Below are positions 1 through 64,000 of a DNA stretch of 64,000 nt, piece by piece. The stretch is from Enoplolaimus lenunculus. Lineage: Eukaryota. The translations under genes were made by a program, and so were the position numbers. The stretch lies in contig JASANG010004131.1 of NCBI GenBank assembly GCA_030248215.1, forward strand, positions 62,001-126,000. The letters run 5' to 3'. Below the pieces are notes generated by a model. The model did not search any database and was not told the DNA's origin. It worked only from the letters and a program-made list of their open reading frames with translations. Each line of letters begins with the position of its first letter. Within the stretch, counting starts at the first letter, position 1.

Positions 1-1258
1 ATAAGCGTCATAACGAACGTGATTAGCAACCAACGTCTGTTGCTCACCAACTTAAAACAATAAAGAACGCCGAATACGAAGCCGGTTTAGCAGCTTGCCT
101 GAAGTACCAGCAATAACCAGACCAGGTCATAGGTTATCTCTGAAATTCAGGTTTCGTACCCTGTAAATTGAAATAGGTCTATCATTAATCATAGTACTAT
201 TTGAATCGAAACCGCTATTCGTTGTAGTATTGTTGACAAATGACACCTAGACCTAGTTAAAGAATGGAGACCACGATTTTGCGGTATATTAACAGAACTA
301 TTTTACTTCTAATTTATTTTGTTGTCTGTCAGCTGTGGCATGATACACTCCCCCAGAAATTTCCAAGTTTTCATATTCTGGCATATTATAATGGTCCGAA
401 TAAAAGGGAAGAGGACTGATACTTATTTGACCTCTCAAGACGCCCCCCCTGTTATTCGGTTACGGTTACGGACTGCTATTTTTTTTAACTCATGCCCTGG
501 TACCCTTTGTTGTTGATATATATCCGGCACTATCCGTTGAATTAAACGTTTAATAGTCTTGTATCAAAAGTTTGAGCGATAATGCAATAGTTGTACTTTG
601 GAATGTTGTTTCAAAACTTAAGTATGCTTTAAAGTTGCGAACTCAACTTTATTTGATTAGGTACTTTATCCGTTTTACGGACTCCTATTCATTGATACTC
701 AAAATGGAGACCCCTCTTATTACCACGCTGTTCGGGTCAGTGCAGTAACTTAGAGTCAGGCTTTTGGATAAGCCTTAGGCTTAGGCACGCACTCTAATCG
801 CGCTGGAGAGAGTGTACAAGAACTTTCCTTTTCAACCACCAAAAATTTAACTGGATTCGTCCAACATCAGTTGGCGTTTGGATGGCCTGGCAACCAATTG
901 AACCAAATATATTTAAGACCAGGCCCGTAGCCAGCTCGCCTTGCTGATAGGGATAAATATATTTAGGAGGGGCATACATGGGTTTTCGTTGACTTAAAAG
1001 CAAAGTTTGAAAAATTTTGGGGGGCCAAAACTTTTCGGGCTGGGCGGGCGCTAAATCCTCCCTAGCTTCCTATTGCTACCGGCACACTGAAGACACGGAA
1101 TATATGTAACATCCGGTGCGCTACTTGAACCAATTAAAGTTTTAATTTGGTGTTGCCAAGAAAGAGACAAGTCTGTTGAATGTATTTGCTGAGTTGCCGT
1201 AAAACACTGGCCGATGAAGCGTGCCAAAAGCCGAACGCAATTTTAGTACGAAAATCAT

Positions 1259-1480
1259 GGCCCATGTATAGAACAGGGCCGGAACAGTAGTATAGGTATT
1301 TAGCATATTTCTAAGCCTAAGCCTAAGCCTATGCGTAACGATGAGCCTATTTCTAAGCCTAAGCCTAAGCCTAAGCTTAAGCATAAGCTTAAGCCTAAGC
1401 AAAAAATTTAATCTAAAGCTCAAACAGACTCTGTTACAGCCCCTCCGGAAAACGATCCAAGACTGTTCTATACATGGACC
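1259..1480. mobile_element. TTAGGC-containing MITE (GG..CC termini, 8-bp TSD; Merlin- or MULE-like)
   Basis: TIR GGCCCATGTATAGAACAG...CTGTTCTATACATGGACC, perfect TSD AAAATCAT, internal (GCCTAA)n. Confidence 0.9.
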
Positions 1481-3378
1481 AAAATCATAATATACCACGT
1501 TTTTGTGGTAATTCCTCTCGGTTCGCGTAACCAGTACGGTTGTAAGATCAAGTTTAGCTAAAAAATGATTATTTATATTTTAAATTTATTCAATGTTTGC
1601 TTGTAAGCGTTTGATTTTCAACAGTTAACCTACCGTACGTCCATTTTTAGACGAAATTCGTCCTCAAATTTGCGAAATATGACTAATCTTTCGAACATTG
1701 TCGATTTCTATTTCGCATCGACATTTTTTACAGCGTCGCACCCTCGAAATTTTTGCTGCATGGGGGCTGCAAGATGATTTTTTAGCGAAAACAACTCGCA
1801 AGCGAAGTAGGCGAAAAGCCAACAAATGATGCAACTTGATCCATTTTAATGTGAACAGAATTTGATTTTTTTAACTCCTGTTCATAAGGCAGCCAGCGCC
1901 CTTGGGTTCCGTCAGTTAGTGCTGAAATGCCTGTTTTACCGCTACTTAAATTAAAAATGCGAAGTTTTCACTGCTTTATATACTGAAATGTGAGTCACCG
2001 CTGTTGTTGTGATAAAAAATAACCTTACTTCTATTGCCAAACTTATACAGTATATTCAGCCCAGCAACCTGGAATTTTCACCAGAACGGATAAGTAGATT
2101 AAACTGTTGGGTGGGGGGGGGGTAGGGCAAGGAATATTTTCTTAAGATAGAACTCTTTTAATGCTGTGAAAAAATTGTCGATCGAAGGGTGCAATGATGT
2201 CTTTAGAAGAAGCTACACTTCTCACTCGCTCCTGGCGCCATGCCTGTAACTGCCGATCAATCGTCGACCGATAACTTGTCGCCCAACAGTGTCCCAAAAC
2301 AATAATAAGTCTAAGCATATTCCTAAACGTAATCCTAAGCCTAATCGTTAGCATAAACATAATGACGGTCGACGTGTTGTCGAGTCGACGAATAGTCGTG
2401 ATACCAATATAAAGATAGCAGTCTATGAAACGCTTGCAATGATTTTGGTTTTGAAATAGTCAGCCGTTTTTAGCACAAGAAAAAATTTGAAAATACAATT
2501 TTTGTTGCTTTCAGTTAGGCGATTTGCATTAAAACATTACCTAATTAGAAATATAAAACCCAAAAACGAGAATTCAAATACAAAATATTGCCAAATCAAC
2601 CAGGGCAAACAAATCCTAAGTCAAGGGTACAGGATTTAAGTGTCTGAAATGAAAGCGTCAAAAATTAAACCAAGATCTGACGAAATATTTCTTTTTCATC
2701 ATGCTTTATGTAAGGCCGGAGCAGCCAACCCCCATACCTCCATTTGGGGGTGGTCCCACATTAACGAGATACCCCCACTCTAACAGCTTTTAAATAAAAA
2801 TTTGGAAAAATATTTTGATCATCGCAAGGTTCGCCTATCCTGGAATTTTAGACCTGATCCGGCAATGTTAAGATGCTTCTAGGATTGAGAAGATTGGTCC
2901 TGAATCTAAACTTAAAGTCGAATTCTAAATCTAAGACATCTATAGACCAGTCACTTCTCGCGGTATACCTAACATAATCTTTGGCTGTTAGGTGCATTAC
3001 AATATGCTAATGAATATACCAAAGAAACCAACACATATTTCGTTTTTCGTTCGCATCGCTTGTTAAACAAACGTGAGGGCACATAGCTGCTGCGCGCCAG
3101 GGGGGCTCAGCGTAGGTACCTTCAAAACATTTGGCCTCCCTAGAAAAATTTCAATTTCAACGTTCCTTATAAGTAACCGAAAACCCTTGTATGCCTGTCC
3201 AGAAAAACATTTAGCTTCCCTAGCAAGGTGAGCTAGTTACGAACCTGCAAACATAGTTGTACACTGGATCAGTACATTATTCTGTCCGTTGTATAACGGA
3301 TGCCTCTTTCAACCTGGACATATGCCAAAAGTATCCCACCACGAATTCCCTGACATGAAAATCCTCGATACATCGGTA

Positions 3379-3826
3379 CTGTAGCGATCCGAATAAGAGG
3401 GGATGGGCTGATATTTATTTGGCCTTTCCAGAGGGTACCAGCCTTGTTATTCGGTTACGGACTGTTATTTATTTTTAACCCACGCTCCGCCATCCGTCGT
3501 TACTGATATACATCGGGTACTGCAACTATCCGATAAATTAAACGTTTATTTGTCTTGCGTCGATAGCTTGAGCGATCATGCAAGGTTATACTTAAGAATG
3601 TTACATTCAAAATTTAAGTACGCGTTAAAGATACGAACTCAATTTTATTTGGTCCTGGAGTCATTTATGCACTACAATTAATAACTGACCTTCATGGACT
3701 CTAATTATGATTTAGGGACTCTATCCGCTTGCGGACTCTTATTATGGATACGGACTCCTATTGATTGAGACACAAAATAGGGACCCCCTTTTATTACCCC
3801 ACACCCTCTTATTCGGGTCACTACAG
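3379..3826. mobile_element. Tc1/mariner-type MITE
   Basis: TA|CTGTAGCGATCCGAATAAGAG...CTCTTATTCGGGTCACTACAG|TA. Related copies at ~385-747, ~10175-10520 (inverted) and ~22945-23090. Confidence 0.8.
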
Positions 3827-4416
3827 TACTCTGACAAAATATTGCAATTGTTTCGATTTGCGTAATTGCGAGATTGGCTGGCACCGAGTTAAGCAATTTT
3901 ATTTACCAACTTGACAAATAACGTCTCAAAATGCAATAATTAAACGCTAAGAAAACATTTGATACGTTGCTGGTGATTATGTAACTTTCAACTGACAAAT
4001 ACAGGGTGTCAGTTTTAAATTCTGCCGCTCTGGGGGTCTTCGACATGTTTAAGCCGATCTTTTGTGAGTATTTTTGACCCGCACAGTAAGCGATAAGTGT
4101 AATGTTCGGTATTGTATTACCCGGACAAATTAATATAGAATGTGGGACAGTAGCAGACACGAAAGCCTAAGTCTAAGCGTAGGAATGAGAATGAGCTAAT
4201 ACCTAAGCCTAAACCTAAGTCTAAAAACGATAAAAAATTAGTCTAAAGAAAAAGCTTTACTCTACCGGAGTTCCGCAGAAAAACGGATGACGCCTGATCT
4301 TTACATGGGCCGGTCAAACTTGTACAATGTCTAGTTGTTTCCGATTGAACCTGAATGGTTTTTGTCGACGCAGATAAAGTAGTGAACATTTTTTTGGTTT
4401 CTTTATTGTATACATA

Positions 4417-4626
4417 CACTGCAAAAAATGGTGAGTCAAATTGACTCTCTCCGAAATAGGCTCTACGGGACTACACAAACTGAGCCAAATTCGACTCCAA
4501 TAGAATCAAATTTGACTCGCTAAATCGCACGTTTGACTCTGGTGGAGTCGAATTTTGACTCAGTTTGTGTAGTCCCGTAGAGCATATTTCGGAGGGAGTC
4601 AATTTGACTCACCATTTTTTGCAGTG
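4417..4626. mobile_element. Palindromic CACTG-ended MITE (CACTA/EnSpm-like, 2-bp TSD)
   Basis: Near-complete palindrome CACTGCAAAAAATGGTGAGTCAAATTGACTC..., flanked by TA. Confidence 0.85.
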
Positions 4627-4749
4627 TAACTGAAACTGCGATAGCTACAATTTTCGAGTTAACACTTTCAGCCACAACTGCGTCCATGTGCTTGAAATGA
4701 TTTAATCTTCAATTGTCTCGGCACAGAGCGCTTAATGTGTTTTTGTTGT

Positions 4750-4892
4750 GGCCCATGTAAGCATCAGGAGCGGGACGTTTTTCTATAGGACTAGCAAAGA
4801 GTAAAAGCTTAAGCTTTAGACAATTTTTTTTGCTTGGCTTAGGCTTAGGCCTAGGTTTAGGCTTAGGAATGTTGGTCCCCGTTACATTGGCC
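4750..4892. mobile_element. TTAGGC-containing MITE
   Basis: GGCCCATGTAA...TTACATTGGCC ends, internal (TTAGGC)n. Confidence 0.8.
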
Positions 4893-6414
4893 GTTGTCGG
4901 CGACGTTTGTCACATCTTTCAAAACAGAGACAGTTTCAAGTTCAAGCAAATTGTTCAAATGCGATGACTCTTCACTTCAACGTCACAAAATTTTATGATG
5001 AACTGTAACATTTTTTGCAGATAAATTATTTCCTAATTTCTTCCGTTTTAATACAAAAAATGAAAAAATAAAAGTTCTCAAATTTCAAATTTTTCAATTT
5101 TTTTGAAATGAAATTTTGCAATCTGTTATGATATTAACTTTTTACGAAATGCTCGTGCAGTGATGGCTCAAGAAATTTTTGATCGGAGATGTCTCGTAAT
5201 CTATGCCAGTGAAGAAAGCTTGCGAGTGAAGGTATGGGGAAAAGCCAAACGCGGTTTGAGCCCTAAATATTTATACTACATTTTAATTTTGTTCCCTGCT
5301 GGGGGGGAAATCAAAGTCTGTGATTCTCCCCCCAGTGGGCTCACGTTACTTTCGGGACGAGCTGTCAATTTTGAAATGTTTCTTTAAACTTTTACATAAC
5401 CAAACAGCAGAGTATCGAAATATTGACGGCAAATTTTGATATATATTGTTATACTTGAAAGTATGCGTTCATAAGTGTTTCATATTTTATGGTGCAAAAA
5501 TTTTCAAAATCCGACTATTTTTGAGCAAACTCCAGCGGACAGGTAATAATGAACCGAAAACACCTAAGACAACAACCACACGGTCGTTTATAGCCCGTTT
5601 TAAGTTTACTTGTCGCCGTTTACTCATAGTAAAAAAATCTCGTAGCAACAACAGGCATAATCGTACCAGTTATGCAAAGAGTAAAATTTAAGCTGTTTTT
5701 CACTGAAATTTGAATTATTTAAAAATTATCAAACGCGAAAAGATGATTTGTTTGTCAAAAATAAACTTTTCTATCAAATCTTAAGATAACGAGAGGAGCG
5801 GATAAATAAATATCCGTTAAACTGCAGCTGTCCGCGATATAATTTTAGTCAATTTTGGCTACCGTTTTGGTGGTATAAAAAATATGACAGCCATAGCAAA
5901 TAATTTTAAAAATACATTTTTTAACATTTTTTTTACATTAAATTGACATCGCATTTTGTTGAAATTTCTGTCAAACCAGTTTGTAATTTCATTTTGGAAA
6001 ACACGATTATATGATAAGTTTTCGATCAATTACCAGTGATAAACGGAATATCATATTTTTGAGACGACATGATTTGCGCTATTTTACTATCGAACTTTAA
6101 ACTTAAAATGAAAAACGACATCAAATTGGGTTCAATAAGACAATTTTTAGCATATTTTTGTATATTATTCACTGTGTTAATACTGGTGCTTCGTTTCAGG
6201 GGCCGTAATATGCAAATGATCGCACAAAGATGTGGTCGAAACCCAACAGAATTTCTAAACGAAAACTTTGTAAAGCAATCATTTAATGCTAAAATTGCGT
6301 TTGGCTTCTCGTTCGGTTTGCTCGCCATGCTTCTTGCACTTTCTCGTTTTTTTGCACCGGCTATTGCGCCACTGAATATGTCGAATATTAGAGGGCCGCA
6401 TCCATACTTTTAAC

Positions 6415-6617
6415 GGCAAATGTTACTTTAAGGAGCGTAACCGTACATTAAGCGTATTCCTAAGCCAAAGCCTAAGCCTAAGCGTTGCAAAAATGTGTTC
6501 CTAAGCCTAAGCCTAAGCCTAAGCCTACGCCTAAGCAAAAAAATGTAATCTAAAATCTAAACGTGCTCTTTTATGTACCCACCAGAAACCTGGACGCCTC
6601 TTGAAGTAACATGGACC
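6415..6617. mobile_element. TTAGGC-containing MITE (GTTACTTT subfamily)
   Basis: GGCAAATGTTACTTT...GAAGTAACATGGACC ends, (GCCTAA)n, CCCACCAGAAACCTGGACGCC core. Confidence 0.8.
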
Positions 6618-9270
6618 GTGCATAATCTCTTACCGTCAGGGGTTTGACTCGACCAGTTTTACCGGCGGTCAATTCCTCTTTGATCGGTTTTTTTCAGCTT
6701 CACATTATACACTGTGACAAACGTTTTCTGATTAGCCACAGCTTACACTACACTTGGCATAGACGTAAAATATTTCGAGCTGAGAAATCAGTGGTGCAGC
6801 GGCAAGAAGGGGAGGTCGAGAGGTACCCCCGGTCCGTCCAATTTTTTAATTCAAGTAGTTAGAAAAGTTTGTATCAAATAGAATGAAGCGAAAACCATGG
6901 TAAAATTATCAAATTTTTTCAACGCGGACTGGTCCGATCATTACGATTTGATCGCTTTTCGGCATATTCTGCATAAACGACTGCGGTATATTATAGTCTC
7001 AAAAAATAGTTAAAAAAAACGTGTCGCCACAATTTATGAGTTTAATTTTAATTTTAAATTGTTCGCTTGTCCGACTGCCTTGTCCATTTGAGAAAAACTA
7101 CTTGAGCAACTTTTGATTTATTATAACCACTTAGTAGGTGCATTATTTTAATGATGTTTTTATGTAAAACTTTCGCACGTTTTATGAAACCATATTTCTG
7201 GTTTTGTTGTAAATATAATTTTGCCTTAGGAATCGTGGAAAGCGGTTTGGTTGATGACGTGCGGACTAAGCAATGACGTGTAGCAGCCGTACGGTGAAAG
7301 TTGCTGGAAGGGCGGAGACAGTCTGTCCTCTGGGATGAGTTGTGCTTATAAGTCTTGCTTTATTTGTTGAATTTACGAGTCTAATTAAAAATATAAGGCT
7401 CATTGCAGTACCGAGGTGAACGTCGCCCATCTCCCCTAATGGGCCCCAGGGACCTCACTTTCATTGAACCAACTGATGTTTAGGGACACTCGTTAAAATC
7501 AAACCGAATGCTGGTTATTATGAAACCCTCTTCAAAACTATTTCAGTAAATTTAGCTTTTTCAATAATAAAGTGCTTAGTGATGTGGGTTTGGGGGAAGC
7601 CGCAGCTCGCTATCCTCCTTAGTATCTCTTCAAATGGTATCGTGTGCATGGGAGCGGCAGCCCTCTTGAAAAAATAACGCAAAATTGACGGAAAATTTTA
7701 GCACTAAAAACTGGTTTTTAAAACAGGAAAACAAAACATTTTTATGTTGTAAGTTAAAAAGTTTCCCCCCGCATTTACGTAGTGCCGCGAGAATCTACAA
7801 AAATGCCACCAGAAAAACACACTTCTACTTCTGCGGCTTTATGCAAGTCTGTTGGTGCAACATTTAGTCCATTTTCGAACTATTTGGACGACAAATTTCT
7901 TTGGAACCTGCAACTGAGCAGGTTATTCCAAAGCTTGTATAAGTGCCGTTTTTCTCGCCTATCGCTAAAATTGTCCGTGGAAAATAATTTAGGGCTCAAC
8001 CGGATATCTGACTCCGCCAAAAAATCGACATCCGGTTACCGCTCCGGGCTTATAACGTGCCTGATATTTGTTCTGAAAATCTTCAAAAAATTGAATTTTG
8101 TAGTTTATTTTTAACTGAATTGTGTATGTTTATGTTACTGAAGCGGGTTAACAGTCAAAAAAATTTATGCATTTAAACGTGTTGATTGCAAATTTCAAAA
8201 CTCAATTATTAAAATCTGACGCGTTTTTTGCTACAAAAACCATGTGTACACTAAATATCCGGTTCCGGCTCCGGTATTTTTTGGTATCCGGTTGAACTCT
8301 CGAAAATATATCTATGTATATTAGCGCCGATGTCAAAAATTGTTGGAAAACCGAGCAAGCAGATGAAACGGCGAACAAATTTTGTAACATTCTTTTGATG
8401 CTTAAGAATATTTCTGGTTTACTATTGGCGAAGATGTTCAAACGAAGCAACGCTCGCGCTCCGTAATCTCACCCCGCGCTCTGTAATCTCACCCCGTCCA
8501 AAATTGTCACCGTGTTGTCTGAGATTCTGTTGCGGTCGTTATTCAGTTGAACTCCTGTTAGAAAATGACTATGACTCATCGACGTTTACCGAGAGAGTGG
8601 ACCGACTACCACGACGATTTTGGAAAAAACAAAAAAGTTTGAGAAAAGGCAAAATTAATATTATCGTTTTGTGCAGGTACAGAGCAAACTTGACGAATGA
8701 CTCAACTACTGTGGGTCGTCACCCACAACCACAATAAAAATGTCATATTTAATTAATAATTATAATATGTTTGAAATATATTTTCAATTTTTTTAAACAA
8801 TGTTTAAAATGATAACAATAAAAAAAATTGGAAATTATTTAATTGTCCAATCCTCCAGTTAGATCCGCAATTACGGCAACGGGCGGCAAGGTGGATGACT
8901 TTTCTGGTCACATATTGCGGAACCTTAAGCCCATAAAATTATTTTTGCTACAGCGTCGAAAGAATTCTACGTTACATGAGACAATGCCATCTCGTTCATC
9001 GTTTTGGCCTTATCAGCAATTGATTTCTGGGCTTAATACCAGATTGCCAAGCTGTGCAGTAAGATCTCTAATTTTCGGTTCTAGATGGAACCACATCCGT
9101 AAAATGTAATACTGTTTTTTGTATTTTAGTAGAGAACGGGCGTAAATTACAAAATTCGCTCAACCTCATTAATAACATTTTGCACGAGGGGTATATACAA
9201 CAGGGTTTTAATCCGTGAATATATACCTCTGAAATTCATGTAGGTATAAAAACAAAACCAAATGTTTTGA

Positions 9271-9506
9271 GGGTTGCGCTACACCTTTTGACGTGTGGCG
9301 CCGTCCGTCACCCATACGGTACCATCCGGCACCATCCGTCACCCGTACGGCGCCGTCCGTCACCCGTGCGGCGCCGTCCGTCACCCGTGCGGTATCGTAG
9401 GCAAATAACGCACGTACGATAACGTATGATAACGGACGGTGACGGAACACGCGTAACGGTGACGCACGGTGACGGACGGCGCCGGACGTTATGTATAGCG
9501 TAATTC
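9271..9506. mobile_element. GC-rich palindromic Harbinger-like MITE with internal 21-bp repeats
   Basis: Same GGCGCCGTCCGTCACCC units as 36454, expanded in tandem. Confidence 0.7.
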
Positions 9507-10531
9507 TTACCCGATAACTACCACCGTAGCGAAAAGTGTAAACATAAACCTATGCCTAAGCCTAAGCATAAAACCTGAAATTCGTTCTTTCTACGCCCTT
9601 GAGCCTTGGATTGTTCTAAACTACTTAAGCTGTATTTGTGCAATCTGCATTTGAAACAAAAACATAAATAAAGCACGGTGTTGTATAGTTACGCCTCCGT
9701 CATTAATAATTGCATCTGCGCGTGCAAAAAGCATTTATCATTTTCTTCACTCGATTGCACTTTGTACACAAGTTCATGTTTGCATTTTATCTTGCGCTGA
9801 TGCAAATTTTGCCGGCGCCTAAAGTTGCAGTTTACAGATTAATATAATTTGTTTATAAGCTTTGCTATTGATATATGTTTTCAATTTTGCTTAAGCTAAC
9901 GGTCGCTGTTTTGTGGCTTTGTTAGAGTTGTTTAATTGCTAGCTACTATTTTTCTTTACTTTTGGTTGGTTTAACGTTGTTTTCTGAGCTGCGCAGCTGA
10001 AAGGTTTAGGATTGAACTTTGGGCTTTGAAACAATACTGATCCGGTCGAAATCCAGCAGTAGTACGACCAAATAGTCACGTTAACTCATGTGACTTTAAT
10101 TCAACACATAGTCAATTGACCTCAGTAATGTCCTAACGCCATGTCGAAATTGGTATTGTAGTTGTAATAAATGCTGTAGTGACCCGAACAAAACGGTTGG
10201 GAATAAGAGGTGGTCCCTATTTTGAGTTCCAATCAATAGTAGTCCGTATAACTAATGAGTACGTAAGCGGATAGAGTTCCTAGACTCTGATTAGAGTTTA
10301 TAAATGTCAATTATCTCTAATTGTAGTGCTTAACTGACTCCAGACCATCTTATAGTTGAGTTCGAAACTTTAAAGCATGCTTTAGTTTTGAACGTACATT
10401 CTGAAGTATTTTTTGATACGAGACAAATAAACGTTTAATTCAACGGATAGTTGCAATACCGGATATTTATCACTAACGAAGGGCGGCGGAGGGCTGGTTA
10501 TAAATAAATAACAGTCCGTATATATCGTTTT

Positions 10532-10731
10532 GGCCCATGTAAACATCTGGGGTGGAACGTTTTTCTGTCGGACTAGAATAGAGTAAGCTTAAGCTTTAGA
10601 CTCATTTTTGTTAGGCTTAGGCTTAGCCTTAGACTTAGAAATATGCTCATTCTTACGCTTAAACTTAAGCTTAGGCTTAGGTTTAGGAATATGCTTATAA
10701 TACTGTTCCGCCCCTGTTCTTTACATTGGCC
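10532..10731. mobile_element. TTAGGC-containing MITE
   Basis: GGCCCATGTAAA...TTTACATTGGCC, perfect TSD ATCGTTTT. Confidence 0.9.
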
Positions 10732-11813
10732 ATCGTTTTTATAGTATTCATTACACATTGTAACAGACTGAAACTGCCGTACCGAGTAACTTAACGCGAA
10801 CTATAGTACTGATGAAAAAAAGCTAAAAACATTTAAAATATTTAAATTTTCCAAAATATATAAGCTTTAAATTCGAGATCTTAACTCGCTAAAGCAATAT
10901 TGTTTATGCTGTATTTAAAATCGTGTTCAATGCTTCTTATTGTTGCATTACCTACTTTCTGAAGTTGTTAGCCCCATAGCCCTTTAGAAAATAAAAAGGA
11001 CTAATTTTGTATTAGGCAGTGCCACAGTTTATATTAAAGTATTTAGGCTTAATTGCGTCTTTGTTCAAAGTAATTATCAATTGCACACAAATACTGAAGA
11101 TATGAGTCAGTGAGTTACCTTGCATTTTTTGGGCCAACTGAAAATTGGTATGCAAGCAATATGATTAATTAGGCCGTGTTTGATTGCACTATTGCAAAAT
11201 ATGAAACGTTTGACTTCGGCAAACTTGGATGAAAACTATGCTGGAACGTTTTTCTGAGGTACTGGAATAGAGTAAGCTAAAGCTTTAGACTGTTTTTGCT
11301 TGACCCAGGCTTAGGCTTAGTTTTTAGACTAAGGTATAAACGCATTCTTACGCTTAGGTTTAGGCTTAGGCTAAGGTATATAAACTCATTCTTACGCCTA
11401 GGCTTAGGCTAAGGTATATAAGCTCACTCTTACGCCTAGGCTTAGGCTTAGGAATCTGCTTATACTACTGTTCTGTTTGTTCTTTACATTGGGTCCGATC
11501 TTGTATGCTTTATTGACACCTCTACCATGTTGCTAACATCGATAAAAATGAAAATTTTTGTCACAATCAGTTTTCGCAAGTCTCTGCGCCTGTGTCGTAT
11601 TTTCAATAATTTTTCGAAAAATTTACATCAAACCAGGCCCAGCCAGAAAGAACACTTTATTGTGTTAAAAATATTATTTTTGAAAAATTGGGGAAATTTA
11701 AAAATACCATCCAGTACCCGGTGGCTAGACAAGCACCGTAGGTGGTGCTGGTATGGTGTATAAAATGCAAATCGTCACCGAGGTTCACATGCAAGGCTCG
11801 TTTTGAGAAATCT

Positions 11814-12141
<328 letters not shown>

Positions 12142-12434
12142 TTTTCGTTTTTGTGCCAGCTCTCAAAATGACAAATAATGGACGATTCAAAAGTTGTATA
12201 ATCACTTTTACTTGTATTATTTACATCAATAATGTCGAAAAAAATGTGTATTTTAACTTTTTTCATAGTAACTCTGGTGCCATTAACGTATTCTGGATTT
12301 TGGAGAACGGGTTACGTTCTATAATTATTTCACAGAGGGTTTGGTCTAAAACCTTTTGGCAAAAATTTGCAAAGGGGTTTGACCCCTGCACATTAACACC
12401 CTGGCTACGCTCTTGTCTTGTGCACAAAAATTTT

Positions 12435-12632
12435 GGTCCATGTTACTTTTAAGGGGCGTCCAGGTTTCTGGTGGGTCTATAAAATAGTAGGTTTAGATTC
12501 TAGATTACATTTTTTTGCTTAGGCTTAGGCTTAGGCTTAGAATTAGGCTTAGGCTTAGGAACTCGTTTTTGCAACGCTTAGGCTTAGGAATACGCTTAAT
12601 CTACTGTTACTCGCCTTATAGTAACATTGGCC
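12435..12632. mobile_element. TTAGGC-containing MITE (GTTACTTT subfamily)
   Basis: GGTCCATGTTAC...GTAACATTGGCC, (TTAGGC)n. Confidence 0.85.
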
Positions 12633-14628
12633 AAATGTTTTTCAAAATTTATACTTTACAACTAATGTTAGAAACTTGATCCTTGCTAGTGCATCGAACT
12701 GACCGATAGTTTTAAATTGGTGGTCATTTACATTAGTAGATATGTTTGATTTTAGTTTTGGTTTTAAACCAGAATAAAGTTTGGAATTCTTGTACACTTC
12801 AAGCCTAAATCTAAGCCTACGCCTAGACCTAAACGTAAATCTCAAAAGAAAACCTAATAAGCGTGTGTTTAATCGTAAGCCAAGGTGTGTGCCAAAATCA
12901 ACGTTAAATTCCACGGATGGGGGTTTAAAAGAGCCATCGAAGATTCTCATTGTATGTCTGATGAGTTGAGCCCTTTTTATTGCAAAACATTTCTTGCTAC
13001 AGTTCGGCATTTATGGTTACCAACTCTTTTATAAACTTATCACTAACTAAAGAAGAGTCATTGGTGCCGCATGAATAGGGCTAAAGCTACGAGGGGAGCG
13101 TTAAATGGAACCTGCCTTCTGCGTACCCCGTCCCCTCCTGTGGACCAAAAATGTTTCTACAGCACCGATGAAATTTGACGTCACCCTCTACCATCTATAA
13201 AAATGTTATTGCACATTCTTCTATTAATTTCTGGTTGTGGGGGTTAAATATGCCGCTGGAAATACAGCGTTTATACTTAGGACTGGTTCAAATCCTAATT
13301 ATATTAACAGGTAATTTTTAACTATTGATTCATGTCCCGTACCCAGGTTTAAAAATTATGTTTCGCTTAAAATTAGGGTTTTGTTTAGGCTTAGACTCAA
13401 ACTGAAGTTTTGCAAAACTTAATTTTCGCGTATTGAATGAACTATTTTGTCATTTTCAAGGTATGGGTGGCATTGAAGAACTAATTTTCGTTCTTATTCG
13501 ATCGCAATCCAAAATGTTGTCATCAGGTAATTATGAAACTTAGAATGAACCTAATATTAATGTACCAAGCATAGCCAGGGTAGGTTAGGTGCCATCAAAC
13601 CATGGAGGCACCGAATCTACGATTGGACCGAATCCGAAGCTATTGCTAATTTGCTGAATCCGAATACGAATCCGGATCTTGCATGATGCAAATTTCAGTT
13701 ATATTTATAATTTGTTATCTAATACAAAAATTGGTAATTAATATAACAAGGTTTTTAAAATTTTTATTGTTTAAAACTGAAAGAACATATTACTCAATAC
13801 TGTTGGATTCGGCTTTTCACAGCGAAACCGAATCCGAATCCGAACCACAAGTTTTTGCCAAATACTAATCCGAACCTGTCTTTCCACCATGCATCGAACC
13901 CCTCGTTGCGATTTTAATCCTGATGTTCGTTCCACGGAACTTTTCTCGTTGTTAGGAGTTCCCCATTGAAATTTGTACAAAATGTAACCCATTTCATTTC
14001 GCTACATAATTTCATATATGTTGTTTAGTTGGGCCCCAGTTTGAAACACTGTTCAGACTGCAGTTGAAAATTATTATTTAGTTTAATGATAAAGTAGAAA
14101 CAAGTTTAACATAATAGTATGCAGTGTTTTTCATTTCATTTTACAGACGGTCAAAATTGAAAATTAATTTTAGCTACAGACACACTGGCATCAGGCTATC
14201 GTGAGTTGGCTGAATTTCAGTACTTTTTTCGAATCACCCAGCAATCCAGTGGCAGATGCAAAGTTATTTGTTAAGGGTTCGTTTTACTTATGCGAGGTTC
14301 ACGTTATAACTGGGGCAGCTCATTGAATATACACCACAGGAGTGAACAGTTTTTATGATGCAGAATAGACAGCATATAAACTGGTAAGAATTCATCAATT
14401 TTTTTACCAAAAAATATGTATGTCGGGTCAGGCCCCTGTTGCCCTTTTGATTCGCTTCTGTACTTATTTTTATGGCCAGCAAAAGTTGTATATGGGTTGG
14501 TGAATAAATCGCTTGCGAACCGATTCAAGTGCTATGCAGTGGCGGATCCAGAAATAGCTGATTGGACAGACCGTGCGATATATATTAGTGAAAAAAAACT
14601 CGCGAGTAAACTGAGTGAAAAGCCAACC

Positions 14629-14755
14629 CAGGCCTGTAGCCAGCTCACCTTGCTGGGGGGGGTCAAAAATTTTTCAGGAGTGGTATTTAAGGGTTTTCAA
14701 TGACTTATAAGCACGATTGAAAATCTTCTGGGGGGGCAACTTGGCTACGGGTCCG
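14629..14755. mobile_element. hAT-type MITE (CAGGCCCGTAGCCA family)
   Basis: CAGGCCTGTAGCCAG...TTGGCTACGGGTCCG, perfect 8-bp TSD AGCCAACC. Many further copies, e.g. ~920, 3090, 17422, 19025, 33904, 51155. Confidence 0.85.
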
Positions 14756-16277
14756 AGCCAACCGTGATTGTAGTAGATACTCAATCTCGATGCAAACGTT
14801 TGGTCCTAAACTCTGCTGGTGAGCAGGCCTTGGTGGTGCCCCTTTGGAAACGCCAAAGCACACCAACCACCGTACTAACGGAATCGTATTTTAGCTAGAA
14901 CGGTACCTGATTCAAGCTAATGTATTAAACACGGCCGCAACAGCAGTATAAACATATTCCTAAGCCTAAGCCAAGCATAAGCGTAAGAATGAGCTTATAC
15001 CAATGCCTAAGTCTAAGTAAAAATTAGTCTAAAAGCTTAAGCTTACTTTCTCGCAGTCACGCAGAAAAACGTTCCGCCCATAAACTTTACATGGGCCTGG
15101 TGAGACATTTAGATGACTAAAATAAATTAGCACTGATTATTAATGAGCTTTATAGTTCAGCTTACAACTGTAAAAGCGGTTTTATATATGATTTCGCGCT
15201 TTGTTGCCGACAGAGCAGATGCAAATGGACTTTGTAGTTTCTGGATCGCGTTTCGCGGTTATATATCATGACAGTTTAAATGCGAGACTGTTGCATGATA
15301 TATGACAACTGAAATTATCGCTCGTGCTGCGCTCAAAGGTAACCCGTGCTCCCGAAGACTGCGAAAGCATAGATCAATGGCCATATTGATAAATGTGTGT
15401 TGCACCCATCACCAGTTAGTGATCGGCATTGTAACATTCGAATCAGTGAATGATGAACTCTAAATACATTTTCCACCCTTTGCTTGCCCGGCTTCGGGGC
15501 AAATTTTAAGATCCGCAACTGCTGATTTTAGTTAGTTTGAAAACCTGGGCCAATATTCTCAAATGCATATAGCACATATTACCAGCTAGCAATACGTTTT
15601 CAAACTAAACGAACTGCTTCAATTGCAGATCTCAAAATTTGTCTGTTAGTTGAATAAGTCGAATGTAATAAATGTACTGCATTTCAAACCTCACCATTTC
15701 CTGGTTCGAAAGTTACAAGACCTGTCGCCAACTGGTAATATGTGCTACACAGATTTGAGAATACGGGCTCAGGCACTAAACTGGTGACAGGTACTTTGAG
15801 AGTATCACATTTTGCTTGCGTTGCTTCTGTGCAAATTTTAAGATCCACAACTTCTGAAGTGAGTTAGTTTGAAAACCTGGCACTAAGTGGTTACAAGTGC
15901 GTTGAGAGTATGGACCCCTTGGTTAGGTTCCTTTTTGAAAACTTAGGTTTAGGTTTAGAAATACGCTTAGGCTAGCAGACGAGTATAAGCATTTATGACT
16001 TAAATTGCTACGGGCTGTTTCGGCTTAATGTGGATATTTTAGCACGTTGGGACGTATATATGTCGCAGCACAAATCGCTATACCGGTTATTTTGCTACGT
16101 ATAATCCCGTTAAGTGCAGTGAAAGGATTGCCTACGCGTGCAAGTTACTGCTGTTCTGTGTTTACCATCGACACCGATTTTGTCAAGCAATTTACATAAT
16201 GCCTGACAAGGCGGTACTCTAGCTAAAAACAGCTAAATACAGCAGAGTATTTTGAACGGAGCAAAATACCCAGCGTA

Positions 16278-16394
16278 CGGGCCCGTTACCAAGGGGGAGT
16301 TTTCAACCCTGCTCATAACTCATTGAAAGCCCTTTAATGCCCGTCCTGAAAAATATTTAGCCCCTCGTAGCAAGGTGAGCTGGCTACGGGCCTG
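16278..16394. mobile_element. hAT-type MITE (CAGGCCCGTAGCCA family)
   Basis: TIRs, TSD CCAGCGTA/CCAGCATA. Confidence 0.8.
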
Positions 16395-16721
16395 CCAGCA
16401 TAGCAATTTGCGGTACGACATATATACGATGCAATGTTTGAAAAGCCTGTGTTTTTCTCGTCTGTTTGAATTTCACGGCTTATATGTTCCTATCCCACTA
16501 GTATGCGCTTGTATTAAAAGAGCAAACTAAAGCTTAGCGCAGATAGTGATGTTCATATTAGAGGTCAAAAATCAATATATCCCTCTCTAATCTTTTGTAC
16601 GTTTCAACATCATGCTTGTAAGTCATCGAATACCTTCGTATGCAATTCTACTAAAGTTATTTTAGCCCTCGAGCAAGGTGAGCTGGCTGTAAACCTCTCC
16701 TTTCACCGAAATGCTGGTTTA

Positions 16722-17057
16722 AGCCCTGTTCACACGTGCAAGTTTTTGCTGCGAGAACTTGCAGCTGCAACTTGCACGAAATACTTGCAGCTGCAAGTAT
16801 TTGTAAAGAATCATAACTTTCATTCTGAACCTTGACATGAATTTATGTGAATAATTTGCAGACCACTGCAATAAATATAAAATATACCCTCAGTTTATTT
16901 AGCCAATGATGATAAATGAATTCGACTTGCAGGATTATTCATACCTACGAATTAGTTCTTCACATATATTAATCAACTTCAAATCTGCTTTGTGACCTCA
17001 CATGCAAGTGGCGCGTGCAAGTTTTTGCTGCAAAAACTTGCACGTGTGAATAAGGCT
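16722..17057. mobile_element. PIF/Harbinger (Tourist-like) MITE
   Basis: TTA|AGCCCTGTTCACACGTGCAAGTTTTTGC...GCAAAAACTTGCACGTGTGAATAAGGCT|TTA, 3-bp TTA TSD. Confidence 0.85.
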
Positions 17058-17070
17058 TTACTCCTGAGCC

Positions 17071-17183
17071 TTAAAATAGATATCAAAAGCTTAAATCCTA
17101 TTGGTTGATTAAACAGATATCAAAAGCTTAAATCCTATTGGTTGATTAAAATAGATATCAAACGCTTAAATTCTATTGGATGA
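17071..17183. repeat. Three tandem 37-38-bp units, each with an ATTGG (reverse CCAAT)
   Basis: TTAAAATAGATATCAAAAGCTTAAATCCTATTGGTTGA x3. Confidence 0.85.
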
Positions 17184-19373
17184 TCGTAAATAATTAATAA
17201 CGCAGTATGATTGGTTAATTAAAATATCTAAAAAAGGTGATGAATAAAAGTCGCTTATTTTATCGTACGACATACTGTAGTCGCTATATTCAAGGTTACA
17301 ACCACTTTCAACCTTTATACTCGAAAAATCATCAGTGTCTGCGTTTTGTTTTCAAATAAAATTAACGTTGTTTATTAGCTTTTTATACGAGAAATACTAA
17401 AAGTTTACAGTGACTCACACTCAGGCCCGTTGCCAGCTCACCTTGATAGGGGTAGGGAGGGGGCTGAAAAAGTTTTCAGGGGGGCATACAAGGGTTTTCG
17501 TTGACTTACAAGTTGAAAATTTTCTTGGGGGGAGGGCAAATTTTTCCAGGAAGAGCTGAGCCCCACTAGCCCCCCTCCCTTGGCTACAGGCTCGTTCACG
17601 TTGATGAAGACTGTGTTGTTGGCTTATGTATTTGGGTCACTGTTATCTGTCACTTTTATATCGGCTCGTGGCAGTTTACTAAGGAGATTTTAAAATTTTA
17701 CGGTGGTATGCAAGATATGTCAGATGACTTACAAGAAAGTTGGAAACTTTTTTTAGTTGACCAAAATTTGGGTGTTTTCAGTTATCTCTGCCAGCCGGCG
17801 TTTGCCCAAAAATGGTTGGATTTGAAAATTTTTTTGCATATTTCATCTCATAACTTTGTCTGATTAATCCACGCCTAAATTTGAATTTTTGAAAAATTCG
17901 ATTTTTTATGGTCCCAAGGTCTCCACTTGGGACTAAAATAGTATATATTTCTTCAAAAAGTTTGACAAATTATAAACTATTCGACATAGGTTGCGGAGCT
18001 GAGTGAACTGATGTTAAACGTTCTGCAATCAGACGCCGACTTAAAATGTTATTGTCAAATAACTGATTTGGCTCGCTGCCACCGGTTTGTGCGGGGGGAG
18101 GCGGAACGAAAAAAAAAAAACAGGCCCAGGGGAGAAGCTCAAGTATGCAAAAAAATTTATAAAATCAAACAAAAACCGATACCATTAAAGGTTGACTGCG
18201 GTTTTTTATTTAACTGTCAACATAAATGCAGCTGTAGAATAACGATTTCCTGCCTGACGGGGAACTGCCGTTTTTGTGTTCCAATCGTCCTGTACCTAAC
18301 CTCGTCCATCTTCCTCGTATTGTACTAGAAAACACGTTTTGAACGTCCACAGTGTAAACGGATAGTAAAAATAACGGAAACGGAAAACTGATATTGAAGT
18401 GTAAAACGTTCAACGACGTTTTATTTTTCTGCCAACGCAATTGAGGCATGCAAATATTCACCGGGTTTTCTAAAATTTTAAAAGAAACAAATGAAGGATG
18501 CATCAAAATTTTTAAGATTTTGGATGGATTTCGTATATGTCTATATCATTTGGAACAATTGTAGCATATCTGTAATGACAAATTGAAAAAATAGAAGCTG
18601 CTGATTTATAACTAATTTTGAGCGCAAAAATTACTGAATTTCCGTCATTTCTATAACGGAAACGACAACGGACACCGATGTTTACCGGAAACGGGTATCC
18701 AGTTACACCCTGTGAATGTCAAAATGCACTATTTGCATCGCTAAATTTTTAACATTAAAGACTGACGAATAAATCCCGTATCCACGCCTGGATCCGCTTG
18801 TTAATTGATGCGCTAAACTGCCAATTTAGTCTTTAAATCAACGAGAACTATTTAGACCGACGCATTTTTTGTCAATTATTACTTTTTAAAATTCAATTTT
18901 AATTCACCCACGTACATATTTCCAGTGTCTCTATTTTAAGGTCATATGTTGCGGTTGATCAAACACAGACAATTTTAATCGGATCAGCTTTTTTTAAAAT
19001 TAATTTACGTCGTTGCTTTTTGCCCGGTCCCGCAGCCAAGGGGGGGAGAGGTTCAGCCCCTTGAAAAAATTTCGGCCCCCCATAGAAGGTTTTTAATTTC
19101 GCTTGTAAGTCATTGAACACCTTTAAATGCCCGCCCTGAACAATTTTTAGCCCCTCTAGCAACGTGGGTTACGGGTCTGTTTTTGTACCATTCAACAACT
19201 GTAACCTGTGGTATTTGTCTATATGGTACTGTTTAACTTAGAATTACTCTACGGGATTCGTTGGAAACTGACAGAGACGCTGTCCAGCGGATGCGATCCC
19301 GCGGTATATTTGTAGACGTATCTTGTGGTACTAAACTTACGGTATATGGAGGCACTGTAGCGAAGTTTTCCGC

Positions 19374-19445
19374 CGCTGCGTAGTTCAGTGGTTGGAGCAG
19401 CGAACCGGTAATCCGTACGTCGTGGGTTGTAACCTCACTGCATCT
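19374..19445 (+). pseudogene. Degenerate tRNA-like sequence (tRNA pseudogene or SINE head)
   Basis: A-box-like TAGTTCAGTGG, D stem GTTC/GAGC, loop CCGGTAA, T stem GTGGG/CTCAC. T-loop is TTGTAAC and the acceptor stem has mismatches. Confidence 0.6.
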
Positions 19446-22030
19446 ATAACAAAATTATCCTGAAAGGCTTAATATGGAATTGAGAGTAACTTAAGAATCA
19501 CTATTAGTTGCTGTGTTATCGATGCGAACAAGGGTATGTAAGAACATAAAGGTCATATCGCTTCCGTAAATTTCTTAAGCTTCCGTAAATTTCTCAAGAC
19601 CAGGGGCATCCACAGAAAATTCTATCTGGGTGAGTACCGAATAATTTTGGGGTCCTACAATTACAATTCAAGAACGTTTACTTTTGGACCAAGTCTATTT
19701 GGAGGCACTAGCCAAATTTAGTGGGCCGGCCCCCAATGCCCCATGTGGGGACACTCCTGTTGAAGAGACGTAAAAACTCAACTTTTCAAACGGTTTAAAG
19801 CAACCGTTTTGATCGTAAGTACAGGTCAAAAACATTTTCTCGCTTGCTTTCAATTGAACTTTTACATGACGCGTATTCCGTTTTAAACTAAAATCGTTGC
19901 AAAATGTTTGTTTCAAATTAAAATTTAATTTGTCATAATCGAGTCGAGACACACAAGTGTCCGCTCCTGCAATTTTAAACTCAAAACAGTTAAACGGTTG
20001 TATATTTTAAATTGAAACCGTAGTAATTTTTAACGAAAACTCCCGAAATTGCACTATGTTTGATCGGAGGCACTCACGTCTAAACCCATCACCATGGATA
20101 AAAATTAAATTTTGTTCTGAGATTTACTACTAAAATTGTGTTTGGCTTTTCCCCTACGAGGTAATTTGCGTCAATACGGGTATATCTCGTGTGGCGGTCC
20201 CCGTCAGAAATTTTTTTTGGATCCGCCGCCTGCCGATGCTCGTGTTAAATGACCGACGGAATTGGGGGGATTAAAATTTTGTTGCGACTTCTCCGGCCGG
20301 CGTCGTATAAGTGTCATTGTATTGTAGACAGAGACTGCTAAATGGTGCACTATACTATGTTTCAGTGTTCAATACAATGACGATGTTGTTTAAAATAGAC
20401 GAACATAATATTAAATTTAGGACAAATTTTGCATTTTAATTTTGAAATTACAACCGAGGCTACTGATAGATGTTACCAGTGCACAACGTTTCAGTTGAAT
20501 GATAATTTGTCGTACTGGGTAACCAGATGCGGATCCACAAAAATTTTTGACTCTGGGGCAAATGCAATCAAACGCAAAAATTGTAAGGTAGGGACCGTAT
20601 CATTTTATCACCAAACAAATTTCTGAGGGCGAAAAATTTGACAAGTAGGGACGTTACCATTTTAACACAAAAAATGCTGACGGGAGTGTTGAGTTTAACG
20701 ACGGATTGGACGGGATTATGTGGATCGATGATTGATTTCGTTTTCAGAATTGAGAGTACCAAATATAGCGTATGGTTTTTCGTTCGTCAGCGTTTGCCCT
20801 AAATTCCACTATTTTTCATTCCTGCCTGAAAATGTAGCATGTGTCTTTGAGACTTTTCGTTCCTTGCTCACTAAACGTGAAGGTACGCACGGCAATGCTG
20901 CGCGCTACCCGCAGGTAATCGCGGGCCGGGTAAAAACATTTTGATCCGGGTATACCCATCACGAGTAAAAAAATTTTCAAAGTGCAGGTAAAAATTCGTT
21001 AACGTTTATTTACTCACTTACACGAATGACATACGGAATTGCATCACAGGTCATTATTGATGTTTGGAGGTGAAATTGTGTTATCTCCTACGGTCTCGAT
21101 TTTTAAGAATAGCCTAACCGAAATTGATTTAACTAATTTCGTCAAATTCGACCGAAACTTAGGTTAGATATTTTAGTGGATTCCGTTCGCTTTCTAGCTT
21201 CGGCCCATGCATCGAACACGGCTGGAACAGTAGTATTAGTATATTCCTAAGCCTAAGCGTATCGATGAGCCTATTCCTAAGCCTAAGCCTAAGCAAAAAA
21301 AAATTAGTCTAAAGCTTCAAACTGACTGTATTATAGTCCCTCCGGAAAACGATCCGGCCCTGTTCTATACATGGGCCCTAGCCTCTAATTTTATTGAGCA
21401 CCAATGTTATTGTTTGTTTTTCTGTATTTGTAACGTCTACATACATTCTGACTGCTCAATAAACAAATACAAAAACTATATATACTTTGGGAGAGATCCA
21501 CGTTGAGATTTGCCTTCGCTGTTGTTTTTGCATCGAATTTCATTCAAACGACATACTTCAACATTAATTTCATTCAAACGTGTCATAATCATGGTTTTTA
21601 TTGAATGATATATGACTTACCGTGTCACTTTCTAGTCCACGACAGTGTCATCATTGCTCAAACTGTGGGTGGATTGAATGCTGGGTTAGAGACAAAATGC
21701 GCTTAGGAAATTATAGGAGTGAGGCAAAAAATATATGGAATGTCATGTTGGTCCATTTGCAATTGATCACTGGTCTGTTATTGGCTATTTTGTTTGCTCA
21801 GAAACTTTCGTTGAGTGTTTGAGTGCTTCTAGGTCAGATGATTTCGGGAAACTTAATCCGCAGACATCACCCACAAAATTGTGGTGGGGCCTACCAGTAG
21901 TATACACCCTCTGTTGGGACGGTCGTTGAGGCTGTCCCAAGTGAGGGTGTTAGCCCCCTGAGAATCGAAAATTTTTTCATGTGGGGGAGATATTTTCCTC
22001 TAGGTAGGGTAGGTCATTTGCGTTTTTCCC

Positions 22031-22328
22031 CAAGCCAGCGTTTGCCCAAAATCGGTCTATTCTGAAAATTTTTTGCATATTTCATCTTCTTATGACATCC
22101 CCTGAACGTTCCACGCGTAAATTTGACTTTTTGAAAAATTTGTTCAGGGTCCCACCCAAGGTCCCCACCGTCGGACTAAGCTCCGCACGCCGCATAGGGA
22201 CCTCGGGACCTTTCGAATTTTTCAAAAAATCAAATCTAGGCGCAGAATGATCAGGCGAGGTCATGAGAAGATGAAATATGCAAAAAACATTCAAAATGTA
22301 ACCATTTTTGGTCAAACGCAGGCTGGCG
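22031..22328. mobile_element. Palindromic MITE (unclassified)
   Basis: GCCAGCGTTTGCCCAAAA...TTTTGGTCAAACGCAGGCTGGC with long internal inverted symmetry. Half-copy at ~17790-17935. Confidence 0.7.
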
Positions 22329-22509
22329 CGCATTAGAAACAACGGAAAAGACCCGGAAATTTTTCTAAAACAGCTCCCTGTTAATCGTCCATGTCTTCCT
22401 TTTCGCTACTGCCCAATAAACACAACAAATGATATACATTATATTGCTTATTATACCGTCCCAGTGTAAAACTTAACAGTAAATTAATGACGAATACTTG
22501 TGTAGATAT

Positions 22510-22674
22510 GAACATGTTTCAACATGGGCTTCAAGAGAGAAATACTTAAAGAACTGACATCATTTGACCTGTGAACACGTGGAACTCAAACAAAATTGGC
22601 GCTGTGCCATTGTATTGTTTCAAGTTTTAATCTGTGAGTTCAAAATTATTCGACACAGCTAATTTGTTGTGAGT
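22510..22674 (+). promoter_or_regulatory. Candidate promoter / first non-coding exon of gene A
   Basis: Non-repetitive island with GAACATGTTT-CAACATGGGC (p53-like element), TGACATCA, a CACGTG E-box and GTGAGT donors at 22634 and 22669. An acceptor lies at 25926. Confidence 0.25.
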
Positions 22675-23664
22675 TTCATGGTTTTCGGTAGCGTTTTATT
22701 GTTTGTGGTTTTGTTTAGTGGTGAATGGGCCCACGGGGGGCACTCAGCCATTCCTGGGAGAATTTTGCCCCTTCCTTAGAAAATTTTCAACTTTGTTTGC
22801 AATGGCGGATCCACGGGGGGCCACACTGGCCGTGCCCCCCCAAACAGCATCTCGACAAAAATTATATAGTGTCAATTGCTGTTCTACGCTGTTTATTTGT
22901 CTGTTTTATACACAATAGTATAAGCACGCTTTAAAAGTTTCTTGGCCCTGGAGTCATTTATGCGCTACAATTAGGGATAATAGACATTTATGGACTCTAA
23001 CAAGGGTTTAAGGACTCTACCCAATTACGGATTCTTATTAGGGATACGGACTCTTATTAATTGGGACTCAAAACGGGCCCCCCTCTTGGTCAAAAATAAG
23101 TTTATTACCTGTGAAATTTTGCCCCCCCATTTTGAGATCCTGGATCCGCCACTGCTTGTAAGTTACCGAAACCCCGTTGTATGCCCCTTCTGAAAAATGT
23201 TTAGCATTCCTAGCAAGGTAAGCTGGCTATGGGACTGCCTGGGACTCTTGTACGCTTTTATCCACATGTAAGGTTAACGCTTCACTCATCAGGTTTGGGG
23301 AAATGCTTAGGTGGAAGCTTAGGCTGAAAGCCTTTTATAATCTTAACCCTGACCCTAAGCATTTTCCATAAACCTAAGCCTGGTCGGGAAGGTACGAGAG
23401 TCCAGTGGCGTTTAGATCTGTTACACTTTACCTTACAGTTTTCATAATTTCTGAGCAAATACCTCTCAGACTCGTGTTGTTTCATTTAAGGCCGTGGCTC
23501 CGTGACTGCTTTTCCCGACCTGCCTGTGTGTCTGTAACGATGTCGGTAGTTTGGTGTTGTTTCATAACTGAGTTATATGATAACGCGAATGTTTCCCTTG
23601 AATTTCCCATCTATCGAGGTTGATGTGAATATAACCAGAGTCATCCGAGAATCTGAAGTAATTT

Positions 23665-23820
23665 TTAATACATATGTATGTATATATGTATAATATTTAT
23701 AAGTATAAATATATATATTTATATATATGTATATATAATATATATTTATATATGTATATATATAATATATAATATATATTATGTATATGTATATATAATA
23801 TATATATTTATATATATCTA
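23665..23820. repeat. Degenerate (TA)n low-complexity tract
   Basis: Seen directly. Similar tracts at 27920-27980 and 44090-44143. Confidence 0.9.
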
Positions 23821-24322
23821 ACAATACCTCAGTTGTTGAGATATCGCTTTTTATTGTATTTTGTTCCATTTTATAAAAGAGTTTAGTCAGCGTCATCAAG
23901 GTGAAATATTGCACAAACATATATTGTTTCGGAAATAACTTGTCAACAAATGAAAATGCAAAGGTATTGGATGCAAAAGATTTTTGAAAAAAATTGTCAT
24001 TGATTTTTTGAAACATTGATTTAAGGTCTCCCCTGCTTTGATATTCTTACAAAACGAACGCCAAATGTGCCTTCTGAAACAGGCGGTAATACTTATAACG
24101 TAAAAGGTCGAATTGGAGAGTGATGATGCTACAACAGCAATGAATTTTTTCAGGACGAAAATTTACTAACGTGGATTATTTGCGTTCAAACTGTGGTATT
24201 TTTTTAGGCAACTCCAGATTTTGAGCTAATATTTAGATTGGACTCGATCCTCTGGTAATTCGGCGGTGGGGGGTGCCCCACTAGCAGTGGCGAATCCAGA
24301 AATTTATTAAAGGTGCGACCGC

Positions 24323-24595
24323 CGGGCCCGTAGCCAATGGGGGCCGGGTATCGTGTGTTTGCGACCAGTGAGCATTAACAGCGTAGCCATATGATGAAAA
24401 CATGTAGTGGAAATGTCGAGCCCGTAGCCAACGGAGGCCGGGGGGCGGGCGGCGGGGGCTCAGCAACCAATGGAAAAATTTTGGCCCCCCTAGAAAGTTT
24501 TGAAACTTGCTTGTAGCTCATTGAAAACCGTTGAATGCCCTTCCTGAAAATTTTTTAGCCCCACCCCGTAGCAAGTTGATCTAGCTACGGGCATG
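24323..24595. mobile_element. hAT-type MITE, nested in a repeat cluster
   Basis: CGGGCCCGTAGCCA...TAGCTACGGGCATG, perfect TSD GCGACCGC. Confidence 0.8.
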
Positions 24596-24610
24596 GCGAC
24601 CGCGCCAGAT

Positions 24611-24954
24611 CTCTCTAAAAGCTTAAACTAACTTGATTTAACCTTAAGCTAATCCACCAGTATGAAACTTACTTTCTAGGTTAACTAAACTAACTGGTAG
24701 GTTTACGCTTAAACTCGTTTAAAATCTTACATATTTTCAGTTTAAGCTAAACTTATTGAACTCTTAGATACACGGCTGCACTTGTTACTTAATCAAAAAA
24801 TAAGCTTAGTTAAAGTCGTGTTAAGCTTAAAAACACGTTAGTTTAAGTAAAATTTAAAATTCTAGTTCAGTTAGTCCGTCCAGCCATTTAAGTTTTACTT
24901 AAAGTGATATTCAAGTTTAGTTAAGCTATAATTTAAGTTTAAGTTTTTAGAGTG
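24611..24954. mobile_element. CACTCTAAAA-ended MITE rich in TTAAG/CTTAA motifs
   Basis: TIR CTCTCTAAAAGCTTAAAC...TTAAGTTTTTAGAGTG. Highly similar copy at 58713-59056. Confidence 0.8.
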
Positions 24955-26089
24955 TATAATGGTATAAAAAACTCACAAGAGAAATTGAGCGAGAATCCAA
25001 ACGCCATCCTAGTGCCTAAGTGCCTTAATACAAAGTCTTAATTTTGAACCTTGTTTAAGACGAGGCCTTGGTCAGGCATGATGGCGTTCCCATTGGACAA
25101 GCCAGTTTGCTCATTAGAGATATATGCCCCGGATCTTGTTTGGCACGAGTTCGAAGACGTCTGTTTAGTCGTGTTAACCGGGGTAGACTTGGCAAATATT
25201 GCTAAACATTTATTGTTCGCATTACAAAATACAAATTATCTATAATAGTACAAGGTGTTTTCGCTGTACTTGAGGCTGTTCGCGTTAACCATTTTATTAT
25301 CCAGAAACTAAAATTATTTTGCTTGAAAAGTGTGATTTTTTTTCGCAATCTTTGGGTAAGCAAAGCTTTGCAAGCGTTATTTGTTGGTTTTGCCAGATAT
25401 CAGTTGTCATTTAACCCACAAATGTAAACAGGTGTGTTGTTTGGGTTGTGACACTATTTGGTCGTCGTAATTATACGTACGTACTAGATTTGAACTAACA
25501 CAGAATTTAAAAATTTTTTACTAGGATATTGGGTTTAGTACACTACTGTCATAACAGGCCTACGAACACGATTGATTGTCTAAACCTATTTCTTTTCTTA
25601 TGAATGTTTTAAGTATGGGCTTAAGCCGAAGCCTTAACTTTATATTTGGGGGGAGGGAGTGTAAGCCTTTCTGAGCGAAAGTCTAAGCCTTAACATTAAA
25701 TCTGAACGAAAAGTGTATGCCTTTTTGAGCCTAAGGGGTAACTTTAATTTTGGACGACAAGGATAAAATTGCGCTTAGCTTATCGGTCGCTTATATGTAA
25801 GTGCGAGTAGCAGCCTTCGTCAGAAATTTCTCGACCTGCCACTGTTTCAATTACACGGATGTTAACTTTAAATTTTATTTCAATTTGAAGTGAAACTTTT
25901 CATTTTGAATTATTTTCTATTTTCAGCGTTTAACGTATTATGTAGAGTAAATTTTTGCAACGAAACGTTATTCAAACTTAAAAGGTCAAACCTTATAAAA
26001 CCGTTCAACCGAGACATTTTGCTCAACAATTCGTGTCGTATCAGTAAACATCGTTCACAACAAGTGCCTCTCAGCTACTCTTAGGGAGC

Positions 26090-26651
26090 ATGGATCCCTC
26101 GCTTTGCCGTCAACCAGGGGGTCCACTCGATGGAGACGACTCATGCAGCTCAACAGCAGTGTATCCAGTGCCGCCTGACAGTGGATATTTTTCACCGTTT
26201 ACCCCTCAAACTCAAGGAGCGAACAACAATTCACCAACGACAAGTTCAACGACATCCAGTTCAACTACAACGGAACCGGAAATATTCAACTTTGAGCATA
26301 TTCAAAATTCGCATCCGCTTCCGGAAAAATGTGTCAGTTACGACGAATCTGCGGCAGCGGTGGTTTCCGCTCAAATTGGACCAACAAAGACACCAAAACA
26401 GCTGGATATGAGCCAAAGTGCAGTGTATTTACGGCGTCGAAAATCACGGAGCGCTCCTGATATTCCCAGTGGAACAGTTTCAACTCGAATGGCGAGAAAG
26501 CAATCGTCGAATGGCGACGCTCAGATGCATACAAGCGTCAAAGATGCTCAACGAACAACAGCCATGGATGTGCCACATCAACAATTCGCTCAACGTCAGT
26601 GGAAAATTGCACCGAATCGCGAACAGCCTAATATGGTGTCTAACGCTTCAG
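26090..26651 (+). CDS. Gene A coding exon 1: BH3-only, BIM-like pro-apoptotic protein (N-terminal disordered regulatory region)
   Basis: ATG at 26090 in a 204-codon ORF. Donor CAG|GTACGA after 26651 (562 nt, phase 1). Encodes VPPDSGYFSP (26168-26197), PEIFNFE (26276-26296) and RRRKSRSAP (26432-26458). The first two motifs recur in the 49394 minus-strand ORF. An upstream acceptor TTTTCAG| at 25926 suggests the exon starts in 5'UTR. Confidence 0.85.
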
Positions 26652-26700
26652 GTACGAGTGAGCTTTGTACGCTAAGCCAACAACAGCAGGGCTGTCTCGG

Positions 26701-26869
26701 CTGAAACGTAGCCAAGGAGGGGCCGGGGGGGCTCAGCCCTCCTCTTGAAAATTTTTTGCCCCCCCCCAAAAAATTTTTTTTCAACCTTGCTTGTAAGTCA
26801 CTGAAAACCCTTAAACGCCCCTTTGAAAAGGGTTAACCCCCCTAGCAAGGTGAGCTGGCTACGAGCCTG
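26701..26869. mobile_element. hAT-type MITE in the intron after gene A coding exon 1
   Basis: CTGAAACGTAGCCA...TGGCTACGAGCCTG, TSD TGTCTCGG/TGTCTCGT. Confidence 0.85.
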
Positions 26870-29800
26870 TGTCTCGTTCAAAAAGTGAACCCTGAGACCG
26901 AGATTCAACTGCTGACACCGTGACCTCACATCCCCCTGCATGAGAGTTTACATGTGTAATTCAGTGCATTATGTCCATATTGCAGCAGTGTATACAACTG
27001 GGTACGTTCTGTCTACAAAAGAATGTATGCAACGCGTGTGGCGTTTTTGGCCAGCGCCCCCTTCTTCATATCTGACGGTCAAGGTTGCCTAATTGAAGAA
27101 AATCAGCTGTAAATCTGTGGTGGGGGGCACATGTAAATGTTCCACTTATATTCCTGATCAATTGATGCGTTTCTCGAAAAATGTATGTGTGACAATCTAC
27201 CCCCGCCCCCTTTCTCCCTCAAATCAAGGGCGTCTGGCCAAAACCAAACGTACGCTGATGGTACATTTTGTGCCATGTACTAGCGTATCAATTGCACACT
27301 CTTCTACAAGACAGACACCATCGAGTGTTGGTGGAACAAATATAAAATCAGTTATCACGGAATCAACCGTTTGTTGGAGTCAAACTGAAGGCTGTATAAT
27401 TTAAAATTATCCATTTTAAGGTGAAAGTTGCGTCTGCTGAAATGCGCCTGGTTATCACACGACCTATTAATATACCTACTGACGAATTTGTGTCAAAATT
27501 ATTTTTAAATTTATACTAAACAATAATTTCAGTTCGCTGAACGTTATGTTTTTGTAAACTTTTAGTTTCATTTTAAAATTTTCAATTCTGTCCCAGTCCA
27601 AGTTTGCAGTAATTTAATCATAATTTCGTTACTGTCTGCGCTTAAACTAATATTTAAATGTGGTATCGAAAGCGTTATCTCGAGACTGTTTTTAATTTTA
27701 TTATTATTATTATTATTATTATCATTGTTGTTATTATTATTATTATTGTAAGCGACTAAAGTTTATCACGCAATTCCCTTGAGCGACTACTGGCAAAAAT
27801 TTGTTGTTAGACTCGTGAGGGCCTGCCTCGGTGTAGAAGAGTGAGATGGACAGTTCGTATAGAAAATTTACTCAAGGTTATTGTGTTGAAATTATTGACA
27901 CAAATTGTGTAATAAGTCAAGATATATAAATATATATAATATATATAATATATATATACATATATATGTATGTTTATATACGAAATCGTACGTAGTAATA
28001 ATTTCATGATTGCATATGTACAGAAGTGGTTAAGATATTTTTGTAAATGCGAACGAAACATGTGGAAATTGCAAATTGCAGAAAACAATACGACACAACG
28101 AGTGTTAAGGTGGAAATTGAGAAATTGAAATGAAATTCTACATTAAGAACATTAAAAAATTTAGGTCTTTAATTTGATTCGATAATTTTTTGCTGGTATA
28201 GGCTGCAAAAACGACTTTTAGGGCGAAAACAACATAAGCTAGGGCGTGTTCAGCGTACCCTGACTTGCGGCTGGGACATTTCCCCACGTTCCTCTCAACA
28301 CCGACTGCTAATCATGCCCTCAAACCATAGTAATTACTTGTGGTGTTGACGGAAAATGATTCTAGTTGTGTCCAAAATCCTTTATGAGAATTGAATATAT
28401 TGGGGGGGTCATTGCGCTTTGACTGTTACAAAGTTGTACATAATTTTTATTGAAAATAACGAAAATTAACTAATAAGTTTTGCAGTCATCGGCGGATCCG
28501 GGAAATTTCTCACGGGGGGAAGCGAGCAATTTATTAATCTTTAAGAATCTTTCGATGGAATAAATAAATGCATTTTTAGTATTAAATGTTAATACAAAAT
28601 TTTGGTTTTGAATTTTTGACGCGTTGTTGGCTTGACACAGGCTTTCAGCCAGTGCTGTTTACACTATTATTAATAAAGTCGACAAAGTTGCAAAAGTAAA
28701 TTTGTAAAAAATATTAATTTTTTGATAACGTAGATTTGATTTGTATGCCATATTTGATCGATATTGGAAGATGCGACCCGCCCCATGTTCGTGTTGTCGT
28801 CGAATTTGAACGTTTTTGCGACGAAAGGAAGTTTTGAGAAACTAATTTGAAAATTTTGAAAAGCCCAGCTCGTTCGCGCGGATGGTAATGAGGTCATTGA
28901 ATTTGTGTTGCTTAGAGAATGATGACGGAAAAAAATCTCGACAGGAGGTCGAATGTTTACTATTGGGGAAATGAGTATTACACTAGTGATTGCGAGGGGG
29001 TTAATTTGTGTTTTGGAAAGTGGATGAGGGAAGAATAGAAAATAGGCAGTGAAATTGAAAATTAGATATACTTCATTTAGTACAGGGTGTTAAGGTAGAA
29101 TATGTATATATCATGGCCGTTGGAAAGGTTGGGCACGCTATGATCGTAGTCCGTATAATTTTGTGCAGATTTAGAACACTAGATATCATGATTTAATATA
29201 TCAGGGTTCCACCATAATTGCTGTTCCGGCCTGAACTTCTGCAGAAATTCAATTCCTGTTCGGTTCCTGCATTTAAAGATGCAGCAACGGGAATTTTTAC
29301 GGGTTTGTGTCAAATTGTCCATAGGAACCGAAATTTTTTACGGTTTTGTGTCAAATTATTTATAATCATTTAAATATTCAAAACTTTGTCGGTGAAAAAT
29401 TGTCGTTTCAAAACGAGTATTTTTGCAATTAGTTCAATCTTGTTTAATAAACTGTTTCTGATGTGTTTTCGCAAAACATGATTGTGAAACAGCTCAAATT
29501 TTGTTTAATCCATTTTGTGGCAAATTTTTCTCCAACAGTAATTTGGTGATGAAAATTGTTTCAAATTCCGGTTCCTGTTTAGGTTTCTGCATAGAAATTC
29601 AATTCCTGTTTCTGTTCCGGCAAAATTTAGTTCCAGTTGTACAATTTTTTTTGCTTGAATCACATTGCAGTCACCTAATCAAAGGATTTGAAAAATTTTG
29701 GGATCGATATTAGTTTTTTTGGATATCTAAGAGGGATCTAATCCAACTGAAAATTGTTTGGAAACCTTCGATACTGGGTGATGTGATTAAATGTGTTTCA

Positions 29801-29929
29801 GGCAAGAAAAATATACGAAGGACTTTTATTTGATCGTACAAGGCGGGGAGATTCTATAAATCGCGGAGACCTTTTTAATTGTTTTTCTTACGCTGCAAGA
29901 ATATTCGACTGTTGTCAATTTTATTTTAG

Positions 29930-30342
29930 GAATCACTCGACATTATGATACCGGCTCGCAAACGGAAGACTCGTCAGAAGATGATGCTATGGTTATGCAA
30001 TCGTGTGCCAAATATTTAAATGATGATGATGCGAAAAGAACCAGCCAACCAAATACGGATGACGTCAGCATTGACCAATTAGATTCCGTTCCGACGCAGT
30101 CGTCAGCAGCCAATAGAAATGCGCGATTTGTGGTGTCTTCCAACGATGCAAATTACAGTCATCAACAGTATCAACCAACTCATGAAGAACATCAAACATA
30201 TTTAAGAGTCGGGCGTCAACTTGCGGCAATTGGTGATGAGATTGATCGACGCATGGGTGGTGCTACTCACTACGACGGTCGAACGCCTGGATTTCAAGAT
30301 GCGGTGTTGTTCTGGGAAGCACTGGATCGGGTGTTGTTGAGG
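29930..30342 (+). CDS. Gene A coding exon 2: LC8-type motif plus BH3 domain
   Basis: Acceptor TTTTATTTTAG|GA at 29929/29930 completes the phase-1 codon (G+GA=Gly). Reads GITRHYDTGSQTEDSSEDDAMVMQ...LRVGRQLAAIGDEIDRRMG...FWEALDRVLLR. Perfect donor AGG|GTAAGT after 30342 (phase 0). Confidence 0.88.
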
Positions 30343-30522
30343 GTAAGTGAGCATAAGATTTCAGGGTTTTATGTATCGGGACTGTGCTTGGAACCGAGCC
30401 AGCGTTGGCGGGCCTAGGTTAAGCATCCAAAGAATTTTTTTGGGGGATAGTCGTAGATTTTGGATTTCTTAGAGGTTGAAAGTTTTACACGAAATGAACT
30501 CTGTGTCATCTTTGGCTACAGG

Positions 30523-30882
30523 CAGGGTGCAAATGGAATTACAATTTACCGGAACCGGAAGCGGAATTTGAAAATTTTACCAGAACCGGAACCGGAAAGT
30601 GACAAATGCATTTCACCAAAAATTTTATAATCTTATTTTTTGCTCTATTATTTGTGAAATAACCTTAGTCGAACATAGGTATTTATTTTATTTGTTGTAT
30701 TTTAGATTTTCATCATCGACTCTGAAGTGAAATCCACCATCAATGGCTTATATTCGGAGTACAGGTGGCTTTCAAAAGAGATTCTTAAAAATTAGCAAAG
30801 TTAAGAAAACGGCCAAATTATAACAATGGAATTTTTAAATCCGGTAAAAATTTACCGGCACCGGAATTCCGGTTGCACCCTG
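30523..30882. mobile_element. hAT-type MITE (CAGGGTGCAACCGGA family, ACCGGA subterminal repeats)
   Basis: CAGGGTGCAA...GGTTGCACCCTG, perfect TSD GCTACAGG. Confidence 0.85.
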
Positions 30883-32834
30883 GCTACAGGCATGGATATG
30901 TATGTTGTAACATGATGTAATTTGATTGTTATAAGAATTGCTAACTTGTGGTGAAACCCGCTAAAGGTTGCAGTGTCCTATGCGGCTTTGCAAGAGGGAA
31001 AGTCGCTTTAATCTAACAGGCAACAATTGCTTATTCGATCTTGCTTTCATCTGTACTTTGTATTACTTTCATTTTTACAACCACATTCATATATTATACA
31101 CTAGAGAGCTGGAATTTAATTAAACGCTTTGCATAGAATTAATATCAAGAAGTCTACACGCTGACTGAATTACCTGTTACTATGCCGGCGGGCCAGGTGG
31201 AATTTGTGGGCCAATCAGCGAAGTGAAAAAGAAAACCTTGGTTATGTAATTCTATTTCGAAATAGCCAGTGATTGGCTGGTTCATATCAAAATATCACGG
31301 CCAAGTGTTCGTGACAGTTTTGGCCTTTTTAATATCGGTCCTATTTACTGATTTGATTGGACCACCCGTAGAAAGCGCACACCTGTCCCGGTAGCCGGCT
31401 CAACCTGCTAAATGGAAAGCCAAATCAACTCTACGAATGGCATGCGGTTGAAACAACAAGCTTACACGGGTTGAACTTTTCTAGGCGGGCGGGATAGACC
31501 TTGTCCAGCGGCTTTCAGCTTCGCCCCTAGCTCGTCCTCCAGTTACAGGGTCAGATTAAGCCGTTTAGTGCAAGCATAGCAAGTACTATCAGTAGCAGTA
31601 TTTTGATTCAAAGCTTCGCTCAAATCAATTTGAGCATCTGATTAGATATTCGCTCAGTTCAATAGAATTCGACACATAATCTAAATGATATTCACACCAT
31701 GATAACTGCGACGACAATATCCAGCCACGCCTTTATGGCCGTGAGCGTTTAGTAAACACGTGAATGAGTGTAGATAAGCGAAGCGAGATGCCTAGTATTC
31801 AATATTTAATTAGGTTTTAATAAAGCAACTATGGGCATTTGGCGGTTGATCGTTGGCCAGAATTACAGAGAACAAGCTTACTTTAAGCCACCATTGCGTA
31901 AGCTTATCTAAAGGTGCTTGTATATTACTATTTACATCAAATACTAGCACGATCCATATAGGATTTATATTGCGGTTGAAGTTGGGATAAATTAAAAGTT
32001 TTCAAATTGTATATAATACACATGAGGGTGCAACCGGAGGTGAACAATGCCGGAGCCGGAGGTCAACGAAAGTTGCCGGAGCCGGAGGTGAGGCGAAATT
32101 AGGTAGTAACGATGACGGTTAGCTGCTAGGCAATTTTAGCCAATATCTGCCATATGTTGTTAATTTGTTTTGATTTTACGCTAATTTTCTGCGAAATTTT
32201 TGAAATTCTTTCCTGAAAATTATCACAACAGTAAAACGAAACGCGATTGAATTTTTGCAAGAATTCCAGCAGGAACACGAATTCCGGCTGAACCCTGGTA
32301 TATATTCATATAGTTATTGATATATTAGAACTGTCCCGGGGCTGGTGTATTATTGATCAGCTCAAACTCAAAAATACCACTTTCGATGCGTCTGCAGAGT
32401 TGAGTTGAATAGGTTATGTCGTTTCTCAGTACCCCGATGAACCGATGGTAAATTTTGTTTCGTATTTGTTGTTTAACTATGAGATTCTAAGTGCTACTAG
32501 CAAACGAGATTGAGCTGCAATGCGCCGCCAAGCCGTGACATGGCACAAAATAGAAAGATTACTCAGTTTAGAGTGAATCTCGACAACAGCTTGTTGCAAC
32601 TACGTAGGATTATCGTTTTGATTGCTAAATTTTAAGGCGGGTGGTAGAAAGTTTTAACAATAGAGAGACAGAGAGACTGGTAAATTATTAATTAAACAAA
32701 GCTGCTTAGCTGCGCCAAACTATTGTGTTTGGCAACATTTTGCTAACTATTAAATTTAAGGTTTCAGTCAGTAGGCTTGTGGTTGTGTTTGAGATGCTTC
32801 GATCTTGGACTGTTGGACGTTGCTTGTATTGTTG

Positions 32835-33005
32835 CAGACACGTAGCCAGCTTAGATTGCTAAGAGGGGTAAAAAAATTTTCAGGGGGGCATACAAAAGTT
32901 TTCAATGACATACAACAAGCAAGGGTGAAAGTTTTCTAGGGTGGAATAAGTGTTTTGCGGGGGGGACTCAGCCATCCTTCCTGCGCCCCCTTTGCTACGG
33001 GCCGG
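32835..33005. mobile_element. hAT-type MITE (CAGGCCCGTAGCCA family)
   Basis: TIRs, TSD TATTGTTG/CATTGTTG. Confidence 0.8.
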
Positions 33006-33598
33006 CATTGTTGCTTAGTCAACAGATTAATTAATTTAGTTAATTTAATTCTGCGTGATTGAAATTTAAAATGTAACTAAGTGTTTTATGATCAAGAATA
33101 GATTGAGTGCCAACACGGAGTTGTAACGCAGTTGGTGTAGAGTTGGAGTTTAATAATTATTTCACTTTTATAATTCCAAACAACTCGACTTACGATAGTT
33201 TGTCACAAGTGTAGCTGTGGACGGCTTAGCTTAATCCCAAACGTTGCGTGCGTGACAAACAGACCCGTAGCCAGCTCGCCTGGCTCGGGGCGCGAAAATT
33301 ATTTCAAGAGACGCATTCAAGGGTTTTCGATGAGTTACAAGCAAGGTTGAAAACTTTCTAGTCGAAGCCAAGTGGACGCGTTGTTCGGGCGAAGAAATGA
33401 CGTGATACCGTTTCTTATTTTTGTTCACTCTGTAATGTCTGATAATATGTCGAACTAAAATCACATACCAAGTGTTTTGCGCATCAAACAATACCTTTGA
33501 TTCAACGTGGAACTAAGGTCGATACAAGATAATATTGTTCGGTATTGAATACTGCATTTTGAATGCAGTGCAATTATATATTAATGTTTTTGTTCCAG

Positions 33599-33637
33599 GT
33601 TATATACGAATTTGGCAATTGGTTGATTCAATTTTGA
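33599..33637 (+). CDS. Gene A probable terminal coding exon (VIYEFGNWLIQF*), completing a hydrophobic/amphipathic C-terminal tail
   Basis: Acceptor TTTTTGTTCCAG|GTT at 33598/33599. Phase-0 reading gives 12 codons then TGA (33635-33637), mirroring the last exon of gene B. AATAAA at 34837 downstream. Short exon, so less certain. Confidence 0.6.
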   Translation, partial: VIYEFGNWLIQF

Positions 33638-36453
33638 CGCTCAAAATGATCGTAAAATACGTTTTCAAACGAAAAATGCTACAAACCAGTAACCAAGTCG
33701 CCGCCGTGGGCTCCGTTTGCCAGTTTTGGACTTTTACACGATTTTCAATAGCGAATGTTCAATTTAAACGGCTGAATTGTTAGTTTACTGCAACGTAACT
33801 TGAATTCATGAGTTAAAGGTTATGGAGGTAGTGGTATAGTGGTGTTAGTTGGTATTTTTTTTTCGGAAACGAATCGTAACCAATTTGGCCTTGATGTCAA
33901 GTCAGGCCCGTTGCCAGCTCACCTTGCTATGGGGGAGCTAAAAAATTTTCAGGAGGGGCATTCAAGGGTTTTTAATGACTTGCAAGTAAGGTTGGAAATT
34001 TTCTAGCGGTAAGGGGGGCAAAATTATTCCAGGGGGGTTGAGCATCTCTAGCCCCTTCCCTTGGCTACGGGCCGGGATCAAATTTGTAGGTGGTGGATCG
34101 TAAATTTATGTTGCCCGCAGTTGAAAATTAGTAGTCATGTTAACTTCGAGTTTAGCTGGTAGGTGCAAGTTGCGTTACAGCAATGTGTAACAAAGTATGC
34201 TGTTGTACACATTTCTCACAGTTTTCGTAATTTGCAGATTTTGGCATTGATTAGGCTTAGGATTCGGCTTCAGCTTAAGTTTGCGACGAAACGTGTGCAA
34301 ATGTCGCAAAGCGATATCTTTATTCTGACGTTTTGTTATGTGGCAAGTATGTTTGGGGCTTTAACGTAAAATATCCATGTATATCATCTGGTGGTAAACT
34401 CAGTTAACAATATTGTGGTAATTTATATGTAAGCTTATACGGTTTGTGTGGGCGATTTTTTACCACAAATTTAAAAAGTTAGCTTAACACGTGCTATAGG
34501 TTTAGGAATGTGCTCACAGAACTATCTGTGTAAAGATGCGACAAGCTTGAATTTTGATTGATGTAATATTTAATTTTGAGTCACAAGTTACAAGCCAGGG
34601 ACCCCCCGTCCGTTATAGAAAGATCTTCGCGTGCCTCTGCTAAAAATTTGGTCATTTGCATTAAAAGAATTCTATGTTTGAAAATTGTTTTTTTCGTTGC
34701 CATTTCTAGATATCTTGTCGCACCGTATACTAACAGCTTTCAGGTGTGGGCTTACCTAAGCATGTGTCGGTTAGTCTTGAAATTTATGATATCTGTAATT
34801 AGCATTAGCACGGCTAGTTAGATTTTTTAATTCTGCAATAAATAACGAGAATAGCAGTTTTAGTTTTCGTTTACCTATTATTACTAATATGGATATTTTG
34901 CGAAGATTGAATTTGATATTTTGTAATCGTATATATATATATGCTTAACAATTGTAAATCGTGAATTTTAGTTTGACCAGAAACACGTCATAGACGAAGC
35001 TAGTATTCAATTTCGGTAGTTCATGGCCTTGCTTAAGTTTGTTTCGAAAGTAGCGGGCGAAATTTTATTTACAACTTTAGCATCAAATAGGTTATGTTAA
35101 AAAGTGTTCCTGTTTTCGTTTGGTCAAAAAATTTTCTGACAGAGACGACATGTACCACCAAGTATACGCCATTAAGCCCAAGTTACTTTAAGGGGCGTCC
35201 AGGTTTCTGGTAGGTCTATAAAAGAGTAGGTTTATAGTCTGAATTACATTTTTTGTTTAGGTTTAGGCTTAAGCTTAGGCTTAGGAATACGCTTATACGC
35301 CTCTTAAAATAACATTGGCCTGAAACATATGACTTTGAAGAATGTGTTATAATGTGGTGGTGGCGGAATGATAAGGATACTGTCACTTGCTGGATTTACG
35401 TTAAATATTTTCAGTCGTTATAGTTTTCAGTGTCTTTTTTACCTATGCTGAATTTGATTAATATAATACACGTTGGCTTGCCAGCGCCCAGCAAACAAGC
35501 AATTTTAGCATTTTTGACAATTAAAAAGTGAACGTTATAAAATTTTTGTGTCATTTTTTAACTTTTTCCGTCACTCGAAAAAATTATTACGTCACTTTAG
35601 AACTTTTCCAATTAATTAAACATTTATTTAGCGAAATTGACCGGAAACTTAAATGAGTGGCATTGTGAGTAACGCTGATTGGCAGACAGGTATCGGTCTG
35701 GTTTCAAAAAATATAATTATATATAAACTAGCTGGCAATTTGTGTATGGAGACTAAAATTGTGCTAAAATGTTTGCTTACGGCAGTAAAGGTACTTTCAA
35801 AACGGCGTATGCTTACACTAAACATATACTGCATAAAAAAGTTGTTCGTACGATCGTTTGTGATTTTTGTCGAAATATTTTTGGCCATTCTTTAATTGGT
35901 AACACTAGAATTTTCCGTCGAAATTTGTACATAACATATGGATGTGCCGAATAATCGGCATCGGCATCGGTTCGGCATCGACAAAACTTCAAAATAAGAA
36001 TACGCATCGGCATCGGCAAAAATTTTGGTATCAGCACATCCCTAATATAAAGCGTAACACAATTTCATACTTTGTTTACTCCGTGTAAATCTGAGAATGA
36101 TATATTCCGTCAATAGCTTAGTTTATTGTTACTAGTTGTGGTTATTAGTTGCTTATCAGTTGCATTTGCCAGAAAAATTGTCGCTATCGCTCAGTAAATA
36201 ATGGTACGTAGGTTAGCTCAAATTTGGGTTTGGTTTAGTCATAATAAGCCTTATTTCATTAATATTATTAGTAATTAGAAAATATAATGAAATTTCCATA
36301 GTAACACATACTAACGTTTTTATTATTATGTTTTTGTATTAATGCATTCCATTTGCATTTTCCATGTCTTTTGTTGTTATATTTACGTAGTTTAGATTTT
36401 CTGTAATATTGGTTTCAAATAGCGTTAAATTTTGTTTGGTTATAGACGTTTTA

Positions 36454-36595
36454 GGGTGGCACTATACTCGACGTCCGGCGCCGTCCGTCACCGTTCGTGC
36501 CATACGTTATGGCGCCGTGCGGTGACGGATGGCACCGCACGGTTGATGCACGGTGACGGACAGCGCCGGACGTCAACAAAAGTATAGCGTAGCCC
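36454..36595. mobile_element. GC-rich palindromic Harbinger-like MITE
   Basis: TTA|GGGTGGCACTATAC...GACGTCCGGCGCCGTCCGTCACC...GTATAGCGTAGCCC|TAA. Confidence 0.75.
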
Positions 36596-37220
36596 TAATT
36601 GGTCCCTGGGTTTTTTTGGAATAAATATTCCGTACAACTAAAGCGATCCTGTGTAAAGTTATATATTCGGACCTGCCCATTAAGATTTAGGTTACCAATA
36701 TACCTTTTAGACTTTGACACTGGAAAGCGTAGCCTATAGCATTACGTTTAGGCTTACATTTCGGTTTACGCTTAGACTTAGGTTCAGACGTAGGCTCAGT
36801 GGGCAGGAACTTGTTATCATGGATCGCAAACGCAGACTTCCAAGTAAGTAAACCATTTCTTATAAGACTTGCACTATTTTTTCCAGTTCGCTTTTACAGT
36901 TGTATGATAATTTTTCAATTAGATGTATAATCAAATTATTGAATTTCAAGGTTAATTTCAGTTGGTTCCACATTGACCCTACCGGTCTTCAATATTTTAC
37001 CGGATCTTGTACACGACCCGTTACGTTTAATGTTAAGGTTTAGGCTTAGGTAATCGTTTTAGTAAACCTAATCGTGGGCCTAAACCTGTAGGGGAAGTGT
37101 ACAAAAGCGTTTTGCATTGCATAAATCGTTTTGTTTGTACTAAGAACGTTTTCTATCTTTTAATGCGTTAAACTGACGCTTACCATTTGCATATTATTGT
37201 TATAGTTCAATGCGTATTTC

Positions 37221-37371
37221 GGCCAATGTAAAGAACAGGGGCGGAACAGTAGTATAAGCATTTTCTTAAGGTTAAGTCTCCGTCTAAGCCATGCAAAAAT
37301 AGTCAAGAGCTTAAGCTTACTCTATTCCAGTGCCACAGAAAAACGTTCCGCTCCTGATCGTTACATTAGCC
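37221..37371. mobile_element. TTAGGC-family MITE
   Basis: GGCCAATGTAAAG...TTACATTAGCC, TSD CGTATTTC/CATATTTC. Confidence 0.8.
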
Positions 37372-37989
37372 CATATTTCCAAATTCAGAGTTATATTATC
37401 TCTCATTTCCTGGCATTTATTACATGGAAAATTGTATATCTGTATAATAGAATATAGAAGGTAAATGTTATCATGAGGGCATTCGGAGCATTTTTTTGGT
37501 GAAATTTTTATTTTTTATGTAATTTAGGTTCAAAATATTGCTTAATATTATGATTTTGAGACTTAAAAATGTTGGCGAGCAGGGTCGTAGCTAGGAATTT
37601 AGTTACGGAAGACATACGGTCCTGCAAAAAAATTTGACCTCTAAAGATCCACAAGATTATTCTTATATCTTTTGGAGATGCTTTTATGTTGTAAATTTTA
37701 GTGGGATATTTATCCAGTCTTTTCCTTTCCCTCGCCTGTTCTCTTATTGTGGTGAAAATGTCAAGTCTAAGCCTAATCCTAGGATACCTATAGTTTAAAT
37801 GATGTACGAAATTGTGCGCCCCTTATCGTAACATGTGCCCTCAGTTGTGTACATATATGTATTTTTTCTTTTTTGGATTCACAAATAATTCTTTCTATTA
37901 TTAAACGGTTGTTAACTCAAAGTTTTAGCTGAATTTGGGCTTTTAAGCTGATTTTAGCAGTTTTTATATGTCAGGTTGGAGATATACTG

Positions 37990-38196
37990 CACTGCAAAAA
38001 ATGGTGAGTGAAATTGACTCTCCGAAGCAGGCTTTTCCTGACTACACAAACTGAGTCAAAATTGGACTCCGGCAGAGTTGAAATTGATTCACTGAATCGT
38101 TCAGTGAGTCGAAGGCGGAGTCGAATTTGACTCAGTATGTGTAGTCAGGAAAAGCCTATTTCAGAGGGCCAATTTCACTCACCATTTTTTGCAGTG
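37990..38196. mobile_element. Palindromic CACTG-ended MITE
   Basis: Same family as 4417, flanked by TG/TG. Confidence 0.85.
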
Positions 38197-40113
38197 TGAG
38201 CTTTCATGTTTGAAACGCTATGACGAACCTACTCAGCATACGAAATCGTATCTAAAATACAAAACGGTTTTAGTAATGTTAGCCAACGTATAGAACAGGT
38301 CAGTATCACTAGTAAAGCGTACGAATGAGCTAATATACCCCTAAGCCTAAACCGAAACATTTGTCAAATCATAAAGCTTACGGTTTCCACACAGACAATA
38401 AAATATATGTTTATACGTCATATTTCTAAAATTCAATAATTTTCCATCAAACATCGTCAAAAAAATTACTAATTTATTGCACTTGCGGTGATTTTAAGTG
38501 TTTTTTTAGAAATTAACATCTATTAAAAAGTGAAAGATCTTAAAACCAGTGTAAAACAAAATTGCAATTTATCTTGTTAATTTACCGTTTATACGCTGAA
38601 AAACTCATTATCCGTTATCATAAAGCGTAATCTTTTATGATTTAATGCTATTTTTTTGTTTCTTCTTTCGTTAAAAATTCACTAAAAATTAAGGTTTAAA
38701 AAAACTATGACGCTAACATAAAACGACCACCGGCAACAGTTCGCTATCAATTTTGGACGATTTGAACGTAAATTTACGAATAACACTTCATTTTTCAAAA
38801 AAGTCATAACCTTTGGTCATTAAAATGTTCACCGTGAGCAAAACCAGCTCAGGGCACAACAGAGAGGTGTCGACTGGAGTCTTTAACATTTTTAAACTAC
38901 AACTTCTGTGTAGAATTTCATGCTCAAATTGCATTCAGTACTTCAGCCGCTTCGTTTGCGTGGTTTCACTATTGGTCCCATGTTGTTGGACCCATTGCTG
39001 TCCCGTTTTTTTACCAGCATTCGAAATACACGTCTAGTTTAGTATTTGTCAGTTTTTAATAACCCGTAATAATTTTGAATTTTTATTCTTTTTGTTTTTG
39101 TGCCGCTTCTACACCGTTTTATCAGATAGTAAGTTCAACTCCAGTGAGATGCGCTTGTTACCGTACAAAATTATCGAATTCATTTTTTGTCAACGTTTGT
39201 CTAAAAAGTATAAGTTTCAAGGCTGTACACATCATTTCTATTCACATGCAGAACAGTAGAGGGACAGAAACAATGTATGCTGGCTTTAGGTGCTTAAGGT
39301 ACACTTTAGTCATAGCAAAAATTAAAATCGTCAGATGTTAAATGTATACATCTCGCGTGTTAGGCAAAAAAACGTTTATTCTTAAAACCAACTAGCATTC
39401 TACAACTTCTATGACCAATCTAGACAATAACATTTAATCATATATGACAAGGTTTTGACGCTGTTTAATTTTTAATGAACTATTTTAAAGACAAAATGTC
39501 GGTATATAAAGTGTGAACAGCTCATAGTTACCATATCGTGTGATTTTCAAGCGATCTTTAGTAAATATTTAAATTTGATTTGTCAGAAAAAAAAACAATT
39601 TTTGACATAAGGCTAAACTCAAGATGATAAATTAAAATTGTTTCTTTTTTGTGACCTTCGGGTCAACATTTGACGCCGAAAAAAAACACCAGATTGCCAG
39701 CGAGTCAGAAAGACCGCAAAGTTGAGAATTCCAAATTTAGACGATTTTTAAACTTTAGAATGTATTTATTTGATTTAACAATTTAAACCACAAATTAGGT
39801 GACACTTTTGCTTGCCAGATTTGATTGATAGTAATGGGTTGCCAATATTGCTCTAGCATGCGTCAATTTCAGGTTTAAACCAAATTTCCAATTGTCGCGT
39901 TGAAAACTATTTGCGCATTCATTGACACTTCCGGAAAGTGTTAATATTAATCTAATTTTTTTCCAATTGCTTAAAAATAAAATACGACACAAAATCAAGT
40001 TAAACCAAAGGTGTTAGAAACCGTGTCACATTCATCAAACCACCAGCACCAGTTTGTGGTAACAGCTCAGCTTGGTTTTAAAAGTTTACCAAATACGTTT
40101 AATTGAAAATACC

Positions 40114-40221
<108 letters not shown>

Positions 40222-40471
40222 TTCGAAATTTCTAAGACATGAAATCGCTTCATGCGCACTTGTCATAGGAAGATTTTGAATTATGTAAATGACCTTAAAT
40301 GTTAATAGAAGCAACCTTCACCTTAAGATTATGGTTAAGCTTGTAACTAGAGAGAAAAATGTGCCAGAGTCGAATAACTTTTAACTCGTTGTTTTCAATT
40401 TATATTGACTTTAGGAAACTGAGTTTCTCGCTTTCTAACAAGTACAATAATCCAAATGAAATTGCGTTTCC

Positions 40472-40662
40472 GGCCAATGTAAAAAACAGGTGCCGAACAG
40501 TATTATAAACATATTTCTAAGCCTAAACCTATGCCTAAGCGTAAAAATGAGTCTATTTTTAAGCCTAAATCTAAGCTAAGTAAAAATATTAGTGTAATGC
40601 TTAAGCTTACTCTTTTCTAGTCCCACAGAAAAACGTTGCACCCGCTGATCTTTATATGAGCC
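40472..40662. mobile_element. TTAGGC-family MITE
   Basis: GGCCAATGTAAA...TTTATATGAGCC, TSD GCGTTTCC/GCGTTTTC. Confidence 0.8.
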
Positions 40663-41322
40663 GCGTTTTCTATATTTGCATGGACTAAATTTAAACTTTT
40701 GTGCAAAGTAATAAATAATTAAAATTTCAGCTTGCGCATCATTGTTAGGATAAATATAAACACTGGATGTTTACTGTTTTAAATAATATATTTTCATACG
40801 AAACAGCGATGTATCTACTTGAGACAGTGCTACTACTTGAGCGATATAATGCGAGGAATTATATTTCAACTAAAAATAGACGAACAACACGTATAGACAA
40901 TTGTAAAATTAATCTGATTTGTCAAGTCTGAAATGGTTATTGACACTGCACGTTGCGGTTTGTGTTTTTAAAATTTCAAGTTTTCAAACGTCCGTAGCTG
41001 GAACTGCTGCTACCCCGTAGTTGTTTAAATTTCAATTCATGTTTACGCTTTTTATGTTGCCGATTGAAATTAAGTATATATTGTCCAGTTAAACACTTGA
41101 CACGGTGGTTGAACTTTCGTTTACAGTTTAGGTCAATTGAGGACAATAAGTCGCGAGGTGCAACCGTATATGAAAAGGACCGGAGCCGAGGAGACTTGCA
41201 ACAAGCGGAACTGGAACCGGATGTAATGTAAAATTTTTGACAATCAAAATGATGGTGAATCTGCTAACTTTTACAGTCTAATCTGCTGTTGGTTAAAAAT
41301 TGTAGTCAAGTTTTTCTTTGAC

Positions 41323-41706
41323 AAATTTGTGCGACTAAAGCTTTCAAAATTGCGCCCCCCCCCCCAAGTAAAAATAAAACAAGTTCACTGGCAAACACAT
41401 CTTTTATAAGCATGCGATAACATTCGCTACTGAAATTGTCAAAATTTCCGGCAACAATTCTGACCGGTGCCGAAGATTGATTTTCTGCCACAGCCGGACC
41501 CAACCCTTCGGTTGTAAATTTGTGCGACTAAAGCTTTCAAAATTGCCCCCCCCCCAAGTAAAAATAAAACAAGTTCACTGGCAAACACATCTTTTATAAG
41601 CATGCGATAAAATTCGATACTGGAATTGTCAAAATTTCCGGCAACAATTCTGACCGGTGCCGAAGATTGATTTTCTGCCACAGCCGGATCCAACCCTCCG
41701 GTTGTA
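41323..41706. repeat. Tandem duplication, 2 x ~193 bp
   Basis: AAATTTGTGCGACTAAAG... starts at 41323 and 41516, near-identical. Confidence 0.9.
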
Positions 41707-41970
41707 CAATGCAATGTTACAAGTTTCAAATGCTGCATGACCAAACAAATATTATCGATATCCATGAGAAACTATGGGGCTTCGGAACAGGGTTGCCTTG
41801 CAGCAAGAGTGCGTCGCAGTCACCCAGATTTTCCAAAGTAACATATCGCATGAAGATTTAATGCTAAAATTGCATTTGGTTTCTCACTCGCTTTGACTCA
41901 CGATGAATCATCCACTGTTGTGTCTTTAGCTGCAGATAAATAAAGTAAACACGTTATTGTTATATTTTGC

Positions 41971-42148
41971 AGCCCATGTGAAACTCAGGGACAGAACGTT
42001 TTTCTGTGGGACCAGAATAGAGTACTTAAGCTTAAAAGCTTTAGACTAGTTTTTTTGCTTGGCTTAGGCTTTGGAATAAACTCATTCATACGCTTAGGCT
42101 TAGTATGGCGCTTATAATACTGTCCCGCCCATGTTCTTTATATTGACC
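41971..42148. mobile_element. TTAGGC-family MITE
   Basis: AGCCCATGTG...TATATTGACC, perfect TSD TATTTTGC. Confidence 0.85.
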
Positions 42149-43146
42149 TATTTTGCTCTAATCCCTCTCCTATTAAAAGACTGCAACAAAGTGACACGAA
42201 TAACTCAAATTCGTTGTTCAATTGATGCGTTGCTGTTCGTAAAAATTTAAAATCTTAAAATACAACAAATCAACTTGATGATATATGTTCAGTTTAAAAT
42301 CTAATTTTTAAACAATCAATTAATTACCGCAATTCAGACAGAACTCTGTATCACGCAACACATACACGCGAACAAAATAATGCAAGCTTGCTTTTTCATC
42401 TTTAATACTTACCTTAATAACCCTATCACCAATAATACCTTTCTTCAAGGCAGACAAGACGCAAATAGTCACGCGTCGACACACGTTTACCCGAAGGTCA
42501 AAACAATATTTATTTAGTACAATAAGTTATTGCATTTACAGTGGACAAGATGAGGTGTGGTAGGCTCTAAAAATTGCAAATTTTGCACTATTTATGAAAA
42601 GTTTACTAAATATCAAATATGTTTTTAAATTTCAAATTTCATACGCAATATCGTTTTTCGAGGCTGAAAATTAACCATTAATTTTATAGTATGCAATGGG
42701 TACAAATTGGTCATTAAATTGTTAAGTTGTGCAATGCTGTTATTGATTGCAGACTACAGCTGTGGTTGAAAACTTTCACCTTTCTAAAGCCACTTTTACG
42801 CTTCGCCTCAAAGTTTTCGCAATTTTCAGATTTTATCAGCCTTAGGACGTGGCTTAGGCTTACGTTTCAGCTTGTGGATGGAAGCTGCACAATCTGAAAG
42901 CTCCTGCAAAGATTAATTAAATTGAGGCGAAAAATAAATTATGTATCTAATTTGTTTTTCTTAATATGTGATAGGCTGCGGCTTAATCTTCCAACTGGGA
43001 TTAAATATTGCATATAATTAGTACAGTTTAAAAATTTTACCATAACGATTTTTATTTAGCACCCTTATTTATATGAAACAAGAACTATTGAGAAAAGCAT
43101 TATAAACTTTAAAGGGTCATGTTCGTACGATTGACCTCTCCCCATA

Positions 43147-43354
43147 CACTGCAAAAAATGGTGAGTCAAGTCGGCTCACTCCGAAATAGGCTTTTCGAGA
43201 CTGCACAAACTGAGTCAAATTTGACTCCGTCAAAATTAAACGTGCGACTCAGTGAGTCAAATTTGACTCTGACGGAACCGATTTTACTCAGTTTGTGCAG
43301 TCCCGAAAGGCCTATTTCACAGATCGCCAGTTTGACTCATCATTTTTTACAGTG
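43147..43354. mobile_element. Palindromic CACTG-ended MITE
   Basis: Same family as 4417, flanked by TA/TA. Confidence 0.85.
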
Positions 43355-46300
43355 TACAGTATCATTAATTATATATATCTCTAATTCACAGCTAAACTCG
43401 AAACATTTAACTTTTACTTATTATCACAAGTGTTTGCTTTAACAGTTTGAATTTGGCATATCAAGGTCGACAATTGTGCTCATGTTTACAATTGATTTAG
43501 TGTATTAATATTATGGGTTACGTCGCGAAAACCCATTTAACTACGCTTCAAATTTCAATACTGAAGATTTTAGAAAATTATCAAATGTTTATCGACAGTG
43601 TGACAACGGCGAAACACCATTGAAACTGTCGAGCGTTTAGTGTAGAGAAATTGCTCATAAAATATACTATTTGCAGTTTACAATTTTAATTTGAAAGTAA
43701 AAATTTAATTTTAAACACCGTGTTCAGTGACGGTAGTACCATCCGGTATCCAGTTGACTTCACTAAACACAACACTTAAAATATTCAGACTGAATAAGCG
43801 ACAGGTTGAAGATAATATAATTATATGTTTTAGTTTGCAGACAAAAATTGACTACCCAGTCATGGAACTGAAAGAAGTATTTTTAACAGCGGATATAGTG
43901 AACAATGTTTAGATGCAGCTAAAATTATACTGTCAAATTCGAAAGCAGGCAAGCATTTAAATTAAAGCTTCGTAATGGTTTTAAAACAGGGGTGTGATTT
44001 TTGTTAAAATATTGCGGGTGCAAAAAAGCCTCATGAAGTATGCGTTGTTAGTAGGAAAAGGTTTCATAGATCGGTAACCAAGTTAATAGTATACATACAT
44101 ACATACGTACATATATATGTATATATGTATGTATATACATATATCGAGACCAAATTCACTTTAGGGGCTTAAGCTAAGAAAAGGTTTTCCCAACAATTAC
44201 ACCGCTGTTAGTTAGAACACCAACATTATTTTATCTGTCGCTAAAATTGTTATCTTATTTAAAACCGATAAAAGTTCTTTGCCTAAAATATCAATCGATG
44301 TACAGATTATTATTTAAATTTTATTCTTAATTGATTTTAAGTACTCATGGATGTCAAAATGTTTTTGAGGAAAGACAGCAAATTGAAATTAGGAATGAAT
44401 TGCGATGCCTATTTTTGTGTTCGAGGACTTGCAAATTTTGTTCGCTTAAAAAATCGAACCTCGCTTGTTGATAATAAAACAGGTGTTAAGTTTACGTAGA
44501 ATTAGAATTTGCCAAAAAACCTGGTAATTCTTAATTATAGAACAACAAGAAGCACAGCCGAATCAATGCAATTACATGCATTGCTCCGCATTACATCAGT
44601 GAGGACTAACATGCAAAAGTGTCATAGAAGATACTTTGCTACGAGTAAAAATTTGAACCAATGTATAGAACAGGGCCGGAACAGCAGTATAAGCATAGTT
44701 CTAAGTTTCTAAGCGTATGCATAAACGTAAGCATAAGCCTATAATTAAACCTAAGCAAAGCAAAAATAGTCTAAAACTTAAGCTTACTCTATTGCGGTCC
44801 CGCAGCCAAACGGTCCGCCTCTGATCTATCCATGGGCTAAAAATTACAATAACATAATGAAAAAATCGCTGTTTTTTGTAAAAAAATTTACTAGTCATAC
44901 TCATAAGAAAAAACTCAAAGACACAGACAGTTTAATACTTTATACTCAAATATGACAAAAATATTGCTTAAAGCTTAATATAGATCTGAAACCAAGATTA
45001 ACGTTAGCAAAACATCAACACTGGGTGGGTATTCAGCTAATATTAATTAAATACTAAACACTAAACATTATATTGAGGTAAAAACCTTGAAATTTTTTAT
45101 TTTGAACGAAAAATCAAAAATGCTGTAAACGACTACTATTGACGCTCGGCATAAAGGTGTCAAATGTTGCTGTCATATCAATGTGGTCTTCGTGTAAAAG
45201 ACAATTATGCATATTCCTAAGCCTAAGCTTAAGTCTAAGCCTAAGCGTAAAGATGAGCCTATTTCTAAGCCTAAGCAAAAAAGTCAGTCTAAAGCTTATT
45301 AACTTGACACTATTGCCGCCATGCAGGAAAACGTTCCTGCACTGTTCTATACATGGGCCAGACAATTTCCAACGAATATAGAAATTGTGCCTAATAAATA
45401 AAAGCGAAATCTCAAAACAATGAAGCGTAATGTTTCACGGTTGAGTTTGAAACAGTCTATCGGTATCACTTACATAAAAACAATTAGTACAATCAAGAGT
45501 GATTCTTGACAAGAGTGTGCAATTCATGGCGTCCGGCATGGTATAAAATGTACCACCGGGTGTTGCGTTGTTGGCCGACCCCACCCCCCGGTTAGAGGGT
45601 GTTGGTATTACATGAGTATTTCTAAACTAAACTATAAGGGAAGCATGTCTGATGCTGCATACATAAAGTGTCATGGTTCGCATCGGTTGTACCGCTCTAA
45701 ATAATGGGGGGTAGAGCAAAAACGCAACGTGTGCCTGCTATAGTTTTTTCTACACTGAATATGCACAGTTGCACACTCTTGTTAAATAGCGATTATCCAC
45801 TCTTGGTATTATCAACAGTGGATGATCACATTTACACAAGACTGTGCAACTGGACACATTCTGTGTACAATAGAATGTACCCAGTGCGCGTTGCGTTTTT
45901 AAATTTTCCTGATACGCTTCAGGTTTACTACATGTGATATCGACCCCCCTCCAAAATGATGGAGGTACAGCAAAAACACAACGAGTGCTAGAACATTTTG
46001 TACTACGCACCACCTAACTGGTTGCACACTCTTGTCAACAAGTGATCATCCACTCTTGGTACAATCAACCGTGAAAATTTCACAAGCATAAAAGTATATA
46101 TACTCATTCATTATCTTCACTGTTCACCGTCTGTTTTGTTTTTTAATCACTGAACATTTGACTTGTTCTCACTTCTGTTCAAAGTTGAAATGACTCATAA
46201 ATTCAACAAATATCGCACAATCAACCCTGAATCTTTGGCTATCAAATCGCCAATTTTGAACTATTTTACTGGTGATTGCAGCATTGCAAGATCTTTGCGT

Positions 46301-46442
46301 CTGAACCAGCAGAACGACTATAAATCGTTGCCGACGAAAGTATCTGAAACAATAACTGGTAACTCCGAGATAAGGCATCGTCAGCAATGTCCTACCGTTG
46401 GCTTTATTCCCACGCTTTGATCAATTGAGTTTACGCAGGTCT

Positions 46443-46632
46443 GGCATCATGCACAGATCAAGGGTGGAGCGTTTTTCTCCAGGACAGCAATAGAGTAAGC
46501 CTAAGCTTTAGACTAATTTTTGTTTAGGCTTAGGCTTAGGTATAAACTCATTTTTATGCTTAGACTTAGGTTTAAGGTTCTGCTTAGGAATATGCTTATA
46601 CTACTGTTACGGTCCTGTTGTATACATTGGCC
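46443..46632. mobile_element. TTAGGC-family MITE
   Basis: Family ends and (TTAGGC)n, TSD GCAGGTCT/GCAGTTCT. Confidence 0.8.
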
Positions 46633-47682
46633 GCAGTTCTGTAGTAGTCTATATACATACAGCGCATAGCAAAAAATGTACTGAAACCTGATTGGAGCTC
46701 GTTTAATGTTTTCAGGTTTCGCCTACTCTGATTGGAAGTTTCGCCTGTTGCAAAACGAAATGTCTTTCGCTGGTTAATTGAATATTATCCTTACCGGCTG
46801 ACATGCGGTAGCTTTATTCGCAAATAGCATTTGATTGGGTTATCAGTCAGGATCGCAATAACCATTCAGCGACGCTCCATATTAGCTGAAACAAAAGTAG
46901 TTAAGTCATTATACAAAGCAACTGTTCAAGCATGTGTCAACAAGGAACGCAATTTATATGCTAGTCGTCGTAGTTTGTGATGCTGAGTCGAATGGTGTTA
47001 AATTTTCTGCTAAATGCCAGAATAGTTATTTGACCATTACTCGTGAACCAGTGGTTGGTTTGACGGCAGACCTATAACACCATTGTGTTCAGCTGCCAAA
47101 ATTGCGTTGAACTGCATATATGCTGTTAAATTGTTTCCGTAAAATAATTTTTTCGATCTCAAGGGGGCGTTATGATTTCAAACCTTGCCAGAATTCAAAA
47201 TTTTATCTGTGGAATGATGAGGGCAGACCATGAGACAAACTATAGAAAACAAAACTAATTCGTATTATACTTGAGACAGAATATCAAATATATAAAAATG
47301 AATATTTAACTGTGACGCTTTGTCTATAAAAGCTTTTAAGAAGCCATATATTAATTTAAAAGTATAAAGCACACGTGCAACTATACTAGTCTCGTTATTG
47401 TAACATTTGATTAAATACAGATTTAAGCTAAATATTTTTAATAAGCTTTGCTGCTTAGCCGTTTTCATGCTTGAATTCATGTTTAGCAAACGACATCAAC
47501 AACATGTTTCTAATAGTAATCTGATTTTTCAGGTTTAGGGTCAAAACTTTTAGTCTAAGAAGTTCTAATGAAAGCATTCATAATTTCTCCTGAAGTATTT
47601 TCAGTTTAAAATTGTTGAATATAAATATAACTAGTCTGCCAGCTTTGCGCAAAGCACAAAAATTTCTTTGCAAACTTTCTTT

Positions 47683-47793
47683 TCATAGAACAATTACGTG
47701 TATTATTGAAGAAATTATTGTAAACAAAGTAAATGCTGGAAAGTTGCCCAAAATACGTATGTATGGCGTTCTAGCTTTAATATATACATTTAC
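47683..47793 (-). CDS. Gene B terminal coding exon with C-terminal transmembrane-like tail anchor
   Basis: Acceptor TTTTTGCAG| at 47794/47793 after a 154-nt intron. Phase-0 reading VNVYIKARTPYIRILGNFPAFTLFTIISSIIHVIVL then TGA (47685-47683). Confidence 0.72.
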   Translation of the reverse strand, partial: VNVYIKARTPYIRILGNFPAFTLFTIISSIIHVIVL

Positions 47794-47947
47794 CTGCAAA
47801 AAACTTTATAAAACGGTTGTTGCGCACTCCACATTTGTTTTTAAATTGTCCAGATTTCAGCTTAACTTAAGCTTAGGTTTAAACTCAAAATTAAGCTTAG
47901 GGTAAAGTGTGTGAAGGAAATTGTACGATTACCGCAGATCGACTTAC

Positions 47948-48252
47948 CTTTAGACAAATTTTCGCAATCATTGTCAACCGACCGGTTTGCAATCGGACAA
48001 CAAGTTTCGGTTGGGTGTGTCGAGTTTGTTTCAACTCAATTTCGTCACCAATTTGAGCCAAGCGACGTCCAATATTTCGACATACTGTTAACGATGGGGG
48101 AGGTGAGACAGTTGCACGGGTTTCAACGGTAGTTTGAAAGCGAGTCGCGTTGCAAAATGTGTGAGTTGAAAGCTCGTTTGGAAAGAATGTTGAGTCACAA
48201 CCGTGGCTAGTAGATGCTGAATGAGGTGACTGAGATAGCATTTGGTTAGGTT
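47948..48252 (-). CDS. Gene B coding exon 2 with BH3 domain
   Basis: Acceptor TTTTTGTTTTAG|AA at 48253/48252 completes the phase-1 codon (A+AA=Lys). Reads KPNQMLSQ...TVCRNIGRRLAQIGDEIELKQ...AKICLK. Perfect donor AAG|GTAAGT after 47948 (phase 0). Confidence 0.88.
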
Positions 48253-48778
48253 CTAAAACAAAAATATGCAATAAAACCATTTTCCCGTCAAAAACAAGAA
48301 GCAAAGCCTGTTCTGCAGCCAGAGTCGACTTATACAGTCAGACGCTTATCTTGTGATGGGTCATCCACGTTAAAATGCAGGTCATGCTATTCACTAACTG
48401 CATGCATTAAAACTGTAATTGTTAGTAACTTAAATTTATCAAGTACCCGCCAATTTTGAAACGCAAACCCCTATTTTAATTAACTTTTCTGATTTAGATA
48501 TCGTCAATCTTAATTCCTCGCTGCGTTATAACGCAAAACAAGCTCAAAAGCAATCAAATAATAAGTCTGTTTGCACATAATTGTCTAAACCAGGTCTTAG
48601 ACTAACAATTTGTAAACGTAAGTATTTAGTTTTAATTAGCTATAGCGAAATGTTTTTTGAGCGAAAACCGCAATTAGCATTAATAGATTTTGAGCTGGGA
48701 AACTAGTGCAAGTTTCTTAATATTTAAAATGTACCTTAACTACAAATTAATAAATCTTATATAATTTTTTAGACTTAC

Positions 48779-49394
48779 TTTGGTTTGGACTGATATTTTT
48801 CGCCGAGTTCGAGTTGCTGTTTTGCAAGTAACGTTCTTTTGTCTTTATCTGCATTATCTGAGGCTCTGCAGCTTTGTGTGTGTTCCAGCATCTGCCTCGC
48901 GGTCCCGAAAAATCAGGCAGACATTTCAATTGATGCATACTGTTCGATTTCAGGCGTTTACTATCCGGCGTGTTTGGCACAGCTGTAGCGAGACACGGCG
49001 CCGAAGTTGAAAACGTTGAATAATTTTGGTATTTGGCCGGCAAATAGGGTTTCAAATCGTCAAAAGCGCATGAGCTTCGTTCGAACTCAGGATCAGGCAA
49101 TAGCTCATACTCGCTGCTGGTGCTAATACTGCTTGGGTAATTGCTCGATGTTGCGAAAGGATGCAAAATTGATTTGTGACAGTTGGTTGAAACTAAATAA
49201 AATTCATCTTCGCTGTCGAATGTAAATATTTCAGGATGGGTCGGTTGACTGTAAGACAAGCCAATGCTCTTACTACCGGTTGAATAGTTCTTGGATAACG
49301 TTTTTGTGGGCGAAAAATATCCGCTATCCGGTGGGACAAAGCTTGATAGAGAACATCGGTTAGGTGATGACGTCAACGGTGACGAATGTGACAT
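48779..49394 (-). CDS. Gene B coding exon 1: BH3-only, BIM-like protein, paralogue of gene A
   Basis: ATG at 49394 (ACCATCATG) in a 215-codon ORF. Donor A|GTAAGT after 48779 (616 nt, phase 1, same as gene A). Encodes VPPDSGYFSP (49337-49308), PEIFTFD (49235-49215) and STSAP. Confidence 0.85.
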
Positions 49395-49870
49395 GATGGT
49401 AATAACAAATTCAAGCTGCGACGACTAATATATGTAGTATTTTTTTCTAAAAATAATTTCGGAAATTTTGTAAGTATATTTGATTCAAAATCCAAACATA
49501 ACTTTTTATTGGCTACTCGTGAACGACCAGTGCATAAGCTTCGCATACCGTTTGCTAATACGATATGTTTCTACAGATTCCAGGGTGTAAGCAGAGAGTA
49601 AAAATAACGGAACCGGATAGTGATTAAAATAACGGAAACGGATACCGATTTTTATCGCAAACGGATATCCGGTAACACCGTGTTAGAAACATATCTTCGT
49701 GCCTTACAGGAGTATGCTGCGGTCTTCGTTAGGTTGGTAAAATATTTTAAATTTTTTTGAAAATTGTGTACACTAAACATCAGTAATTTTGGTTTAATCA
49801 ATTAACGCAAACTTTTTTCGCCTAAGTGGTAAGCAGGCGGCGTATAATTGGTTTATATTTATTCATCAAC

Positions 49871-50343
49871 CAGGGTGCGACCGGATTGCAAAAAGCCGGA
49901 TACCGGAACCGGACACTGAGTTTTTTTAACGGAACCGGATGTTAACGGGATAGCGTGTTTTTTAAAATAAATCAATTTTTAGCACGTTAATGCGTCACTA
50001 AATGTTAATTTATCTTTAGTGAACGGAATATTGCGTTTATATAAAGAACGTGTCCTAATACTTGAAAATAATTGTGTGAAGCTGCAAATAATTGGTTTGT
50101 TTTGATAATAAAATCCGAATCGCTGCCTTAACCATATGCAAAAATACTGCTTTAAACCATTACTGTATATTTACATGTAATGGGACTGAAAACAATAACA
50201 TCTCACAACATAATTTGCAATAATTTGAGATTTACGAAATCATCACCGAAATTCGGTATCCGGTAGGTTTATACCGGATACCGGAACCGGATGCAGATTT
50301 TTGCCGGATAGTAAACAGGTGACGGATATCCGGTCGCATCCTG
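49871..50343. mobile_element. hAT-type MITE (CAGGGTGCAACCGGA family)
   Basis: CAGGGTGCGACCGGAT...ATCCGGTCGCATCCTG, perfect TSD TCATCAAC. Relatives at ~7990, 18350, 29201, 32025, 41155, 49580, 59537. Confidence 0.85.
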
Positions 50344-51590
50344 TCATCAACTATATGTTTTGCTTCATATCAGCTTCAAGTTAAGCACATCTAAATTATT
50401 CCTTTCTACAAGGACTTTTTTCTCAGAAGTATGCATCAAACATGGTTGAGATTAGACAATGACAACGTTCTATAGTTTTAAACTCAAACAAGAAATTAAC
50501 AGCATCCGTTGTGTAACTTTCTCGTTTGACTCCCTACGGACACAATTATAAAACAAATAAAAACTGGTAAAATTATATTCTGGATAATCAATTGTCTAAT
50601 AAAAATTCAACTCGACCATGTTTCAAGCGTCGAAAAAGTTGGGAACAAATTGGCTCAAAGTCAATGACCCAAATGTACGCAAAACTTGAATCAGACCCGT
50701 AACCTGGAACCACTACTTGCAAAGAAGACACCAATTTCAGCTGAGGACGGAACGAAAAAAGTTTCTTAGCACTGAATTTTTTATACTTTTAGATACTATT
50801 TTCTGCAAAGGGAGGTCAAAATGTCTGTAAGGAGGCACCCCCTGACCCATCCGATATCGGCCACAGTTGTGGTCCGGACTCGAACAGTTATTGAATAACA
50901 GATTGTCAAAAATAATCAATTTAAAACATCATCTTGCGGGAGATCGAAATTTTAAACATACCAATAAAATCACTTTATATAATTGGTCGTAAGTATCAAT
51001 TGTCCATATGTGGTTTCCAAGCCAAAAGTGTTTTTGGACGATCATCGTATCGCGTTTGTAGTTAATGAAATAAGCATAGCTTAATGGGATAAAGGCGCTT
51101 GTTATAAAAAGTAACATTTTAACTTGTTTCGGGTCGAAACGCAACGGTCACAGACGGGTCCGTAAACTTATGCTAGAAGGGGAGCTTAGACCCCCTTGTA
51201 AAATTTTGCCGCTCCCCTAGAAAATTTCCAGCCTTACTTCTAAGTCATCAAAAACCTTTGTATGCCCTCATAAAAAATGTTTAGCCCCCCGAGCATGTGA
51301 GCTATCTAACGGCCTGTTTACAGCCCTTTAGCCTCCAGAAATACATATACCTTTACAAGTGTATAGCAAAAAACTTTACGCTCATGCCAGTCGAAAGTAC
51401 AATTAAAATTGTACCCCCATTCAAAAATGGATTAAAACCCTTGTATGCCCCTCCTGTAAAACGTTTAACTCCAAGCAAGATGAGCTAACTAAGGGCACTG
51501 TTTACAGCACTTCAGCCTTCAGAAATACATATAGCCAGCCGAAAGTACAATTAAAATTGTAACCTCATTTCAAAAATGATTAAAACTCAC

Positions 51591-51730
51591 TCAAACAATG
51601 AAACTCGAAATCTCTGTTTCGCCTCTTCAATATACTGATACTACTCCAACACTAACATATCGTATTCAAGACAACAAGACAATTCTGATTGGATACCGGT
51701 AGAGGACACTAAAAACGACATCAGCCAATG
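51591..51730 (-). promoter_or_regulatory. Candidate promoter and non-coding first exon of gene B
   Basis: Minus-strand donor GA|GTGAGT after 51591. Two CCAAT boxes (51688-51692, 51725-51729) in non-repetitive sequence. Matching acceptor ATTTTTAG| at 49447/49446, just upstream of the ATG. Confidence 0.35.
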
Positions 51731-52009
51731 GGAAAGCAGTGCAATATTTATCTAGTCGATATAATTATGCGCCACTTGCAGTCTAGTTGCAGCATACGGC
51801 AATCAAGGGTGGAACTGGTGGTGTACCTATACTAAATTATTTAATTATTTCCCTGAATAAATCGTTGGCAATTTTTCCAGCCGAGAAGATTTTTTGGAAT
51901 TTACTCTACCAACGAAATCAGCCATCGGAATAAATCAGTGCTACATTTGTCTGTTAGAGAATCGCTTCTCTGAAAGTAGCAGTATTGAACGTAAAGTGTT
52001 TAAAGATGT

Positions 52010-52159
52010 GGCCCATGTTACTTTATGGAGCGTCCAGGTTTCTGGTGGGTCTAAAAAACAGTAAGCTTAAAGTCTAGATTACATTTTTCTGCTTAGGCTT
52101 AGGCTTAGGCTTAGGAATACACTTAATCTACTGTTACGCCCCTTAAAGTAACATTGGCC
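52010..52159. mobile_element. TTAGGC-containing MITE (GTTACTTT subfamily)
   Basis: GGCCCATGTTACTTT...AAAGTAACATTGGCC, perfect TSD AAAGATGT. Confidence 0.9.
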
Positions 52160-52445
52160 AAAGATGTGATACGATACTAAAATATAGGAATTGCTTATGG
52201 GATACAAACTTTTATTTTTTAGCTTGAACAATTGAAAATTACACTTTTCAACTATGAGATCACAGGATTCACTGCTTCTAAAGCAACAAATTCCAAACTG
52301 TGATCGATTTAAGTTTTTCCAATATAATTTACGGAAGAACTTTAATTGGTCGACGCAAAATTAGATATTTCTGATGTTTAAGAAAAAACTTCTTACATTA
52401 AAGTAATATGATTAGCAAGGTGCAGAAAAATTTTCGCAAAAAAGT

Positions 52446-52784
52446 TTTGAAATAAAGTCTAAAAATCATTGGATTAATGAAACATAAGGTCGTTTCCAGG
52501 TATGGTTAGAAAAATTATATTAAAGTCAGAAAAGCTTTCAAAAAATTATATTAAAGTCAGAAAAACTTTTCAGTTTTGTCATTGAAAATATGTTTCTGAA
52601 AAAGTTTACAAATATTTGAAATAAAGTCTAAAAATCATTGGATTAATGAAACAAAAGGTCGTTTCCAGGTATGGTTAGAAAAATTATATTAAAGTCAGAA
52701 AAGCTTTCAAAAAATTATATTAAAGTCAGAAAAACTTTTCAGTTTTGTCATTGAAAATATGTTTCTGAAAAAGTTTACAAATAC
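52446..52784. repeat. Tandem duplication, 2 x ~169 bp, each with an internal ~32-bp duplication
   Basis: TTTGAAATAAAGTCTAAAAATC... at 52446 and 52615. Related single copy near 61165-61400. Confidence 0.9.
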
Positions 52785-53691
52785 TTTTTTTCGTGTACAA
52801 ATCAAATTATAAACATATATACTATGTTTCCGATTTCATCCGGTCCATATTTATTTCTACCTATTCCTGATTTAACTTTTGTTGCGGTACTTTTACCGAA
52901 ACATACAGATTTGAGGACATATGTCGATGTTTCATCTTTTACAAGTTTTAAAAAATGTTTGGGCTATACATTAAACCTATCCAGGACCTGTCTGTCAAAA
53001 CGTCCATAATAATTACGTCACTGAGTGAAACTCAGAGCTAAACGTCAGTCGTTTCCCTGTGACAATAACTTAAACATATTTTGCGCGTTCCATGCCTCTG
53101 TTATTGCTTGCAGTCGACACTTTTAGCTATAATCAAAAAGCGCATTCCACAATATAAGATCTTATGATGTTTTCAGCTTATCGAAGCGTAACTTTAGCCA
53201 GAAGAATAACAGCTTGCAACCGCGCTTAACTCATGCAAGACAGAGATATTCTTGCGGGCAAAACCGCAGTAGTTTTAATCACTCAGCCTATTTAATTCGT
53301 TTATGGTTATAGGTTAGGATACTTGAAAATGAATGATAATTGGTTAGCGACTAAATTGGTAAAATATAGTAAAAAAATTGCACATAAAATATACTTAAAT
53401 AATTTGAGTCAAAAACTTTAAGTTAACATTAAGATTGTATTTACGTGATGATAGCAATTATCTCTCTGTTGACCGTGGTTTGCTGAAAATTTTTGGATGC
53501 AATTTTTCAACGAGAGCTGTCAGCGTATATCTTATTGAAGTAGCAGCGCATGCTGTTAATTATATTGGCCTGTTCACTAAGCCTAAGATTAAAGCTAAAC
53601 GTAAGCATAAACGCAAGCATAAACATAAGCCTAGTTCTAAACTTATGCCTATTCTTAAGGCTAAACCTATGGGTGTCTAAGTCCCCCAGCC

Positions 53692-53921
53692 GGCCCATGT
53701 ATAGAACAGGGCCGGATCGTTTTCCGGAGGGCTATAATAGAGTCAGTTTCAGCTTTAGACTAATTTTTTTGCTTAGGCTTAGGCTTAGGCTTAGGCTTAA
53801 GAGTAGGTAGGCTCTTCCATACGCTTAGGCTTAAGAGTAGGCTCTTCCATACGCTTAGGCTTAGGCTTAGGCTTAGGAATACGCTTATACTACTGTTCCG
53901 GCCCTGTTCTATACATGGGAC
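53692..53921. mobile_element. TTAGGC-containing MITE with internal duplication
   Basis: TIR GGCCCATGTATAGAACAGGGCCGGA, TSD CCCCAGCC/CTCCAGCC. Another copy follows at 54019-54182. Confidence 0.9.
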
Positions 53922-56340
53922 CTCCAGCCTATCCGCATATCAGTCGGTAGCCCCTATAAACGCGATTTAAAGTAGCTGTGCACTCGTACTGACTCCCATT
54001 AGAAACTTTGAATTATTTGGGCAATGTAAAGAACAGAGGCGCAACAGTATTATAAGCATACTCCTAAGCCTAAGCCTAAGCCTATATAAGCCAAAGCCAA
54101 GCAAAAAAATTAGTCTAAACCTTACACTTACAATATTCTAGTCCCGCAGAAAAACGTTCCGCCAATGATCTTTACATGTGCCAAATAATTTAACCTAAGT
54201 CCTCTAGAGTGATAAGTCTTTATTAAGAAAATGACTATTTATTAATTCAATTGCAGCCACTAAAATAAAAAATTTTGTCAACTGGTTCTCTGGTTCGACT
54301 AACAAGACAATCAACCATCATCTGTTAATACAACACGCTACTTTAACCTCTCAGTCAATGATTGAAACCTAATTATGCAATCAAATCTAAATCTAAACAC
54401 AAACGCCAATGTTAGGGTCGAAGAAAGGCGGAGATCTCATGAGAGACCACACGGAGAGACAAACAAGCCACTTCACACCTTCGAAGAATTCGCTCAAGTA
54501 GCTTGACGTTGAATAATTGCGATGATTAGACGAAATTGATTTGTGGACGCGCATTGGTGAATAGGTGACTTAGCTAGTGCCATTTGGCTTTTGATTCCTT
54601 GAACGCGTAAATTAATTGGAACCAACAAGGTTGAAACAATTAGAAATTTTTCGTTGGACTGCACAAGTTTAGAGTAAATTCAATGATGTAGAATTGTTGG
54701 CCCACTGTCTGGTTGACAACAGGTAGAAAACAGGAATAAACTGTGTAAAAGTTACCTGATATGTGTCCAAGTGCTATTGTAACAATGTCAAACAGCAACT
54801 CTTATGTTCCCGATTTAACTTTCAACCCCAACTAACAGATGCGGACATGTAACCAGAGAATGGCCATGGGGGCTCAGCCTAATCATGCAAAAATTTGCGC
54901 CCAGAAATTTTTAAAACTTGCTATCGCAAACGTTTGTATGCCCCTCCTAAAAATTTTCCAGCCCCCATGTTGACTGACGATAGGCTTAGACAGATCTCTA
55001 CCCAGCCAAAGCACAGCCACTAAAAATTAAAAGGAACTTGCCAATTAGTGAAAATATAGATCGGCATCTCAGTTTAAAGAGAGTAACGAAATTCTGTCAG
55101 CCTTCAAGTTTAATTGCTAAAATGTTCAACCTGAAACCGCAACCAGTTTTCAAAGTAGGATTGCTCAAATTAAAATGATTCTGATTCGCTCCGAACAATT
55201 TAAATAGTATCATGGTTCAGTTGAAAATGAAATTCAAAATGATATTTTGTACTCAGGGGCGCAGCCAAAGTTTTGTATCGCAGGTGTTAATAGGCAATAC
55301 AAAAATTTTAGAGACGGGTTTTTTTGTGCGTTACAAAATGACAAAGCAACCAAAACTCTAGTCACAGATTACAAAAGTCGTCATTTGGGGTTTGGATCCG
55401 CGTTGCCCATACGTTCTGGCTAGTGATGTATAGAACCAGTAAAAGGATAAACAATTTGACATTGTTATATCAAGCTGTCGTGTCGGCGGTCTGAGAGGTG
55501 CTAGATCTAAAGAAGCCATATGGCGGTTAGCGTTTAGCGCCTACGCTTTGTTAGAATTGCACCAATAATAATGCAGCCAAAATTACAATTATCTCGTAAT
55601 AATAGAACGCACAACATTCTTTGGGTTAAATTGAGTAAACTCATGCTGGTACTGCGCTATTTGCAATCAGTATGTATAGAATTTGCAAATAATCATTTAG
55701 TTTACAATTGAAGCTTTAAGCTGTAAATGCAAATATCATGGACCGTCAGGAGCTAATGAAAAAGTCTGGCCAATGTGGAAATTTTTTGGACCGAGCTAGG
55801 AGACAAGATGGCCCCAGTGGGCTGTGTAGTCATACTGGAAAAATTTTGACCCTCCAGAAAATATTACTTCGGCACCCAATGTTGAGCTAATTCTGAGTCT
55901 TAGTTCGAATGAAAAATAACAGCTCAATTGTGGTATATAACGATTAAAGCTTAAATGGTAAACTGAAACATTTTGAAACAAATTTTCCTATACTGAAACT
56001 AAAAAATTACGGTGACTAAACTTGAACAGCTTTAAAACGGCGCGGCTCCGGCGTAAAAAATCAAAGCCACGCTTTTTTAATTACCAAGTATTCAATATAT
56101 ATATTTCCACTTAATAGCTATACTCCAGCTATAAATAAGTAGCTTACTAGTCCCGGTGGACATTTAATTTGGTAAATTGCACAATGATATTACGTAACAG
56201 TTCAAGGGGCGGAGCATCAAAAACATAGGAGTCACAAGGGCTGGGCGGCGGAATAATGGTGAAAGAAATTGACGAGGGTTGCAAGCAAGAAGCAAAATAT
56301 AATTTAAGTATAATTTGTAACGGGTCGTTATCATTTTTGG

Positions 56341-56546
56341 GGCCCATGTATAGAACAGGGCCGGGTCGTTTTCCGAAGGGGCTATAATAGAGTCAGTTTA
56401 AGCTTTGGACCAATTTTTTTGCTTTAGGCGTAAGCTTAGGCTTAGGAATAGGCTCATTCATATGCTTAGGTTTAGGCTTCGGCTTAGGCTTCGGCTTAGA
56501 AATATGCTTATATACTACTGTTCCGGCCTTGTTCTATACATGGGCG
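56341..56546. mobile_element. TTAGGC-containing MITE
   Basis: GGCCCATGTATAGAACAGGGCCGG...CCGGCCTTGTTCTATACATGGGCG. Confidence 0.85.
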
Positions 56547-57095
56547 ATTTTTTTAATAAAATTTTCTCGGCACGAGAAAAGTTGGAATTGACACGGCAAA
56601 TCAAGGGTCCGTAGCCAGAGGTAGGCTGAGGGGGGGGGGCTGGTACAAGTTTTCAACTTACGTAAAATCCTTGAAAGGCTAATCTGAAATTATATTGAGC
56701 CCCCGAAACATATTTGGCTGTTTATGTCTTTAGCGAATCATATCACCCGACAAACTGGTCTATAAACACGTATCAAGAATCAATTGTGTATTATCAGTTA
56801 TTGCCTAGCAAACATTGTTCGATTTCAATGGTCAATTTTAGTTCGCTATTTCATGATTTCAGACGCTTGTGGCAAATATTTGTTCAATCTGTGCTTGCGT
56901 TAAGCTGGTTTACTATCTATAAACATTTAAAGGGTGGCGCATTTGAGATTAGAATCAATATTTAATTGGCGGTGAACGGACGCTTATAGCTAAACGGGGA
57001 ATTTTTGACCACAACGCACGCTGACTTGCATGAATTTAACACGCAGTGCTCAGTGTTACCTAAAGTTTCGGGTGTCTTTAAACGCTTGCTCGGTA

Positions 57096-57348
57096 CAGTG
57101 TAAATTCTAATGAGTTGATTAATCAATTCACAGAGAGAATTAGTTTTTTCTGGCTATTTCTGAGTTAATAACAGTAGATATTAACCGACTGCGAGTTGGT
57201 TTAATTCCGGGTGAGTTGGCAAATAAACTCACAGGATGAGTTAAATCAATTGAGATTCCTGAGTTCTGAAAGACGTAATTCAGAGCTCAGAGCTCTGAAT
57301 GGATTCAGCTCATTCTGAGTTAAAATCAACTCACTGGAATTTACAGTG
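57096..57348. mobile_element. CACTG-type MITE with GAGTT subrepeats
   Basis: TA|CAGTGTAAATTCTAATGAGTTGATT...AATCAACTCACTGGAATTTACAGTG|TA. Confidence 0.7.
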
Positions 57349-58478
57349 TAAAGTGGTAATTGTAATAAAAACTACTGGTACTCGTAGCCAATTGGGGATT
57401 GAAAGTTCAGCTTCGATGCGAAATTTTTTTGGCTCAAGTTAAACCAGTTTTAAACACGCTTGTGAGAAATGTGAATTTCTTGCATGATCATTACGAAATC
57501 CGTCACCTAACTTTTCGGCAGAGTTTAAAAGATTGCTCGGAAAAGTCGTAATTGTTATGAAAGCTACCAGAACTCGTAGCCAATAGGCGATGGGAGGTAC
57601 AGCTCGCTGCAGAAAATTTTGGTTCAAACTAAATCAGTTTTAACCACGCTTGTAAGATGAAAACGTTTAGCCCCTGGCACGTTGAACACAATACGGGCCT
57701 GAAACTAGCGCAGTTCACATTTTTGCTATTTTTATCTAAGTAAGGCACAACACAGTTGTGTCAATATTACTTAAATCACTATTTCTAAATAGTGTTTTGA
57801 ATGTAAAATTTCGATTCTAGACTGTCCTATAAAACCTTTTAGTCTGGTTTTCAAAAAATTAATTTTTCAATTTTCAAGTATAGAATTGTAAACATTAATA
57901 TTTTTAGCCACGACAACAAATCTTTTATATACTCGCGCTTTAAACCCGTTCATATGGAAAATGTTTCTATTTAAGCGTCATCGCTACCGTCCTGCACCTA
58001 AAATTAACAATAATGTTAAATATTATTATAGTTAGTTTTATATATATTGTTAAATAGACAGATACATATAATCGCAAAGATTAAAGACTGTTGCTTTAGT
58101 TGAACATCATGAAAACATAAAACAAATCTATTATAGCTTGTGACGGGGCGTGAGAAAATCTTACCAGTAGCAAGCAACTGCGCGTACCAATGGTGAAGGA
58201 AATTTTAAATTTTTGGTTGAAAGCTGAAATTATTCAGATTTTACCAGTTTGAAACGGTTCGGTCAAGGACGCACGAGTGTCTGTAAGATTCAATTACAGT
58301 CACCAGTAATTTAATGATTATAAATATTGAAAATGTCTGGTCGTAAAGCTTGAAAATAATAATTGGTAAATTGTATTTAATTCTTTCAATTTATTGAATT
58401 GTGCACTTTCTCACGGAGGCATTTCTATTTCTACTGTTACAATTATATGTTTGTGGCAATGTGCCTAAAAGTTGGTGG

Positions 58479-58664
58479 GGCCCATGTAAAGATCAGTTGC
58501 GGAACGTTTTTTTGAGGGACCAGAAAAAAATAAGCTAAGCTTTAGACTATTTTTTGCATGGCTTAGGCTTAGGCTTAGGCTTAGGAATATGCTCATTCTT
58601 ACGCTTAGGTTTAGGCTTAAGAATATCTTATAATAATGTTCTGCCCCTGTTCTTTACACTGGCT
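58479..58664. mobile_element. TTAGGC-containing MITE
   Basis: GGCCCATGTAAAG...CTTTACACTGGCT, perfect TSD GTTGGTGG. Confidence 0.9.
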
Positions 58665-58712
58665 GTTGGTGGTAATACGAATTAAGAAATCAAAACAAAT
58701 TGTCTGCTTGTA

Positions 58713-59056
58713 TTCTCTAAAAGCTTAAACTAACTTGATTTAAGCTTAAGCTAATCCACCGGTATTAAACTAACTTTTTAGATTAACTAAACTAACAGAT
58801 AGGTTTATGCTTAAACTCATTTAAAATCTTACATATTTTCAGTTCAAGCTAAATTTATTGAACTCTTTATACACGGCTGAACTTGTTACTTAATCTAAAA
58901 ATAAGCTTACTTAAACTCGTGTTAAAAACTTAAAAACATGTTAGTTCAAGTAAAACTTGAAATTCCAGTTTAGTTAGTCCGTCCAGCCATTTAAGTTTTA
59001 CTTAAACTGAAATTCAAGTTTAGTTAAGCTATAATTTAAGTTAAGTTTTTAGAGAG
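58713..59056. mobile_element. CACTCTAAAA-ended MITE, second copy
   Basis: Colinear with 24611-24954. Confidence 0.8.
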
Positions 59057-60845
59057 TATTTGTCTACGTACAATTCCCCATAAACAGTGTTTTAATTTTT
59101 TGTATTTCAGCATAACTTAGGCACAGAATATGCTGATGTCTTGAGTCTTGACATAAGCTAAGGTTTCAAATTAGGCTTAAGTTCGCATGTTGAAATGCGT
59201 ACAAAAACCTTATTGTTGTTAAGAATGGCAAATTTTACATGGTTGATGTACATAAAAGTAATTGGCATTGTGAATTTAATTTTCTGAAGCGTTTTTAAAC
59301 CCACAATGTATTAAGCTACCTCTGCAGGTCATCAGAGCTTTCTCTGTAAATCAAGATCTATCTACATAAAATAGGATAAAAAGACATTATATAATTTCTA
59401 ACTGCGAAATGGTTATATGTTTAATGCTTTTACTAAGATTCATGAACACATTCAAAAGCTTGTAAAAAATCGGAATTTGAAATGCGAAGGGAAACAAAAA
59501 TTAGGTAAATATAAAACAAAGTTGCTTTTATGAACAGCAGGGTTGCAGGGTACAATCGGTGCTGAAAAGCGGAGCCGGAGCCGAAGGTCAATAAACTTTG
59601 TCGTAACCGGAGGAAAACTTTACCGCGTAGCCGGAGGCGAACATTACGCCGTAGGCAGAGTCGGTTCATCCCATGTTTTGTTTGTTTTAATACGATGATT
59701 GCGACTTGTGTTATTTTGCAATTTTACTTCGAGAACCAGAAACATATTCAGTTTAGTGAACCTTGTTTAGGCATTCTACCTATAGCGTAAACACTTCTTA
59801 TCACCCTGTAAATACTTTAATACAAAATTGCTTAAACAACTATATTACTACTACCACTCGACCAAGCTTATTAAAATTTATCAGTTATAATTATATTCAC
59901 CTTGCCTATTAACAATTCTACAGCAGTAATCACTAGAACAAGAACCAGAATTTAACCAAATCGTCCGTGCATTCCACAGAGATACGGAAGAAAATTACTG
60001 GCGTCATGTCGCGAGAGACCAACTGAGGCGTGGCTGCAGTGTGACCCAAACGCCATTTGGCAAACGGACACGTCGTCGTAAACAAAAGCAACAAAAGAAA
60101 ATTTGCAAAACTTAACAACATCTGAGGTAGTAAATATGTGTTCTGCGTCATTGTCTGCGAGATTTTATTCGACGAATGCACCTGAACGAGAAAATGCCAT
60201 TAAAGTCGACAGTTATGCGAAACACGGGAGCAGTTGTACCCTCTTGGCAAAAATTTTAAATCAAAAAAATGGTTTAAGTTTCGACGTTATAGTTTCAAAA
60301 ATGTCAAACTTGACACATCCGTTTTCAAACTATTCTTCAGTCTGACCACCTCACTTGCACATTTCCACCAATATTCCGACGGCATCCACATAAATATATT
60401 ATGCTTGGTATAGCGTGCAGGTTTAAAAAGTATAGTGTTTATTTGTACGTAATTGGTTTTAAAGGTTTATGTTTGGCGTATACTTACAACGTTAGCTAAT
60501 TAAGCGCACAAAATCCCTATATTGCGTTGATGGAATTTTTAATTTTTAATTCGATTGCAGACTTGCAAAAATTACTGCAACTTAAATATGTATGCCATGG
60601 GTTGAATAATTAAACACGAAAAACTAAGCTTAATATAATTGAGATTCTGATTGCGTAAACCACGCCCATATATATACAATCTACGGTGCTCTCTTTTGTG
60701 CTTTTAGTTGGCAATTGAGCACCACAGGCAAGCATTGGCTGTTGGGTTTGGTTCAGATTTGTGGTTTACGAACGTAGATGCCATAGTTTAGCATTTTGCA
60801 ATATAAATATAGTAATGGAAACATAAAATTAACCATAAACATCAC

Positions 60846-61027
60846 GGCCCATGTATAGAACAGGGCCGGATCGTTTTCCGGAGGAGCTGTAAAAGAGTCA
60901 GTTTATACCTTAGACTAACTTTTTTGCTTAGGCTTAGGTTTAGGCTCAGGGGTAGGCTTAGGCTTATAGGCTAATGTTTAGGAATATGCTATATAACTAC
61001 TGTTCCGGGCCTGTTATATACATTGCC
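60846..61027. mobile_element. TTAGGC-containing MITE
   Basis: Family TIRs, TSD AACATCAC/AACATTAC. Confidence 0.85.
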
Positions 61028-61459
61028 AACATTACTATATGCATTTAAACAATGTTGTGTCTGGAGGGCAACGCAACTCTCTGAAGGTGCAAAAAACGCA
61101 AAGAACTTCTCTGGATAAAGCTTCACCGAACTTAACGATTGAAATACTACACTCAAAATAATATATCTGATATTTAAGAAAAAACTTCTTACATTTAAGA
61201 AATATGATTAGCAAGGTGCACTTGAAATGTATTTGTGTTATGACAGAAATGTTTTCAAAAAAGTTTTGAAATAAAGTCTGAAAATAAACGTTTCCCAGTT
61301 ACTTTTAGAAAAATTGTCTTAAATATCACAAAAACATTTCAGATTTGCTACAGAAAATACTGTTCTGAATAAATTCAAAATTACTTTTTTGTGTGTAGGA
61401 AAAAGTGTTTGTTACCAAGCTGAGCGACTGATAGGAAAGAAGCCATTGTAATGACTGCT

Positions 61460-61770
61460 AACCGAAACTGTTCCAAACTGATGTACAGGTTCCAATGTTC
61501 GAAATACGAATCCTATATAGGGACGCGGGAACAATTGTTTTCTAAAGCTGTCAGACAGGTCAGACGTGAATAAAACGGGTAGGCATTTTTTGACAATACA
61601 GTAAAAGTATTCAAATATATCTGGCTTTCTAAAATTTAGATGAAAAATGTCATGATTACACCAAAATTGTTTTGAGATATCCAACGACTGCAGCATATTG
61701 CGTTCATAACAATTAATAAACACATAAAAATTCAGTCGACAGACATATAGAGATTTTCAGCATTTCTAGA
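61460..61770 (+). pseudogene. Possible decayed GIY-YIG endonuclease fragment of a Penelope-like retroelement
   Basis: One frame reads SKLMYRFQCSKYESYIGTREQL (Y..F.C....YIG pattern), and a later segment reads NCFEI...KFSRQ with stops. Pattern recognition only. Confidence 0.35.
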
Positions 61771-62889
61771 ACGAAAGTAGAAAGGGAGATTGAAACGAAT
61801 ATCCGGTTTCACTCTGCAAAATATTAATGAATTTGCCCGCTTCACCCGGAATGACGATAACTTTTTAGGCCAGATTCATCCTTCCGGTTTAGCAGCACAC
61901 CACGGCGTGTAGTCTAATGGACGATTCAGACAGGTAAAATAAGTCTTACTTGAATTTTCTCTGATAGAAATTCAATAATACCTGTACTACCTGGTATATT
62001 GTGTTTTATATTGTCATGGTGCGCATTGATGCTTTCCGAACAATTTTGGCAAGACAGTGTTCGAACAAGCACTCGGCCCATACATATGTACTTATCATAA
62101 AGCGCATCAAATTAAGGCAGCATTTAAATGCGTTCTCACTGGAGTCTTGATCATCATCTCTATTGATAAAAATAGTACAAGGCTTAGGCTCAGGCCTAGT
62201 GATATGCTTATACTACTGTTACAGCCATCAAGTTGTATAGTATTGTATTTGTATTGTATTTGTTTTTTGAACAAATTAATGCATGTAGACATTACAAATA
62301 CAGAAAAGGAAACATCAGCATTGGTGCTCAATTAAGGCTAGAAAGGAAACGAAGTCCATTAACATCTTAACCTAAGTTTCGGTCGATTTTGAGAAATTTA
62401 GTAGATTCACTTCGGTCAGGCTATTCTTAAAAACTGAGACCGTAGGGCATAAACACAATTTCAACTAGTAAATTCCAAATATCAATTGTTGTTACACTTA
62501 TGACCCATAAGCAAACAGTTTGTGTTAAACTTTGGTTTTGTCAGTTTCTTAGGATTTCCACGCGTTCTGGTATTCATTCAGTGAATAGCTGAAAATGTTT
62601 AAATGTGCTATTGGTCCGTATCCTAAAGACTTGGAAACAGTGATGAGGTCAGCGCTGAGGCGACAAAGCTCTAGTGGATCTAGGTACAAATACTGTAGTC
62701 GTTCTTTATAACTTTACTGCAGGCATTTGCATGCTCTGAAACAGACGATTAGTGACATAACGTTGCACACGTTCTAACCTGTAACACAAGTACTAAAAAC
62801 TCGTATTGCTCGAAATATTGTAAAACATTGAACTGTTTTGTTTTTATATACGTTTTATGTAACTAGAACCTCAAACAAATTAACTCATT

Positions 62890-63010
62890 GGCCCATGTGA
62901 GTAAGCCTACTTTCTAGACTACATTTTTTGGTTAGTCTTAGGATTGGGCTTAGGTTTAGGTTTAAGAATGCGCTGAATCTGCTGTTGTGGCCCTATAAGC
63001 AACATTGGCC
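62890..63010. mobile_element. TTAGGC-family MITE (internally deleted)
   Basis: GGCCCATGT...ACATTGGCC, TSD AACTCATT/AAGTCATT. Confidence 0.8.
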
Positions 63011-64000
63011 AAGTCATTTATAATTGCATTATAGTGCGACACAATAAGTCCACTACAGTGAACTACATAGCTAGTCAGGTTTATAATTTAGAAAACTATT
63101 CCTTGCGAATTGGGCACGATAATCGTTTTGGCATATTTTGTTATCTGTTCAGTGATGAGAAAGCTTTGCGGTACATAGTACGCTCCCACAAAGCTTATTC
63201 TATGAGGTAGGTGGATGCATGTCGGCGATACCAGCCCATGCCGATCCCGATAAGGCACATCGGATAAAAGTTAACGCATATAGGAGACATAGAAGCTCTG
63301 CGTAAGCCAGAAAACAGAAAACACACGGAGAAACCCAGGTTCAATCGATGTAACACATAAGCACAGAATTAAGGTAGCTGATTGTAAGTCGACATAGGTG
63401 AATGTTAGCGAGCTGGACAGATTTTCAACAGTGATTACACAACTAAATTGACACGGTGGCCACAGTGCGAGCGCAATGGCAAATTGTCACGCTTGAGTGC
63501 TGTTTTTAAGTTGTCGGTCAAGGAACGCCCTTTGAGAAAACTGGTGGATATGATAGGCTGACGAGTGTAGATGACACTAGCTCATGCCGATGCTGCACAT
63601 CGGAGAATGGTTACAGTATACGTAGCAGAACCATAGAAGGCACATATTTATACAGCAGGCAGAATACACAGAAGAACCAAGATACATAAAGACCCTAAAG
63701 ATATATGTTGAGGTTCAACACATATGTAAGACTTCCCGAAGAACGCTCTTCATATTAGATATGCAATCACTTAAACGGTCGTAGTATCCTTACTTTACTA
63801 ATTTATCACATTCTATATATGTTGCATTTTTTATGTTTGTACGCTACTAGTGGCATACTTGTTGGATTACATATATAGCAAGTTGTTTTCATTAGTCCTG
63901 CTCTTTTAGTTATCATCGAAATAAAATACGCCATCGTTTGCCTTTTGTTTTTGCTACAAACACAGTTAACAAACTTTCAGTTAAGCAAGTTTAGAATTTT

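Follow-up and report, generated by a model that had tools for sequence, protein, structure and literature searches.

A convergent pair of old paralogues that likely encode BH3-only proteins

BH3-only proteins set when mitochondrial apoptosis begins. Since their conservation is limited to a short motif, little is clear about how they evolved outside vertebrates. In the stretch of DNA analysed here (64,000 nucleotides in full, hereafter the window), two genes, gene A on the plus strand and gene B on the minus strand, had been proposed to be a locally duplicated, BIM-like pair of BH3-only genes. This raises the questions of whether the two genes are related to each other, and whether they belong to this class, which is poorly catalogued outside vertebrates and to which they likely add a duplicated pair related to human BIM and BAD.

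Both genes were modelled with three coding exons (Table 1). All four introns have GT-AG borders, their phases are 1 and 0 in either gene, and the donors fit the consensus. The frames are open across 337 (gene A) and 343 (gene B) codons and end at TGA codons at 33635 and 47685-47683, respectively. The genes are convergent, with 14,045 bases separating their stops, and every coordinate of the original prediction was reproduced, together with the exon number, strands, phases, protein lengths and spacing of about 14 kb that it had given. No neighbouring gene was recognised beside them in the window, and an Rfam scan and a tRNA scan gave no match. The CpG o/e of the window is 1.04, a value that suggests an invertebrate.

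Table 1. Positions of the exons and motifs of gene A and gene B in the window
Feature	Position	Strand	Remarks
Gene A coding exon 1 (aa 1-187)	26090..26651	+	Ser/Thr/Pro-rich, predicted disordered; phase-1 donor; GC 48.4%, no repeat cover
Gene A VPPDSGYFSP block	26168..26197	+	DSGxxS core (beta-TrCP degron-like)
Gene A PEIFxF motif	26276..26293	+	Common with gene B
Gene A basic segment with SRSAP at its end	26432..26458	+	Candidate 14-3-3 site; resembles BAD Ser136 Akt site
Gene A coding exon 2 (aa 188-325)	29930..30342	+	LC8-like word, BH3, tail helix start; phase-0 donor; GC 46.2%
Gene A DTGSQTE	29947..29967	+	Weak candidate for an LC8 (dynein light chain) site
Gene A BH3 motif (aa 281-293)	30208..30246	+	
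Gene A predicted last exon (12 aa + stop)	33599..33637	+	Completes amphipathic/hydrophobic tail; most tentative part
Gene B predicted last exon (36 aa + stop)	47683..47793	-	19-residue hydrophobic tail anchor
Gene B coding exon 2 (aa 206-307)	47948..48252	-	Carries BH3; phase-0 donor; GC 44.6%
Gene B BH3 motif (aa 266-278)	48035..48073	-	
Gene B coding exon 1 (aa 1-205)	48779..49394	-	Phase-1 donor; GC 44.0%
Gene B PEIFxF motif	49218..49235	-	
Gene B VPPDSGYFSP block	49308..49337	-	Degron-like

The two proteins align with a score of 95, which none of 2000 shuffles reached (41.4 +/- 6.6, maximum 73), and exon-wise BLASTP of gene A against gene B gave E values of 2e-7 and 5e-5. Comparison of the two loci at the DNA level found no match. 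The block VPPDSGYFSP is identical in all ten residues, as had been claimed, and the longest word shared in any of 300 shuffles had six letters; seven of its ten codons differ between the genes, all of them silently. PEIFxF and the BH3 core were likewise found in both proteins. The three shared blocks contain 24 identical residues, of which 15 are encoded by different codons, and three residues that differ; changes in these motifs are mostly silent, which points to constraint. Since the protein score beats all shuffles, the match in DNA is gone and the motif codons have diverged, gene A and gene B are old paralogues, so that the proposed local duplication stands as a paralogous pair but the event itself is old. 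SxSAP, also put forward as a common motif, does occur in both proteins (at 119 in gene A and 129 in gene B), but its positions do not align, and the longest shared word had at least four letters in 248 of the 300 shuffles; it is therefore poor evidence of homology, and we reject it as a motif shared by descent.

Both proteins contain the canonical BH3 pattern (hydrophobic-small-xx-L-xx-hydrophobic-G-D-acidic-hydrophobic). With a stricter form of the pattern, which had been composed with the motif already known, a six-frame scan of the window gave two matches, one per second exon, and 100 simulated windows gave none. Among solved structures, BAK peptides are the best matches to the gene A motif (E 9.3e-4) and BID peptides to that of gene B (E 0.15), and a profile of the two motifs matched BAK/BID peptides with an E value of 4.5e-5. 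In the profile comparison with BIM, BMF, BAD and BID that the original prediction had suggested, none of these families matched at cut-off: Pfam BID matched gene B exon 2 at E 0.0017, which fails the family cut-off, the models for BIM, BMF, BAD and PUMA gave no match to either gene, including the BIM families Bim_N and Bclx_interact, and no Pfam family at all reached its cut-off. In the ESM Atlas, all ten clusters listed for gene A exon 2 are BH3-bearing (BAK fragment, BMF, PUMA, PXT1, BIM, BIK and NOXA), with scores of 0.75-0.89, which we take as a lead only; gene B exon 1 returned nothing of use. AlphaFold, run on single sequences of the second exons alone, predicted coil and one confident helix over the BH3 motif for gene A (pLDDT about 84), and a low-confidence model for gene B (mean pLDDT 48); Foldseek with the gene A exon-2 model gave no matches. 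FoldIndex predicted disorder for 81% of gene A and 47% of gene B.

By the DSGxxS consensus, we take DSGYFS to be a beta-TrCP degron-like motif in both proteins. The beta-TrCP phosphodegron of BIM, at Ser93/94/98, has the same spacing as D-S-G-Y-F-S, and the first exon of vertebrate BIM (BCL2L11) carries this degron, as those of gene A and gene B carry the motif. The resemblance to BIM extends to the gene layout, with three coding exons of which the first is large, the second contains BH3 and the third, on the predicted models, begins with Val and carries a hydrophobic tail, and to the phases 1/0: human BIM has an intron after c.394 in phase 1 (PMC12104613), and its last exon starts at residue 167, in phase 0 by inference (PMC4695108 supplement). 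However, the second intron lies 41-44 residues past the BH3 start in gene A and gene B and at most 19 in BIM, about twice as far, so that the matching phases may be due to chance. Vertebrate BIM also has only 198 residues, and the BH3 motifs of gene A and gene B are nearer to those of BAK/BID than to LRRIGDEFN of BIM. For the LC8-binding TQT site of BIM, gene A has an imperfect candidate counterpart, GSQT with Asp at -4, and gene B has none; of two published GSQT peptides, one binds LC8 weakly and the other does not bind (PMC6607443), and loose LC8 words alone are uninformative, because the 20 observed in six frames are close to the 19.2 expected. Gene A resembles vertebrate BAD in a basic segment that runs into SRSAP, as at the Akt site Ser136 of BAD (PMC4706443); in gene A, however, Lys replaces Arg three residues before the Ser and the site lies about 160 residues from BH3, while gene B has no conserved basic site matching it. 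Thus, the gene layout and the degron-like motif justify the term BIM-like, but the BH3 motifs, the BAD-like site of gene A and the Pfam results do not.

In length, gene A and gene B far exceed the human BH3-only proteins (54-198 aa) and are near the echinoderm candidates of Strongylocentrotus purpuratus (373 aa) and Acanthaster planci (350 aa). These candidates, compared here by description only, share predicted disorder and a BH3 motif on one exon with gene A and gene B; the accessible portion of the survey does not mention a paired convergent arrangement for them, and states that no BH3-only genes were found in tunicates (PMC8998228). The accessible portions of PMC8282340 and PMC3945527 contain nothing on invertebrate BH3-only genes.

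Judged from their sequences, gene A and gene B are likely BH3-only members, not strictly BIM orthologues, and there is a good probability that these paralogous frames with BH3 and DSGYFS encode disordered proteins that bind pro-survival Bcl-2 proteins and in this way set off mitochondrial apoptosis. From the biology of BIM and BAD we infer a role as apoptosis sensors, as had been suggested. Kinases would phosphorylate DSGYFS, and SCF-beta-TrCP would hold the proteins at a low level until survival signals drop or transcription increases; the accumulated protein would then use its C-terminal tail to attach to the outer membrane of mitochondria, and its BH3 motif would become helical within the groove of a Bcl-2/Bcl-xL/Mcl-1-like protein, so that Bax/Bak would be released. 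In gene A, phosphorylation of the Akt type together with binding of 14-3-3 at SRSAP, and perhaps LC8 binding, may act as an additional brake, which gene B would not have, so that the two copies would respond to different signals.

Paralogues that separated long ago are of particular value, in that what both copies kept marks what matters, which here comprises BH3, the ten-residue degron-like block and the unexplained PEIFxF. This suggests that regulated destruction of a death trigger, as in BIM, either is older than the vertebrates or arose on two occasions, and the pair offers two peptides and three sites open to direct testing. It is conceivable, albeit doubtful, that a single pre-vertebrate BH3-only ancestor combined controls that vertebrates came to distribute over BIM (beta-TrCP degron), BAD (Akt/14-3-3 site) and BIM/BMF (LC8 site), with gene A retaining all three and gene B the degron alone. 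If so, VPPDSGYFSP and PEIFxF would be handles for tracing the family across invertebrates.

A different possibility, which we regard as unlikely, is that the paralogues bind Bcl-2-fold proteins but mainly serve mitochondrial signalling, autophagy or calcium control instead of killing, or that they arose independently of BIM, BAD, BMF and PUMA. BH3 motifs are of the short linear kind and evolve convergently (PMC10107002), papers warn that their assignment requires biochemical proof, and some invertebrate lines (ascidians) are without caspase-9 and Apaf-1 (PMC10959488). Beyond the three short blocks, moreover, no likeness to known proteins was found in searches of protein collections, made with gene A queries and a joint N-terminal profile of both genes: none of 523 candidates for the gene A exon-1 frame had E<=1, none of 192 longer proteins matched gene A exon 2 at E<=10, exon 1 of gene A found nothing at E<=0.001 among 1.84 billion representatives, and the profile of the N-terminal blocks of both genes gave 680 candidates with none at E<=10. 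For viral contigs, the pattern scan gave 0 of 52. The one of 142 metagenome pattern matches that passed is a short frame on a bacterial-type contig with a long frame on the opposite strand, which we attribute to chance, and matches of the N-terminal block to solved structures (an RNA polymerase subunit and a Fab) were rejected at E>=0.8. On the other hand, the layout, intron phases, degron-like motif and tail agree with BIM-type pro-death genes.

Less probable still is that gene A and gene B encode multi-motif BAK-/BID-like proteins extended far at the N terminus, and that the models lack exons further downstream. The BAK and BID segments are the best sequence matches to the BH3 helices of gene A and gene B, respectively, over about 20 residues only, and the last exons are the least secure. 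However, BAK and BID have a Bcl-2 fold after BH3, whereas neither this fold nor BH1, BH2 or BH4 was found in the window's frames of at least 28 aa, in keeping with the original prediction, which had named a BH1/BH2 exon as grounds for refutation. The six frames of the window contain no NWGR-type or looser WG[RK] words, and no Bcl-2 family match was obtained with 281 of its 293 frames of at least 55 aa (12 low-complexity frames being left out) or with the frames of 28-54 aa searched between the BH3 exons (146/146 on the plus strand and 150/157 on the minus strand). Two GGWxxF words (56635, plus; 54966, minus) were not accepted as BH2, both being outside the inter-gene span. The genes also face each other with 14 kb left between them, and about 270 Ser/Pro-rich residues precede BH3. 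A canonical BH3 motif in both genes, with no BH1/BH2 found in these frames of the window, favours the BH3-only reading.

The third exons of both genes are predictions. By an ad hoc splice score, intron 2 of gene A has ten further acceptor candidates, and the exon-3 acceptor of gene B scores only 5.0, weaker than that of gene A; the GC content of these exons (28-29%) is intron-like. Of the hydrophobic tails proposed for both proteins, that of gene B is clear (maximum 19-residue Kyte-Doolittle value of 2.15), but that of gene A is only moderate (1.04), and both depend on the predicted third exons. It seems very improbable that exons were misjoined or that one copy, more probably gene B, is a relic that is decaying or no longer transcribed. 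Gene B is without the extra sites of gene A and has the weaker acceptor and a less disorder-like composition, but both frames are open and their donors fit the consensus, most changes in the shared motifs are silent, and exons 1-2 of both genes are distinct in GC (44-48%, against 37% for the window) and free of the repeats that cover 21% of the window.

Gene A and gene B, two convergent three-exon genes on the forward and reverse strands, respectively, had been read as a pair of BH3-only apoptosis genes; this is probably the best reading available, and from their sequences both are likely new members of this known class. The strict BH3 pattern, which was written knowing the motif, occurs twice in the six frames of the window, once per gene, and in 0 of 100 simulated windows. 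Among solved structures, gene A best matches a BAK BH3 peptide (E 9.3e-4; of the 31 matches listed, 30 are BAK and one is Bik), the best matches of gene B are BID peptides (E 0.15 and weaker), and a two-sequence BH3 profile of both genes reaches E 4.5e-5. Regarding the families envisaged originally, Pfam BID matches gene B at E 0.0017, under its cut-off, and the models of BIM, BMF and BAD, as well as PUMA, match neither gene. The ESM Atlas clusters listed for gene A exon 2 are all BH3-bearing (0.75-0.89), a lead only, and gene B exon 1 gave nothing useful there. Single-sequence AlphaFold predicts coil plus one confident helix covering the BH3 for gene A exon 2, and, at low confidence, a helix at the BH3 for gene B exon 2.

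The claimed absence of BH1 and BH2 is borne out by the lack of any NWGR-type word in the window, and when exon 2 is read through into the intron, both proteins stop within 30 residues, BH1/BH2 being absent. Pfam recognised no Bcl-2 family member in 281 of the 293 window frames of at least 55 aa (12 low-complexity frames were excluded), nor, between the BH3 exons, in 146/146 forward and 150/157 reverse frames of 28-54 aa; the reverse frames outside this last scan are four located at 30364-30664 and, at 47609-47866, three that include gene B exon 3, which was scanned separately. No match exceeded the curated cut-offs, and thus no neighbouring gene was recognised. FoldIndex assigns disorder to 81% of gene A and 47% of gene B. 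The predicted hydrophobic tail is evident in gene B (2.15 in a 19-residue hydropathy window), whereas gene A reaches only 1.04.

The models rebuilt from the exon coordinates reproduce the predicted lengths (337 aa for gene A, 343 aa for gene B) and intron phases (1 then 0 in both), with GT-AG at all four introns by those junctions only. Three of the four donors are GTAAGT, the acceptors have T-rich tracts, and exons 1 and 2 have a GC content of 44-48%, versus 37% for the window, and are free of the repeats that cover 21% of it. The third exons are the weakest part of both models; their GC content is 28-29%, and, by an ad hoc score, gene A intron 2 has ten further acceptor candidates and the gene B exon-3 acceptor scores only 5.0 because an AG lies close by. 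In both genes, Leu followed by a basic residue closes exon 2 and Val opens exon 3, a common boundary that counts for the predicted third exons. A strong pyrimidine-rich acceptor 5' of gene A points either to an additional, untranslated exon upstream or to trans-splicing at this acceptor, and candidate poly(A) signals would give both genes 3' UTRs with several ATTTA words.

The proposed local duplication stands as paralogy, and the duplication is old, since BLASTN finds no match between the loci. The local protein score of the pair is 95 (shuffles: mean 41.4, maximum 73; 0/2000 reach 95), and the longest word they have in common runs to 10 residues, where 300 shuffles gave none above 6. Compared exon by exon, the first exons align at E 2e-7 (21/43 identical) and the second exons at E 5e-5, the latter match being confined to the BH3. 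The three shared blocks (VPPDSGYFSP, PEIFxF and the BH3 motif) hold 24 identical residues, 15 of them specified by different codons, and three that differ, which is the pattern that selection on the protein would leave. The old pair thereby exposes as constrained a degron-like block and the PEIFxF motif.

The first block contains DSGYFS in both genes. The beta-TrCP consensus is DSGxxS, and the letters at the Ser93/94/98 site of BIM are SSGYFS. Phosphorylation of BIM at these serines is described as leading to beta-TrCP-mediated degradation (PMC4695108; bioRxiv 10.1101/2025.08.14.670414, in the text available), and DEPTOR, likewise a beta-TrCP substrate, is given with SSGYFS (excerpt of PMC8191632). 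In gene A, moreover, SRSAP closes a basic stretch; its five letters are identical to those at the Akt site of BAD, Ser136 (excerpt of PMC4706443). In composition shuffles, with patterns chosen post hoc, the exact word comes up with a probability of 0.0014 and a looser pattern with one of 0.024. SxSAP had been listed as shared, but it fails to align between the genes and is not counted. DTGSQTE in gene A is a candidate LC8-site-like word; of two GSQT peptides in the accessible part of PMC6607443, one is a weak LC8 binder and one a non-binder. Gene B has neither site. Gene A may mix BIM-like and BAD-like control sites.

BIM likewise has three coding exons, the middle one with the BH3 and the last with the tail (PMC4695108). 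Its intron after c.394 is in phase 1 (PMC12104613, in part), and its alternative tails, which replace the sequence from residue 167 onward and begin with different residues, imply phase 0 for the second (PMC4695108), the same phases as in our pair. However, counted from the first BH3 residue, the second intron comes within 19 residues in BIM but only after 41-44 in gene A and gene B, which would count against its homology with that of BIM, and BH3 motifs also evolve by convergence (excerpt of PMC10107002). "BIM-like" therefore holds for layout and phases and not for orthology, for which the Pfam result is also negative; these would be BH3-only genes working like BIM.

Protein searches with gene A or short two-gene profiles found no relative; disordered, fast-evolving proteins can slip past such searches. 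A 2022 survey, in its available text, credits deuterostomes with probable BH3-only proteins, among them echinoderm candidates 350 and 373 aa long, and reports none for urochordates (PMC8998228); ascidians are described as without caspase-9 and Apaf-1 (excerpt of PMC10959488), and a 2013 mussel paper, as far as its accessible text goes, has BH3-only proteins undetected in bivalves (PMC3634015). A literature search without the species name, hence weak, found no published description of the pair.

Apart from the pair, the 64 kb yielded no recognisable gene, tRNA or Rfam family, although short exons of other genes could have escaped notice; this places the pair in a gene-poor stretch, flanked by no less than 26 kb on one side and 14 kb on the other. 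CpG observed/expected is 1.04 over the whole window, a value that speaks against vertebrate DNA. The trinucleotide array gave no sign of a gene. A MITE-like family (160-230 bp, ~22-bp terminal inverted repeats) carries TTAGGC/TTAGGT units in tandem inside its elements; allowing up to 6 mismatches, ten paired copies were counted, and the hexamer forms 22 clusters in the window. Nematode telomeres are likewise built of TTAGGC units.

Coordinates of the features in and around the two genes
Feature	Position	Strand	Remark
Gene A stop codon	33635	+	
Gene B stop codon	47685	-	
Acceptor	25912-25926	+	163 bases 5' of gene A ATG
Candidate poly(A) signal, gene A	34837	+	3' UTR ~1.2 kb
Candidate poly(A) signals, gene B	47442, 46818	-	3' UTR 0.25-0.9 kb
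MITE-like element examples	53692-53921, 56341-56546, 60846-61028, 10532-10731		
GTT/GCT trinucleotide array	11815-12150		Long microsatellite; frames poly-Q, poly-N, poly-T
Tandem duplication, ~180 bp	41330-41690		Copies near-identical; between gene A and gene B
Direct repeat, ~200 bp	52395-52790		Upstream of gene B

Follow-up and report, generated by a model that had tools for sequence, protein, structure and literature searches.

Does a single protein encoded in this DNA combine hallmark motifs of vertebrate BIM, BAD and BAK, as a preliminary description proposed, and how might it have come by them? The protein is the predicted product of gene A, in the forward strand of the 64-kb stretch of probably invertebrate DNA that was analysed (the window). 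Gene A is predicted to have three exons (26090-30795, +) encoding 354 aa, mostly disordered. Coding exon 1 (26090..26651, +; aa 1-188) terminates at a phase-1 donor, and its frame joins without a stop, across a repeat-rich GT-AG intron of phase 1 (26652..29929, +), to that of coding exon 2 (29930..30342, +; aa 188-325), which ends in the phase-0 donor AGG/GTAAGT. The predicted last exon (30706..30795, +; 29 aa and a stop codon) is the least certain. Ahead of the start codon lies a strong 3' splice site (25908..25926, +), which points to an untranslated 5' exon or to trans-splicing.

The four motifs of the preliminary description are all present in gene A, in the order it gave: DSGYFS (26177-26194, +; aa 30-35) and RRRKSRSAP (26432..26458, +; aa 115-123) in exon 1, YDTGSQTE (29944..29967, +; aa 193-200) and the BH3 motif VGRQLAAIGDEIDRR (30208..30252, +; aa 281-295), a predicted helix, in exon 2. 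Their union in one protein would follow from the predicted gene model. The first motif is part of VPPDSGYFSP (26168..26197, +), upstream of the BH3, a predicted beta-TrCP phosphodegron (DSGxxS; consensus from PMC13097077, in part) in which Pro follows the second Ser. Downstream of it we detected a block that had been overlooked, PEIFNF (26276..26293, +), possibly an FxF kinase-docking site. FoldIndex is -0.04 for the whole protein and negative in 12 of its first 14 windows, and a single-sequence structure model of exon 2 is confident over the BH3 helix only (pLDDT 84; mean 57); both predict disorder outside the BH3. The tail, formed by the end of exon 2 and the last exon, is amphipathic and moderately hydrophobic, with a highest 19-residue hydropathy of 1.36, and is not a classical transmembrane segment.

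A paralog on the minus strand, gene B (49394-47948), served as an internal control. Its coding exon 1 (48779..49394, -; 205 aa, phase-1 donor) contains an identical VPPDSGYFSP (49337-49308, -) and the block PEIFTF (49235-49218, -), and its coding exon 2 (47948..48252, -; phase-0 donor) contains the BH3 motif IGRRLAQIGDEIE (48073-48035, -). A candidate last exon (47195..47239, -; 14 aa, hydrophobic) was chosen among 21 candidate acceptors and is uncertain. The two genes thus share VPPDSGYFSP, PEIFxF and the BH3, with a phase-1 intron ahead of the BH3 and a phase-0 intron 37-40 codons past the BH3 Leu. The shared exact word is 10 residues long (9 or more in 0 of 5,000 shuffles), and the local alignment scores, 91 for exon 1 and 49 for exon 2, each exceed those of all 5,000 shuffles. 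Between the coding regions there is no alignable DNA. The three shared blocks comprise 29 codons (9 identical, 15 with synonymous differences, 5 with residue changes), and because 15 of the 24 conserved residues are encoded by different codons the blocks are under selection at the protein level; the degron and the BH3 are for this reason well supported. The SRSAP and SQT motifs are both absent from gene B. Conservation in relatives, which the preliminary description had named as its test and which was assessed here on the paralog, therefore held for the degron and the BH3 and failed for the other two motifs. The ATG of gene B is likewise preceded by a 3' splice site similar to the one upstream of gene A. 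The predicted proteins start with MDPS (gene A) and MSHS (gene B), and neither start carries the N-terminal IAP-binding motif A-[KTVI]-[PAE]-[FEISY] of RHG proteins or Hid-like IAP antagonists (motif from PMC8620624, in part).

To estimate chance levels, the 354-aa gene A model was shuffled 20,000 times with its composition kept. DSGxxS arose with a frequency of 0.021, the LC8-type pattern DxxS/TQT with 0.034 and a bare S/TQT with 0.34, and the full BH3 pattern with 0.0005; in shuffles of gene B the full BH3 pattern arose with 0.0003. Gene A matches the BIM string SGYFS and the BAD string SRSAP over five residues each, with frequencies of 0.00025 and 0.002, figures that overstate significance because both patterns were picked post hoc from known vertebrate motifs. 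We consider it unlikely that the exons are misjoined, or that the gene A product triggers no death and is instead a disordered, short-lived signalling protein whose BH3-like helix is incidental: the exon joins are predicted and BH3 identity requires biochemical proof (PMC7022251, in part), but the two-exon layout, the phases and the motifs recur in gene B, and the full BH3 pattern, rare in shuffles of either protein, is under protein-level constraint. The ranking of these exons by a codon model is circular, since the model was trained on A and B.

The BH3 of gene A has the L-x3-(G/A/S)-D core with the flanking hydrophobic positions (definition in PMC10107002, in part). It is identical to human BAK at 12 of 15 positions, its top match in PDB (E 0.00056), and the preliminary description took it for a BAK hallmark. 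That label did not hold. BAK is a multidomain effector and not a BH3-only protein (PMC6193418, in part), with a Bcl-2 fold, whereas Pfam detected no BH1, BH2 or BH4 and no Bcl-2 fold in the gene A exons or in the ORFs scanned across the window, Foldseek matched nothing to the exon 2 model, itself of low confidence, and only about 60 residues, predicted disordered, follow the BH3. The best PDB sequence match of the gene B BH3 is BID. An actual chimera, in which exon shuffling or gene conversion brought in the BH3 of a BAK gene, would account for the 12/15 identity and the PDB ranking; we judge it highly improbable, as the likeness stops at the BH3 helix, the motif lies 90 codons into an otherwise unrelated exon, the paralog carries its BID-like BH3 at the equivalent place in the exon structure, and no Bcl-2 domain was found. 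The BAK likeness is probably drift around the general BH3 consensus with no borrowed BAK part. Both BH3s are closer to BAK, BIK and BID than to BIM, and the PDB sequences that match the A motif (36) or the B motif (26) include no chain of BIM, BAD, BMF or PUMA. Exon 2 of gene A has ESM Atlas neighbors among BAK-fragment, BMF/BIM-like, PUMA, BMF, PXT1, BIM, BIK and NOXA clusters (0.75-0.89), which serve as leads only.

The product of gene A is likely a BIM-like, disordered death trigger of the BH3-only kind. It belongs to a duplicated pair with a common predicted degron, PEIFxF block and BH3 helix, and the pair A/B is likely a further example of this known kind of protein; the spliced product, binding partners, pro-death function and kinship to BIM are deduced. 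In both gene A and vertebrate BIM-EL the degron, an LC8-like site, the BH3 and the tail follow one another in this order, and a phase-1 intron lies ahead of the BH3 exon, a phase match that has a one-in-three chance of arising by accident. A phase-0 intron follows the BIM BH3 exon. The BIM intron ahead of it falls after c.394, in phase 1 (PMC12170254 and PMC4695108, both in part). There are also differences. BIM-EL has 198 aa against 354 aa; its LC8 motif precedes the phase-1 intron, whereas the LC8-like motif of gene A lies just after it, inside the BH3 exon, with SQT in place of TQT; Ser87 of BIM precedes the degron, whereas the 14-3-3-like site of gene A comes after it; and the gene A degron, compared with that of BIM-EL, has the canonical DSG and a second Ser followed by Pro. 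None of the Pfam models, including Bim_N, Bclx_interact and those of BIM, BAD, BMF and PUMA, matched any of the three exons of gene A at E up to 10. It also counts against the BIM-like reading that BH3 motifs are short and able to arise de novo (PMC10107002, in part).

The BAD and LC8 components were less well borne out. In vertebrate BAD, as in gene A, the BH3 is preceded by an SRSAP whose phosphoserine is a candidate for 14-3-3 binding. The SRSAP match of gene A is non-random and its Ser121 is a plausible 14-3-3 site; KSRSAP agrees with (R/K)xxS and has Ser in position -2 and Pro in position +2. The Akt half of this assignment does not stand, as Lys occupies position -3 and RxRxxS/T is lacking. 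BAD has two sites that conform to RxRxxS (PMC6193418, in part), whereas gene A has the one, absent from gene B. Strict patterns for Akt (RxRxxS/T), 14-3-3 mode I (RxxS/TxP) and LC8 (K/RxTQT) had no match in gene A. On its sequence, then, RRRKSRSAP is only a plausible 14-3-3 site. The proposed LC8 site is anchored on SQT, a weak anchor: Table 1 of PMC6607443, with 47 rows, lists five SQT-anchored peptides, none a strong binder, one a weak binder and four nonbinding. The premise that vertebrates split these inputs among different proteins was overstated, since BIM-EL alone combines a degron at Ser93/94/98, an Akt/14-3-3 site at Ser87 and an LC8 site (PMC4695108, in part). What survives of the proposed BIM/BAD/BAK mosaic is a BH3-type protein with a canonical DSGxxS degron conserved in its paralog, together with the non-random BAD-like SRSAP; its BAK, Akt and LC8 parts do not.

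If gene A works in the manner of BIM, its BH3 helix would occupy the groove of pro-survival Bcl-2 proteins, thereby releasing Bax/Bak-type effectors, and the amphipathic tail would bring the protein to the mitochondrial surface. Survival signalling would keep it scarce: a proline-directed kinase such as ERK, possibly docked on the FxF block, would phosphorylate Ser35-Pro, phosphorylation of Ser31 would follow, and SCF/beta-TrCP would direct the protein to degradation. To this scheme gene A alone would add the plausible 14-3-3 site at Ser121, probably not for Akt, and at most a weak LC8 site.

Searches for relatives returned no ortholog. Word-indexed protein searches examined 192 candidates (lengths 241-2000) for exon 2 of gene A, 523 for the exon 1 ORF and 250 for the shared N-terminal blocks, none of which aligned at E up to 10, and a HMMER search with an A+B N-terminal profile against 1.84 billion representatives had no match at E up to 0.001. 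These blanks weigh little, since even an alignment of A with B reaches no more than 18-20 bits in exon 1 and 8 bits in exon 2. Exact sequence look-up found none of four queries. A metagenome profile scan gave 142 pattern matches and viral contigs 18, none confirmed, and none of the 32 metagenome loci with the degron DNA pattern had a downstream PEIFxF, SxSAP or BH3 pattern, so we read them as chance. Of the stretches queried against PDB sequences, the LC8-like one and the degron each gave a single match and SRSAP none; both matches were irrelevant. Exon 1 was poorly recognized in the ESM Atlas, and its one fungal DUF4667 cluster (0.76) was rejected. Among papers outside subscription we found none on the gene pair, and 'DSGYFS' did not occur in the top-ranked ones. 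In the window, 201 of 293 ORFs of at least 55 aa (mostly those with a GC content of 36% or more, leaving out those that overlap a simple repeat or either of genes A and B) revealed no other gene and three weak sub-threshold matches, and 42 of 43 short candidate exons gave two weak matches. Rfam returned eight matches, all below the gathering score, the best two being inverted repeats, and no tRNA was found.

The origin of the pair can be read in two ways. A lineage-specific disordered protein that is no kin of BIM may have evolved a BH3 and a beta-TrCP degron on its own and come to work like BIM, a course we regard as possible though not favored. The common features are all short linear motifs, DSGxxS arises in 2% of shuffles and the BH3s resemble BAK, BIK and BID more than BIM; outside vertebrates, BH3-only proteins are difficult to follow and often regarded as unrelated cases of motif convergence, most being reported as phylogenetically unrelated (PMC10107002, in part). 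Yet exon layout, intron phase and motif order match BIM, as does the YF of the degron, which beta-TrCP does not require, other degrons differing at these positions (PMC13097077, in part). More doubtful is the proposal that gene A retains the motif set (degron, 14-3-3, LC8, BH3) of a single pre-vertebrate BIM/BMF/BAD ancestor and that gene B lost two of these after duplication. The post hoc SGYFS and SRSAP identities, the three exons and the BIM-like phase-1 intron agree with it, as do two BH3-only candidates from echinoderms, 350 and 373 aa long, which a search seeded with BIM, BAD and BMF had yielded (PMC8998228). Against it stand the absence of SRSAP and SQT from gene B, the off-consensus Lys at -3 and SQT anchor, an LC8 motif that follows the intron whereas that of BIM precedes it, the lack of a BIM, BAD or BMF profile match and, for synteny, of any further gene found in the 64-kb window. 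Were this descent nonetheless correct, which we hold doubtful, kinase-triggered destruction by beta-TrCP would be an ancient brake, gene A would still carry the 14-3-3 and LC8 inputs, and the pair would, in a tunicate genome, fill a reported absence of BH3-only genes in the sister group of vertebrates.

Compared by description, the echinoderm, hemichordate and amphioxus candidates of PMC8998228 resemble gene A in their one-exon BH3, predicted disorder and, in two echinoderms, length (350-373 aa). A tunicate origin, if true, would add interest, since the same survey found no BH3-only genes in urochordates and five ascidian genomes are without caspase-9 (bioRxiv 2021.12.21.473695). On our preferred reading of a BIM-like BH3-only pair, the retention of a BIM-like degron under clear selection in both copies suggests that placing a death trigger under kinase-to-beta-TrCP control is an old device or one favored repeatedly. 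PPDSGYFSP-PEIFxF provides a non-BH3 signature with which such genes could be sought in the genomes of other animals. In this signature PPDSGYFSP lies about 25 residues ahead of PEIFxF.

Gene A, a predicted three-exon gene on the plus strand (26090-30795), carries four motifs whose positions in the sequence confirm the order given in the preliminary description: DSGYFS (26177) and RRRKSRSAP (26432) in the exon 1 ORF that starts at ATG 26090, and YDTGSQTE (29944) and a BH3 (30208) in a second ORF. The model was built on splice signals: the two ORFs connect in frame through a phase-1 donor (26651) and a T-rich acceptor (29930), and the phase-0 donor at 30342 allows splicing to a short last exon (30706-30795), for a predicted protein of 354 aa. 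This last exon is the least certain, and reading through the donor gives an alternative tail. In 20,000 shuffles of gene A, DSGxxS (0.021) and DxxS/TQT (0.034) had a modest chance of occurring, bare S/TQT was frequent (0.34) and the full BH3 pattern was rare (0.0005), as were the exact strings SGYFS (0.00025) and SRSAP (0.002), which were picked post hoc from vertebrate motifs, among them the letter string of the BIM-EL degron.

The paralogue gene B (minus strand, 49394-47948), about 17 kb away in convergent orientation, shares VPPDSGYFSP, a PEIFxF block and the BH3 with gene A. The exact match between the genes is 10 residues long, against a longest word of 8 in 5,000 shuffles, and both exon pairs align with scores above every one of 5,000 shuffles. 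Of the 29 residues in the three blocks that the genes share, 24 are identical, 15 of these specified by different codons. At the DNA level the two 9-kb regions resemble each other only in a 77-base piece, which lies outside the coding exons. The use of different codons for the same residues, with almost no DNA similarity, indicates an old duplication with selection acting on the protein. The intron phases agree: in each gene a phase-1 intron precedes the BH3 exon, and a phase-0 intron follows the BH3 Leu after 40 codons in gene A and 37 in gene B. The last exon of gene B is a candidate only. Strong splice acceptors lie 55-165 bases 5' of the ATG in both genes (25908-25926, plus strand; about 49449-49460, minus strand), which would fit either an untranslated first exon or trans-splicing to a spliced leader.

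DSGYFS, a predicted degron, has the canonical DSGxxS form (consensus in PMC13097077) and is identical in gene B; in each gene the second Ser is followed by Pro. The BIM-EL degron comprises Ser93/94/98 and is primed by ERK and RSK (PMC4695108; bioRxiv 2025.08.14.670414). PEIFxF, overlooked previously, is kept as well as the degron; followed by acidic residues, it lies 25-27 residues past the degron in both genes (26276-26293, plus strand; 49218-49235, minus strand). We would guess at a candidate FxF kinase-docking site; an ERK docking domain is present in the BIM-EL region bearing the ERK sites (PMC6193418).

Against PDB sequences, the gene A BH3 ranked BAK first (E 0.00056) and BIK second (0.044), and the gene B BH3 ranked BID first, with a weak Pfam BID match under the cut-off. 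A joint profile selected BAK, BID, BIK, PXT1 and three more Bak-type peptides (5twa, 6wgz, 6yld). Because the paralogues receive different best labels, these comparisons indicate that the BAK label is drift inside BH3 space; the proposed BAK hallmark is not supported, and BAK is itself an effector, not a BH3-only protein (PMC6193418). None of the PDB matches of either BH3 or the joint profile was a BIM, BAD, BMF or PUMA chain, which argues against close BIM kinship.

The degron and BH3 are conserved in the paralogue, but the other two motifs are not: gene B has STSAP, with the basic residues missing, at the position aligned to SRSAP, and a pattern scan found neither SRSAP nor any S/TQT. An Akt site had been proposed in gene A; Akt requires RxRxxS/T (PMC11606119), which the BAD sites fit (PMC6193418), and the predicted protein has Lys118 at -3 from Ser121 and no match to this pattern. 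Binding of 14-3-3 at the candidate site Ser121 is still plausible, given a Ser at -2, a Pro at +2 and a run of basic residues (motif I and (R/K)xxS kinases, PMC5607241). The supposed LC8 site has two favoured residues, Asp (-4) and Glu (+2), but its SQT anchor counts against it: a branched residue is preferred at -1, and the five SQT-anchored peptides in the 47 rows of Table 1 in PMC6607443, leaving out one row carrying both SQT and TQT, comprise no strong binder, one weak and four non-binders. If binding were bivalent, a weak site could still be rescued.

The preliminary description had read gene A as a mosaic of inputs that vertebrates split among different proteins. BIM-EL alone unites its degron and its LC8 site with Ser87, an Akt site to which 14-3-3 binds (PMC4695108; PMC11606119), so a multi-input BH3-only protein is the BIM pattern, present in vertebrates. 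A BH3-type protein with a predicted degron is supported; the Akt site, strong LC8 site, BAK hallmark and split inputs are not, and what is left of the mosaic, on sequence grounds, is that one of the two paralogues, a BIM-like protein, carries a string of five residues like that in BAD. An ancestral multi-input BH3-only protein is an unlikely reading: gene A matches no BIM, BAD or BMF profile in Pfam, its LC8-like motif lies on the opposite side of the intron and its 14-3-3-like site on the opposite side of the degron from those of BIM, and BH3 motifs arise readily in the view of PMC10107002. Protein, profile, metagenome and viral-contig searches, whose reach falls short of the A-B distance, returned no orthologue. 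In the survey of PMC8998228, untested candidates for BH3-only genes come from echinoderms (350 and 373 aa), from hemichordates and from amphioxus; lophotrochozoans have possible candidates, and urochordates yielded none.

The gene A protein is predicted to be disordered. The exon 2 model is confident over the BH3 helix only and places another helix where the exon ends, and a fold search with this low-confidence model matched no fold. The predicted tail is computed as amphipathic, not transmembrane, and the ESM Atlas neighbours of exon 2, a lead only, are all BH3-bearing chordate clusters (0.75-0.89). Together these features fit a BH3-only sensor, and the product probably functions as a BH3-only protein. 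Its partners, kinases and killing activity are those we infer: the BH3 would bind pro-survival Bcl-2 proteins, survival signalling would phosphorylate the degron and so remove the protein, and gene A may contribute 14-3-3 capture and weak LC8 binding. Gene A, which has an old paralogue, likely belongs to the BIM-like BH3-only genes, a kind already known; the full explanation, a disordered BIM-like pair with the beta-TrCP degron, PEIFxF and BH3 helix as its core, is somewhat favoured.

The window (37% GC, CpG observed/expected 1.04) has a composition that speaks against a vertebrate source; a marine invertebrate, for instance a tunicate, would be a guess from these values. It is rich in dispersed repeats and poor in genes; scans of 201 of its 293 ORFs of 55 aa or more and of 42 of 43 short candidate exons found no protein-coding genes besides A and B in the 64 kb. 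One family of dispersed repeats, about 200-300 bases long and with inner TTAGGC/CCTAAG arrays, occurs in more than 10 copies and in both orientations (1253-1480, 10526-10743, 21196-21378, 53686-53933, 56335-56526, 60840-60976 and others). Two long inverted-repeat hairpins (38020-38166 and 43185-43316), under threshold against miRNA models, are probably miniature transposons. A TGT array of 114 copies (11813-12154) is the source of spurious poly-Val, poly-Leu and poly-Gln ORFs.
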